A stretch of 50,521 bases of DNA from assembly GCA_964565215.1 (NCBI GenBank), contig CAZMCO010000003.1, positions 1-50,521 of the forward strand, given 5' to 3'. Below the pieces are notes generated by a model. That model was not told the DNA's origin. It was given only the letters and a program-made list of their open reading frames with translations, and searched no databases. The stretch's first letter is position 1. Each line of letters starts with the position of its first letter. The position numbers and the translations under genes are program-made. This stretch comes from an uncultured Candidatus Saccharibacteria bacterium (lineage in GTDB: Bacteria; Patescibacteriota; Minisyncoccia; Portnoybacterales; UBA2143). Of this stretch, positions 1-50,521 are shown piece by piece.

Positions 1-149
1 GCGGAAGTGCATGGGTGTGATCGAACAACTATTCCGATGATGCGACTGACGGGATTGGAACAGGTGGCGAAGAGTAGAGAGAGATAGTCAGCGAGGGAAC
101 TATACCGTCAGATTGAGAGGCTGATGCACCAGCCGCAGCTTTTGCCTTA

Positions 150-3074
150 ATGAATTCTACTCGGGTGCCCTTTACTAAGATTAATTTAACGGCCACAGGC
201 GGCGATGTAATCATTGATTCAATGAAAGTAGAGAGAACTGGCTCTCCAGCCAGCGATAGCGCTTTTAGCGGGGTTAATGTTTTGAAACCCAATGGTGATT
301 TGTTAAGTTCTACTTACAAGACACTTAATTCTGTTCATCAGGCTACCTTTACTGAAAACATTACTATATCTAACGGTACTACCGCTAGTTATGTATTAGT
401 AGGTAAAATAGCTGATGTGACCACTTACGCTGGTGAAGTGCCAACATTGTCTTTAGTTAGTGTGACTTTATCAGGCAGCGCGGCTCTTAACGCTACTTTG
501 CCGATTGCAGGTAATTCAATGACCATTAATGGCACCGTTAATATTGCTGATTTAACCCTATCTGAAACTCCTGACGTAGGGACGGCTACTAAAGAAGTGG
601 GCACGACGGATTTTGATTTTGTTCATGTAAAATTGACTAATTCAGCCAGTGATGCTGATATTCAGATTGAATCAATTAAATTCAATAACGTTGGTTCAGC
701 TGATGACGCTGACTTGGCTAATATGAAATTGCTTTACTATAACACTAGTGAAGTTTTAGCCACGGCTGATATGGTCAGTAATTACATTTACTTTGACCTA
801 AGCGGTTGCGGCGATACTTGTAAGATTGGCAAGGGTAAGAACAAGACCTTTACTTTAAGGGGTGATATTATTGGCGGTTCGGGCAGGACTTTAGATTTTG
901 ACCTCAAAAGAGTTGAACATGTGGTAGCCAAAGATTTGCTTAATAATGTTTGGATAACTCCTAGTGGGACAATCGATTATGGTAATGAAATTACTATCTC
1001 TCGTGGTAAATTGAATGTTAATAAGACCGATACAGTCAAGACCGGCAATATTGCTGGTGATGCCAGTGATGTAGAATTAGGTTCTTGGAACTTCAAAGTA
1101 AAGGGTGAGTCAATTACAATTAGCACAATTTTGTTTGATATGGATAACGAAGGAGCTAGCGCTTCATCAACTGACTTTACTAATTTGGTCTTAACTAATA
1201 GAACTACTGGCGAAACATTAACTGGTGGGAATAGTGGTGTTAATGATACTACTGGTGGAGATGGTTACGTAACCTTTTCTGATTCCTTTACTTTGCCAAT
1301 TGGCGATAATGAAATTATTCTGACCGGTACGATTAATTCTGACCCAACGGCTAATGATACAATCCAATTTGGAGTTGACTTTCTGCTTGACGCCAATCTA
1401 GACGCGACTGGTGATGTTACCGGCGATGCTATTACTATTGTGTCGGCCGCTTATGCCACACCAAATGCAGAAATTGACGCTAATAAGCAGACCTTTAAGG
1501 CTTTGGCTTTGGCAGTAACTACCTTAAGTCAACCAGCGGCCAAGACCGTTGCAGCTGGGACTTCTAACATTCATTACAGCACAATCAGCTTTGACGCTTC
1601 TGATTCCAGTGAAGATGTTAAAGTAACTCAATTCAAGATTACTTTAATGACTGGCGCTGTTGCCAAGGCTAATGAAATTCAGAACATTAAGTTTGAGGTA
1701 GATGGCACAGACATAGGCGTAACTAAAAATGGTTCAGAAAGTGCTGATAATACTAATGAACAAATCACAGTATCATTAAGCGGCGATGAACAGTTTGTAG
1801 TCACTAAAGGCACCACTGCCACGATGAATGTTTACGCTGACTTGGCGGCTGGCGCTACAGCGGGTAGCACTGGCACCCACCGACTTCAGATTAGCAGCGT
1901 CAGCCCGACTGCTGATACAGTAACGGCTATTGGCGCGACCAGCGGCAATGACATTACAGAAGGTATCTCTTCAGCCATAGCTAATAATGTTACTGTGGGC
2001 ACAGCTGGCGGCACAGTCAAAGTTACGGCGGATTCTTCCAATCCAACTGGCACAATATTTGCCGCTGGAACAACTGGTGTTACCTTAGCGGCCTTTAAGT
2101 TCTTAGCGACCAGTACCGAAAATGTTGAGTTAGATTATATCTATTTGACTCAGCTAATAAGTACCGATACTGATACATCTTCTTACTTAGATTACGACCG
2201 TATATATTTTGAGGATGAAGATGGCGTTGAAATGGCTAGTATGAGTCCAACCAGCACTATGCCCAAGATGAATTTTGCTGATGATGCTTTTGTCGTAGAT
2301 ATCAGTGATACTGACGGAGCTATTCTCTACCTTAAAGCTGATTTAGCGGCTATTGGCAGTGGATATAATGGGGTAGCTGGTCATTATCTTGGTTATAAGA
2401 TTGCTGCGGATGCTGATGTAGTAGCGGCTGGTGCTTTATCTGGCACTGGTTCTCATGAATATATCAGCTCACCAGACGGTAATACCTTCTATGTTTATAT
2501 CAGTTATCCAACTTTTGCCAAGGTAGCCATAGACAGTACTTTAGCTAATGGCACAAATGACTTATATAAGTTTAGTGTGACAGCTGATTCAAGTGGTGAT
2601 ATTGCTTTATATCAGTTTACCTTTGATATTGCCACGACTGGTTGTATCGTAACTGACTTGTATGTCTATAATGTGACCACAGCAAGTGAAGTGGTCTTAA
2701 ATGAGACAGCTGGTTCTGCTCCACTTAAAGTATGGCAGACAGTTGGTACTAACTGGACAACCAGTTACTCAGGTGATGAAGTAGTTGTTCCTAAGGGGAC
2801 AGCCTATACTTTTGTCCTGCGTGGCGAGGTAACTGCGGCTAGCTCGGGTGATTCTATAAAGACGAGAGTAGCTGGTGATTCAGTTCATCTTACTCTTGGC
2901 GCAGATACCTTAATGGATACGGCTGATAATGTTGATGGTGATGCTCATGACGACTTTATCTGGTCTGATAAGAGCAATGGCGCTCACACTACAGGCACTA
3001 CTGACTGGACCAACGGTTACTTAGTACCTGGCTTGTCTTCCAGTTCTAGTACGGCTCAAACGCTTAGCTTGTAA
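150..3074 (+). CDS. Large Thr/Ser/Gly/Ala/Asp-rich modular cell-surface (S-layer/adhesin-like) protein, about six degenerate 150-170 aa beta-rich modules
   Basis: 974-aa ORF with locally higher GC than the rest of the window. A module signature recurs: VPFTKINLTATGGDVIIDSMKV; FDFVHVKLTNSASDADIQIESIKFNN; VELGSWNFKVKGESITISTILFD; IHYSTISFDASDSSEDVKVTQFKITL; VTLAAFKFLATSTENVELDYIYLTQ; DLYKFSVTADSSGDIALYQFTFDI. A strong terminator follows the stop. There is no signal peptide after the first Met, so the 5' end is uncertain. Confidence 0.7.
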   Translation: MNSTRVPFTKINLTATGGDVIIDSMKVERTGSPASDSAFSGVNVLKPNGDLLSSTYKTLNSVHQATFTENITISNGTTASYVLVGKIADVTTYAGEVPTLSLVSVTLSGSAALNATLPIAGNSMTINGTVNIADLTLSETPDVGTATKEVGTTDFDFVHVKLTNSASDADIQIESIKFNNVGSADDADLANMKLLYYNTSEVLATADMVSNYIYFDLSGCGDTCKIGKGKNKTFTLRGDIIGGSGRTLDFDLKRVEHVVAKDLLNNVWITPSGTIDYGNEITISRGKLNVNKTDTVKTGNIAGDASDVELGSWNFKVKGESITISTILFDMDNEGASASSTDFTNLVLTNRTTGETLTGGNSGVNDTTGGDGYVTFSDSFTLPIGDNEIILTGTINSDPTANDTIQFGVDFLLDANLDATGDVTGDAITIVSAAYATPNAEIDANKQTFKALALAVTTLSQPAAKTVAAGTSNIHYSTISFDASDSSEDVKVTQFKITLMTGAVAKANEIQNIKFEVDGTDIGVTKNGSESADNTNEQITVSLSGDEQFVVTKGTTATMNVYADLAAGATAGSTGTHRLQISSVSPTADTVTAIGATSGNDITEGISSAIANNVTVGTAGGTVKVTADSSNPTGTIFAAGTTGVTLAAFKFLATSTENVELDYIYLTQLISTDTDTSSYLDYDRIYFEDEDGVEMASMSPTSTMPKMNFADDAFVVDISDTDGAILYLKADLAAIGSGYNGVAGHYLGYKIAADADVVAAGALSGTGSHEYISSPDGNTFYVYISYPTFAKVAIDSTLANGTNDLYKFSVTADSSGDIALYQFTFDIATTGCIVTDLYVYNVTTASEVVLNETAGSAPLKVWQTVGTNWTTSYSGDEVVVPKGTAYTFVLRGEVTAASSGDSIKTRVAGDSVHLTLGADTLMDTADNVDGDAHDDFIWSDKSNGAHTTGTTDWTNGYLVPGLSSSSSTAQTLSL

Positions 3075-3102
3075 TCTCTCTGTTTCCTTGTTCAGAGAAA
3101 AA

Positions 3103-3134
3103 AGAGCCCTGACTTGTCAGGGCTCTTTTGTTTT
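3103..3134 (+). terminator. Rho-independent terminator after the surface-protein gene
   Basis: Perfect 11-bp GC-containing stem, agagccctgac (3103-3113) / gtcagggctct (3116-3126), with a tiny loop, followed by ttttgtttt. Confidence 0.85.
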
Positions 3135-3142
3135 GGTAGGAT
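3114..3142 (+). promoter_or_regulatory. Candidate sigma-70-type promoter, TTGTCA-N17-TAGGAT, ending 6 nt before the ATG at 3149
   Basis: ttgtca at 3114-3119, exact 17-nt spacer, taggat at 3137-3142, then 6 nt to the start codon. The -10 is weak and the -35 lies inside the terminator hairpin. Confidence 0.25.
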
Positions 3143-3148
3143 TGTAAT

Positions 3149-3826
3149 ATGAGAAGCAAAATATTATTTTTATTAGTTGTTTTATTGATTATTGCCGGAG
3201 CAATTTTTTATTTTTGGTTAGAAAGAGAAAAAAATTCTATTCAAACTTTGGAAGACCAAGAAGAACAATTATTCAATATTACCCCACCGACTGATTTTGA
3301 CGAGTATCAAATAGATAGAGTTAATGGAAAATTAGGCGACTTAAAAAAAATGTATCAAGAAGATAAAGAAGATACTAATTTCTGGCTCGGCTTGGGTAAT
3401 CTGAGAAATTTTGTCCGAGATGAGCAAGGAGCCATTAGCGCTTATCAGAAATGCTTGGAAATCAATCCATTAAATATGGTGGCTAATATTAATATAGCTG
3501 ATGTTTATGAAAAAAAATTAGAGGACTTTCCTAAAGCCGAGGAATATTATAAAAAGGCCATTGATAATCAATTTAATAATCCAGATTTATATAATCGGCT
3601 GGGACGGCTTTATTATTTAAAGATGGATTGGCCAGCCGAAGCCGAAAAAACATTTTTAGAAGGACTGGAAAAAACTGATAATTTTCCGGACTTATTAGTC
3701 GGTTTGATAAATTTTTATAAGCAACAAAACAGAACAGAAGATGAAATTAAATATATCAAAATTTTATTAGAGCTTTACCCTGATAATCAACTTTATCAGC
3801 AAGCATATTCAAAATTTATAGAATAA
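3149..3826 (+). CDS. Membrane-anchored TPR repeat protein
   Basis: N-terminal hydrophobic helix (ILFLLVVLLIIAGAIFYFWL) followed by TPR-like repeats (AISAYQKCLEINPLN, AEEYYKKAIDNQFNNPDLYNRLGRLYY). Its stop lies 1 nt before the next gene. Confidence 0.7.
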   Translation: MRSKILFLLVVLLIIAGAIFYFWLEREKNSIQTLEDQEEQLFNITPPTDFDEYQIDRVNGKLGDLKKMYQEDKEDTNFWLGLGNLRNFVRDEQGAISAYQKCLEINPLNMVANINIADVYEKKLEDFPKAEEYYKKAIDNQFNNPDLYNRLGRLYYLKMDWPAEAEKTFLEGLEKTDNFPDLLVGLINFYKQQNRTEDEIKYIKILLELYPDNQLYQQAYSKFIE

Positions 3827-3827
3827 T

Positions 3828-5990
3828 ATGTTTTACAAAGCACTGGAAAAAATATTGATTTTTGGCTTACCCATTGGTTTAGCTGTTCCTCTTTTAATGG
3901 ACAAGCATTTTTTGTTTCCTTTTATTACAGTTAAAACCTATTTTTTCTATATCTTAGTAGATATTCTTTTTTGCTGCTATCTCTTGCTCTTGACTAAAAA
4001 AAAGCTTTATCCGTTAAAAAGCAAATTAAGCTATTTTTTATTTGGACTAATTGCTTTACGTTTTTTACTAGATATTTTGGGAATTAACTTTACTAGAAGC
4101 TTTTGGGGAAATTATGAAAGAATGCTCGGGCTATATACTTGGCTCCATATTTTAATCTATTTATGGATGATTTTGAGTATCTATAGTATTCGTGAGAAGT
4201 ATATAAACTTATTTAAAATCAGTGTTTTTGTCAGTTTATTAGTCAGTATCTACGGTATTTGCCAAAAATTCGGCCTATATTTTTGGGTCGTCTTAGAGAC
4301 AGGCGATGAACGAGTTTATTCCACTTTGGGCAATGCGGCTTTTTTGGCTGGTTATCTATTAATTAATGTATTTTTTGCCTTATATTTATTTGGCAGAAAG
4401 AAGAATTTATCTTGGCGGTTCTTTTATGGTCTAGTTATAGTAATAAATTTATTTGTTCTGTTTTCTACAGCCACCCGGGGGGCCATGGTCGGTCTTTTAG
4501 TCGCCATGATGGTGATGTTTTTGTTTGCTTTGCTCTTCTATAAAGATAGAAAGGTTAAAATAATTTCCGGGCTGCTCTTGTTATTGATAATTTTAGGCAG
4601 CTTTTCTATCTTTATGCTTAAAGATACTTGGCTGATAAAAAACAACTTAGCCCTTCGTCGTATCAGCCAGATTAATTTAGAAGAAGGAACGACTAAATCA
4701 AGATTGCTTTTATGGAAAATGAGCTGGCAGGCCTTCCAAGATAGATTTTTGTTTGGTTACGGCGATAATAATCTGATTATTCCCTTGGATAGATACCATG
4801 ATTTTGAATTGACTAGTGATTGGTTTGACAGTTCGCACAATCAATTTTTTGATGAACTGTTAACTCATGGAATAATTGGTTTAATAGCTTATCTTTTATT
4901 TTTATTCTTAATCTTTAAACAAATCATTAAAGAGAAATCTAATGATTTTTGGTTAAGTATTGTCTTTTTAGGTTTACTAACTGCTTATTTAGTCCAGAAT
5001 TTATTTATTTTTGACACTTTAACCATTATCTTGTTATTTATTTTATTTTTCGGATTTTTGTCTTTAAAAACAGATGCCAAGAAAGAAATAATGATTAATA
5101 AAACTTTACCTAAAAGTTTAACAAAACTTTTTGTGGTAGTTATTTTAATTTTAGTCAGTTTTGTTTATTTACATACTATTCCTCCCTTAGTTAAAATAGT
5201 TCAAGGTCAGAAATATATTAAAGTTGACATTGATAAAACAACTAAAATGTTTAAAGAGGCAGAAGAACAGGCTTGGTTTGGCTATGATAATCTAGCTCCT
5301 TTAATGGCTGAAAATGCCTTAATGGTTTTAAAACAGCCAGAGAATTATAATATCAATCAATTAGCCAGATATATGTCGGTGGTTATAGCTACTTATAAAA
5401 AAGCTATTATTGCTTCAAATAATTATTCCAAATTTTACATTAATTTAGCCAAACTATATCAAACAGCCAGAATAATTAACCCAAATTTTGTTGATCAATC
5501 TATTGATTTATTAAAACAGGCCCAAGAATATTCTCCCAATAGAATTGATATATATTATGTTTTAGCTCAAGGGTATTTTTATAAAGACGATATTACTTCG
5601 GCAGAAAATATTCTCAAAGAGGCGCTCAAATTGAATGTTCGTCAGGCTAATGTTTATTCAAGCTTGGCTGAAATTCAATTTAGAAAAGGCGAACCAGCCG
5701 ATGGTTTTGAGAGTTTGGAAATGGCTGAACAGTTTAATAGAAAAATAAGCTTTGAACAATGGGAAAAATTCGCTCAAATTTTAGTCGTCAGAGAAAAATG
5801 GCCAGATGTTTTAAAAACATTTTTTGAAGTAGATAAGCTAAGACCAAATGAAGTCAATGTTTATTTTAATATCGCCTTGACTTATAAAAAAATGGGCCAT
5901 AAAGAAAAAGCCAGAGAATTCGCTTTAAAAATTTTAGAAATAGATCCTCAAGCAAGAGAAATGGTTAATGCCTTTTTAAACACCTTGTAG
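3828..5990 (+). CDS. O-antigen ligase/polymerase-like (Wzy_C family) polytopic membrane protein with C-terminal TPR domain
   Basis: About 12 predicted TM helices. Wzy_C-type motifs are STATRGAMVG and SSHNQFFDELLTHGIIGL. The C-terminal ~250 aa are TPR-like (YYVLAQGYFYKDDITSAENILKEALKLN, YFNIALTYKKMGHKEKAREFALKILEIDP). Paralog of 35440-37614. Confidence 0.8.
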   Translation: MFYKALEKILIFGLPIGLAVPLLMDKHFLFPFITVKTYFFYILVDILFCCYLLLLTKKKLYPLKSKLSYFLFGLIALRFLLDILGINFTRSFWGNYERMLGLYTWLHILIYLWMILSIYSIREKYINLFKISVFVSLLVSIYGICQKFGLYFWVVLETGDERVYSTLGNAAFLAGYLLINVFFALYLFGRKKNLSWRFFYGLVIVINLFVLFSTATRGAMVGLLVAMMVMFLFALLFYKDRKVKIISGLLLLLIILGSFSIFMLKDTWLIKNNLALRRISQINLEEGTTKSRLLLWKMSWQAFQDRFLFGYGDNNLIIPLDRYHDFELTSDWFDSSHNQFFDELLTHGIIGLIAYLLFLFLIFKQIIKEKSNDFWLSIVFLGLLTAYLVQNLFIFDTLTIILLFILFFGFLSLKTDAKKEIMINKTLPKSLTKLFVVVILILVSFVYLHTIPPLVKIVQGQKYIKVDIDKTTKMFKEAEEQAWFGYDNLAPLMAENALMVLKQPENYNINQLARYMSVVIATYKKAIIASNNYSKFYINLAKLYQTARIINPNFVDQSIDLLKQAQEYSPNRIDIYYVLAQGYFYKDDITSAENILKEALKLNVRQANVYSSLAEIQFRKGEPADGFESLEMAEQFNRKISFEQWEKFAQILVVREKWPDVLKTFFEVDKLRPNEVNVYFNIALTYKKMGHKEKAREFALKILEIDPQAREMVNAFLNTL

Positions 5991-6021
5991 TTTAAAAGGG
6001 TATGTATTTTAAGGACGGGCC

Positions 6022-7116
6022 TTAAATGTAGAGCCTTTTTGTTTTTCGGAGCATTTTTTCTAAACTGAATTCTTTAATTGCTTTTTGAAGAGCTTCTTGG
6101 GCTAAGTTTTGAGCTATTTTTGGATTGTTTATCAGATAGAGAATCTTAGCAGCTAATTGTTGGCTGTTTTTTGATGGGACTAGGTTTGAAGAAAGCATTT
6201 CCGGCACTCCACCAACTTTGGTAGCGACAATCGGTATTTGAGCGGCCATGGCTTCTAAAATAGTATAAGGCAGGCCTTCTTTAAGCGAGGGTAAGACAAA
6301 AATATCAAAGGCCTTAAGATAAGAAACAGCCTGGTCAATAAATTCAATTAAATGGATATTTTTATGCTTTTTAGCCAGCTGATACATTTTTTCTTTATCT
6401 GGATTTTCACCACTGCCGATTAAGACTAAATCAAATTGACCAGCTGCCTTAATTAGATAAACCAATCCTTTGTTTTTAGTCCATTCAGCGATTGTCCCAA
6501 TAACCAAAGGAGAGGTTCGGCCAAGTAGTTTTTTTTGGGCTTGTTGTTGAGAAAGAAAAGAAATCGCCTTAATATCAATACCATTATGAATAGTCACCAA
6601 CTTATTAGCCGGGGCAATTTTATTTTTAATGGCTATCTGTTGATCATATTTAGAAACACAGATTATTTTATCATAGAATAAGGCAGTTAATTTACTAAAA
6701 ATTTTAATTAAAAAAATTTGCCAATTGGGTCTGTCTTCATTAAAAGCCCAGCCATGAACAGTGAAAATTAGGCGGGTTTTCCGACTGGCGATTCGGGCCG
6801 CTAAGCCAACCAAGCCACCGGCCTTGGAGCTATTAACATGGATGACGTCTGGCCTTAATTGAAAAAGTAATCCTAATATTTCGAAAAAAGCAAAAAAATC
6901 CTTAAAAGGATTGATTGTTCTTTGGAAATTGTTAATTTGATAATAAGGAATATTAGCTTGTTTAATTTTTTGAGCGAATTTTCCCTGGCCGCCAGCGGCG
7001 ATAAGTACCCTAAATTCATCTTTAGATAAATGAGTGGCTAAATCATAAACATATTTAGCGGCCCCGCCCCAGACCGATTTAGTAATAATATATAAGCAAG
7101 TTGATTTTTTAGTCAT
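6022..7116 (-). CDS. Glycosyltransferase, GT4 family (GT-B fold)
   Basis: N-terminal GGAAKYVYDL and the C-terminal EX7E region LPSLKEGLPYTILEAMAAQIPIVATKVGGVPEM. Confidence 0.85.
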   Translation of the reverse strand: MTKKSTCLYIITKSVWGGAAKYVYDLATHLSKDEFRVLIAAGGQGKFAQKIKQANIPYYQINNFQRTINPFKDFFAFFEILGLLFQLRPDVIHVNSSKAGGLVGLAARIASRKTRLIFTVHGWAFNEDRPNWQIFLIKIFSKLTALFYDKIICVSKYDQQIAIKNKIAPANKLVTIHNGIDIKAISFLSQQQAQKKLLGRTSPLVIGTIAEWTKNKGLVYLIKAAGQFDLVLIGSGENPDKEKMYQLAKKHKNIHLIEFIDQAVSYLKAFDIFVLPSLKEGLPYTILEAMAAQIPIVATKVGGVPEMLSSNLVPSKNSQQLAAKILYLINNPKIAQNLAQEALQKAIKEFSLEKMLRKTKRLYI

Positions 7117-7138
7117 TTTATAGTATCTTAGACGATAT

Positions 7139-8242
7139 ATGGCTAATAATCAAGCCAAAAAAAGCATCCTTATTTTTTCCACAGCTTATTTCCCTTTGGT
7201 TGGCGGGGCTGAAGTAGCTGTTAAAGAAATTACTCAACGATTGCCTGATTGGCAGTTTGATATGATTACGGCTAAAATCCAGTCAGGACTGGCTAAATTT
7301 GAAAGAATAGGCAATATAAATGTCTATCGGGTCGGCTTTGGTCTTGGGTTTGATAAATTTCTCTTGCCTTTTTTAGGTCTTTTAAAAGCAAAGAAGTTAG
7401 AGCAAAAAAATCATTATAATCTGACTTGGTCAATTATGGCTTCTTACGGAGGTTTTTTAGGCTTATTTTTTAAGCGCTTCTATCTAAAAAAACCCTGGCT
7501 TTTAACTTTACAGGAGGGAGATCCTCCAAAAGATATTTTAAGAAAAGTTGGCATATTTAAAAAATGGTTCCACCAGATTTTTCAAAAAGCAGATTATTTC
7601 CAGGCAATTAGCGGCTTTTTATATGATTGGGCTATGAAAATGGGAGCCAGGTCAGGTGAAATAGTCCCTAATGGAGTCAACGTAGAAAAATTCAAAATTC
7701 AAAATTCAAAATCCAAAAAAGAGAAAGTGATTATCACGGTTTCGCGATTAGTTAAAAAGAATGGGATAGATGATTTAATAAAATCAGTTGCTCGATTAGA
7801 TATAAAGTTATTAATTTTAGGGACAGGGTCAGAGGAAAGTAAATTAAAAACACTGGCCAGAAAATTAAATCTTCAGGATAAAGTTGAATTTGTTGGCTAT
7901 GTTCAATATAATGATTTGCCTAAATATTATTCTTCAGCTGATGTTTTTGTTCGGCCTTCTTTATCTGAAGGATTAGGTAATGTTTTTTTGGAAGCGATGG
8001 CTTGTGGTGTTCCAATAATTGGCACGCCAGTTGGCGGTATTCCTGATTTTTTAGAAGATAGAAAAACTGGTTTATTTTGTCAGGTTAATAATCCTCAAGA
8101 TATTGCTAAGAAAATTAAAGAAATTTTAGAAAATGATGAACTACGAAAAAGTATGGTCAATAATGGTTTGAATTTAGTTAAAGATAAATATTCTTGGGAT
8201 AAAATTAGTTTAAAAATGGAGAAGATTTTTAAGAAGTTATGA
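7139..8242 (+). CDS. Glycosyltransferase, GT4 family
   Basis: FPLVGGAEVAV N-terminus and RPSLSEGLGNVFLEAMACGVPIIGTPVGGIPDF. Its stop overlaps the next start (ATGA). Confidence 0.85.
   Translation: MANNQAKKSILIFSTAYFPLVGGAEVAVKEITQRLPDWQFDMITAKIQSGLAKFERIGNINVYRVGFGLGFDKFLLPFLGLLKAKKLEQKNHYNLTWSIMASYGGFLGLFFKRFYLKKPWLLTLQEGDPPKDILRKVGIFKKWFHQIFQKADYFQAISGFLYDWAMKMGARSGEIVPNGVNVEKFKIQNSKSKKEKVIITVSRLVKKNGIDDLIKSVARLDIKLLILGTGSEESKLKTLARKLNLQDKVEFVGYVQYNDLPKYYSSADVFVRPSLSEGLGNVFLEAMACGVPIIGTPVGGIPDFLEDRKTGLFCQVNNPQDIAKKIKEILENDELRKSMVNNGLNLVKDKYSWDKISLKMEKIFKKL
7687..7714 (+). repeat. Tandem heptanucleotide repeat (aaaattc x3 plus aaaatcc) inside the GT4 coding sequence
   Basis: Read directly: aaaattc at 7687-7693, 7694-7700 and 7701-7707, then aaaatcc at 7708-7714. 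The unit length is not a multiple of 3. Confidence 0.8.
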
Positions 8243-9387
8243 AAGACAAACGAATTTTAATTTTAACTGGTGTTTTTCCGCCGGATATTGGCGGACCAGC
8301 TACTCAATTAGATGCTTTGATTAAAGAACTGATTAAAAACGGTTATCAAGTTAGAGTTTTAACTTTTGGTTCGTCAGATAATGTGGTATATCCTTATTCA
8401 GTCAAAAGAGTTTCTAATCATTGGCCTGGTTTTTTAAAAAGTTTTGTTTATTTAAAAAAAGGTTTTTGGTATGCTTTACGGGCAGATATTTTGTATAGCC
8501 AGGATTTATATACAGCTGGCTTGACTGGTTTAATTATTAAGAAAATTTTAAGAAGACCTTTAGTTACTCGATTTGTCGGTGATTCAGCTTGGGAAACTGC
8601 TTCTTCGCGGGGCTGGATTGATGATGATATTTTGACTTTTCAAGAAAAAAAATATTCTTGGCTCATAGAATTGCGCAAGAAAATAAGAAAAAAGATATTA
8701 ATCAATTCAGATAAGATTATTGTGGTTAGTTATTTTTTACAAGATTTGGCCCAAAAAATTGGCTTAGCCAAGGAGAAAATAAAAGTTATTTATAATTCCA
8801 TTGATTTTTTAGCTATAGAGCCGGGCTTATCTAATAAGAAAGGCATCATTCTTTTAACTATGGCTCGTTTAACTCCATGGAAAGGTATTGATATGTTGAT
8901 TGAAATTATGCCCAAGTTAATTAAAAAATATGACCAGATTAATTTAATGATTGTCGGCCAGGGTTTGGAATTGGCTAATTTAAAACAATTGACTAAAAAC
9001 CTTAATTTAGAGAATAATGTCTTTTTTGTTGGTAAAGTAGGTCGTCAAGGGGTGATTGATTATCTCAAAGAAGCTGATTTATTTGTTTTAAATACTAATT
9101 ATGAAGGAATGTCGCATTGTCTTTTAGAGGCAATGAAAATAGGTCTGCCAATTATTACCACTAAAGCTGGCGGTAATCCAGAGACAATTAAAAACAATCA
9201 GACCGGTCTGCTGGTTGATTATCGGAATAAAAAACAATGGCTAGAGGCAATTAATTTGATTTTAGATAATCCAGATTTAGCAGAAAGATTGGTTAAACAG
9301 GCAAAAGAAGATTTAAAACGATTTAGCTGGTCCAAATTAGTCCAAGAGACGATAAATGTTTTTAGAAGCTTAAATTCATCGGATTAA
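8239..9387 (+). CDS. Glycosyltransferase, GT4 family
   Basis: FPPDIGGPATQ N-terminus and LNTNYEGMSHCLLEAMKIGLPIITTKAGGNPE. Confidence 0.85.
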   Translation: MKDKRILILTGVFPPDIGGPATQLDALIKELIKNGYQVRVLTFGSSDNVVYPYSVKRVSNHWPGFLKSFVYLKKGFWYALRADILYSQDLYTAGLTGLIIKKILRRPLVTRFVGDSAWETASSRGWIDDDILTFQEKKYSWLIELRKKIRKKILINSDKIIVVSYFLQDLAQKIGLAKEKIKVIYNSIDFLAIEPGLSNKKGIILLTMARLTPWKGIDMLIEIMPKLIKKYDQINLMIVGQGLELANLKQLTKNLNLENNVFFVGKVGRQGVIDYLKEADLFVLNTNYEGMSHCLLEAMKIGLPIITTKAGGNPETIKNNQTGLLVDYRNKKQWLEAINLILDNPDLAERLVKQAKEDLKRFSWSKLVQETINVFRSLNSSD

Positions 9388-9388
9388 T

Positions 9389-10075
9389 ATGTATAAAAGA
9401 CAAAATGAATTAAAAAAAATAATTTTAGCAAAAGGCTGTTACGACAAAGAAGAAAATTTAAGGATTTATAATAAATTTTTTAAAGATTGGTTCAATAATC
9501 ATAATTATATTTATAACAAGTTTAAAATTAAAGATTCATTTAGAATTTTGGATATCGGCTGCGGTCCTGGACATAATCTAATTCATTTTAGTCAAGATTC
9601 TGTGGGGATAGAAATTAATGATTATATGATAGATTTTGGGAGAAATTTAGGGATAAATATTATCAGAGCGAATGTGGAAGATAATTTACCCACAATTAAT
9701 GGGAGATTTGATTTGATTTGGTGTACTGATTTTTTAATTCATCTGGTTAGCCCTTTTAGATTTTTATTTAAAATCAGAAAGTATTTTGATGACGACAGCC
9801 GTTTAGTTATTCAAATTCCTAAGATTTCTATTTTTAAAACTCATGAAAGTCCGGAACATTTTTACGCATTTAATAAGGAAGATTTATCTTATTTATTAAG
9901 GATATCTGGCTACAAAATAATTGATTTTTCCGGTTATATTAGAACAAAACCAAATTATTTAAATAAAATTCTTGAGCCATTACTTCAAAAATTCGGTCCC
10001 AATATTTGGATTTTGGCTAAAAAAGATAAATATTCAGGCATTACAGATAAAACGTTTTTACCATCTTGGTTTTAA
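9389..10075 (+). CDS. Class I SAM-dependent methyltransferase
   Basis: SAM-binding motif I, ILDIGCGPGHN, followed by FDLIWCTDFLIHL. Confidence 0.75.
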   Translation: MYKRQNELKKIILAKGCYDKEENLRIYNKFFKDWFNNHNYIYNKFKIKDSFRILDIGCGPGHNLIHFSQDSVGIEINDYMIDFGRNLGINIIRANVEDNLPTINGRFDLIWCTDFLIHLVSPFRFLFKIRKYFDDDSRLVIQIPKISIFKTHESPEHFYAFNKEDLSYLLRISGYKIIDFSGYIRTKPNYLNKILEPLLQKFGPNIWILAKKDKYSGITDKTFLPSWF

Positions 10076-10077
10076 AT

Positions 10078-11538
10078 ATGCCTAAAGTTTTATTGATTAA
10101 CCCCCCTTTTAATATTAGTAAGGCAAACTACGAAACGAGTATTTCAGTCGGGCTTTTGTCTTTGGCTTCTTATTTAGACCAGCAAGGTATTGAAGTAAAA
10201 ATTATTGATGCTATTCGTCAGAAGAATTATTTAGAATTGATTCAACAAGAGTTGCCCAAAGTTGATTTAGTTGGTTTGTCAGTAATGACTATGCAGGTTA
10301 GTTCCGCTTTAAAAATATCAAAATTAATCAAAGATTTTAAGCCGCAAATACCAATTGTCTGGGGCGGTGTTCAGCCAACTCTTTTTCCCGAACAGGTAGT
10401 CAGCCATCCCTTAATTGATATAGCTGTCTTTGGCGAAGGAGAACAAACATTATTAGATTTAGTTCAGACAATTAGAAATAAAGGTGATTTGAAAAGTATT
10501 CCCGGCCTTGCTTTTCAAAAAAAAGGAAAAGTTGTTGTTAATAGGAAAAGGTCATTTTTAAAAATGAATGATTTGCCTTTGTCTAAATGGTCTTTAATGC
10601 CTAAGGAGGTTTTAGAGGATATTATCCTAATTCCTACTCATACTAGCCGGGGCTGTCCTCATCAATGCGCTTTTTGTATTAATTCTATCACCAATAATTT
10701 CTGGCGGGGTTACTCCCCAGAAAAAGTTTTAGAGGGTTTAGAAAAAATTAAGCAGCTTTCCTATTTCCAAGATAAACCAATGCGCTTTTGGGATGAGAAT
10801 TTTTTTACTGACATCCCAAGAGCTAAAGCAATTATTGAAGGGATGATTGAAAGAAAACTGGATAGACCATGGGAAACCACTGTCCGAGTAGATTATATTA
10901 GAGAAGGAATGATTGATGATAATTTTTTAAACCTTTTAAAAAAATCTGGTTGTTATCTTTTATCTTATGGCGGCGAATCCGGTTCAGAAATTGTTTTAAA
11001 AAAAATCAATAAAGGCATTAAACCAGAGCAAATTATTTATTCGGCTAAGCAGACCTTAAAATATGATATTATTCCTCAATATTCCTTTATGGTTGGCTTG
11101 CCCGGCGAGGAGCCAGCTGACATTAAGAAAACTATTCAAATAATTGACCAGTTGACTGACTTGAGCCCGCAAATTCAAATTTTGGGACCACAGGCCTTTC
11201 GGCCTTATCCTGGTTCAATTCTTTATCAGGAGTGTCTCTTGAGCGGCTGGTCAGCTCCTCAATCATTAACTGACTGGGCTAAGGCAGTTAAAGACGAATT
11301 AAATTTTTTATCGCCGCGTAATTTTCCTTGGGTTAAAGATATTGACTTAGTTGAATCATTAGAGGCCTATGTCAGATTTGGCGCTCATACGATTAAGAGC
11401 GCTCTTGACTCAACCGTTAAGACAAATAAGATATTTAAGCTGCTTTTTATTTTATTATGTCAGCTAAGATGGAAATTAAAATTCTTTAAATGGCCGATAG
11501 AGTTTAGAATAGCTAAAAAAGCAGTTACTAAAATATGA
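10078..11538 (+). CDS. B12-binding-domain radical SAM enzyme (class B rSAM, COG1032-like)
   Basis: N-terminal Rossmann/B12-like domain (VLLINPP...GLSVMT...PIVWGG) and the CX3CX2C cluster motif HTSRGCPHQCAFCIN. The ATG at 10078 is preferred over the TTG at 10066 used in the ORF track. Paralog of 13662-15173. Confidence 0.85.
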   Translation: MPKVLLINPPFNISKANYETSISVGLLSLASYLDQQGIEVKIIDAIRQKNYLELIQQELPKVDLVGLSVMTMQVSSALKISKLIKDFKPQIPIVWGGVQPTLFPEQVVSHPLIDIAVFGEGEQTLLDLVQTIRNKGDLKSIPGLAFQKKGKVVVNRKRSFLKMNDLPLSKWSLMPKEVLEDIILIPTHTSRGCPHQCAFCINSITNNFWRGYSPEKVLEGLEKIKQLSYFQDKPMRFWDENFFTDIPRAKAIIEGMIERKLDRPWETTVRVDYIREGMIDDNFLNLLKKSGCYLLSYGGESGSEIVLKKINKGIKPEQIIYSAKQTLKYDIIPQYSFMVGLPGEEPADIKKTIQIIDQLTDLSPQIQILGPQAFRPYPGSILYQECLLSGWSAPQSLTDWAKAVKDELNFLSPRNFPWVKDIDLVESLEAYVRFGAHTIKSALDSTVKTNKIFKLLFILLCQLRWKLKFFKWPIEFRIAKKAVTKI

Positions 11539-12671
11539 GAATTTTAATGATTAGTTTAGATAGGACTTTATTAGGCACTGATTATAGCGGTGATGTTTTA
11601 GAACGTCACCAAGAATATGCTGAAAAAGCAGGTAGTTTAGATATTATTATTATGTCTAAAAAAAGATTCAAGAGAAGAAAAATTAGTCCTCAATTAACTA
11701 TTTATCCAACTAATTCTTCAACTAAGCTAAAGTATATTTTTGATGCTTTTAGAATAGCTAAAGAGATTTATTGGCCAGATAAGTTTGATTTAACAGTTAG
11801 CCAAGATCCTTTTTTAACCGGCTTGACTGGCTGGTTAATAAAAAAGAGATTTAAAGTCCCTCTGCTTATCCATTTTCACGGTGATTTTTGGCAGAACAAA
11901 TATTGGCTTTTAGAAAAAAGAAGATGGTGGTTTAATTGGTTTTTTCTTATTCTAAGCAAGTTTTTAGTTGATGGAGCCGATGGTCTTCGGGTAGTCAGTT
12001 CAGGAGTTAGAGATAAATTAGTTAAGGGAGGCGTTGATAAGAAAAAAATCAGAATCATTCCCACGCCGGTTAATTTAGATAAGTTTATTTATTGTAATCC
12101 AGAAGAAGTTAGAAAATTTAGAAAAAAGCATCAAAATAGAAAGACGATTATTAACGTTGGGCGTCAGGATCCATCTAAAGATTATTCAACTTTATATAAA
12201 GCGACTGTTTTAATTTATAGCGATTACAAAAGATTGGTTTTTTGGCAGGTGGGAAACAAAGATTATCTTCCAGAGAAAATAAAGACAGATGAAAATTTAA
12301 TATTAATCTCAAGCGGCAGAATTAAACAAAAAGAATTAGTTAATTATTATCATGCGGCCGATGTTTATGTTTCCTCTTCAAAACACGAAAGTTTTGGCAA
12401 GGTTTTAATAGAGGCCATGGCCGCCGGGCTGCCTGTGGTAGCTACAGCGACAACTGGTTCTCAAGAAATTATAAAAGACGGCCTAAATGGATTTTTAGTG
12501 CCCATTGGTGACAGTCAGGCCTTGGCTCGGAAAATTTTGTATTTATTAAATAATCCAGCCAAAGCCAAAGAAATGGGAGAAAACGGGCGACAGATGGTTA
12601 AAGAAAGATTTGACCAGCAGAAAATTATTAAAAAAATTATTGATTTTTGGCAAGATTTATGCGCTTATTAA
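11535..12671 (+). CDS. Glycosyltransferase, GT4 family
   Basis: SSSKHESFGKVLIEAMAAGLPVVATATTGSQEI. ATGA overlap with the upstream rSAM gene. Confidence 0.85.
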   Translation: MRILMISLDRTLLGTDYSGDVLERHQEYAEKAGSLDIIIMSKKRFKRRKISPQLTIYPTNSSTKLKYIFDAFRIAKEIYWPDKFDLTVSQDPFLTGLTGWLIKKRFKVPLLIHFHGDFWQNKYWLLEKRRWWFNWFFLILSKFLVDGADGLRVVSSGVRDKLVKGGVDKKKIRIIPTPVNLDKFIYCNPEEVRKFRKKHQNRKTIINVGRQDPSKDYSTLYKATVLIYSDYKRLVFWQVGNKDYLPEKIKTDENLILISSGRIKQKELVNYYHAADVYVSSSKHESFGKVLIEAMAAGLPVVATATTGSQEIIKDGLNGFLVPIGDSQALARKILYLLNNPAKAKEMGENGRQMVKERFDQQKIIKKIIDFWQDLCAY

Positions 12672-13672
12672 TGATTACCAGAAAAGTAGATTATAGAGAT
12701 GCCTCGCCAGCTGGCTTTACTTATAATTGGGTAAAAAAAATAGGTCAGAGATTAGAAAAACTCTATGTTATTACTTGGCAGGAAAGTAATCAAGGAAATT
12801 TACCAAAAAATATTGAAATAGAATTTTTGTCGGGCAATAAATTTAAGAAGATTTTTGCTCTTTGGATAAAACTGTTAAAAATTTTACCCAGGGTTGACGG
12901 AATATTCTGCCATCAGAACCCAGAATATACTATTTTAGCTGCTCCTTATGCTAAATTATTTAGAAAAAGATTAATTAGCTGGTATACCCATAAAGCAGTA
13001 AATTGGAAATTGTCTTTAGTTAATTTATTAGCTGATAAAATATTAACTGCTTCAGAAGAGAGCTGTCGTTTGAAAAATAGAAAAAAGATTAAGGTAACCG
13101 GACATGGAATTGATGTGGATTATTTTAAGAATTATGAAGCAAAGACAAAAAATAAAGAAAAATTCAAGATTATTTCTGTCGGCCGAATCTCGCTAACTAA
13201 GGACTACGAAACTTTAATAAAGGCAGTTAGTAATATAAAAAATATTGAAGTTGAGATTATTGGCGGGCCGGTTTTAAAAAAAGATAAAGAATATTTTCAA
13301 AATTTAAAGCAGTTGGCCGGGAATATTAAGTTTTTAGGCCCAATATCTCATAATCAAATACTGCCTTATTATCAAAATTGCGATTTATTTATTAATTTAA
13401 GTCAGACCGGCAGTGTTGATAAGGCAGTTTTAGAAGCTATGGCCTGCCAGAGATTAGTTTTGACTTCTAATGAGGCCTTTATTGATATTGTTGGCAGAGA
13501 TTTGATGTTTGAAGAAAAAAATCCGCCAGCTTTAGCTGAAAAAGTTAAGTGGCTAATGAATTTGTCTCAAGAAGAAAAAGAAAGAATCGGTCAACGATTA
13601 AGAAATGAAGTAGTCAAAAATCATAATTTAGATAATTTAGTTAGAAAAATAGTTAGTTTTTATGAAAAATAA
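12659..13672 (+). CDS. Glycosyltransferase, GT4-like
   Basis: C-terminal GT-B half, with GRISLTKDYETLIKA and SQTGSVDKAVLEAMACQRLVLTS. The ATG at 12659 (MRLLMITRK) is preferred over the TTG at 12647; the ATG at 12671 is also possible. Confidence 0.7.
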   Translation: MRLLMITRKVDYRDASPAGFTYNWVKKIGQRLEKLYVITWQESNQGNLPKNIEIEFLSGNKFKKIFALWIKLLKILPRVDGIFCHQNPEYTILAAPYAKLFRKRLISWYTHKAVNWKLSLVNLLADKILTASEESCRLKNRKKIKVTGHGIDVDYFKNYEAKTKNKEKFKIISVGRISLTKDYETLIKAVSNIKNIEVEIIGGPVLKKDKEYFQNLKQLAGNIKFLGPISHNQILPYYQNCDLFINLSQTGSVDKAVLEAMACQRLVLTSNEAFIDIVGRDLMFEEKNPPALAEKVKWLMNLSQEEKERIGQRLRNEVVKNHNLDNLVRKIVSFYEK

Positions 13673-15173
13673 AATATTATTAATTTATCCTAAATTTCAT
13701 AAAGTTGATTTTGATGCTAAAAGTTATCCGCTGGGTATTTTAACCATCGGCACTTTATTAAAAGAACAAGGTTATCAGGTGAAATTGATTGATTTTTTAA
13801 TAGAAAGTAATCCTTTAGATATATTAAAAAAAGAATTGGATGAAGATGTTTTATGTGCTGGTCTTTCAGTGATGACGCCGCAAATTCCTCATGCCTTAAA
13901 AATCAGTCAGCTAATCAAGGATTTTGATAAAAATATTCCCATAATTTGGGGAGGCATCCATCCGACACTTTTTCCAGAGCAGGTGATAGCTAATCCATTG
14001 ATAGATTTTTTAATTAAAAGCGAAGGAGAGCTTTCTTTTCCTAAATTATTAAAATTCTTTCAAGGCAAAGGCAATTTAGAAAACATTACTGGTCTGGTTT
14101 ATAAAAAAAATAATCAGATTTTTCAGAATCAAGGAAGAGAGTTAATAGATCTTAATGATTTGCCGATTTTGAGTTATGGTTTACTTTCGCCAAAAACACT
14201 GAAGTTTGATTCAGTTATTCTAAATACCAGCCGGGGCTGCCCTTATCGCTGTACTTTTTGTGTTAATACGGCTTTGGATAATCGCCGTTGGCGATTCCAA
14301 AAACCTGATAAAGTTTTAGAGGAATTGGACTATATTATTAATAAGCTCGGTTATAAAAAATTAAAATTTCAAGAAGATAATTTTTTTGTTAATCAAGAGA
14401 GAGTTTCAGAAATTTTAGAGGGGATTAAACAGAAAGGTTTAAAATTTAGATGGGTAACCAATTGTCGGGTTGATTATTTTAGAGATGATTATATTAACGA
14501 CCAATTTTTAGAAAAATTAAAGGAAAGCGGCTGTTATAAACTAATGTTTGGAGCTGAATCTGGTTCTCAAAGGGTTTTGGATTTTTTAAAAAAAGATATT
14601 ACTATTAGTCAGATTATTAAATCAGCTAAGCTCTGTCAAAGGTATGGTATTAGAGCCAATTATTCATTTATGACTGCTTTGCCCACTGAAACTAAAGCAG
14701 AGAGAATTAAAACTTTAAAATTGATCGATAAATTATTAGCTATTGGTCAATCAATTGAAATTATTAGTCCTCAACCTTATCGACCTTATCCAGGAGATGA
14801 ATTAGCTCAAAAATGTGAAAAGATGGGTTATAAATTTCCTGATAGATTAGAGGACTGGCCAAAAGTGGTGGCTAAATCTTTAGATAGCAGTTCAAGTAAT
14901 TTGGAAGATTTTCCTTGGGTTAAATCTCCTAGTCAAATCAGATTACAAAGAGTTTGTTCGATTATTGTTACCAGTCGCAAAAAGATAGGAGATTATCTAA
15001 AAAAATACCCGCTTTATTTGTCACCTTTAATAATACCTTTTTATTTATTTGAGAAGTTAAGATGGAAATTAAAATTTTTTAGCCTGCCTTTTGAATATTC
15101 TTTATTTATTAATCTTTACTGGCTGACTCAAAAATTAAGAAAAAATCGTTTATTCGGAGCAATTAAAAATTAA
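13662..15173 (+). CDS. B12-binding-domain radical SAM enzyme (class B rSAM)
   Basis: GLSVMTPQ...PIIWGGIHPTLFPEQV in the N-domain and NTSRGCPYRCTFCVN (CX3CX2C). It shares the C-terminal LRWKLKFF motif with 10078-11538. Confidence 0.85.
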   Translation: MKNKILLIYPKFHKVDFDAKSYPLGILTIGTLLKEQGYQVKLIDFLIESNPLDILKKELDEDVLCAGLSVMTPQIPHALKISQLIKDFDKNIPIIWGGIHPTLFPEQVIANPLIDFLIKSEGELSFPKLLKFFQGKGNLENITGLVYKKNNQIFQNQGRELIDLNDLPILSYGLLSPKTLKFDSVILNTSRGCPYRCTFCVNTALDNRRWRFQKPDKVLEELDYIINKLGYKKLKFQEDNFFVNQERVSEILEGIKQKGLKFRWVTNCRVDYFRDDYINDQFLEKLKESGCYKLMFGAESGSQRVLDFLKKDITISQIIKSAKLCQRYGIRANYSFMTALPTETKAERIKTLKLIDKLLAIGQSIEIISPQPYRPYPGDELAQKCEKMGYKFPDRLEDWPKVVAKSLDSSSSNLEDFPWVKSPSQIRLQRVCSIIVTSRKKIGDYLKKYPLYLSPLIIPFYLFEKLRWKLKFFSLPFEYSLFINLYWLTQKLRKNRLFGAIKN

Positions 15174-15181
15174 AAATTTTA

Positions 15182-16654
15182 ATGTTTGAAGATTTTTTAA
15201 AACAAGCAGCAGAATATTTAAACACTAATCAATATTGTCAAAAGCACAAAATAGAACACACCGGCAAAAATATTTATGCAGTTGATTTTTACTCTTGTTT
15301 AGGCGAATTAGAAAAAGCCAAAGAATTAATATTAAAGACAATTAAAAAAATAACCAAGGATGGAAAATCTTGGATTTTTTATCCAGGCCGACTTAATCCT
15401 TATAATAAATCTAATAACGTAGTTGATTGCGGAGCAATAGTGGATTCTATATCTAATTTTTTGAAAAAACATAAAAATATTTTTACAAAAGATGAGCTGA
15501 ATAAAGTAGAAAATGCTTTGAAAAGAGTAGTTTATACTTATTTAATTAAGGCAGCAGTCTATAAGCCGGTAACCAACCAAAGATTATGGGGATTAACCGG
15601 TCTGGCTTCTTATTATGATTATTCAAAAGACAGTCAGTTATTGCCTTTAATTGAAAAATCAGTAGAAATATCTCTTGACGAAATGACCAAAGATGGATTT
15701 TTTATATATTATCTAAAGGCTCAAGTAGATAATTCTTTCGGCGGTTATAGCGGACTGACTACTTATTATCAATCGCGGTGTGCTGCTTTCTTGTATTATA
15801 TTATTGAGAAAGCCGATCTTGATTTAAATATTTACCAAGATAAATTAGAGAAAAGCATAGAAGCTTTATTGGCTATGTATAAAAAAGAAGGTTATAAGGA
15901 TTTGAGTTTAGAATGTAAAAAATGGTATTGGTTAAGTGATTACGAAGTGACTTCTAATGCTTTTGATATCTATGCTTTATCAAAATCAAATAATCCTTTG
16001 GCCAGACAAGTATTAAATAATTCCTTGTTTCAGATTAAAAATCACTTTTATAATGGATATTTACATTCAGATAAAGGAATTAATCTTAATTTCCAATGTC
16101 ATCTTTTTTGGAATGCTCATTTGGCTTGGCTAATCAGAGTTGCTGATATCAAAAAAATATGGGATAAAGTAGAGGACTTAAAAGAAATTGATTTTAATAT
16201 GAGATTAGACAAAGTAATTAATATTTCTGGCAATAATTACCAAGTTATTTTAAATAATTTTTGGCAACCTAGAAATTTTATTGTTGGTATATCAAAGAAC
16301 GGTTTGCCAAATTTATCTAATAAGAAATTTTTTAAATTTAAATTTATTCATCCTAAAAAAAATATTCTCAAAGCGATTAAAGAAAATCTGTATCATATTA
16401 AAGTTGCCTTTCATGGAGCAAATTCTATAGAAGGATTCTACAGATTTTTTTGGATGTTCAAAGAAATCTTTATTTCTTTTGTGCCGATATATCAATTAAA
16501 GTACGGTCAGATTAGTAAATTTAATTGGAATGATAATGAATTAAATTTTAAAGTAATTCCGGCAACCAAATTCGGTATTTTATTAAAAGACGTTGTTTAT
16601 CATATTAAATTTATTTTTAATAGAGATAATTATCAGGTAATTATAAATAAATGA
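15182..16654 (+). CDS. Hypothetical protein, helix-rich, possibly alpha/alpha-toroid-like; function unknown
   Basis: 490-aa ORF in operon context. I recognise no catalytic motif. The periodic aromatic/Leu-rich helices (NQRLWGLTGLASYYDY, YYQSRCAAFLYYII, FWNAHLAWLIRV) only weakly suggest a six-hairpin fold. Confidence 0.5.
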   Translation: MFEDFLKQAAEYLNTNQYCQKHKIEHTGKNIYAVDFYSCLGELEKAKELILKTIKKITKDGKSWIFYPGRLNPYNKSNNVVDCGAIVDSISNFLKKHKNIFTKDELNKVENALKRVVYTYLIKAAVYKPVTNQRLWGLTGLASYYDYSKDSQLLPLIEKSVEISLDEMTKDGFFIYYLKAQVDNSFGGYSGLTTYYQSRCAAFLYYIIEKADLDLNIYQDKLEKSIEALLAMYKKEGYKDLSLECKKWYWLSDYEVTSNAFDIYALSKSNNPLARQVLNNSLFQIKNHFYNGYLHSDKGINLNFQCHLFWNAHLAWLIRVADIKKIWDKVEDLKEIDFNMRLDKVINISGNNYQVILNNFWQPRNFIVGISKNGLPNLSNKKFFKFKFIHPKKNILKAIKENLYHIKVAFHGANSIEGFYRFFWMFKEIFISFVPIYQLKYGQISKFNWNDNELNFKVIPATKFGILLKDVVYHIKFIFNRDNYQVIINK

Positions 16655-17799
16655 AACTTATTTACATCGCTAATATTAGATTGCCAACTGAAAAAGCGCA
16701 TGGCCTTCAGATAATGAAGATGTGTCAGGCCTTTGCTTTAGCTGGTTTGGAAATGGAGTTAATAGTGCCTTGGCGGTTTAATAAAATTAAAAAAGACCCT
16801 TTTGATTATTATGGGGTCAAGAAAAATTTTAAAATTAGAAAATTACCCTCTTTGGATTTAATTCCTTTGTCTATTCCTTATTTTGGATTCTGGATTCAAA
16901 ATATAACCTTTTCCCTAGCTGTCTTTTTTTATCTTCTTTTTAAAAAAACAGATTATATTTATTCGCGAGACCTGTTTTCTTTATGGATTTTGAGCTTTTT
17001 TAAGAAAAATCTTATTTACGAAGCTCATTATTTTCCCAAACATTTTTGGCTTTATCAAGGTAGCTTGAACAGAATCAAGGGATTAATAGTTATCACTCGA
17101 AAATTAAAGAGACTTTACCAAAAGAAAGGAATTACTCAAGAGAAAATTTTAGTTGCTCCTGATGGAGTTGATTTAGAGGAATTTAATATTAAAAAATCCA
17201 AAGAAGAATGCCGTAGAAAATTGAATTTACCTTTGGATAAGAAAATAATTGGTTATGTTGGTCAATTAAAAACTATGGGCATAGAAAAAGGTATTGCTGA
17301 TTTAATTAAAGCAATGAGAACAGTTAAACATACACTTTGTTTGGTGGGTAGCCAAAATTTTGATGAGTATAAAAAATTGGCTAAAGGGGTAGATATTATT
17401 TTTGTCGGGCAAGTTCAGCACAAGTTTATTCCTTGTTATCTAAAAAGTTTTGATGTTTTGGTGATGCCTTTCCCCTGGACCGAACATTATGCTTTTTATA
17501 TGTCTCCGCTGAAAATGTTTGAGTATATGGCGGCTCAAAAGCCAATTGTTGCTTCTGATTTACCATCAATTAGAGAGATTCTTAACGAAAATAATGCTAT
17601 TTTAGTTAAGCCAGATAGTCCCGATGATCTAGCTAAGGGCATTGAGCAATCATTGAAAAAACCTGATTTTTCTGCTAAAATCTCAAGACAGGCCTATCAA
17701 GATGTCCAAGGACATACTTGGGTCAAGAGGACTGGGAGTATCTATAAATTTATATTTTGTATTATTAGAGAGAAGGTAAAAAGAAGATTAAACAAATAA
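16651..17799 (+). CDS. Glycosyltransferase, GT4-like
   Basis: N-terminal IRLPTEKAHGLQIMKM and C-terminal MSPLKMFEYMAAQKPIVASDLPSIREI. ATGA overlap upstream. Confidence 0.75.
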   Translation: MKLIYIANIRLPTEKAHGLQIMKMCQAFALAGLEMELIVPWRFNKIKKDPFDYYGVKKNFKIRKLPSLDLIPLSIPYFGFWIQNITFSLAVFFYLLFKKTDYIYSRDLFSLWILSFFKKNLIYEAHYFPKHFWLYQGSLNRIKGLIVITRKLKRLYQKKGITQEKILVAPDGVDLEEFNIKKSKEECRRKLNLPLDKKIIGYVGQLKTMGIEKGIADLIKAMRTVKHTLCLVGSQNFDEYKKLAKGVDIIFVGQVQHKFIPCYLKSFDVLVMPFPWTEHYAFYMSPLKMFEYMAAQKPIVASDLPSIREILNENNAILVKPDSPDDLAKGIEQSLKKPDFSAKISRQAYQDVQGHTWVKRTGSIYKFIFCIIREKVKRRLNK

Positions 17800-19206
17800 A
17801 TGTATTTTTTTAAAAAATATAGACTTCTATTTTCTCTTGGGCTTTTGGTGTTTTTTAGCATTTTATTATGGGGGCATACTTCCTTTAACACCGCTCCTAA
17901 AAGCGATGGAGAATATTATAATCAAATTGCCCTTAATTTAATCGAAAAACATAGGTTTATTTATGAAATAGATAATGCGGTTATTGAACCAGCCTACCCG
18001 GTTTTTATAAGTTTTATTTATTTGATTTTTGACAGAAATAGTTACGATATGGTACGTATTGCACAAATTCTTCTTTTATTTTTTTCCACACTTTTCGTTT
18101 ATTTGATCGCTAAAAGAATCTTTGACGAAAAAACAGCCACTTTGACAAGTTTAGCTGTGGCTATTTTTTACGGCTTTGCGATTTCGGCTGTAAAATTTAA
18201 CAGAGAAATACTCATATTGTTTTTTATCGTTCTTTTGGTTTATTTTTTAACTGAATCTTTTTTTAGACGGAACGGCAAATGGTTCTTTTCTTCGGGGGTA
18301 ATAGTGGGTATACTTGCTTTGTCTGATGTCATAACCCAGTTTTTAATTATTCCGCTTTTGGTCCTATTGTTGCTTTTGCTTTTTAAAAAAACGTCTTTTA
18401 TGAGAGCGGTTTTTCTATGTTTTTTGATGTTTGTTGGTTTTTCTATGATCGCGGGTTCTTGGAGTTTAGCTAATAATGTTTTAATGGATACTTACTCCTT
18501 GACACCTCGCGATGGCGATGCACTTTTTGCCAGAGTATCTATAATGGAAAGAGTTTCTGAAAACTATTTTGCATATTTTGTCGGACATACTTTTGGTTAT
18601 TATTTTACCGATATTTTTTATCCAGAAACAGATTTGTTGGCTTATAGAGATTTTTCGGGAGTAATTAATAGAAAGTTAGAATTGGCTGGAGAGGGTTATT
18701 CTGCGGCAGAGGCAAACGGCATTATGCGACGCGAGGGACTCGAAAAAATTGCTAACCAGCCGTATAAATATTTTGCTATGACTGTTTTGGACTTTATCGC
18801 TTTTAATAATCCTATCATACCTTATAAATACGAGAATGGCCTTTGGGGCAATAGTCGAATTTATATGACATTTGTTGGTAGTGGACATAAAGGATTAGAC
18901 GGGCTTATAAAAACGTTTGCAATTTTATTAATAAGAGCCGCCTGGTTTATGTTTTTTCTTTTAGCATTTTACGGATTTGTAAAAAAACGTTTGGCTTGGC
19001 GTAAATTCGCCGTTATTTTACTTATTATTTTTTATTTTAATTTGACCTATAGCATGGTTCATGCGATACCACGTTACGCTTTGCCTATCTATCCTCTATA
19101 TATAATGTTTTTTGTTGTAGGATTTATAGCGCTTATTGATAAATTACCTCTGTGTAGTAAATTATCAAATAATATTTTAAGCAAGCTAAATCCGGCAATA
19201 AAATAA
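17800..19206 (+). CDS. GT-C fold membrane glycosyltransferase (ArnT/PMT, GT39/GT83-like)
   Basis: About 10-12 TM helices. The first extracytoplasmic loop carries an acidic-aromatic motif, SDGEYYNQIALNL, after TM1, which is typical of the ArnT/PMT_2 family. Confidence 0.65.
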   Translation: MYFFKKYRLLFSLGLLVFFSILLWGHTSFNTAPKSDGEYYNQIALNLIEKHRFIYEIDNAVIEPAYPVFISFIYLIFDRNSYDMVRIAQILLLFFSTLFVYLIAKRIFDEKTATLTSLAVAIFYGFAISAVKFNREILILFFIVLLVYFLTESFFRRNGKWFFSSGVIVGILALSDVITQFLIIPLLVLLLLLLFKKTSFMRAVFLCFLMFVGFSMIAGSWSLANNVLMDTYSLTPRDGDALFARVSIMERVSENYFAYFVGHTFGYYFTDIFYPETDLLAYRDFSGVINRKLELAGEGYSAAEANGIMRREGLEKIANQPYKYFAMTVLDFIAFNNPIIPYKYENGLWGNSRIYMTFVGSGHKGLDGLIKTFAILLIRAAWFMFFLLAFYGFVKKRLAWRKFAVILLIIFYFNLTYSMVHAIPRYALPIYPLYIMFFVVGFIALIDKLPLCSKLSNNILSKLNPAIK

Positions 19207-19210
19207 TTAT

Positions 19211-20095
19211 ATGTCATACAAAAAAAAATCTTTTAGTGTAATAATTCCTGTTTACAATGAAGAAGCCGTGATTGAAAAAGTTGTTCAAAATATACAGTAC
19301 GAGATGGATAAAATTAAGTCTGAGAACGAAATAATTATTGTAAATGACGGCTCTTCAGATAAATGTAGGAGGATTTTAGAATCCTTACTTGGAGTAAAGG
19401 TTATTCATCATCCTTACAGTAAAGGATATGGCGCCGCTTTAAAAACTGGAGTCAAAAACGCAAAATTTGACTGGCTTCTTTTTATTGATGGAGACGGTCA
19501 GCATAAACCTAAATATATTGCTGAATTTGTAGAATATATCCCTAATTATGATATGGTCGTTGGCACCAGACAGGGTTACAAGGGGCCGTGTATAAGACAA
19601 CCAGGGAAGAAAGTTTTAAACTGGCTGGCTAATTATCTTGTTGATTTTAAGATTCCTGACCTGAATTCTGGTTTTCGAGTAGTAAAAAGAGATTTATTTA
19701 ATAAGTTTATTCATTTATATCCAAACGGTTTTTCGCTTTCTACTACTATCACTCTCGCTTTCTTGAAGGCCGGTCTGAATGTAAAATACGTTCCCATTAC
19801 TATTGAAAAAAGAACAGGAAAGAGTACCGTAAGGTCGCGCCACGCCTTAGAAGTCTTATTTCTAATAACTCGAATGATTGTACTTTTTTCTCCGATGCGC
19901 TTTTTTATGCCTTTGGCTATGTTACTTTTCTTGTTTTCTGTTGTTTCTATTGTTTATGACATTAGCCAGAGGAATTTGACTGATGTTTCTGTAGTTTTGT
20001 TTGTCTCCACGATTTTAGTTTTCTTTTTGGGTGTCATTCTGGATCAGGTGTCGGCGATAAGAAGAGAATCAAAAAATAATGTCCTTAAAAGATGA
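19211..20095 (+). CDS. GT2 polyprenyl-phosphate glycosyltransferase (GtrB/ArnC/DPM1-like)
   Basis: FSVIIPVYNEE, IVNDGSSD, FIDGDGQH (DXD), and two C-terminal TM helices, which is the characteristic GtrB/ArnC architecture. Confidence 0.8.
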   Translation: MSYKKKSFSVIIPVYNEEAVIEKVVQNIQYEMDKIKSENEIIIVNDGSSDKCRRILESLLGVKVIHHPYSKGYGAALKTGVKNAKFDWLLFIDGDGQHKPKYIAEFVEYIPNYDMVVGTRQGYKGPCIRQPGKKVLNWLANYLVDFKIPDLNSGFRVVKRDLFNKFIHLYPNGFSLSTTITLAFLKAGLNVKYVPITIEKRTGKSTVRSRHALEVLFLITRMIVLFSPMRFFMPLAMLLFLFSVVSIVYDISQRNLTDVSVVLFVSTILVFFLGVILDQVSAIRRESKNNVLKR

Positions 20096-20819
20096 ATTAA
20101 AAACCCAAAGAACAATAGCGAATACATATGTAAAGAGATATATCGTGCCGCACGCATTTATGTACCAGAAATATTTAGCCGGCAAGATGATTAATTTGGT
20201 TAAGCCGAAAGGATTAATTTTGGACAATGGTTGCGGCCCGGGATTTTTTTGTAAATATTTTTTAAAAGATTATGATGTTGTGGGTATCGATGTTTCTGAA
20301 GATATGTTAGTGCATGCCAGAGAGAATCTAAAGAAAGTCGTACAGGGCAACGCAGAAAGTCTACCCTTTCCTGACAATAATTTTAACACCGTGTTTGCCC
20401 GCTCACTGATTCATCATTTAGAAAATCCGCAAAGAGGGGTAAATGAAATATTCCGAGTTTTAAAAAATAACGGTAGAGTATTATTCGCTGATACGTTTTG
20501 CACGCCGGTCAGCTACATTCCCCGCAAAATTCTTTCCTTAACTTCTTTTTTTTCAAAAGATCATAAAAATTTAAAAGAAGGGGAATTAGTAAATCTAATA
20601 AAAGATTCCGGATTAAAAATTGAGAAAATAGAATATTGTGATTACCTAGGTTATGCCTTTTTAAGCGCCCCAGACATTTTCAATCCCTTAAAATTTATGC
20701 CTTTTAAAATTTCTTGGGCCAAAGCACTGATATCTTTTGATAAATTTTTATCTAAAGCCCCTTTGCTCAATAAATGGCTTGCTTCAGGGATAATTATCGT
20801 AGCTTATAAGTCTTATTAA
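20079..20819 (+). CDS. Class I SAM-dependent methyltransferase (Methyltransf_11-like)
   Basis: ILDNGCGPGFF motif I, then VGIDVSEDML, FNTVFARSLIHHL and LKNNGRVLFAD. Confidence 0.75.
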   Translation: MSLKDELKTQRTIANTYVKRYIVPHAFMYQKYLAGKMINLVKPKGLILDNGCGPGFFCKYFLKDYDVVGIDVSEDMLVHARENLKKVVQGNAESLPFPDNNFNTVFARSLIHHLENPQRGVNEIFRVLKNNGRVLFADTFCTPVSYIPRKILSLTSFFSKDHKNLKEGELVNLIKDSGLKIEKIEYCDYLGYAFLSAPDIFNPLKFMPFKISWAKALISFDKFLSKAPLLNKWLASGIIIVAYKSY

Positions 20820-20822
20820 AAT

Positions 20823-22226
20823 ATGCAGGCAAAGAAAGTTTTATTGATTCAACCAAATTATAAAATACAAAAGAAAACTGGAGCCTGGGGCGTTAACCCT
20901 CCGATGGGACTAGCTTATATTGCGGCTGTTCTGGAAAGAAATAATATATCTGTGAAGATTTTAGATGCAAATATCTTGAATCTTACAGTAGGGCAAGTTG
21001 TATCGGAAGCTATAAATTGGCATGCAGATATTGTCGGTGTAAGTATCATGACACCAGCTCATAATTTTGCTGTAGCAATTGCCAAGAAACTACCTGATAG
21101 GATTTTGTCGGCTGCGGGCGGTCCCCAGGCCACAGCAATTCCCGAAACTCTTCTGAAAGAAGGATTTAAAGTAGCTGCAAGAGGCGAAGGCGAATATTCT
21201 TTTTTAAAATTAGTACAAGGGAAAACCGTTGAGAATATTGATGGACTGTCTTTTTATGAGAATGGTCAAATTATTCATAACAAACCTCAGGAGTTTTTTA
21301 GCCCAGGCGAATTGCCATTGCCCGCCAGACATTTATTAATTAATAACGGCGTCGATAAGCCTTATTATTCTGGAGGCACCCAATACTTTCCCTGGGCGCG
21401 TATAATTTCTTCGCGTGGATGCCCTTTTAATTGTAATTACTGTAATAAATTGATTTTTGGCAGGAAAATTCGTTTTCGGACAGCCGAAAATGTTATGGAC
21501 GAGATTGATTTCCTTGTTCAGAATTATGGTGTCAAAGAAATTAGTTTTAGCGATGACTGTTTTAATTTTGATATAGAGAGAGCTAAGAAGATTTTTGATC
21601 TAATTATTTCTAGAGATTACAAAATCCATATCAGGTTCTCTAATGGGTTGAGAGCTGATAAAATAGACGAAGAATTTTTAGAAAAAGCAAAAAAGGCCGG
21701 ATGTTATTATATTGCTTACGGTATCGAATCTGGTTCTCAAGAAATTCTAGATAAAATTCCCAAGGGGATTACCTTAAGGGCGATAAAAAAAACCGTAAAC
21801 CTGACAAAGAAAATCGGAATTCCTATGACGGGTTATTTTATGGTCGGTCTTTTGTGGGACACTAAAGAAACTATGCAAAAAACTATTGATTTTGCCAAGG
21901 AGCTGGATTTAGATGTAGCACAATTCACGATTGCCTATCCCTATCCCGGGACACGTATGTGGAACATTATCAAAGAGAACGGCGGCGAAATCTTTTTTAA
22001 TAATTGGGAAGATTTTCACCATACGACGGCCAAGTCTATTTATTCAATGCCCGGCATGGCCACACCAGAAGAAATAAATGAAATGTATAGAAAAGCTCAC
22101 CGTGATTATTACTTCAGAGTAAGTTATATTATTAAACATGCTTTAAAATTCTTTTTGTCTTGGAAAAAATTTAGAATTGGACTTCGCGGCCTAAAGGCTA
22201 TTTTATATACGCAAAATAAAAAATAA
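20823..22226 (+). CDS. B12-binding-domain radical SAM enzyme (class B rSAM)
   Basis: VLLIQPN...VGVSIMTP N-domain and ISSRGCPFNCNYCNK (CX3CX2C). Confidence 0.85.
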   Translation: MQAKKVLLIQPNYKIQKKTGAWGVNPPMGLAYIAAVLERNNISVKILDANILNLTVGQVVSEAINWHADIVGVSIMTPAHNFAVAIAKKLPDRILSAAGGPQATAIPETLLKEGFKVAARGEGEYSFLKLVQGKTVENIDGLSFYENGQIIHNKPQEFFSPGELPLPARHLLINNGVDKPYYSGGTQYFPWARIISSRGCPFNCNYCNKLIFGRKIRFRTAENVMDEIDFLVQNYGVKEISFSDDCFNFDIERAKKIFDLIISRDYKIHIRFSNGLRADKIDEEFLEKAKKAGCYYIAYGIESGSQEILDKIPKGITLRAIKKTVNLTKKIGIPMTGYFMVGLLWDTKETMQKTIDFAKELDLDVAQFTIAYPYPGTRMWNIIKENGGEIFFNNWEDFHHTTAKSIYSMPGMATPEEINEMYRKAHRDYYFRVSYIIKHALKFFLSWKKFRIGLRGLKAILYTQNKK

Positions 22227-22229
22227 TCT

Positions 22230-23624
22230 ATGCGAGTTTATTTATTAAATCCTCCTTTTGTGAAAAATTTTATTCGTTCTTCGCGATGGGCGAGAAGGGC
22301 TTTTGCTGGAAGTCAGTGGTATCCCATATTTCTAGCTTATGCTACTGGTTTTTTAGAGGAAAACGGTCACAAAGTTAAATTGGCGGACGCGCTGGCTTCA
22401 AACACCAATATTGATAATGTGCTTTTAGACTTAAAAAGCTTTTCTCCGGACATAGTCGTTGTGTATACTTCCTGGCCGAGTTTGGCATCTGACATTTCTT
22501 TGTCGGAAAAGATAAAAAAAGAAACAGGAGCTCTCATTGTCTTTGTCGGTCCTTGGTGCGCGATGAATCCCAAAAGAATTTTATCAAAATCATTGTCTGT
22601 TGACGTCGTTATAAGAAAAGAGCTAGAGTTGCCTCTTTTGGAGATAGCCAATGGTAGAAATTTATCAGAGATTAGGGGAATTGACTGGCAAAAAGGAGGA
22701 AAAGTGTTTGAAAATAAAGACGGTGATTTTTTGACTAACGAGCAATTGGACCAATTACCTTTTGTAACCGATGTGTACAGGAAGCACCTTGATATCAAGA
22801 ATTATAGACAGTCCAGTCTGAAATATCCTTTTGTTGATTTTTTTACCGGCAGAGGTTGTTATTGGGGGCAGTGCACTTTTTGCCTGTGGCCTCATACGAT
22901 TCATTCCGGCGCCCCACGATACAGGAAAAGAGGAATAGACAATGTGTTGAGTGAGTTAAAATATATTAAGCAATATTTACCGGAGGTTAAAGAGGTTTTT
23001 GTCCAGGACGATACATTGCCATCGGATCGCGCTTTGGAATTTTCAAAAGCAATTTTAAAGAATAATTTAAAAATAAATTGGTCTTGCTACGCCAAGCCGT
23101 TGCTGGACTATAAAACTTTAGCGATGATGAAAGGGGCCGGGTGTCGTTGTTTACATGTTGGTTATGAAAGTGCCGATGATGATATATTAAGATTTTGTCG
23201 CAAAGGCCAGACGGTTAAAATGATGGAGAGATTTACGAAAGACGCCAAAAAAGCGGGACTGATTATTCATGCTGATTTTATCGTAGGATTGCCCGGGGAA
23301 ACAAAAGAAACAATTGTTAAAACTATAAACTGGGCAAAGAGATTAAAATTATTAGACTACCAATTCGCTGTTCTTCAGCCCGAAGAAAATACTCCTGTAT
23401 ATGATTATTTAAAAAAGAAAAAGTATCTTTCAGGTAAAGATGAGATAAATTATCCCGAGCTTTCCTCAGGCGATTTATCGAAGTGGAGGATTAGGGCATA
23501 CCACAAAATCTATTTAAGTCCGAGTTATTTGTTGCGGCTTGTAAAACATCCATCACAAATGAAACGCATGCTTAACATGAGTATTAAAGGATTGCCTAAT
23601 TTAATAAAAAAAAGACGGGATTAA
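22230..23624 (+). CDS. B12-binding-domain radical SAM enzyme with a variant CX4CX2C cluster motif
   Basis: VYLLNPPF...DIVVVYTSWPS N-domain and FTGRGCYWGQCTFCLWPH, where the Cys spacing read directly is 4 then 2. Downstream TIM-barrel-like motifs are VFVQDDTL and HVGYESADDD. Confidence 0.8.
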   Translation: MRVYLLNPPFVKNFIRSSRWARRAFAGSQWYPIFLAYATGFLEENGHKVKLADALASNTNIDNVLLDLKSFSPDIVVVYTSWPSLASDISLSEKIKKETGALIVFVGPWCAMNPKRILSKSLSVDVVIRKELELPLLEIANGRNLSEIRGIDWQKGGKVFENKDGDFLTNEQLDQLPFVTDVYRKHLDIKNYRQSSLKYPFVDFFTGRGCYWGQCTFCLWPHTIHSGAPRYRKRGIDNVLSELKYIKQYLPEVKEVFVQDDTLPSDRALEFSKAILKNNLKINWSCYAKPLLDYKTLAMMKGAGCRCLHVGYESADDDILRFCRKGQTVKMMERFTKDAKKAGLIIHADFIVGLPGETKETIVKTINWAKRLKLLDYQFAVLQPEENTPVYDYLKKKKYLSGKDEINYPELSSGDLSKWRIRAYHKIYLSPSYLLRLVKHPSQMKRMLNMSIKGLPNLIKKRRD

Positions 23625-23628
23625 TATC

Positions 23629-24642
23629 ATGAATTACCCTTATGTTACAATTTTAATACCCATTAGAAATGTCGCCAAATACATCGGTCCTTGTCTTGAG
23701 GCGCTGTTAAACCAAAGCTATCCGCAAGACAAGTTTGAGATTTGGCTTTTAGATAATAATTCTGATGATGGGACTTTAGATATTGTCTCTCGGTATCCTA
23801 AAGACAAGGTAAAGGTCATTCAATCCGGTGTTCATTTACCTCCCGCGAAATACAACAAAATTTTGTCAGAAATAAAAAGCGAGATAGTTGGCTTTGTGGA
23901 TGGCGATGCCAATGTTCACAGTGATTGGCTTATAAAGGTAGTGGAACCACTTGCAGATCCTAAGGTGGCTGGTGCTAGTGGTATGATACTTACGGCAAAT
24001 AAACAAAAAATAGTACCGAGAATTATAGGATACGAATTACAGGACAGATATGAACGAATGCCTACCGAGATTAAACGTGTAGCTACCATGCATGTTGTTT
24101 ACAAAAAAAATGTACTTCAAAAATTGGGGGGTTTTAATACGGATTTAAAAACTGGTTACGATTGTGAAATAGGATACAGAATTAATAATGCTGGGTATAA
24201 AATTATAAATATACCTGATGCTAAAGTCTATCATAACCACCGAGAATCACTTTGGGCGTTTTTCAAACAGCAATATGAATATGGGAAGTTTGCCGTTTTT
24301 AGGTATTTACAAATTCCTAAAAATCTAAAAGGAGACGAAGTGACATCGTTTTGGATGATTTTCCAACCAATATTTTATCTTTTATCTTTCATCCTTTTGC
24401 TTTCGCTTTTATTTTTCGAAATTCCCTGGTGGCTTGTTTTTATTCCTCTTTTAATTTTGTTTGGCGAGTATTTATTTTCTGCCGCCCGTTTAAGTATAAA
24501 ATACAGAGATATCTCTGCCTTATTTTTAATAGTTATTTACATAATCAGGGTGTGGGGATGGGGTTTAGGGGTTCTCTCCGCTTTACCACGATTAATTTTT
24601 GGCCTCGGCAAGCACAACTCTACTAGAATTAAAAATGCGTAA
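23629..24642 (+). CDS. GT2 family glycosyltransferase with C-terminal transmembrane segments
   Basis: VTILIPIRN, LLDNNSDDGT, FVDGDANV (DXD), and hydrophobic C-terminal helices. Confidence 0.8.
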   Translation: MNYPYVTILIPIRNVAKYIGPCLEALLNQSYPQDKFEIWLLDNNSDDGTLDIVSRYPKDKVKVIQSGVHLPPAKYNKILSEIKSEIVGFVDGDANVHSDWLIKVVEPLADPKVAGASGMILTANKQKIVPRIIGYELQDRYERMPTEIKRVATMHVVYKKNVLQKLGGFNTDLKTGYDCEIGYRINNAGYKIINIPDAKVYHNHRESLWAFFKQQYEYGKFAVFRYLQIPKNLKGDEVTSFWMIFQPIFYLLSFILLLSLLFFEIPWWLVFIPLLILFGEYLFSAARLSIKYRDISALFLIVIYIIRVWGWGLGVLSALPRLIFGLGKHNSTRIKNA

Positions 24643-25552
24643 AACTTTTTTAAAATCGATTTCGTACTTGGTTATATTTCTGATTCTATTTTTTTTGTGC
24701 TGGCAATTTTTCGCTAATTGGCAGAAATTAAAAGAGTACGATTTTTCTTTTGATTATTTATATTTGATTTTATCGGTTTTGTTTTTAGCTCTCGCCTTGG
24801 CGGGATTAAGTTGGGTTTGGAACAAAATCCTTAAATATATAAAAAATGAGAATAATTTATCTAACCTGGATGCATTAAGGATATATTTGTATTCCGAGTT
24901 TGGAAAGTATCTTCCCGGCAAGATTTGGACCATATTGGGTAGAATTTACTTAGGCGCCAAAAAAGGTATTTCTAAAAAGGATTTGGCTGTCAGTTCTTTT
25001 CTGGATGTGGCGCTTTCTACCGGGGCAGGTCTTGTATTAGGGACATTTTTTTTGCTTATTTTTCTTGGTAACTTTTTTTCTTATTTATATTTTTTGTCTG
25101 TATTGGTAGCGCTGGCTGGGTTGATCGCGGCGCATCCGCGCGCGTTTTATCCTGTTTTTAATTTTGTCTTTCGTAGACTAAAAAAGGTTGAAATTTTGCC
25201 TTCTGAATTTTTGAGCTACACGAAAATATTAAAGGCATTTTTTTGTTATTTGTTAATATCTTTTGTAAGCGGAACAGCTTTTTTCTTTTTGGTAAAATCT
25301 ATTACTAGTTTATCTTTTTTTTATTTTCCGGCCATAATCGGTGTGTACAATCTGGCTGTTAATCTCGGAGTCGTTGCAATTTTTGCTCCTAGTGGTTTGG
25401 GTATACGCGAAGGTATTATGACTTTGTTTCTGAATATTTATTTTCCCGTCAGTGTGGCTATTTTGATTTCACTGATAGCTAGGATATGGTTGACTGCAGT
25501 GGAGATAGGACTTTTTCTACCTCTTTATTTCTTGAGTAAATACAAAAGTTAA
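24635..25552 (+). CDS. UPF0104 / LPG-synthase-TM-like flippase-like membrane protein
   Basis: Polytopic membrane protein. The N-terminus KSISYLVIFLILFFLCWQFFANWQKLKEY and the C-terminal APSGLGIREG motif are typical of the family. The ATG at 24635 overlaps the upstream stop (ATGCGTAA). Confidence 0.65.
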   Translation: MRKTFLKSISYLVIFLILFFLCWQFFANWQKLKEYDFSFDYLYLILSVLFLALALAGLSWVWNKILKYIKNENNLSNLDALRIYLYSEFGKYLPGKIWTILGRIYLGAKKGISKKDLAVSSFLDVALSTGAGLVLGTFFLLIFLGNFFSYLYFLSVLVALAGLIAAHPRAFYPVFNFVFRRLKKVEILPSEFLSYTKILKAFFCYLLISFVSGTAFFFLVKSITSLSFFYFPAIIGVYNLAVNLGVVAIFAPSGLGIREGIMTLFLNIYFPVSVAILISLIARIWLTAVEIGLFLPLYFLSKYKS

Positions 25553-25554
25553 TT

Positions 25555-27558
25555 ATGTGCGGCATTTTTGGCATAGTGACAAGTAAAAATTCTGATATGG
25601 GATTGAAAGAAGTCCAGAAATCAATGGCAGTTCTTTTTAAGCTGTCAGAAACGCGCGGCAAAGAGTCTTCGGGTATGGCTATTAAAAATTTGACTCTTAA
25701 AAAAATTAATGTACTGAAGTCGCCTGTTCCGGCTAGTCAGTTGATAAAAACTAATGGTTATAAGAATTTTTTGAAAGAATCATTGTCTAAAAATAATCTT
25801 AAGTTAAGTTACCCAATTGCCATAATAGGTCACTCTCGGCTATTCACAAACGGTACTCAAGAGGATAATAACAATAATCAACCTGTTATAAAAAGTAACT
25901 GTGTCGCCGTGCACAATGGAATTATTACAAACGTTAATGATTTATATCACAAGTATAAAGATGCTTTAAAAAGGTCATATGAAGTGGATACTGAAATTTT
26001 TCTGGACATTTTACGATTGGATATAAACCAGGACAAGAATTTAATTGAGGCTACAGTAAAGATTTTTCAAGAAATTGAGGGCACGGCTTCTGTGGCCGTT
26101 TTAATGAATGATTTGAATAAACTTTTGCTAGCAACGAATACAGGCTCGCTTTATTGCTGTTTAAATACAAAAAGAAATGTTTTTGTTTTTACTTCGGAGA
26201 GATATATCATATCTTCTTTCATAAAAAAGTATAAAAAGATGATTTGCGAAATTGGGCATATAAAACCTTTCACGGGCAAAGTAATAGATTTAGAAAATTT
26301 TTCCGTGAGCGATTTCAATTTCAAAAACGAATTATTGGACAAGACAAAAGAAAAATTTATTGAGCCCGCGGATGAGCTAAAAGATTTTTCTAGGAAGTAC
26401 GAAGCGTCTAACGTGGCAAAAAAAGGAAAAAGTGGTGTGGAAAAACTACTGGAATACAATATAGACGCTATTAGCCAGCTTAAGAGATGTACCAGATGTA
26501 TTTTACCTGAGACATTTCCTTTTATTAAATTTGACGAAGAGGGCGTGTGCAATTATTGCAGGAATTATAAAAAAATAGAGTATCAAGGAATAGATAAACT
26601 TTTGGAAATCGTGGAGCCATATAGAAGTAAAAACGGCGGGCCGGATTGTATCGTGCCTTTTAGTGGTGGCAGAGACAGCTCGTATGGTTTGCATTATATT
26701 AAAACTGTTTTAAAAATGAATCCCGTTGCTTTTACTTATGATTGGGGTATGGTAACTGATTTAGCTAGGCGAAACCAGGCAAGGATTTGCGGCAAGCTGG
26801 GTATTGAGCATATTTTGCTTTCGGCTGATATTAAAAAAAAGAGAGAAAATATAAGGAAAAATGTGACGGCGTGGCTGAAGAAGCCTGATTTGGGTATTAT
26901 TCCTTTGTTTATGGCGGGCGATAAATCTATCTATTCTTATTTAAATAAAATCAAGAAACAGAACAATATCACTCTCAATATTTGGTCTGGCAACAGAATG
27001 GAAAGCACTGATTTCAAGGCCGGCTTTTGCGGCGTAAAACCACTTTTTTACAAAAAGAAAAGAGCGGATTATCTTACTTTTATGCAAAGTTTACAGCTGG
27101 CTTTTTATTATCTAAAGAGATTTTTGTCCAACCCGGTTTATTTGAATGGTTCAATTTTTGATAGCATTTTCGGTTATTACTCTCAATATTTTGATCCGAG
27201 AAGGGGTTTTTTGTTATTGTATGATTATGTTGAATGGAACGAGAGAAAAATTGAAAGAATACTTTTTGATGAATATGACTGGGAAACATCGCCTGACACC
27301 AAAACGACCTGGCGCATAGGCGACGGGACGGCGTCATTTTATAATTACATTTATTATACAATCGCCGGTTTTACCGAATCCGAAACTTTCAGAAGTAACC
27401 AAATACGAGAAGGATTGATAACAAGGGAGGAAGCATTAGGAATTACAAGAAAAGAAAACAAGCCGAGACTTAAATCAATGAGTTGGTACTGCGATATTGT
27501 CGGATTGGATTTTGAAAAGACAGTCAAAAAAATAAATTCTATGCCAAAACTTTATTAA
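25555..27558 (+). CDS. Fusion protein: N-terminal class II (Ntn) glutamine amidotransferase domain plus C-terminal WbuX/PseA-type N-acetyl-sugar amidotransferase (PP-loop ATP pyrophosphatase)
   Basis: N-terminus: MCGIFG, GHSRLFTNG, HNGIITN, VDTEIF. C-terminus: zinc-ribbon CTRCILPETFPFIKFDEEGVCNYC followed by the PP-loop VPFSGGRDSSY. Confidence 0.7.
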   Translation: MCGIFGIVTSKNSDMGLKEVQKSMAVLFKLSETRGKESSGMAIKNLTLKKINVLKSPVPASQLIKTNGYKNFLKESLSKNNLKLSYPIAIIGHSRLFTNGTQEDNNNNQPVIKSNCVAVHNGIITNVNDLYHKYKDALKRSYEVDTEIFLDILRLDINQDKNLIEATVKIFQEIEGTASVAVLMNDLNKLLLATNTGSLYCCLNTKRNVFVFTSERYIISSFIKKYKKMICEIGHIKPFTGKVIDLENFSVSDFNFKNELLDKTKEKFIEPADELKDFSRKYEASNVAKKGKSGVEKLLEYNIDAISQLKRCTRCILPETFPFIKFDEEGVCNYCRNYKKIEYQGIDKLLEIVEPYRSKNGGPDCIVPFSGGRDSSYGLHYIKTVLKMNPVAFTYDWGMVTDLARRNQARICGKLGIEHILLSADIKKKRENIRKNVTAWLKKPDLGIIPLFMAGDKSIYSYLNKIKKQNNITLNIWSGNRMESTDFKAGFCGVKPLFYKKKRADYLTFMQSLQLAFYYLKRFLSNPVYLNGSIFDSIFGYYSQYFDPRRGFLLLYDYVEWNERKIERILFDEYDWETSPDTKTTWRIGDGTASFYNYIYYTIAGFTESETFRSNQIREGLITREEALGITRKENKPRLKSMSWYCDIVGLDFEKTVKKINSMPKLY

Positions 27559-27567
27559 GTCGAATTT

Positions 27568-29415
27568 ATGTGTGGGATAGCAGGGAAGATTAATTTTAAT
27601 AAAGAGATTGTGGAAGATTGGGAAATTGACAGGATGCTGGATGCTATGAAATACCGCGGGCCAAATGACCGCGGGGTTTTTGTTGACGGTAATATCGGTT
27701 TAGGGCATTTGCGTTTGAGTATTTTAGACCTTAGTTCAGCTGGGCATCAACCAATGAAAAGCAGTGATGGTTCTTTAATTATCAGCCATAACGGCGAAAT
27801 TTATAATTATATTGAGATTAGAAAAGAGCTTCAAGAAAAAGGATATACTTTTAAAACTAATACTGACACAGAAGTAATTTTAACGACTTATCAAGAGTGG
27901 GGTGAAGATTGTGTTAAAAAGTTTAATGGGATGTGGGTTTTTGTTATTTGGGATAAAAAGAAGAAAAAACTTTTTATTTCCAGAGACCGTTTTGGCATTA
28001 AGCCATTTTTTTATTACCAAGATAAAAACATCTTTGTTTTTGCTTCAGAGATTAAATCATTATTACCTTTTTTAAAGAAAAAAGAGATTAATTATCCTTT
28101 TTTGTATAATTTTATTGACCGTCAGATGTCTTATAGAAGTAATCAAACTTTATTTAAAGACATTCAATTCTTACGGCCAGCTCATAATCTGATTATCGAT
28201 TTAAAGAATAAAGCAAAAATAAAAGAGGAATATTATTGGCAGTTTTTGCCGGATAGATTTCGAGAAAAATATGATTATACCAAGCCGATTGATACCTTTA
28301 GAGAACTTTTAATTGATTCAGTCAGATTAAGATTAAGAAGTGATGTGCCAATAGGAGTCTGTCTTTCTGGTGGAATTGATTCCAGTGTGATTACCTGTAT
28401 TATCAACAAAATTTTAAAACAAAAAGTTAAAACCTTTTCATCTATTTATAAACAGCCGGGCTATGGAGAGAAAGAATTTATTGATGAAGTTAATAAAGAA
28501 TGTCAAACAGAACCAACTTTTGTTTATCCCAGTGCTGATAATTTCTTTGAAATATTAAAATCCTTAATTAGGCATCATGACAAACCAGTCAGAATGCCTG
28601 GCACTTATTCTCAATGGCATGTTTTTGAATGTGCGACCGACAAAGTAATAGTTACTTTAGATGGTCAAGGAGGGGATGAATTATTAGCTGGCTATCCTTA
28701 TTATTATCCGTATTACTTAGCAAATTTAATTAAAAATTTATCAATTATTAAATATTTGAAAACTAAAAAAGAAATAAAAGAACGTTTAAAAAAAGATTAT
28801 AATAAAGATATTTTAAAATTATTATTTCCTTGGTTAGTAAAATTTAAGCGTTTTTTTAAAAAAAGTAGCCGTTGGCAGGACCAAATTCTAACTAAGGATT
28901 TTATTTTAAAATACAAATCATCATTAATAAAAAAAGAACCAAAAGTTTTTTCTAGTTATTTAAATCAAGAACTTTACCGGACTTTTGTTACTACCAACCT
29001 GCCGATGCTTCTTGACAACGAAGATAGAATTAGCATGGCTTTTTCTTTAGAGTCAAGAGTTCCCTTTCTAGACTATCGTTTAGTTGAATTTTGCTTTGGC
29101 TTGGATTACGATAAAAAGATTAATGGCTATACGACTAAATATATTTTGCGAGAAGCCTTTAAGGATATTCTTCCTAAAAAGGTTTATCAACGTAAAGATA
29201 AAAAGGGATTTCCTACACCGCTTGAACATTGGTTTCGTAAAGAATTAAAAGCTGATTTGAAAAAGATATTTACTTCTAAGAAATTTGCTAAAGATAATAT
29301 TTTAGATGCTCAAAAAATTCAAAGAATATTTTCCGAGCACTTAACTGGCCGAGATCATTCAAGAATACTTTGGCGGGCTTTGGTAATTCATTTTTGGCTT
29401 AAAGAATATTTTTAA
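27568..29415 (+). CDS. Asparagine synthase (glutamine-hydrolysing)-family amidotransferase, AsnB-like
   Basis: MCGIAG N-terminus, LGHLRLSILD, HNGEIYNY, DTEVIL, and the PP-loop CLSGGIDSS. Confidence 0.85.
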   Translation: MCGIAGKINFNKEIVEDWEIDRMLDAMKYRGPNDRGVFVDGNIGLGHLRLSILDLSSAGHQPMKSSDGSLIISHNGEIYNYIEIRKELQEKGYTFKTNTDTEVILTTYQEWGEDCVKKFNGMWVFVIWDKKKKKLFISRDRFGIKPFFYYQDKNIFVFASEIKSLLPFLKKKEINYPFLYNFIDRQMSYRSNQTLFKDIQFLRPAHNLIIDLKNKAKIKEEYYWQFLPDRFREKYDYTKPIDTFRELLIDSVRLRLRSDVPIGVCLSGGIDSSVITCIINKILKQKVKTFSSIYKQPGYGEKEFIDEVNKECQTEPTFVYPSADNFFEILKSLIRHHDKPVRMPGTYSQWHVFECATDKVIVTLDGQGGDELLAGYPYYYPYYLANLIKNLSIIKYLKTKKEIKERLKKDYNKDILKLLFPWLVKFKRFFKKSSRWQDQILTKDFILKYKSSLIKKEPKVFSSYLNQELYRTFVTTNLPMLLDNEDRISMAFSLESRVPFLDYRLVEFCFGLDYDKKINGYTTKYILREAFKDILPKKVYQRKDKKGFPTPLEHWFRKELKADLKKIFTSKKFAKDNILDAQKIQRIFSEHLTGRDHSRILWRALVIHFWLKEYF

Positions 29416-29423
29416 ATAAAATT

Positions 29424-30220
29424 ATGAATAAATTTGCTTTTGGTAAAAATTGGCAAAGATATCTTAAGATGCATAATCCAAAACGGTTGGAAGTAGCTAA
29501 AAAATCTATTACAGATTTTATGAGTATAGAGAATTTAAAAGGTAAGCTTTTTTTGGATGTAGGCTGCGGATCGGGTTATTTTTCTTTGGCCGCTATTCAG
29601 TTGGGAGCTGATGTAATCAGTTTTGATATAGATCTAGACTGCATTAAATGCTGTCAATTTTTTAAAAAAAAGCTGGTAATCCGGATAATTGGCAAATATA
29701 TCAGGGATCAATTTTGGATAAGAAATTCTTGTCAAGATTACCACAAGCTGATGTTGTTTATTCTCACGGCGTTTTGCATCATACGGGCAATATGTGGCAA
29801 GCTATGGAAAATGTAAAATTCTTGGTTAAAGACGACGGCTATTTGTATATTGCTATTTATAATACAATACATGGTCTTTTTAGCGGGTCTAAGGCTTGGC
29901 GAAGAAAGAAACAAATTTACAATCGCCTACCAAGAATCTTACAATATCTTTGTGAAGGACTTTATATTTTTAGACGTGGTATTTTACCCAATCTTATACG
30001 TTTTAGAAATCCGGTTAAAGATTGGAGAAATCATTATCATAAACGGGGCGAAAGTTATTTAGTCGATTTAAAGGATTGGTTAGGTGGTTATCCTTATGAG
30101 TATGCTAGGCCAGATGAAGTATTTAATTTTTATAAAAACGAGTTTACATTAGTTAATCTATTAACTAAAAATACTTTAGCTTTAAATGTTTTTCTATTTA
30201 AAAAAAATAATAAACAATGA
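29424..30220 (+). pseudogene. Class I SAM methyltransferase split by a -1 frameshift at a T6A8 tract (A_AAA_AAG at 29666-29672)
   Basis: The 0-frame half carries FLDVGCGSGYFSLAAIQLGADVISFDID. The -1-frame half continues from 29672 as AGNPDNWQIYQGSILD...VVYSHGVLHHTGNMW...DWLGGYPYEYARPDEVF. The two halves look like one continuous methyltransferase fold; one extra A, or a -1 slip, restores it. Confidence 0.8.
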
Positions 30221-31335
30221 AAATATTTCTGGTTAATAATTTTTCTCCTCAAGAGGCAATTGGTGGTTCAGAAATTCAATGTTGGCTTTTAGCTAAATAT
30301 TTAGCCAAGAGAAGTCATCAAACTGCTTATTTAGCTTTACAAGGATTATTTGGAAAAAAACAAGAACAGATCGATGGAGTTGAAATTTATTATCTCACCG
30401 ACAAGAACGATAGCAAATTAAAAGTATTTACAAATTTTTATAGCTTGTTGAAAAAAGAAAAACCAGATATTTGCTATATCAGATTTTTTAGGTATTTGTT
30501 TTTCTTAAATAAAATATCCAAATTTCTAAAAATTCCAGTAGTTTTTAATACTTCTCACATTAATGACTGCCAGCCAAATTTAGAAAAAATTAAATTTTCT
30601 TTAAACCCATTAAGATTTTTAAAATCAATCAGAATCGTTCTCCAAAGACATCTTAATTTTTCAACTTTTAGAAAAGTTAAGGTTATTACTATTAATAAAT
30701 ATCAGGCCAAGTTATTAAAGGAGAAATATAATATCAAAGCAAGCTCGATTTATAACAGTATGGAAGATAATTATGCTCAAAATCAGACAAATAAGCAAAA
30801 GCAAATAGTTTGGGTTAATAATATAAAAGCTCGCAAAAGGCCGGAGGTGTTTATTAAATTAGCTAATCAATTTAAAAATAGCCCTTATAAATTTTTAATG
30901 ATTGGTAATTTACAAAGCGATAAATATCAAAAAATGATTAAAAAATGTGAGAAAGAAAATAGTAATTTTAAATATCTGGGCGGTAAATCGCCAGAGGAAG
31001 TTGATAAGATTTTAGCCGCTTCGGAAATTTTTATTAACACTTGTCAACCAGAGGGCTTTGGTAATAATTTTATCCAGGCCTGGTTCAATCAATGTCCGAC
31101 CATCACCTTAAGCTTTGATCCTGATGATATAATCAAAAACAATCAAATAGGTTTTCATTCAGGGAATCAAAAACAGATGAAAAAAGATTTACAAAGATTA
31201 ATGGATAATGATAGTTTAAGAATAACAATGGGAAAAAGAGCTAGAGAATATACTTTAAAAAACCATAAGATTATTGATAATGTTAAGAAATACGAAAAGA
31301 AATTCAAAGAGATAATTTATGAATCAGATAGTTAA
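30217..31335 (+). CDS. Glycosyltransferase, divergent GT4-like
   Basis: N-terminal FSPQEAIGGSEIQCWLLAKYL and the C-terminal GT-B half with NTCQPEGFGNNFIQAWFNQCPTI. ATGA overlap upstream. Confidence 0.65.
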   Translation: MKIFLVNNFSPQEAIGGSEIQCWLLAKYLAKRSHQTAYLALQGLFGKKQEQIDGVEIYYLTDKNDSKLKVFTNFYSLLKKEKPDICYIRFFRYLFFLNKISKFLKIPVVFNTSHINDCQPNLEKIKFSLNPLRFLKSIRIVLQRHLNFSTFRKVKVITINKYQAKLLKEKYNIKASSIYNSMEDNYAQNQTNKQKQIVWVNNIKARKRPEVFIKLANQFKNSPYKFLMIGNLQSDKYQKMIKKCEKENSNFKYLGGKSPEEVDKILAASEIFINTCQPEGFGNNFIQAWFNQCPTITLSFDPDDIIKNNQIGFHSGNQKQMKKDLQRLMDNDSLRITMGKRAREYTLKNHKIIDNVKKYEKKFKEIIYESDS

Positions 31336-32368
31336 AAAATTTAATACTTTAGTCAATAAAATAGAAATTATTTTGGGGAGGCAAAGATTATTTTCTTATC
31401 CCCAAGATGTTCAGATTGAACCAACTAATCGCTGCAATCAGCGTTGTATTATGTGTCCCCGTAATGACAAACTTGATGTGCCGATTGGTGATATGAATTT
31501 GGAGACCTTTAAAAAAGTTATTAATAAATTACCAACTATTAGAAATTTACTGCTCAATGGCTTGGGTGAACCAGTGCTTAATAAAGATTTACCAAAAATG
31601 ATTGCCTATGCCAGTCAACAAGGAATTAATGTTTCTATTAATTCAAATTGTGCCTTAATTGATGAATCCTTAGCTAAGAAATTAGTTGAGAGCGGTCTGC
31701 TTTTAATTAAAATTTCTATGGATTCGCCAGACCCTCAAATTTATCAATCTATTAGAAGGGCTCCTCTTGAACCAGTTATCAAGGGTATTGAAAATTTGGT
31801 TAAGATAAGAAAAAAGAAAAAATCTCAATACCCTCGGCTTTGGTTTAATTCTATTATTATGCAGCAGAATTATAAAAAATTATTTGATATTTTGCGTTTA
31901 GGAGAAAAAATAGGCATTGATTCAGTTCGTTTTAAACCGCTTGATATTTGGGAAGTAGAAGAGAATAAAGAAATGATTGTTAAAGGAACCGAACTCAAAG
32001 AAACTCTTGAGAAAACCTTGGAGTCAGCTAGAGATATAAATGTTAATCATAATTTAAAGAGGCTTTTGAAAAATTTTGATGTTTATTATCGGCCAAAAGC
32101 TAAAATTCCCTGTTATTCGCCTTGGACAGAATTATATATTCAATATTATGGAGGGGTCCGGCTTTGCTGTGAATTTTATAGTAAGAAATATGATATCGGA
32201 AATATTTTAAAAAAGGATTTCAGGGAAATTTGGAATAGTCCGAAAATGCGCCAAATCAGAAAAGAATTTATAAAAGGCAATACTTATTTTCCTGTTTGCC
32301 AAACTTGCAATCGTTTTCAGAGGAATATTCTTATTTATAATAAAATAAAAAAATGGACAAGAATTTAA
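31319..32368 (+). CDS. Radical SAM enzyme with C-terminal SPASM/twitch-like Cys-rich domain
   Basis: IEPTNRCNQRCIMCPR (CX3CX2C). C-terminal auxiliary-cluster cysteines are CYSPWTELYIQYYGGVRLCCEF ... FPVCQTCNRF. Confidence 0.8.
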   Translation: MNQIVKKFNTLVNKIEIILGRQRLFSYPQDVQIEPTNRCNQRCIMCPRNDKLDVPIGDMNLETFKKVINKLPTIRNLLLNGLGEPVLNKDLPKMIAYASQQGINVSINSNCALIDESLAKKLVESGLLLIKISMDSPDPQIYQSIRRAPLEPVIKGIENLVKIRKKKKSQYPRLWFNSIIMQQNYKKLFDILRLGEKIGIDSVRFKPLDIWEVEENKEMIVKGTELKETLEKTLESARDINVNHNLKRLLKNFDVYYRPKAKIPCYSPWTELYIQYYGGVRLCCEFYSKKYDIGNILKKDFREIWNSPKMRQIRKEFIKGNTYFPVCQTCNRFQRNILIYNKIKKWTRI

Positions 32369-32790
32369 TCAAACTTGATATTGGTTGCGGAAAAAGGAAA
32401 AGAAAAGGATGTATTGGTATAGATATTGATAAAAACAGCCAGGCTGATATTATTGCTTCAGCTTTAGAACTTCCTTTTAGTGATAATAATATAGATGAAA
32501 TATATTCTGTTCATTTGGTAGAGCATTTTTCTCCTCAAGAAGCTCAAAATTTTTTTAATGAGATTTATCGGGTCTTGAAAAAAGGTGGTCAGGTATTTTT
32601 GAAAATTGATGTTGATTGGACTAAAAAAAGATTATTAACAAAAGACCCAACCCATAAATACCGCTATTCAGTTAGAGAAATAAAAAAAATACTCAAGCAG
32701 TTTAATTTTAGCCAGAGCAAAGTAGTCAGAAAGATATATTTAATAAAAGGTCATTTAAGAAATAAGATTTTTGTTGAGTTAGTTAAATGA
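32353..32790 (+). CDS. Small class I SAM-dependent methyltransferase (Methyltransf_11-like)
   Basis: KLDIGCGKRKRKGCIGIDI, IDEIYSVHLVEHF, LKKGGQVFLKI. 16-nt overlap with the upstream rSAM gene. Confidence 0.7.
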   Translation: MDKNLIKLDIGCGKRKRKGCIGIDIDKNSQADIIASALELPFSDNNIDEIYSVHLVEHFSPQEAQNFFNEIYRVLKKGGQVFLKIDVDWTKKRLLTKDPTHKYRYSVREIKKILKQFNFSQSKVVRKIYLIKGHLRNKIFVELVK

Positions 32791-32798
32791 TTGTTAAT

Positions 32799-34049
32799 TT
32801 AGATTTTTTTAACCAACCAGCAAGTGATGGCTAAGTTGATAAAACGACCAATGACCAGAGCTAAAATTACGCCTAGTAAACCGTAAAGATGAATAAACAG
32901 AAATAGCAAACCTATTCGGATAAGCGGGCTGTAAATATTTAATTGATATAATTGCTTTTTAGCCATTTTGGCTTGGAGGACGACATGAGGCAGTATGCCA
33001 ACGGCTGTAATTAATGAAATTGAAAATATTTGGGAGTAAAAAACTGATTCTAAATATTGAGGAAAAAATAATTTATAGAAGTAAGGGGCTAAGAAAATAT
33101 ATACGACAATACCCAAGCCAATAAACAGAGCAAGTTTGAACATTTTTTGGAAAATAGTCGCTTTGATTTCTTTCCTGGGTCTGACGGAAAATTTAGGCAG
33201 AGTTAAAAGCCGGATGTTTTTAAGAAAACTTTTTAATTGTTCTGGCGGAATAACGGCAAAAGAATAAATAGCTAATTCAGCCGCTCCCAAATAGTGGAAA
33301 ACAAGAATCTTATCTAAGTAATTAGCCAAAGTATCAATTACACCTATTAGGGTTAAATGTTTACCATAAGAAATAGTTTGTGGGTCTTCCTCTTTGTTTA
33401 AGCGAGGTTTTTTTAATGTCAATATCAGAAAAATAAACCGGAAGAGAGTATAAGAGAAAAAATAAACTAAAAGAATTAAGAATAGATTCTTAGTCAGAAA
33501 AAGGGTAAGGATTAAAGCAGTTATTGAGAGGAAATGAACTAAAGTAGAATATTTGACTTTAATATTAAATAATTTTCTGCCAGCCAGCAGAGCGTTATAA
33601 ATATTAAAAGAATCCATTAAGGGGAGAAACACGGCAATAATCAAAAAAGAAATAGTTAAGGTAATATTGTCATTAAAATAATAATAACCAGCTAATCCTA
33701 AAGAAGCTAATCCGCCTAAGATGCCCCAGTGGATTTTGGTTTTTAATCCTCTGATTAAAGACCCTTGATAACCTCGGCTGACAGCTTGGATGACAGCTGT
33801 GTCAATTCCGGCTAATGTTGGAATAGCTAACAAGCTGGCTATAGAAAGAATATATCTGAAAAACCCATAGGTTTCTTTGGGTAATAAATTAGCAAAAGCC
33901 AGAGCCAATAAAAAAGAACAGATAGTGGAAATTATCTGTCCCAGGGTCAGCCAAGAACCGCCTTTAGCTAAATAGATCATATCAGTTTTAGTATATTTTT
34001 CAGATCGGCGAAGAAGGCGATAGATTTTCTGTCTTGCGCTTTTTATCAT
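32799..34049 (-). CDS. Wzx-type oligosaccharide flippase (MOP/polysaccharide biosynthesis protein family)
   Basis: 416 aa, about 12 TM helices. N-terminus GGSWLTLGQIISTICSFLLALAFANLLPKETYGFFRY is typical of the Polysacc_synt family. TAATG overlap with the upstream phosphoglycosyltransferase gene. Confidence 0.75.
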   Translation of the reverse strand: MIKSARQKIYRLLRRSEKYTKTDMIYLAKGGSWLTLGQIISTICSFLLALAFANLLPKETYGFFRYILSIASLLAIPTLAGIDTAVIQAVSRGYQGSLIRGLKTKIHWGILGGLASLGLAGYYYFNDNITLTISFLIIAVFLPLMDSFNIYNALLAGRKLFNIKVKYSTLVHFLSITALILTLFLTKNLFLILLVYFFSYTLFRFIFLILTLKKPRLNKEEDPQTISYGKHLTLIGVIDTLANYLDKILVFHYLGAAELAIYSFAVIPPEQLKSFLKNIRLLTLPKFSVRPRKEIKATIFQKMFKLALFIGLGIVVYIFLAPYFYKLFFPQYLESVFYSQIFSISLITAVGILPHVVLQAKMAKKQLYQLNIYSPLIRIGLLFLFIHLYGLLGVILALVIGRFINLAITCWLVKKI

Positions 34050-35380
34050 TATCTGCCGCCTCCTTTTAAAATAATTTTAATGGTTCTTAAGAGAATACTT
34101 AAGTCTAAGATAAATGAGCGGTGTTTAATGTAGAAAAGCTCGTATTGGAGTTTTTCAATACTGTCTTGGACCGAAGCACCGTAGTGAAAATTGACTTGAG
34201 CCCAGCCAGTTAAACCGGGTTTGACAATGTGACGGATTTGATAATAGGGAATTTCTTTTTCCAGTTGCTGGACAAACTCAATTCTTTCCGGCCGCGGACC
34301 AATAAAACTCATCTGGCCAGTAAAAATATTCCACATTTGCGGTAGTTCGTCTAAGCGAGTTTTGCGTAGAAAATTACCTAGTCGGGTGATACGGTAATCT
34401 TGATGGTCAGCCCATTGAGCGCCGTTTTTTTCGGCTTCTTCAATCATTGAACGAAATTTAATCACCTTAAAAATTTGACCATCCTGACTGATTCTTCTTT
34501 GTTTAAAGAAAATAGGTCCTCGACTATCCAATTTTATAGCCAAGATAATTAAAGGATAAAAAATTAAACTGATTAAGCCAAAAACAAAAGCGCCCAGCAT
34601 ATCAAAAATTCGCTTAAAGGCCTCATAAAAGTTTTTTTGACTTTCAGTTAAATTTTCCAAAAACCATATTTCACCAATACTGGAAATAGGTACTTTGCCT
34701 AATATTTTTTCATAAAAAGAAGGCAGGTCGCTAAAACTGATTTTGAGTGGCAGGCATTGATATAAACTCTGGACTAATCTTGAATCATGATGAGGGTCAA
34801 TGGCGGTGATGATTGTTTTAATATTTTTTTGAGTAGCCATTTCCAACAAGTCAAAAGGGGTTTGGATGTTCCGGGGTTTGATTTGTTTAATTGTTCGGTA
34901 ACCCAATTGAGGGTTATCTTTAATGATTTGATTTATCTGTTCGCTTTCTTTGTTTCTGCCGATAAAGAGGACATTGTTGACGAGAGTCGAGGTTTTAAGC
35001 AGATGGTTATAAAGCTGCCGCCAAGCAGAAAAAAGCAAAGTGAAAATAGTTAAATTCAAAAATAGATTTGTTTTAGGGGTAATGCCGAAGTAATGAATAA
35101 AATAAAAGAAAGCAATGGCTAAACCAGCATTAATCATTAAGCCGCGCAGCAAAGTAGAATAGAAGTTTATATTATTTCTGGCTAAGGTCAGTTCATAAAG
35201 GCCGGCAATATAAAAGACAATTAACCAGAAGAAATAAATAATAGTAAAAGGCCAAAAATGCTGATGCCAGCGATTAAAATCAAAATTGCCGCCGTAGCGG
35301 ACGAATAGAGTTAGCCAAAGGGACAAATATAAAACAAGGATATCACCGAGTAGTAAAGTGATTTTTTTTAGATTAGGCAT
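34049..35380 (-). CDS. Initiating polyprenyl-phosphate phosphoglycosyltransferase (WbaP/Bac_transf family, large form)
   Basis: N-terminal TM bundle and a central nucleotide-binding-like domain. The C-terminal catalytic domain has FKRIFDMLGA, KFRSM, LDELPQ, GPRPE and TGWAQV. Confidence 0.9.
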   Translation of the reverse strand: MPNLKKITLLLGDILVLYLSLWLTLFVRYGGNFDFNRWHQHFWPFTIIYFFWLIVFYIAGLYELTLARNNINFYSTLLRGLMINAGLAIAFFYFIHYFGITPKTNLFLNLTIFTLLFSAWRQLYNHLLKTSTLVNNVLFIGRNKESEQINQIIKDNPQLGYRTIKQIKPRNIQTPFDLLEMATQKNIKTIITAIDPHHDSRLVQSLYQCLPLKISFSDLPSFYEKILGKVPISSIGEIWFLENLTESQKNFYEAFKRIFDMLGAFVFGLISLIFYPLIILAIKLDSRGPIFFKQRRISQDGQIFKVIKFRSMIEEAEKNGAQWADHQDYRITRLGNFLRKTRLDELPQMWNIFTGQMSFIGPRPERIEFVQQLEKEIPYYQIRHIVKPGLTGWAQVNFHYGASVQDSIEKLQYELFYIKHRSFILDLSILLRTIKIILKGGGR

Positions 35381-35403
35381 TGATTTTATTCTATCATTTT
35401 AAC

Positions 35404-35432
35404 TTGATAAATCAAGCTCAATAAAGTAAAAT
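35404..35432 (+). promoter_or_regulatory. Candidate promoter, TTGATA-N17-TAAAAT, ending 7 nt before the ATG at 35440
   Basis: ttgata at 35404-35409, 17-nt spacer, taaaat at 35427-35432. It lies in the 59-nt divergent spacer between the phosphoglycosyltransferase and Wzy_C-TPR genes. Confidence 0.4.
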
Positions 35433-35439
35433 AAGTATA

Positions 35440-37614
35440 ATGAGACCAAATATTATTAAAGGAATTATTTATACCTGTCTCTATTTAACTTTGATAGCTC
35501 CTTTTTTAGTTTGGGGAAGATTTTTATTCCCTTATATTACTCCCAAGACGCTCTTTTTCCGAATACTTATTGAAATAGCTCTATTTTTCTATATTTTACT
35601 GATTATTTATTGGCCTCAATATCGGCCTCGCTTTTCTAAATTAACCTGGGCAATTTTGATTTATTTTTTAATTATTACCTTTGCCAGTATTTTTGGCCTT
35701 GATCCTTACCGCAGTTTTTGGGGAAATATTGAAAGAGGCGAGGGATTATTGACTATTTATCATTTATTTATCTTTTTTATCTTGATTAGTAGTTTATTTA
35801 AGGAAAAAAAAGAATGGCTAAGGTTTTTTAATATTTCTGTTTTTGTTAGTTTGTTGATTAGTTTTTATGCTTTGGGTCAAAAATTGGGCATAGGTTTTTT
35901 GCTGCCCAGCGCTGGCGGTACTCGCTTAACCGGCACCATTGGTAATGCCAGTTTTTTAGCGGCTTATTTATTATTAAATATTTTTCTTTGTTTGTTTCTT
36001 TTTGTTAATAAAAGACATCCTGGCTGGCGAATTTTCTATGGATTAGTTTTTTTATTTGAGGTCTATATTCTTTTTCAGACAGAAACCAGAGGCGCTCTAT
36101 TGGGCTTTTTTGGCGGCTTATTGCTTTTAGCTCTTTTAAGTATTATTTTTTCTAAAAACAAAAAACTCAAGCTTGGATTTGTTGGTCTGTTTTTAATATT
36201 AATTGTTTTAGCCACTTCAATTTGGCTTTGTCGAGATCAGTCCTGGGTTAATAATATTAATGCCTTGCGTCGTTTAACGACCATTTCTACTACTGATATC
36301 ACTACTCAATCGCGACTGTTGGGCTGGCAGGCCGCTTGGCAGGGCTGGCAGGATAGATTTCTTTTTGGTTATGGCTATGAGAATTACAATATTGCTTTTA
36401 ATAAATACTTTCCTGTTTTAATTTACCACGATCCTGGCTCCCGGGTTTGGTTTGACCGGGCTCATAATATTGTTTTTGACCAGGCCGTGCCCGGCGGTAT
36501 TTTTGGTTTATTAGCCTATCTAAGTATTTTTGGATTGACTCTTTGGATTTTATTGTCTAAGAGGCGTCGTGACGATATTGGTTCTTTTATTTTAATTTCT
36601 CTTTTAGCGGCTTATTTTGTTCAAAACTTTTTTGTCTTTGATACTTTGGGCACTTATATTCTTTTTTATTCAGTTTTAGGTTTTCTGGCTTATTTATCTA
36701 CCTCTGGCCAGAATCAAATAAAGCCGGGCAGTCAGCCAAGAATGTTTTTTGTTGTTATTTTAGCCCTAGTTTTTATCTGGTCTGTTTATATCTTTAACAT
36801 TAAGCCAGCTACGGTTAATGCTTTTTCGATTAGGGGATTAAGTTTTGCTTATCATAATAATTATCGCCAAGCCATAGATGAATTTAAAAAGGCCTTGGAA
36901 TATCAGACCAATCAAGCGCCCGAAATTAGGCAAAATTTAGTTAATTTGGTTACTAATGCTTCGCAGAGTAATCAGTTTACTCAACAAGAAAATAAAGAAA
37001 ATTTTGATTTTGCTATTCAAGAAATAGAAAAGAACCTGGCCAGGTCTCCTTTAAATGCTCGCCATTATATGTTTGCCATGACTCTTTATAATGCAGCTGG
37101 TCAATATAACCGGGTAGTTGATTTAGGCTATCAGGCCTTAAATTTGAGTCCAAGTCGTCCCCAGATTTATTATCTGATGGGTCAAGCCAGAATATCTCAG
37201 GGTAAATATCAAGAAGGTATTGAGTATTTCAGAAAAGCCGTAGAATTGAATCCTCAGGTGATGGAATCATATTGGAATTTAGCCACCGCCTATATTATTA
37301 CTAGGCAAAATGAATTAACCGAAGAAGTATTTAGCCAAATGGCAGAAAGAGGCTTTAATTATTATTCAACGAATAGCTTGCAAAGATTGACTAAAATTTA
37401 TTCAGCCATAAAAGATTTTCAGAAACTCACTTTACTTTATCAAGAGATGATTAAATTAGAACCAAATAATCCTGACCTTTATGCTAGATTAGCCGCTGCT
37501 TATAAAGGAATAGGTCAAATAGCCAAAGCTAAAGAAGCGGTTCAAAAAGCCGTGGAATTAAATCCCGGCTTCAAAGAAGAAGCCGAAGCGTTTTTAAACT
37601 CATTAGAAGAATAA
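35440..37614 (+). CDS. O-antigen ligase/polymerase-like (Wzy_C family) membrane protein with C-terminal TPR domain (paralog of 3828-5990)
   Basis: It shares with 3828-5990 FLFPYITPKTLFF, SFWGNIERGEGL, QTETRGALLG, DRAHNIVFDQAVPGGIFGL and VQNFFVFDT. The C-terminal TPRs include YYLMGQARISQGKYQEGIEYFRKAVELNP and LYARLAAAYKGIGQIAKAKEAVQKAVELNP. Confidence 0.8.
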   Translation: MRPNIIKGIIYTCLYLTLIAPFLVWGRFLFPYITPKTLFFRILIEIALFFYILLIIYWPQYRPRFSKLTWAILIYFLIITFASIFGLDPYRSFWGNIERGEGLLTIYHLFIFFILISSLFKEKKEWLRFFNISVFVSLLISFYALGQKLGIGFLLPSAGGTRLTGTIGNASFLAAYLLLNIFLCLFLFVNKRHPGWRIFYGLVFLFEVYILFQTETRGALLGFFGGLLLLALLSIIFSKNKKLKLGFVGLFLILIVLATSIWLCRDQSWVNNINALRRLTTISTTDITTQSRLLGWQAAWQGWQDRFLFGYGYENYNIAFNKYFPVLIYHDPGSRVWFDRAHNIVFDQAVPGGIFGLLAYLSIFGLTLWILLSKRRRDDIGSFILISLLAAYFVQNFFVFDTLGTYILFYSVLGFLAYLSTSGQNQIKPGSQPRMFFVVILALVFIWSVYIFNIKPATVNAFSIRGLSFAYHNNYRQAIDEFKKALEYQTNQAPEIRQNLVNLVTNASQSNQFTQQENKENFDFAIQEIEKNLARSPLNARHYMFAMTLYNAAGQYNRVVDLGYQALNLSPSRPQIYYLMGQARISQGKYQEGIEYFRKAVELNPQVMESYWNLATAYIITRQNELTEEVFSQMAERGFNYYSTNSLQRLTKIYSAIKDFQKLTLLYQEMIKLEPNNPDLYARLAAAYKGIGQIAKAKEAVQKAVELNPGFKEEAEAFLNSLEE

Positions 37615-37617
37615 ACC

Positions 37618-39351
37618 ATGAGGAAATACTTAATTATAATAATTGGGAGTTTGTTTGTTTGCTTAACTGGTGCGCAGGCAGCTGAATTAGGCGAACAAGT
37701 CGATTTTTATGTTGATTCTGGTTACGATGCTTTTGACCGAGGCCATTTAACAGCTACTTTACAAGCTGTTGGCGATAATATTTATTTTTACCTTGATAAT
37801 AATTATTGGGATAAATTGAATACTAATCAAAGAAATTTATTAAGAAAAACCTTGGAGGACTTGGCTGACGAATTTGACCAAGTGATTTATCCTAAAGAAA
37901 GAGCTGTCTTTGGTTCAGAGTGGACTCCCGGCATTGATAACGATAAAAAAATTACTGTTTTGATTAGTCAGTTAGTTAACAATGCCGGCGGTTATTTCAA
38001 TACTTATGATGAATTTTCTCGTTCGCAAATTCCCACTTCTAATCAAAGAGAAATGCTTTATCTTAATGCTCTTAATATTTTGAGTGATAAAAATAAGGCC
38101 TTTTTAGCTCATGAGTTCCAGCATTTAATTAGTTTTTATCAAAAAACCGTCTTATACGGATTAGAAGAAGAAGTCTGGCTCAATGAAGCCCGTTCCGAAT
38201 ATGCGCCAACTCTCTGCGGCTATAATGATGTTTACGCAAATAGTTATTTAGCTGACCGGGTAGATGTTTTTTTGGACGAACCATCTGATTCTTTGACCGA
38301 ATGGAAAAATAAAGTGGATGATTATGGAATAGTCACTTTATTTTTACATTATTTAGTTGACCATTATGGTACTGAAATTTTAACTCGGATGACTTTAAAT
38401 AACCAAATAGGCATAGCTAGCGTTAATAGTGCCTTAGCTGATTTAGGCTACTCGGAAACATTTTCTGATATTTTTGCTGATTGGGCGGTGGCTGTTTATC
38501 TTAATGATTGTCAAGTGGATTCGGAAAATAAGTATTGTTATCTTAATGATAATTTAACTTATCAACGCCTTCATGTTGATTATTCGGCTAGTTATAGCGG
38601 TTTTCCTAATTTGATTGTTTCTCGAAGCAGCTCGATTAAAGATTGGTCTCCTCATTGGTATAGATTTAGACAAGGAACAATTGCCTCAACAGATAGAGAT
38701 GTCTTAAAATTAGAATTTGATGGCTCGACAATTAAGGGCGACTTTCGGGTGCCTTACATTGTCACTGGCCAAAATAGCCAAACAACAGTTCAGTTTATTC
38801 CCTTAGATAATCAACAAGGCGTTATTTATGTTCCTAACTTCACTAGTTTAAATAAGTCAATCATTATGATTCCCTTTAATCAGTATAAGAAAAGTAGTTT
38901 TGGCAGCAATGAGGCCTTAGGTTCATTTTCCTTTACGGCTTCTAGTGTGGCTGAGGTCCCGATTATTGAAAATAACGAAGAAAATCAACCAACTGTTAAT
39001 TATCCTGAAGGTAGTTTAATTCGGGCCATTGGCGACTATAAGGTTTACATTATTAAGAACGGTTATCGACGCTGGATTCAAAAAGCGGAAATTTTTAACG
39101 CCTATAGTCATCTTAGATGGGAAGATATTATAGAAGTTAGCCCAGAGGAGCTGGCTGAATATCAAGAGGCTTGGTTGATTCGAGCTGATGGTGATCGTAG
39201 AGTTTATGAAGTTAATGCTGACGGAACTAAACATTGGCTTAATATGACAGCTGAAGAGTTTAATATTAGCGGTCGACTCTGGGAAATGGTTTATATAGTC
39301 AATACTTTTGAAAGAGACTTTTACCAAACTGGAGCCAATGTTTTATTTTAA
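37618..39351 (+). CDS. Secreted gluzincin-like zinc metallopeptidase with two C-terminal ~50-aa repeats
   Basis: Signal peptide MRKYLIIIIGSLFVCLTGAQA. HEFQH followed 20 residues later by WLNEA, which is the HEXXH...E arrangement. C-terminal tandem repeats are SLIRAIGDYKVYIIKNGYRRWI and WLIRADGDRRVYEVNADGTKHWL. Confidence 0.55.
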   Translation: MRKYLIIIIGSLFVCLTGAQAAELGEQVDFYVDSGYDAFDRGHLTATLQAVGDNIYFYLDNNYWDKLNTNQRNLLRKTLEDLADEFDQVIYPKERAVFGSEWTPGIDNDKKITVLISQLVNNAGGYFNTYDEFSRSQIPTSNQREMLYLNALNILSDKNKAFLAHEFQHLISFYQKTVLYGLEEEVWLNEARSEYAPTLCGYNDVYANSYLADRVDVFLDEPSDSLTEWKNKVDDYGIVTLFLHYLVDHYGTEILTRMTLNNQIGIASVNSALADLGYSETFSDIFADWAVAVYLNDCQVDSENKYCYLNDNLTYQRLHVDYSASYSGFPNLIVSRSSSIKDWSPHWYRFRQGTIASTDRDVLKLEFDGSTIKGDFRVPYIVTGQNSQTTVQFIPLDNQQGVIYVPNFTSLNKSIIMIPFNQYKKSSFGSNEALGSFSFTASSVAEVPIIENNEENQPTVNYPEGSLIRAIGDYKVYIIKNGYRRWIQKAEIFNAYSHLRWEDIIEVSPEELAEYQEAWLIRADGDRRVYEVNADGTKHWLNMTAEEFNISGRLWEMVYIVNTFERDFYQTGANVLF

Positions 39352-40114
39352 AGAAAATATCCCTTTAGCTAAATATACTTCCTTTAAAATTGGTGGGCCA
39401 GCTCGGTACTTTTTAGTAGCTAAAACTACTAATGATTTAATTAAGGCAGTTGGACTGGCTCAAGCCAAAAAACTGCCTTTTTTTATTTTAGGCGGTGGCA
39501 GCAATCTTTTAATTAGTGACCAAGGATTTAACGGATTAGTTATCAGAGCTCAAAATTCAAAAATAAAAGTTCAAAATTCCAGAATTATTGCCGAGGCAGG
39601 AGTAGCTTTGAGTAAATTGATTAAAATCTCAGTAGATTCCGGGCTGACTGGCTTGGAATGGGCTGTTGGTATCCCAGGCACCATTGGCGGCGCTGTAAAA
39701 GTTAAGGCTAGCGCTTTTGGTCAAAATATCTCGGAAGTAGTTAAAGAAATAAAAACATTTGATAAAATTATTCTGGCAGTTGAATTGGTCTTAAGAAAAG
39801 GGAATAAGAAAAAGAGTCAGCAATTAATTAAAGAATATTTAAGAAAAAGAAAGGATAGCCAACCATTAGATTCTTTTTCAGCTGGTTGTATTTTTAAAAA
39901 TCCAGTTGGTCAGTTCGCTGGTCAATTGATTGAACAATCTGGCTTAAAAGGAAAAAAAATTGGCCAGGCCATGATTTCAAAAAAACATGCCAACTTTATA
40001 ATCAATCTCGGCCAGGCCCAAGCTGAAGATGTTATAAAATTAATTCAATTAATTAAAAAATCAGTTAAAGAAAAATTTAATTTGGTTTTAGAAGAAGAAA
40101 TTGTTATACTATAG
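39338..40114 (+). CDS. murB: UDP-N-acetylenolpyruvoylglucosamine reductase (MurB), unusually compact
   Basis: KYTSFKIGGPARYF, ILGGGSNLLISD, GLEWAVGIPGTIGGAV, SAGCIFKNP, ISKKHANFIIN. The ATG at 39338 is preferred over the TTG at 39308. Confidence 0.8.
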   Translation: MFYFKENIPLAKYTSFKIGGPARYFLVAKTTNDLIKAVGLAQAKKLPFFILGGGSNLLISDQGFNGLVIRAQNSKIKVQNSRIIAEAGVALSKLIKISVDSGLTGLEWAVGIPGTIGGAVKVKASAFGQNISEVVKEIKTFDKIILAVELVLRKGNKKKSQQLIKEYLRKRKDSQPLDSFSAGCIFKNPVGQFAGQLIEQSGLKGKKIGQAMISKKHANFIINLGQAQAEDVIKLIQLIKKSVKEKFNLVLEEEIVIL

Positions 40115-40116
40115 TT

Positions 40117-40530
40117 ATGAAAATAATTATTAAAGGGACTAATATAAAACTTTCACCGAGCATTAACCAATACATTGAGAAAAAAATTGGCCAATTGGAA
40201 AAGTTTTTAAAAAAATATAATCCTCAATTAATTGAAGCGCGGGTTGAGGTAGGTAAAATTACCCGTGGTCAGCGGCAAGGTGATATTTTTAGAGCTGAAG
40301 TAAATTTAAGTATTAATGGTCAACTTATTCGGGTTGAAAAAACAGAAGAATCTTTAATGGCGGCCATTGACTTGGTTAAAGATGAATTACATAGAGAGAT
40401 AAGGCAGCGTAAAGATAAAAGAATGACTATACTTATCCGGGGAGCCCGCTCTTGGAAAAAGTTTTGGCGGCTTAGTCCCTTAGCTCGCTTTCGTTCTTCC
40501 AAAGTAAATAAGGGTATAAGGAAAAAATAA
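40117..40530 (+). CDS. hpf: Ribosome hibernation promoting factor / RaiA family, with a basic C-terminal tail
   Basis: MKIIIKGTNIKLSPSINQYIEKKIGQLEKFL ... EVNLSINGQLIRVEKTEESLMAAIDLVKDEL. It sits immediately upstream of secA, as in Firmicutes. Confidence 0.8.
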   Translation: MKIIIKGTNIKLSPSINQYIEKKIGQLEKFLKKYNPQLIEARVEVGKITRGQRQGDIFRAEVNLSINGQLIRVEKTEESLMAAIDLVKDELHREIRQRKDKRMTILIRGARSWKKFWRLSPLARFRSSKVNKGIRKK

Positions 40531-40540
40531 AGTTTTCCAC

Positions 40541-40569
40541 ATTACAAATCTTGACAAATGAAGTATAAT
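40541..40569 (+). promoter_or_regulatory. Candidate promoter, ATTACA-N17-TATAAT, ending 5 nt before the ATG at 40575
   Basis: attaca at 40541-40546, 17-nt spacer, and a perfect tataat at 40564-40569. Confidence 0.4.
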
Positions 40570-40641
40570 TAAAAATGGGTAAAAAGGAGGTCGAATTTAC
40601 CCGTTATTATTTCCTAAAATTGAATAATATTTAATAATAAA

Positions 40642-40749
40642 ATGGTTAAAAGAAAAAAAGCAAAAGCAACCAAAAAAAAGAAAGTTGCTCCTAAAAAGAG
40701 AAAGACCACCAAGAAAAAGAAAACAACTCGAAAGAAAAAGAAAAGATAG
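40642..40749 (+). CDS. Possible 35-aa polybasic micro-protein (MVKRKKAKATKKKKVAPKKRKTTKKKKTTRKKKKR)
   Basis: ATG...TAG ORF not listed in the ORF track; 23 of 35 residues are Lys or Arg. It is preceded by a promoter-like element and followed by two terminator-like hairpins. It could also be a chance ORF in an A-rich tract. Confidence 0.3.
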   Translation: MVKRKKAKATKKKKVAPKKRKTTKKKKTTRKKKKR

Positions 40750-40780
40750 TTCCCTTTTTTATTTTTATTTGTCAACAAAT

Positions 40781-40814
40781 AAATCTGTTTGCCAGCAGGC
40801 AGATTTGATTTTTT
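40781..40814 (+). terminator. Imperfect terminator-like hairpin with T-run
   Basis: aaatct / agattt and gcc / ggc pair around loop agca, with a 4-nt bulge, followed by g-a-tttttt. Confidence 0.4.
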
Positions 40815-40833
40815 GTCAGATTTAAGTTAAAGT

Positions 40834-40856
40834 AAAAGCAGTTAAGCTGCTTTTTT
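40834..40856 (+). terminator. Terminator-like hairpin plus T6, ending 3 nt before the secA ATG
   Basis: aaaagcag (40834-40841) / ctgctttt (40847-40854) with loop ttaag. The T-run spans 40851-40856 and the secA ATG is at 40860. Confidence 0.4.
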
Positions 40857-40859
40857 ATT

Positions 40860-43226
40860 ATGTCCTTTTTGGATAAATTTTTAGGTGATGCTAATAAACG
40901 AAAATTGAAAAAGTTGTCAGGATTGGTTGATCAAATTAATCAACTCGAACCACAGTTCGAGGTTTTTTCTGATAGGCAATTAAAGGAAAAAACAAAAGAA
41001 TTTAGAGAACGATTAAAAAAAGGAGAAACACTTGATGATTTATTGGTTGAGGTCTTTGCCTTAGGGCGAGAGGCAGCTAAAAGAACTTTAAATCAACGCC
41101 ATTTTGATGTTCAATTAATTGGCGGTCTGGTTCTTCATCAAGGTCAGATTGCTGAAATGAAAACCGGTGAAGGAAAAACTTTAGCCGCTACCTTAGCTAT
41201 TTATTTAAATGCCTTGGCTGGTCAAGGAGTTCATATTGTCACGGTTAATGATTACTTAGCCCGTCGGGACACTAACTGGATGGGGCCAATTTATCATCTT
41301 TTGGGACTTTCTTGCGCTTGCCTTAATCATGAAAAGGCCTATCTATATGAACCGCAGAGTGAGCCAGATAAAAATGAAGTAACTGTGGAAATGGAAAATC
41401 TAAAAGAGGTTTCCCGAAAAGAAGCCTATTTAGCTGATATTACTTATGGGACTAATAATGAATTTGGTTTTGATTATTTGCGGGATAATATGGCTCCTTC
41501 ATTAGAGGCCATGGTTCAGCGCCAACCTTATTTCGCCATTATTGATGAGGTAGATAGCATTTTAATTGATGAAGCAAGAACTCCTTTGATTATTTCTATG
41601 CCTGATGCGGAATCAACTAAACTCTATGAGCAATTTAGCCGAATTGTCCCTCAATTGAAAGAAAATACTGATTACAATATTGATGAAAAGATGCGGGCGG
41701 CTACCTTAACCGAAGAAGGCACTACTAAAGTGGAAAAGATATTAGGCTTAGGCAATATCTATCAAGAAGGTGGCATTCGTTATGTTCATCATTTAGAGCA
41801 GGCCTTGCGGGCTCAAGTTTTATTCAAACGAGACAGAGATTATGTGATTAAAGATGGTCAGGTGATTATTGTTGATGATTTTACTGGTCGCTTAATGCCC
41901 GGCCGCCGTTATTCCGAAGGTTTGCATCAGGCCTTAGAAGCCAAAGAAAGAGTTCAGGTTCAGCAGGAGAGTCGTACTTTAGCTTCAATTACTTTTCAAA
42001 ATTATTTTCGCCGTTATCCCAAATTAGCTGGCATGACTGGTACGGCTCTTACTTCAGCCGAAGAATTCCATAAAGTTTATCAAATAGAAGTAGTTGTTGT
42101 GCCAACTAATAAGCTGATGGTTCGTCAGAAATTACCTGACAGTGTTTATAAAAACGAAAAAGGTAAATTTCAAGCTATTGTTAGAGAGATAAAAAACCGT
42201 CATCAAAAAAGTCAGCCGATTTTGGTCGGTACGGTTTCTATTGAGAAAAATGAATTGCTTTCTGCCTATCTTAAAAAAGAAGGCATTCCTCATCAACTTC
42301 TTAATGCTAAGAACCACGAACAGGAAGCTAAAATTATTACCCAGGCCGGGCAGAAAGGAGCGGTTACTGTAGCGACAAATATGGCTGGTCGAGGAGTAGA
42401 TATTGTTTTAGGTGGCAATGAGGTAGTCAAGTCAGGCGGCCTTCATGTAATTGGCACTGAACGTCACGAAGCCCGCCGGATTGACGATCAATTGCGCGGT
42501 CGGGCTGGTCGGCAAGGAGATCCTGGCTCCAGTCAATTCTTTGTTTCTTTAGAAGATGATTTGATGCGTATCTTTGGCGGTAATAGAGTTAAATCAATGA
42601 TGGAAATGTTAAAAGTGCCTGAAGACCAGCCCATTGAGAATAAATTAGTTTCTAAGGCCATTGAGTCAGCTCAAGCAAAAATTGAAGGTTATAATTTTGA
42701 TATTAGACAACATGTCTTAGAATATGATGATGTGATGAATAAGCAACGAGAGGTGATTTATAAGAAACGAAGAGAGACTCTAAAAAAAGATAATCTTAAA
42801 GAAGAAATAATTGCTATGATAAAAGAAGAAGCAGCTAATCTTAAAACTTATCAGGAAAAAGAGAAAAAAATTGGTCCGGCCAATATGCGCCAGATAGAAA
42901 AATTTGTTCTCTTAAGAAGCTTAGATACTCTTTGGATGGACCATTTAGACAATATGGAGCATTTGCGTGACAGCGTCCGTCTACGGGCTTATGGTCAAAA
43001 AGACCCCTTGGTTGAATACAAAAACGAGGGCATGCGCTTGTTTCAAAGATTGCTAGATGCCTTTCGGTTAATGGTCGTTGATACTATCTATAAGGTTGAT
43101 TTAGCCCCAGTTTCGCCCGCCGAAGCTCCGACGAGAGTCGGAGCGAAGGTGGGTCGGAATTCACCCTGTCCTTGTGGCAGCGGCAAAAAATATAAAAAAT
43201 GCTGCTGGCCCAAATATGGCCGCTAA
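40860..43226 (+). CDS. secA: Preprotein translocase ATPase SecA (compact, 788 aa)
   Basis: [79 protein letters not shown], and the C-terminal zinc motif [13 protein letters not shown]. Confidence 0.97.
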
Positions 43227-43227
43227 G

Positions 43228-43692
43228 ATGGAAATTCTTACTTATCAAAATTATTTACGAACGATTAGAACTAGTCGAGGTAGTCGGATGTTCCAACGTC
43301 TTTATGTTTTAGAAAATAATAAGAAGAAAGATATTCTTAAAAACGGCCAGCTTGCCTGCGCTTATTATGTTTCTTCCATTTTAAAAATTTTTGATTTGAT
43401 TTCTCAGCCACACACTACAGTTAAAAGCACTCTTAAAGACATTCTTAAAAATAATTGGCGAGAGACTAAAAAATTAAAACCAGGCAATATTTTAGTCTGG
43501 CAAGAGAAGAAATATGTTAATGGTCAATTACATCAACATCTTGGATTTTATCTCGGTAATAATAAAGCAATTAGCAATTCTCATAAAAAACGCGTTCCAA
43601 TTATTCATCATTTTACCTATGGCCAAACCAAAACTGGCCAAGCCAAGCGAAAAATCATCCAAATCTTAACCCATCGGATAATTAAAGAATAA
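43228..43692 (+). CDS. Hypothetical protein, possibly an NlpC/P60-like (papain-fold) Cys-His hydrolase, with no signal peptide
   Basis: GQLACAYYVSSIL (candidate nucleophile Cys), PGNILVWQEKK, HLGFYLGNNKAISNS (candidate His). The ATG at 43228 follows the secA stop by 1 nt; the GTG at 43174 in the track is rejected. Confidence 0.35.
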   Translation: MEILTYQNYLRTIRTSRGSRMFQRLYVLENNKKKDILKNGQLACAYYVSSILKIFDLISQPHTTVKSTLKDILKNNWRETKKLKPGNILVWQEKKYVNGQLHQHLGFYLGNNKAISNSHKKRVPIIHHFTYGQTKTGQAKRKIIQILTHRIIKE

Positions 43693-43693
43693 C

Positions 43694-44677
43694 ATGAAAT
43701 ATTTTGATAAAGTTTATGGACAAGTAAAAATTAAAGAACCTTTGGTTCTGGAAATTATTAAGACCTCTTCTTTTCGGCGATTGAAAGGAATAGAACAAGC
43801 TGGCTATTTTGAAGTCTATTATCCAGGAACTTATTTTTCTCGGTTTGAGCATTCTTTAGGGGTATTTATTTTGTTAAGGAATTTTGGTGCTCCTTTTGAA
43901 GAACAGATAAGCGGTTTAATTCATGATCTTTCTCATGCTGTTTTTTCTCACTGTATTGATTATGTTTTGGCTGAAGGTTCGGAAAAGGAGCATAACCATC
44001 AAGATAATATTTTTGAACAATTCGTCAGAAAAACAGAAATTCCAGATATTCTAAAGAAATATAATCTTGGGCTAGATTATATTTTGAATAAAGATAACTT
44101 TCCTTTATTAGAGAAAAAATTACCAGATTTATGTGCTGATAGAATTGATTATTCATTACGGTCAGCTACAGGTTACGGAGAAATAAATAAAAAAGAAGTT
44201 AATTCTCTTTTAGTTGATTTAATAACAGAAAATAATAATTGGATTTTTAAGAATCAAGGAAACGCTAAAAGATTTAGCCAGCTGTTTGAAAAGATAAATA
44301 AGATATATTATGCTGGATTTTCTTCAGCAGTTATGTTTCGAACTGTCGGTGATGCAATAAAATATGCTTTAGAAAAAAAATATATTTCCAAAGATGATCT
44401 TTATACCACTGATAAAAAAGTTTTGAAAAAGATTAAAAAGCATCAGGGAAAAGATAAGGCATTAAATTTACTTCTTAGAAGGATGAATAATAAAATAAAA
44501 TTTGCCAATAATCCTAAAGATTATCAGGCGCGAGTTTTTTGTAAATCAAGAATAGTTGATCCTTTGTTTAAAAAAGAGGATTCCGATATTCGGCTTTCAG
44601 AAATTGATAAAAAATGGGCGGCTATTGTGAAGAAAGAATCTCAACCAAAAGAATATTTTATAAAATTCATTGATTGA
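43694..44677 (+). CDS. HD-domain metal-dependent phosphohydrolase (COG1078 / SAMHD1-like family)
   Basis: DKVYGQVKIKEPLVLEIIKTSSFRRLKGIEQAG ... SRFEHSLGV ... GLIHDLSHAVFSH ... ADRIDYSLRS. Confidence 0.8.
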   Translation: MKYFDKVYGQVKIKEPLVLEIIKTSSFRRLKGIEQAGYFEVYYPGTYFSRFEHSLGVFILLRNFGAPFEEQISGLIHDLSHAVFSHCIDYVLAEGSEKEHNHQDNIFEQFVRKTEIPDILKKYNLGLDYILNKDNFPLLEKKLPDLCADRIDYSLRSATGYGEINKKEVNSLLVDLITENNNWIFKNQGNAKRFSQLFEKINKIYYAGFSSAVMFRTVGDAIKYALEKKYISKDDLYTTDKKVLKKIKKHQGKDKALNLLLRRMNNKIKFANNPKDYQARVFCKSRIVDPLFKKEDSDIRLSEIDKKWAAIVKKESQPKEYFIKFID

Positions 44678-44679
44678 TT

Positions 44680-45318
44680 ATGGCTTATATATTTTTAGAT
44701 GAATCAGGTGATTTAGGATTTGATTTTAAAAAGAAGAAAACTTCGCGTATTTTTGTAATTACTTGTTTATTTGTAGATAATAAAAGGCCAATTGAAAAGA
44801 TAGTAAAAAAGACGCATTCAGAGTTAAGGAAGAAATATAAAAGAAGATTTGGTATTTTACATTGTTTCAAGGAAAAACCAATTACCCGTCAAAGATTATT
44901 AAAACGATTACGTGAGAAAGATTGTGTTATTATGACAATTTATCTTAATAAAAAGAAAGTTTATACAAAATTAAAAAATGAAAAACAAGTTCTTTATAAT
45001 TATGTGACTAATATTTTATTAGATAGAATATATTCAAAAAAATTGATTCCAGTAGGACGTCAGATAGAACTTATTGCCTCAAGAAGAGAGACAAATAAAT
45101 TTCTAAACGAAAATTTTAAAAACTATCTTAATCTTCAGGCAAGAAACGGTCATAAGATTGATGTAAAAGTTCATATTAGGACTCCTTCCGAAGAAAAATC
45201 TTTACAAGTAGTTGACTTTGTCAGTTGGGCGATTTTTAGAAAGTATCAATACAAAGATGATAGTTATTATAATTTAATCAAAAATAAAATAGCGGAAGAA
45301 AATCCGCTCTTTCCCTAA
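44680..45318 (+). CDS. DUF3800-family protein
   Basis: The N-terminal MAYIFLDESGDLGF signature and the C-terminal LQVVDFVSWAIFRKY are typical of DUF3800. The start lies 2 nt after the HD gene stop. Confidence 0.65.
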   Translation: MAYIFLDESGDLGFDFKKKKTSRIFVITCLFVDNKRPIEKIVKKTHSELRKKYKRRFGILHCFKEKPITRQRLLKRLREKDCVIMTIYLNKKKVYTKLKNEKQVLYNYVTNILLDRIYSKKLIPVGRQIELIASRRETNKFLNENFKNYLNLQARNGHKIDVKVHIRTPSEEKSLQVVDFVSWAIFRKYQYKDDSYYNLIKNKIAEENPLFP

Positions 45319-45464
45319 AAATAACAAAACCTCGTGCACTATTTACGAGCAACCATCCGGAAGCCCACACACGAGGATTTACTTGTTGTAAATAATATAG
45401 CAGAAAGAAATTATAGTGTCAATAGCAGAAATGGGGATAATTTTTATTTGATTAATTAAGGTTC

Positions 45465-45827
45465 ATGTTTTTTAAGGAGCCAAAGAATACAAAAGAGATG
45501 TATTGGACGAGGCATGTTAAAGAAAAGATGCGTTATTATGGATTGGGCGAGGGACGGTTACGCCGGATTTTGAAAAGTCCAGCCCGGCAAGAAAAAGGGA
45601 TTGCTCCGCGAACCATTGCCTTAATGCAGTCAGCCGGAACAAAAAAGCCCAGCGAGATTTGGTTAATGTATCAGCAGGTTGGCCAGAAAAAAAGAATGAT
45701 TTCAGCTTGGCGTTATCCAGGAGTTACTCCAAAGGGCGAGCCAATTCCTATTCCAGAGGATATCATGGAAGAACTAAGAGAGGTATTTAAGGTGCGTCCT
45801 TTTGACAAAAGAAGGAGAACGAAGTAG
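45465..45827 (+). CDS. Small conserved-looking hypothetical protein (possibly DUF4258-like)
   Basis: 120-aa ORF, more GC-rich than its neighbours. WTRHVKEKMRYYGLGEGRLRRIL ... EIWLMYQQ ... ISAWRYPG. The family assignment is tentative. Confidence 0.45.
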   Translation: MFFKEPKNTKEMYWTRHVKEKMRYYGLGEGRLRRILKSPARQEKGIAPRTIALMQSAGTKKPSEIWLMYQQVGQKKRMISAWRYPGVTPKGEPIPIPEDIMEELREVFKVRPFDKRRRTK

Positions 45828-45837
45828 AGTAAAAATA

Positions 45838-47274
45838 ATGAGTATTTTTAGTAAAAGTCCAGAGAGATCTGCCAAAGTCGGGAAAAAGGTCCCTTGGATT
45901 ATTTTTATTATTTTTTTAGTTGGCTTATTAGCTGCTTTTTTAGATTATCCAGTTATTTGGGATAGAGGAGTTAATTGGTTAAATAATCAGATTGGTTCAG
46001 AAATACTGCCTCATTTTTATAAATTACCTTTTAAATTAGGACTTGATTTACAAGGCGGTACTCATTTGGTTTATCAAGCAGATTTGGCCAACATTGAATC
46101 GGGTGATTATATGGATTCTATGCAGGGAGTGCGTGATGTAATTGAGCGACGGGTTAATCTTTTTGGGGTAGCTGAACCAGTTGTTCAAATTAATAAAGCT
46201 GGTTCCAATTATCGACTAATTGTTGAATTAGCTGGAATTAAAGATGTTCATCAGGCTATTGAAATGATTGGACAGACACCTTCTTTAGATTTTCGGGAAG
46301 AAAGAAATCCAGGGGAAACGGAAAATATTTTAGCTGACCTACAAGAAATTCAAGAAAAATTGGCCCAAGGATTATCTCTTACTCCGGAAGAAGAAAAACA
46401 ATTATTTGAAGATCCTTATTTTCAACCAACTAGCTTAACTGGCCGCTATCTTAAAGGAGCTCAATTAGACTTTAGTCAACAAACTTATCAATCGCAGGTT
46501 AATCTTCAGTTTGACGATGAGGGCAGCAAGATTTTTGAAGAATTAACCAAGAATAATGTTGGTCAGCGATTAGCTATTTATTTAGATGGAGCGCCAATTA
46601 GCGCTCCCGTGGTTCAGGAAGCAATCTCCGGGGGCAAAGCTCAAATTACCGGCAATTTTACCTTAGCCGAAGCTAAAGAGTTAGTTCAACGTCTCAATGC
46701 TGGTGCTTTGCCGGTGCCGATAAATTTAATTAATCAACAGACCATTGGGGCTAGCTTAGGCCGTCTTTCTTTAGAACAATCCCTACGAGCGGCTCTTTGG
46801 GGATTTTTGGCTATTTTGCTTTTTATAATCCTTTATTATCGTTTACCCGGGCTAGTGGCTAGTTTGGCTCTTTTAGTTTATATCGCTTTGATTTTAGCTC
46901 TCTTTAAATTAATTCCAGTTACTTTAACTTTGGCTGGCATTGCTGGATTTATTTTATCTATCGGCATGGCGGTTGATGCTAATATTCTTATTTTTGAACG
47001 ACTTAAGGAAGAGCTTAGGTCAGGCAAAAGTTTAGGTGGCAGTATTGACGAAGGCTTTAAACGGGCTTGGCCAGCCATTCGCGACGGTAACATTTCCACT
47101 ATTATTACTTGTTTAATTTTATATATTTTTGCCACTGGCTTGGTTAAGGGATTTGCTTTAACCTTAGGAATTGGTGTTCTAATGAGCATGTTTAGCGCTA
47201 TTGTAGTGACCAGAAGTTTTTTAAGATGGTTTATTGGCAAAAAAATAGAAAGATGGAAAAAACTATGGATATAG
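45838..47274 (+). CDS. secD: Protein translocase subunit SecD
   Basis: LGLDLQGGTHLVYQADL, VAEPVVQ, LAIYLDGAPISAPVVQEAISGG, GASLG, and the C-terminal 6-TM region with GMAVDANILIFERLKEE. The ATG at 45838 is preferred over the TTG at 45802. Confidence 0.93.
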   Translation: MSIFSKSPERSAKVGKKVPWIIFIIFLVGLLAAFLDYPVIWDRGVNWLNNQIGSEILPHFYKLPFKLGLDLQGGTHLVYQADLANIESGDYMDSMQGVRDVIERRVNLFGVAEPVVQINKAGSNYRLIVELAGIKDVHQAIEMIGQTPSLDFREERNPGETENILADLQEIQEKLAQGLSLTPEEEKQLFEDPYFQPTSLTGRYLKGAQLDFSQQTYQSQVNLQFDDEGSKIFEELTKNNVGQRLAIYLDGAPISAPVVQEAISGGKAQITGNFTLAEAKELVQRLNAGALPVPINLINQQTIGASLGRLSLEQSLRAALWGFLAILLFIILYYRLPGLVASLALLVYIALILALFKLIPVTLTLAGIAGFILSIGMAVDANILIFERLKEELRSGKSLGGSIDEGFKRAWPAIRDGNISTIITCLILYIFATGLVKGFALTLGIGVLMSMFSAIVVTRSFLRWFIGKKIERWKKLWI

Positions 47275-48146
47275 TTTCTCACCGCAAAATCTATTTCTCT
47301 ATTTCTATAATTCTGGTTTTAGCCAGCATGGTTGGTTTATTGCTTTGGGGATTAAATTTAGCTATTGATTTTACTGGCGGCACTTTAATGGAAGTGGAAT
47401 TTTTAGAAAATCGGCCGAGTAATCAAGAGATTCAGGAAAAGTTAACAAATTTGGAATTAGGACAGATTAATCTTCAATCAACTGGTCAAAAGGGATTAAT
47501 CCTGCGTTTAAAAGACATTGACGAAGTAACTCATCAAGAAATTTTGACAAGAATTGGCCTAGAACAGTCAAATGAAAAAAGATTTGAATCAATTGGTCCT
47601 TTAATTGGCAGAGAATTAAAAACAAAGGCCTCTTGGGCAATTGGTTTGGCTCTTTTAGCAATTGTCCTCTATATTGCTTGGGCTTTTCGTAAGATTTCTA
47701 AGCCGGTTGCCTCTTGGCAGTATGGGCTAATAGCTATCATTGCTTTATTTCATGATACTTTTATTACCCTTGGTCTTTTTTCAGTGCTTGGTCATTATTT
47801 AAATATAGAAATAGGATTGTCTTTGGTAGCTGCTTTTTTAACCATTCTTGGCTATTCGGTGAATAATAGTATAGTTATTTTTGACCGAACTCGCGAGAAT
47901 CTTTTAAAAACTAGTTGGACTGATTTTAAAGAGACAATTAACCAAAGTATTAATCAAAGCCTGACTCGCTGTCTTAACACTGCTTTGACGACTCTTTTTG
48001 TTCTTTTAGCTATCTTTTTCTTAGGTGGCCAAAGTATTAAATATTTTGCCTTAGCCTTAGCCGTTGGTATAATCATTGGCACTTACTCTTCTATTTTTAT
48101 TACCAGTTCCTTAATTGTTGTTTGGCAAAGATGGAAAAAAAGATAA
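47253..48146 (+). CDS. secF: Protein translocase subunit SecF
   Basis: NLAIDFTGGTLMEVEF, HDTFITLGLFSVLG, GYSVNNSIVIFDRTREN. The start is the ATG at 47253 or 47265, and it overlaps the secD 3' end. Confidence 0.9.
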   Translation: MEKTMDIVSHRKIYFSISIILVLASMVGLLLWGLNLAIDFTGGTLMEVEFLENRPSNQEIQEKLTNLELGQINLQSTGQKGLILRLKDIDEVTHQEILTRIGLEQSNEKRFESIGPLIGRELKTKASWAIGLALLAIVLYIAWAFRKISKPVASWQYGLIAIIALFHDTFITLGLFSVLGHYLNIEIGLSLVAAFLTILGYSVNNSIVIFDRTRENLLKTSWTDFKETINQSINQSLTRCLNTALTTLFVLLAIFFLGGQSIKYFALALAVGIIIGTYSSIFITSSLIVVWQRWKKR

Positions 48147-48150
48147 AAGG

Positions 48151-48179
48151 TTGACTACTATTAAATAATGTGTTAGATT
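48151..48179 (+). promoter_or_regulatory. Candidate promoter, TTGACT-N17-(TGT)TAGATT, ending 6 nt before the ATG at 48186
   Basis: ttgact at 48151-48156, 17-nt spacer ending in tgt (extended -10-like TGn), tagatt at 48174-48179. Confidence 0.45.
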
Positions 48180-48185
48180 TTAAAT

Positions 48186-49208
48186 ATGAAATATGAAAAG
48201 TTAGCTTTCCAGGCAATTAGAAGTATTTCTAATCCGCGGACACAGGAGATTATTTCTTTACGTTTTGGTTTAAAAGACGGTCAGCGGCAGACCCTGGAAG
48301 CAATTGGCCAAAAATATAGCATTACTCGAGAGCGGGTTCGTCAAGTGGAGGAAGCCGCTTTTTTTGATTTTAGAAAACCAGCTCTGATGAATTTATTTAA
48401 ACCAGCCTTTCAGTCAATTGATAATTTTTTTAACCAGCAAGGCCAAGTGGCTAGAGAAGAAAGATTGCTTTTTTCTCTAACCAATCAGCAACATCCCCAT
48501 CCAGTTCGAGGGGGTCTTTTATTTGTTTTAAACTTGGGACAACCCTATCAACGTTCTGTCGAATCAGATAAATTTTATTCTCTTTGGACTAATTCTTTGT
48601 CCGCTTTAAATAAAGCTGACTCTTTTATTATTAATTTGGTTAATGAATTAAAGAAAAAAGAAGAACCAATTCCCTTAAATTATATTTTAACTTACCTTAA
48701 AAAGGAAAATGCTATTCTACCTAAAGAATCCTTACTTTCTTATTTAGATGTGACTAAACAAATTGACCAAGATAACTTTGGTTATTTTGGTTTAAGCAGT
48801 TGGCCACAGATTAATCCGCACGGCGTCAAAGATAAAGCTTATCTTATTTTTAGAGAAGAGAATCGTCCCTTGCATTTTAGAGAAGTAGCTAATCTTATTA
48901 ATCAAAGTAGTTTAAATTCAACAAGGCAAGCTCGTCCCCAAACTGTTCATAATGAACTGATTAAAGATGCTCGTTTTGTCTTGGTTGGTCGAGGAACTTA
49001 TGCCTTAAAAGAGTGGGGCTATCAACCAGGGACTATTAGAGAAGTGGTTATTCAAACATTAAAGGAGGCTGGTCCTTTAACTAGAGAGGAAATTTTAAAT
49101 AAAGTTCTAAAAAAACGGCTAGTCAAGCCCAATACTGTGCTAATCAATCTCCAAAATCAGGAATACTTTATTAAGGATGAAAAGGGAAAGTATGCCTTAG
49201 CCAAGTAA
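48186..49208 (+). CDS. Sigma-70 region 4-like HTH protein with C-terminal HARE-HTH-like domain
   Basis: The N-terminus RTQEIISLRFGLKDGQRQTLEAIGQKYSITRERVRQVEEAA looks like sigma region 4. The C-terminus PLHFREVANLINQ ... VHNELIKDARFVLVGRGTYALKEWG is HARE-HTH/RpoE-delta-like. Confidence 0.65.
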   Translation: MKYEKLAFQAIRSISNPRTQEIISLRFGLKDGQRQTLEAIGQKYSITRERVRQVEEAAFFDFRKPALMNLFKPAFQSIDNFFNQQGQVAREERLLFSLTNQQHPHPVRGGLLFVLNLGQPYQRSVESDKFYSLWTNSLSALNKADSFIINLVNELKKKEEPIPLNYILTYLKKENAILPKESLLSYLDVTKQIDQDNFGYFGLSSWPQINPHGVKDKAYLIFREENRPLHFREVANLINQSSLNSTRQARPQTVHNELIKDARFVLVGRGTYALKEWGYQPGTIREVVIQTLKEAGPLTREEILNKVLKKRLVKPNTVLINLQNQEYFIKDEKGKYALAK

Positions 49209-49211
49209 AAA

Positions 49212-50521
49212 ATGTCCAATCCCTTACAGATTATTTTTACTTTCCTTACTGATCTCTATTACATCGGAGGGTTTTTATTATCCCTTTGGTGGATTTATCT
49301 TCCCCTAATTCTTCTTTTATTGGTTAAAGATTTATGGCTGAAAAACGTCAGGCAAAAATTTATTCAAAAGATGGATTGGGTTTTACTGGAAGTTAAGCCG
49401 CCAGCTGAAATCAAGAAAACGCCCCGGGCTATGGAACAATTTTTTGCTGGCTTGCATGGTTGTCAAAGAACACCTAACTGGAAAGAGAAAAATTTAGGAG
49501 GAGAGGTTCAAGAATGGTTTAGTTTAGAAATAGTCAGTCAGAGCGGTGAAATTCATTTTCTTATTCGAACGCATTCAATGTACCGAAATTTAGTTGAGGC
49601 GCAAATTTATGCCCAATACCCAGAAGCAGAAATTAGTCAAGTAGATGATTATGTTCAATTAGTGCCAACTGATATTCCCAATCAAGATTATGATTTATGG
49701 GGAACAGAGTTAATTTTAGACAAAGAGGATGCTTATCCTATCCGGACCTATCCTGATTTTGAAAAAAATATTCTTTTAGAAGAACAGCGAATTGACCCAA
49801 TTGCTTCTCTATTAGAGGTAATGAGTAAATTGAACCAAGGAGAACAGATTTGGATTCAGACACTAATTCGGCCAGTTATGGATGATTGGAAAAAAACTGG
49901 TGAGGAATTAAGAGATAAATTAATTAAGCGGGTTACCGAAAGGAAACAAGGCGAGCTAACAAAAGAATTTATTGCCTGGAAAGATGCTTTTCGAGGGGAA
50001 GCTTTTCGATTGGCGGCTGGTGAGTCGCTGGAAGAAAAAAAAGATGAAGAAGATAAGAGATGGAAAACTTTCTTAAATCCACCTACCCAAAGAGAGAAGG
50101 ATGTTGTGACAGCTATTGAGGATAATATTTCTAAAATCGGTTTTGAGGTAATTATCAGATTTCTTTATTTAGCCCAGCGGGATGTTTTTGCTAAGCCAAA
50201 TGTGGCGGCCGTGATTGGCTGCTATAAGCAATTTAATACTCAACACCTTAATGGCTTTAAGCCTAATAAAAAAATCACTAGCAAGATTGATTACAAGATT
50301 CAATTAAAAGGACCTCGAGAAATTTATCGAAAAAGAAAAATATTAGCTGCTTATAAAAAAAGAGATTTTGTTCAACAATCAAAGGTGATTAAATATCTTA
50401 AGCCATTATTCTTTGAACGCTTACCTATATTTAATTGGTTTTCTATTAGAAGCCAGCCCTTTGTTTTTAACATAGAGGAATTAGCTACTGTTTATCATTA
50501 TCCAGGGATGATGGTTAAAGC
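49212..50521 (+). CDS. Membrane-anchored conserved hypothetical protein, 5' partial (continues past the window end)
   Basis: Open frame from the ATG at 49212 to the window end (436 codons); it is absent from the ORF track because it has no stop. N-terminal TM (IIFTFLTDLYYIGGFLLSLWWIYLPLILLLLV), then a soluble region ending EELATVYHYPG. It may be the N-terminal part of a larger ATPase-type protein, but that is speculative. Confidence 0.6.
   Translation, partial: MSNPLQIIFTFLTDLYYIGGFLLSLWWIYLPLILLLLVKDLWLKNVRQKFIQKMDWVLLEVKPPAEIKKTPRAMEQFFAGLHGCQRTPNWKEKNLGGEVQEWFSLEIVSQSGEIHFLIRTHSMYRNLVEAQIYAQYPEAEISQVDDYVQLVPTDIPNQDYDLWGTELILDKEDAYPIRTYPDFEKNILLEEQRIDPIASLLEVMSKLNQGEQIWIQTLIRPVMDDWKKTGEELRDKLIKRVTERKQGELTKEFIAWKDAFRGEAFRLAAGESLEEKKDEEDKRWKTFLNPPTQREKDVVTAIEDNISKIGFEVIIRFLYLAQRDVFAKPNVAAVIGCYKQFNTQHLNGFKPNKKITSKIDYKIQLKGPREIYRKRKILAAYKKRDFVQQSKVIKYLKPLFFERLPIFNWFSIRSQPFVFNIEELATVYHYPGMMVK

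Follow-up and report, generated by a model that had tools for sequence, protein, structure and literature searches.

A probable strain-variable surface-glycan locus of a Portnoybacteria-like CPR bacterium, with a widely conserved radical SAM cassette

Why would a tiny, uncultivated CPR bacterium carry five radical SAM (rSAM) genes interleaved with glycosyltransferases? The question is raised by a stretch of 50,521 nucleotides (hereafter, the window), in which an initial annotation had described a surface-glycan assembly and tailoring locus at 3149–39351. As judged from its SecA protein, the host is a Portnoybacteria-like Patescibacterium: the best named matches are Portnoybacteria and Patescibacteria, at 74–78% identity, in line with the CPR host that had been suspected. 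The domain inventory fits a glycan locus, and we consider it probable (roughly 0.6) that this is a strain-variable cell-surface glycan locus with two nested systems, a Wzx/Wzy-type assembly line and a tailoring cassette. We favour two systems because the inventory fits both and because the initiating phosphoglycosyltransferase (PGT) scores above its family cut-off. A widely conserved, never-studied cassette would then sit inside a strain-variable surface-glycan block of a CPR bacterium, and the cassette and the flanking Wzx/Wzy genes would build a cell-surface sugar chain.

Pfam and NCBIfam profile searches reproduced the earlier gene list almost exactly, at the same coordinates. The block contains one PGT, one Wzx, two Wzy_C-TPR proteins, seven GT4, two GT2 and one GT-C glycosyltransferases and one UPF0104 protein, together with tailoring genes for four B12-domain rSAMs, one SPASM/twitch rSAM, four methyltransferases (MTs) and two Ntn amidotransferases. 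Packing is almost spacer-free, as described, with neighbouring genes −44 to +59 bp apart (genes are on the + strand unless indicated otherwise). The list was nevertheless incomplete, since a membrane-anchored TPR protein of 225 aa (3149–3826; Pfam TPR families, one N-terminal hydrophobic segment) and two ORFs without Pfam match (15182–16654 and 37618–39351) are also part of the block. The TPR ORF ends 1 bp upstream of the gene for Wzy_C-TPR A. The membrane proteins Wzy_C-TPR A (3828–5990; PF04932, 82 bits, 13 TM-like segments, C-terminal TPR) and B (35440–37614; Pfam) are 34% identical over their full length. The GT4 genes are found at 6022–7116 (− strand), 7139–8242 and 8239–9387 (Glycos_transf_1/Glyco_transf_4), at 11535–13672 (two genes, starting at 11535 and 12647), at 16651–17799 and at 30217–31335 (Pfam). 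No epimerase, dehydratase, aminotransferase, nucleotidyltransferase, Wzz or ABC exporter was matched by Pfam within 3149–39351. The reported lack of NDP-sugar genes holds for the window but not beyond it, since the same genome has an NTP_transferase gene some 6 kb upstream, and within the window one of the Pfam-less proteins has a lyase/epimerase-like predicted fold (see below). Sugar nucleotides would be supplied by genes elsewhere in the genome.

Could the density of rSAM genes be spurious, arising from a chimera in the metagenomic assembly or from an array of decaying pseudogenes? We regard this as very improbable. Independently assembled contigs from three samples match the window over 54–28893 and 30074–40643 at 99.8–100% identity, and none of the five rSAM ORFs is truncated or has lost its cluster motif. 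Some observations would suit an artefact: none of the matching contigs spans 28894–30073, the sole stretch without such support, the first 53 nt find no match in sister contigs, the AsnB protein has no exact copy on record elsewhere and one MT is frameshifted. However, rSAM density is equal or higher in related loci, and one Patescibacteria contig carries six rSAM genes in 12 kb. Such loci had been thought rare, but over 120 clusters of orthologs (90% identity level) and 80 recovered metagenome loci argue against this. Literature searches gave no characterised equivalent of the locus, as the initial annotation had anticipated. Such loci are thus common in metagenomes yet uncharacterised.

The block had also been presented as a single island bracketed by its two Wzy_C-TPR genes, a view that comparison with relatives does not sustain. 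With a relative whose SecA is 92% identical, DNA homology begins exactly at 34051 and runs rightward, so that the PGT (34049–35380, − strand; Bac_transf 216 bits, TIGR03025 373 bits for a cut-off of 296), Wzy_C-TPR B, the 577-aa protein encoded at 37618–39351 (one N-terminal TM segment) and everything from murB onward are common to both. Left of the PGT, this relative has other genes, including different GT2/MT genes. Orthologs of the PGT are 92% identical in the relative L095 and 73% in L097, those of the 577-aa protein, which adjoins murB in relatives, 88% and 66%, respectively, and L095 carries a Wzy_C-TPR B ortholog at the same position (80% identity). The Wzx-type flippase (32799–34049, − strand; Polysacc_synt 58 bits) is not present in L095. 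What had been taken for the right ‘bracket’ thus belongs to the conserved flank, and strain variation is confined to the genes left of 34049, those replaced in the close relative; by this comparison, the PGT is the first gene of the flank and Wzx the last of the variable part. A replaceable cassette beside a conserved flank resembles the organization of O-antigen loci. Two loss-of-function variants would fit a variable surface structure: a 451-bp frameshifting deletion in GT2_a in another sample, and a −1 shift of the reading frame within an A8 run (29664–29671) that splits the class I methyltransferase MT3 (29424–30220) into two halves in two frames (29424/29714). All four predicted MTs are present, MT3 in frameshifted form.

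Within the variable part, the module 17800–25552 recurs across bacteria and archaea. It encodes a PMT_2-type GT-C membrane glycosyltransferase (17800–19206; PF13231 55.6 bits, 10 TM-like segments), GT2_a (19211–20095; Pfam, NCBIfam), the class I methyltransferase MT2 (20079–20819; Methyltransf_11 85 bits), rSAM3 (20823–22226), the HpnJ-like rSAM4 (22230–23624), the membrane protein GT2_b (23629–24642; Glyco_tranf_2_3/Glyco_transf_21 type) and a UPF0104/LPG_synthase_TM membrane protein, a putative flippase (24599–25552; PF03706 57.6 bits). For the 23 loci in which the rSAM4 ortholog is flanked by 4 kb or more on either side, we counted the genes lying no further than 5 kb from it. A GT2 was present in 21/23, a PMT_2 GT-C and a class I MT in 16/23 each and another B12-type rSAM in 14/23, whereas Wzx and PGT were found in just 4 and 2, respectively. 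This recurrence of GT2, GT-C and MT, with Wzx and PGT seldom present, leads us to view the cassette as a side branch. The commonest order across loci is GT2_a, GT2_b, rSAM4, MT, GT-C; UPF0104 relatives occur in 13/83 loci. Some rSAM4 orthologs are fused to an MT2-type methyltransferase domain, and these fusion proteins tie both enzymes to one pathway.

The best NCBIfam matches of GT2_a are all polyprenyl-phosphate sugar synthases (AglJ/PgfS/PpgS/ArnC-like); since it also has C-terminal TM helices, loading of a sugar onto polyprenyl phosphate is suggested. GT2_a and/or GT2_b would load a hexosamine-type sugar onto a lipid carrier at the membrane's inner face, rSAM4, rSAM3 and MT2 would remodel the lipid-linked sugar, UPF0104 would flip the product and the GT-C would pass it to the exported glycan or to a surface protein. 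The cassette rSAMs and methyltransferases thus probably modify a lipid-linked sugar before export, for which the moenomycin-type gene order of S. clavuligerus (epimerase, AsnB, unidentified ORF, AsnB-like, B12-rSAM) provides a precedent. Alternatively, the cassette could make a membrane glycolipid head group (HpnI/J/L- or calditol-like, of a cyclitol type resistant to hydrolysis), Wzx/Wzy being a separate neighbouring pathway. The order rSAM4, GT2, LPG_synthase_TM mirrors hpnJ-hpnI-hpnL, lipid head groups are the substrates of HpnJ as well as Cds (PMC13459092), and in a Saganbacteria genome the cassette lies alone among housekeeping genes, with the lipid synthesis gene plsX beside it. We find this unlikely, as the GT-C enzymes that accompany the cassette in most loci belong to a type moving lipid-linked sugars to extracytoplasmic acceptors, synthases of the GT2_a type also accompany it, and in the window it forms part of a single operon-like array that also includes GT4 genes.

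What chemistry could the rSAMs perform? All four B12-domain enzymes, including rSAM1 (10066–11538; motif CPHQCAFC) and rSAM2 (13662–15173), have B12-binding and Radical_SAM domains and pass the PF02310 gathering cut-off. The CxxxCxxC cluster motif is present in rSAM1, rSAM2, rSAM3 and the SPASM enzyme, while rSAM4 has CxxxxCxxC, invariant in the 19 orthologs of its family alignment. The closest solved structures of rSAM1 are MgmA (9ccb) and OxsB, and its orthologs (51–52%) adjoin a GT4 in loci L024 and L063; rSAM2 is its paralog (41% identity), and both are nearest to the C-methylase MgmA. For rSAM3, identity is 30% with the MoeK5-like S. clavuligerus rSAM and 29% with HpnJ, and AprD4 is its best PDB sequence match. 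AprD4 is also the best structural match for rSAM3 and for rSAM4 (for the latter, AF2 model and Foldseek). rSAM4 scores 362 bits with TIGR03471 (HpnJ), below the cut-off of 578, where the next family reaches 105 bits, and aligns with true HpnJ over 98% of its length at 35% identity. Because every window rSAM stays below the curated cut-off of each characterised family, the reaction types proposed here are guesses.

The initial annotation took all four B12-domain enzymes to be cobalamin-dependent C-methyltransferases acting on unactivated sugar carbons, with the class I MTs adding O/N-methyls. Several points favour this: the majority of characterised class B rSAMs are methylases (PMC12931638), rSAM1 and rSAM2 resemble MgmA, rSAM3 a MoeK5-like sugar C-methylase, the constant pairing or fusion of rSAM4 orthologs with methyltransferases suggests a methylation-centred pathway, and the PF02310 cut-off is passed by four of four. 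Both parts of the claim are nonetheless assumptions, and we hold the whole to be possible but rather doubtful. The sole specific relative of rSAM4, HpnJ, is a proposed non-methylating sugar ring-contraction enzyme (PMC13459092, PMC9204698), the Rossmann domain of AprD4 does not bind cobalamin (PMC12931638), and rSAM4 passes the B12-domain cut-off of 32 only marginally, at 38 bits, while in several orthologs the domain goes undetected. Cobalamin dependence of the window rSAMs is thus only inferred. In the nested-systems reading that we prefer, rSAM4 would carry out a non-methylating HpnJ-type radical rearrangement, rSAM3 a MoeK5-type C-methylation followed by O/N-methylation, and the MgmA-like pair rSAM1 and rSAM2, with the class I methyltransferase MT1 (9389–10075; Pfam; overlapping rSAM1), would add C-methyl groups.

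Other tailoring steps can be proposed. The cytoplasmic 490-aa protein (15182–16654), which also lacks an NCBIfam match, is predicted (AF2 pLDDT 94) to form an (alpha/alpha)6 toroid plus beta-sandwich, with Foldseek matches to PL17 lyases, GAG lyases and AGE 2-epimerases (TM 0.4–0.6); the predicted fold is lyase/epimerase-like and the protein may be such an enzyme. Among its 79 homolog clusters, the named ones are mostly CPR with one Chloroflexota, so that by these matches the family is, with this exception, CPR-restricted; one homolog is fused to a GT4. The 667-aa protein encoded at 25555–27558 joins an Ntn glutaminase (GATase_7) to a WbuX-like N-acetyl-sugar amidotransferase and might form an acetamidino group. 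Its C-terminal 340 residues match the WbuX/AglXYZ acetamidino-sugar amidotransferases (TIGR03573, 146 bits over residues 310–651 for a cut-off of 203; PDB 8wex), the glutaminase being a fused Ntn (class II) domain. The WbuX partners WbuY and WbuZ are separate HisH/HisF-like proteins. The AsnB-family protein (27568–29415; Asn_synthase 283 bits) could amidate a uronic acid; as it passes the generic asparagine synthase model (TIGR01536, 472 bits for a cut-off of 267), a housekeeping role could also be envisaged. The SPASM enzyme (31319–32368; CNQRCIMC) matches PF04055 and PF13186 as announced, but with just five C-terminal Cys its SPASM domain is twitch-like; BtrN, DesII and BlsE are its PDB matches. 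It may oxidize a sugar hydroxyl, with the compact class I methyltransferase MT4 (145 aa, 32353–32790; motif I LDIGCG at the N-terminus) acting nearby.

For the assembly line, three steps are assigned by homology, the other steps of our scheme being proposals. The PGT would start a polyprenyl-diphosphate-linked oligosaccharide, the seven GT4 enzymes, by family, would extend it in the cytoplasm and Wzx, also by family, would flip it; a Wzy_C-TPR protein may then polymerise the glycan or ligate it to its final acceptor. CPR cells are not known to have an outer membrane or LPS. Together with the missing Wzz chain-length regulator in the window, this would suit general protein O-glycosylation, in which the Wzy_C-TPR proteins act as PglL/PilO-type oligosaccharyltransferases on pilins or S-layer proteins, without polymer. 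Pfam Wzy_C indeed spans ligases, O-oligosaccharyltransferases and polymerases, which sequence alone does not separate, and the C-terminal TPR domains suggest protein recognition. Nevertheless, no acceptor protein gene was found in the window and two Wzy_C paralogs would suit a polymerase plus a ligase, which makes this outcome fairly unlikely in our view.

How does the locus compare with known systems? A PGT, cytoplasmic GT4s, Wzx and Wzy_C are features that it has in common with Wzx/Wzy-dependent loci for O-antigen, capsule and EPS; unlike them, it lacks Wzz/PCP, an OPX export component and NDP-sugar genes in the window, its Wzy_C is fused to TPR, five rSAMs are interleaved with the glycosyltransferases and the host is a CPR bacterium. 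The aminoglycoside rSAMs (the C-methylases GenK/GenD1, the diol dehydratase AprD4, the twitch dehydrogenase BtrN) also act on carbohydrate carbons; AprD4 is the nearest solved relative of rSAM3 and rSAM4, and the twitch domain of the SPASM enzyme is nearest to BtrN. However, identity is below 20%, the aminocyclitol pathway is absent from the window, and the window substrates are probably lipid-linked.

With the moenomycin pathway, the locus shares a B12-type rSAM, AsnB-family amidotransferases and glycosyltransferases; there, alongside the MoeGTs, MoeK5 is a B12-rSAM C-methylase and MoeF5/MoeH5 are AsnB-type amidotransferases acting on a lipid-linked saccharide (in part from PMC9204698). The window AsnB is 26% identical to the S. 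clavuligerus MoeF5-like protein. This gene company, and the aminoglycoside enzymes as nearest solved relatives, could point to a cluster for a secreted moenomycin-like phosphoglycolipid or aminoglycoside-like natural product. We judge this highly improbable: MoeO5/MoeN5 prenyl chemistry is absent, Pfam finds no prenyl-phosphoglycerate transferase, cyclitol synthase or resistance/export genes in the window, Wzx, a WbaP/WcaJ-type PGT, Wzy_C proteins and a GT-C are present, and the locus has a conserved chromosomal position by murB with O-antigen-like cassette replacement. Unlike a secreted antibiotic, its product is presumably cell-bound.

The module hpnJ-hpnI-(hpnK)-hpnL (bacteriohopanetetrol cyclitol ether) is close at the rSAM4 level. 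Motifs RGC...CTFCLWP, DDT, WSC, VGYES and GLPGET are shared with HpnJ, whose proposed substrate is lipid-linked glucosamine (PMC13459092), and in Paraburkholderia a GT2 gene (hpnI) and then one with an LPG_synthase domain come after true hpnJ, matching the gene order after rSAM4. However, HpnJ has CxxxCxxC instead of CxxxxCxxC, and the window GT2 and membrane protein are not HpnI/HpnL orthologs, GT2_b being only 19% identical to HpnI and UPF0104 without significant similarity to the hpn-linked LPG_synthase protein. Moreover, shc, hpnH, hpnG and hpnK are absent from the window, the partners are methyltransferases and a GT-C, and the hosts of rSAM4 loci are CPR and other anaerobes, not known hopanoid makers. 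rSAM4 is constantly accompanied by a methyltransferase; HpnJ chemistry calls for none, which counts against an HpnJ-type reading. HpnJ is also thought to need a free amine, yet no HpnK-type deacetylase was found within the window or beside rSAM4 orthologs, which again counts against it.

Finally, the cassette resembles the three-component lipid-carrier glycosylation systems GtrA/B/C, ArnC/ArnE-F/ArnT, CsbB/GtcA/YfhO and PpgS/Rv3779 in that its synthase-like GT2 adjoins a GT-C and a putative flippase is nearby. The window cassette differs in adding one to three B12-type rSAMs and class I MTs, in its UPF0104 putative flippase instead of GtrA or ArnEF, in a second membrane GT2 and in genes that reach no curated family cut-off. 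In the Arn system, ArnD tailors the lipid-linked sugar before flipping, which offers an analogy for the cassette.

ORFs were collected from a six-frame listing and the 41 large ones were scanned against Pfam and NCBIfam. The gene inventory of the initial annotation was reproduced, positions included. Within the island (3149-39351), these models identified seven GT4, two GT2 and one PMT_2 GT-C glycosyltransferases, together with one LPG_synthase_TM/UPF0104 protein (Pfam). B12-binding and Radical_SAM domains occur together in four proteins encoded at 10066, 13662, 20823 and 22230 (rSAM1 to rSAM4), and one protein, at 31319, combines Radical_SAM and SPASM domains (Pfam). The four class I methyltransferases (MT1 to MT4, at 9389, 20079, 29424 and 32353) are present as claimed, MT4 being compact (145 aa) yet complete, but the reading frame of MT3 is split. 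Both Ntn amidotransferases were also found, AsnB at 27568-29415 and a 667-aa protein at 25555-27558, the latter being an Ntn glutaminase fused to a WbuX-like N-acetyl-sugar amidotransferase domain (residues 310-651; 146.5 bits, below the TIGR03573 cut-off of 203.2 bits). The block also includes a TPR-only ORF (3149-3826) and two ORFs with no Pfam match. Neighbouring genes of the island are separated by -44 to +59 bp, and the stretch 7139-32790 is a single array of 25 genes on the same strand. At the divergent junctions 7116-7139 and 35380-35440 only 22 and 59 bp are available, so that promoters must either extend into coding sequence or take up unusually little space. No cobalamin riboswitch, further RNA family or tRNA was found in the window.

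The assembly genes are of the Wzx/Wzy type. A WbaP/WcaJ-type initiating phosphoglycosyltransferase (PGT; 34049-35380, minus strand) matches PF02397 with 216 bits and TIGR03025 with 372.9 bits (cut-off 295.55), and is followed by a Wzx-type flippase (32799-34049, minus strand; PF01943 58.1 bits, cut-off 28.2) with 10 TM-like segments. Two Wzy_C-TPR proteins, A (3828-5990) and B (35440-37614), are 34% identical over their full length; their Wzy_C matches (82 and 65 bits) do not alone assign a polymerase role, the domain being common to polymerases, ligases and O-oligosaccharyltransferases. As noted initially, Wzz is missing: no Pfam match to a Wzz/PCP chain-length regulator was obtained in the entire window.

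The best named relatives of SecA are from Portnoybacteria and Patescibacteria (74-78% identity), and the closest named relative of rSAM4 is from Portnoybacteria (68%). The host is thus a member of the Patescibacteria (CPR), and the island genes look native. In a close relative (contig L095, SecA 92% identical), DNA homology extends from window position 34051 rightward, including the PGT (92% at amino acid level), Wzy_C-TPR B (80%), a 577-aa protein (88%), MurB, HPF, SecA and SecDF. A more distant relative (L097) retains the PGT, a homolog of the 577-aa protein and murB. The two Wzy_C-TPR genes had been read as bracketing one island; the right copy sits instead in this shared stretch, and the right "bracket" is therefore conserved flank. 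Left of the PGT, where the window has Wzx, MT4 and the SPASM radical SAM gene, L095 encodes a GT2, a methyltransferase and a 574-aa protein. Such swapping of the cassette left of the flank between close relatives is the classic architecture of an O-antigen or capsule locus. On the other side, a fall in G+C from 42% to about 30-35% suggests a left island boundary near 3 kb.

The 577-aa protein (37618-39351) has one N-terminal TM segment and no Pfam match. Its gene keeps its position upstream of murB and downstream of the PGT in both relatives; the L095 ortholog lies right after Wzy_C-TPR B, and that of L097 (66% identity) is found in a contig with no Wzy_C-TPR gene. The protein could act outside the cytoplasm as a conserved partner of the glycan machinery. 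A second small region that varies between strains is located at 43694-45318, where HD-domain and DUF3800 genes lie between an NlpC/P60-like gene and secD. In place of this pair, L095 has a Y1 transposase-like gene following secA; PADLOC gave no defence-system match for these genes or their neighbours. At the left end, window 1-3074 (42% G+C) carries a 974-aa ORF. Sister contigs (L103 and L104) encode a Pfam-less protein of 1171 aa, of which this ORF is the C-terminal part; the first 53 nt of the window are unmatched in them. Upstream, L104 encodes an LTD/beta-propeller protein, a Y1 transposase, an NTP_transferase, an ECF sigma factor and a DUF5667 protein.

The block could in principle be a chimeric assembly. 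In three samples (JGI 3300008516, JGI 3300028837 and Logan SRR3085416), independently assembled contigs reproduce window 54-28893 and 30074-40643, with 99.8-100% identity. Every one of them breaks within 28.7-30.07 kb, which corresponds to the 3' end of AsnB and the frameshifted MT3. Exact-sequence look-up found no identical AsnB in another contig, and with the glycosyltransferase GT4_g it returned a contig already retrieved (L100) and nothing further. We consider a chimera unlikely, any remaining suspicion being confined to the AsnB/MT3 joint. In MT3 itself, an A8 run (29664-29671) introduces the -1 frameshift that divides the gene, and A9 would restore the frame; the run could be a phase-variable site, a pseudogene mutation or an assembly error. 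The contig from JGI 3300028837 (L002) lacks 451 bp inside GT2_a (window 19249-19699), with both sides 100% identical, AATAA microhomology at the joint and a shifted frame. This deletion is a naturally occurring loss-of-function variant of a GT2 that resembles polyprenyl-phosphate sugar synthases.

On checking, the cluster motifs of the radical SAM proteins proved intact. CxxxCxxC is present in rSAM1-3 and in the SPASM protein, whereas rSAM4 carries CYWGQCTFC, a CxxxxCxxC variant (C210/C215/C218; residues 210-218, window 22857-22883) that is invariant in 19 bacterial and archaeal orthologs. In contrast, true HpnJ, MoeK5-like and Lawsonia proteins have CxxxCxxC. All four B12-type proteins exceed the PF02310 cut-off of 32.1 bits (72.6, 65.3, 61.4 and 38.0 bits), and an AF2 model of rSAM4 (pLDDT 90.6) shows a Rossmann-type N-terminal domain. 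Such a Pfam match is nevertheless not proof of cobalamin-dependent methylation. Among solved structures, the aminoglycoside diol dehydratase AprD4 is closest to rSAM3 and rSAM4 by sequence and predicted structure (TM 0.76-0.78 for rSAM4); the cobalamin enzymes TsrM, OxsB and MgmA come next for rSAM4 (0.67-0.71). AprD4 shares the Rossmann domain but binds no cobalamin (PMC12931638). The paralogs rSAM1 and rSAM2 (41% identical) are nearest to the C-methylase MgmA (PDB 9ccb; PMC11796369) and to OxsB. Cobalamin dependence is thus plausible for rSAM1 and rSAM2, and rSAM3 and rSAM4 may or may not share it.

None of the radical SAM proteins reached a curated NCBIfam cut-off for any family. The HpnJ model (TIGR03471, an equivalog with a cut-off of 577.6 bits) scored 362.2 bits with rSAM4, compared to 105 for the next family, and 208.1 with rSAM3. 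On these scores, rSAM4 is specifically HpnJ-like, and alignment with annotated HpnJ covers 98% of the length at 35% identity. The genes downstream of hpnJ in Paraburkholderia are hpnI (a GT2) and one encoding an LPG_synthase-domain protein; rSAM4, GT2_b (23629) and UPF0104 (24599) repeat this order. Orthology did not hold for the two neighbours: GT2_b is only 19% identical to HpnI, and UPF0104 gave no significant match to the hpn-linked protein and no NCBIfam HpnL match. The hopanoid genes shc, hpnH, hpnG and hpnK were not found in the window. HpnJ was assigned by genetics only, with a proposed non-methylating pyranose contraction of lipid-linked glucosamine to a cyclitol (PMC13459092, PMC9204698). 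An HpnJ-type reading of rSAM4 would be favored by the profile scores, but no deacetylase analogous to HpnK was found among ten immediate neighbours of rSAM4 orthologs, and this absence, together with a constant methyltransferase partner, counts against it.

rSAM3 stands at much the same distance from HpnJ as from a B12-type radical SAM protein of S. clavuligerus (28-30% identity). The gene for the latter belongs to an array that runs epimerase, AsnB, unidentified ORF, AsnB-like, radical SAM, an order that matches moeE5-F5-GT1-H5-K5. The protein at 31319, listed initially as a SPASM enzyme, does match PF13186 (59 bits). However, its C-terminal region has five cysteines, versus the seven-cysteine SPASM motif for two auxiliary clusters, and its best PDB match is the twitch enzyme BtrN. 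We also considered rSAM2 as a RiPP enzyme, its best NCBIfam match being ApyD (170 bits, cut-off 750). This was set aside because spacers of at most 59 bp leave no room for a precursor peptide and the surroundings are glycosyltransferase genes.

rSAM4 homologs number in the thousands. The best 120 clusters (90% identity) show 45-71% identity to rSAM4 and represent Patescibacteria, Saganbacteria, Chloroflexota, Caldisericales, WS2 and Aenigmarchaeota; several of them carry a fused methyltransferase of class I or TylF type. At E<=1e-30, ~1,049 clusters (50% identity) match, with multi-rSAM fusions reaching 2,279 aa. In each of four long proteins (P0349, P0352, P0421 and P0424; 1,400-2,280 aa), the HpnJ-like rSAM unit occurs two to four times. 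A search of genome contigs with rSAM4 as the single query protein returned distant matches only (25-29% identity), without synteny or taxonomy.

Gene neighbourhoods were examined in 80 metagenome loci and several genome contexts, with ORFs classified against the window proteins. Neighbours were counted within 5 kb of the rSAM4 ortholog in those 23 loci where both flanks reached 4 kb or more. A GT2 was found in 21 of the 23, a PMT_2 GT-C and a class I methyltransferase in 16 each, and an additional B12-type radical SAM gene in 14. GT4 (9/23), Wzx (4/23) and PGT (2/23) genes were less frequent. The commonest order is GT2_a, GT2_b, rSAM4, MT, GT-C, and in a Saganbacteria genome the cassette stands by itself between plsX/rpmF and mutL. 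UPF0104 relatives accompany the cassette in 13 of 83 loci, chiefly the nearest relatives, as counted with a better-seeded HMM (the first HMM under-detected them, with 2 loci). Given this recurrence, 17800-25552 (GT-C, GT2_a, MT2, rSAM3, rSAM4, GT2_b and UPF0104) is one copy of a widespread module, inserted here into a Wzx/Wzy locus. Longer synteny was seen in two loci (L024 and L063), with Wzy_C-TPR, PGT, GT2_a, rSAM3, rSAM4, MT, GT2_b, GT4 and rSAM1.

One retrieved locus is on Lawsonia intracellularis plasmid 1 (NC_008012, 27 kb). Its cluster, at 5151-18745, carries an rSAM4/HpnJ-like radical SAM gene (32-33% identical), a second radical SAM gene, five class I methyltransferases, GT2s, galE, SIS/HAD/GHMP heptose-type genes and a DUF2142 membrane protein. 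Since this pathogen is cultivable, it could give an experimental handle on this cassette type.

The cassette contains candidate parts of a lipid-carrier glycosylation route. The best NCBIfam matches of GT2_a (19211), all below cut-off, are AglJ, PgfS, PpgS, dolichyl-phosphate hexose transferase and ArnC, and TM-like segments lie at residues 215-284. The GT-C protein matches PF13231 (55.6 bits, cut-off 26.1). No small GtrA/ArnEF-type flippase was found in the window; the neighbouring position is occupied by the UPF0104 protein. Outside the cassette, a 490-aa protein (15182-16654) has no Pfam match and belongs to a small family of 79 clusters, the named members of which are nearly all CPR; one homolog is fused to a GT4. 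Its predicted structure (pLDDT 94), an (alpha/alpha)6 toroid with a beta-sandwich, is likest PL17 (alginate) and heparinase-type/GAG lyases and AGE-family sugar 2-epimerases, which suggests that it carries out an epimerase or lyase-like step on a uronate or hexose. Alongside AsnB and the WbuX-like fusion, this protein hints at uronamide and acetamidino residues in the glycan. The window has no NDP-sugar genes, as the initial annotation had it for the block, while a sister contig carries an NTP_transferase ~6 kb upstream and related cassettes often contain NDP-sugar epimerase/dehydratases.

A variable surface-glycan locus and a lipid-carrier/GT-C glycosylation route are already known. What is undescribed is a radical SAM/methyltransferase tailoring module tied to that route and widespread in uncultivated lineages. 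In the literature, we found no description of a characterised radical SAM-rich O-antigen, capsule or CPR glycan locus, nor of such a cassette. The initial view of the locus as unusual stands in this respect; nevertheless, the module is common, and one Patescibacteria contig, with five B12-type and one SPASM radical SAM genes within 12 kb, is denser than the window. Since CPR bacteria spend their lives attached to host cells, the chemistry of their surface is probably important for attachment as well as for phage and host recognition.

The compact cassette 17800-25552 is a testable module in which radical SAM chemistry meets the common lipid-carrier/GT-C route to surface glycosylation. It recurs in many CPR, Saganbacteria and other metagenomic loci, with rSAM4 orthologs extending to Chloroflexota, Caldisericales and archaea. 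Its function would give a role to a broad orphan HpnJ-like clade (~1,000 clusters), and would test whether HpnJ-type ring contraction occurs beyond hopanoid producers and whether genome-reduced symbionts need scavenged cobalamin for their surface coat.

In the proposed mechanism, the PGT, the seven GT4, Wzx and the Wzy_C-TPR proteins would build and export a lipid-linked oligosaccharide. In parallel, GT2_a and/or GT2_b would load a sugar onto a lipid carrier, and rSAM4, rSAM3 and MT2 would remodel it at the cytoplasmic face. UPF0104 would then flip the remodelled product, and GT-C would attach the flipped product to the exported glycan or to a surface protein. This scheme has the logic of three-component systems such as Arn, in which ArnD edits the lipid-linked sugar, as well as that of HpnJ and MoeK5, which likewise act on lipid-linked sugars. 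Domain assignments, synteny and the cassette/flank structure are directly observed, and we infer the substrate, reaction type, cobalamin use and acceptor of the pathway. The cassette might represent a new class of extracytoplasmic glycosylation, in which a radical SAM enzyme turns a lipid-carrier-linked amino sugar into a carbocyclic (cyclitol-type) or otherwise rearranged pseudo-sugar before it is methylated, flipped and transferred to surface glycans or proteins; we consider this unlikely, with a probability of roughly 0.15. If true, glycosidase- and acid-resistant caps would be expected on the surfaces of CPR, other uncultivated anaerobes and some archaea.
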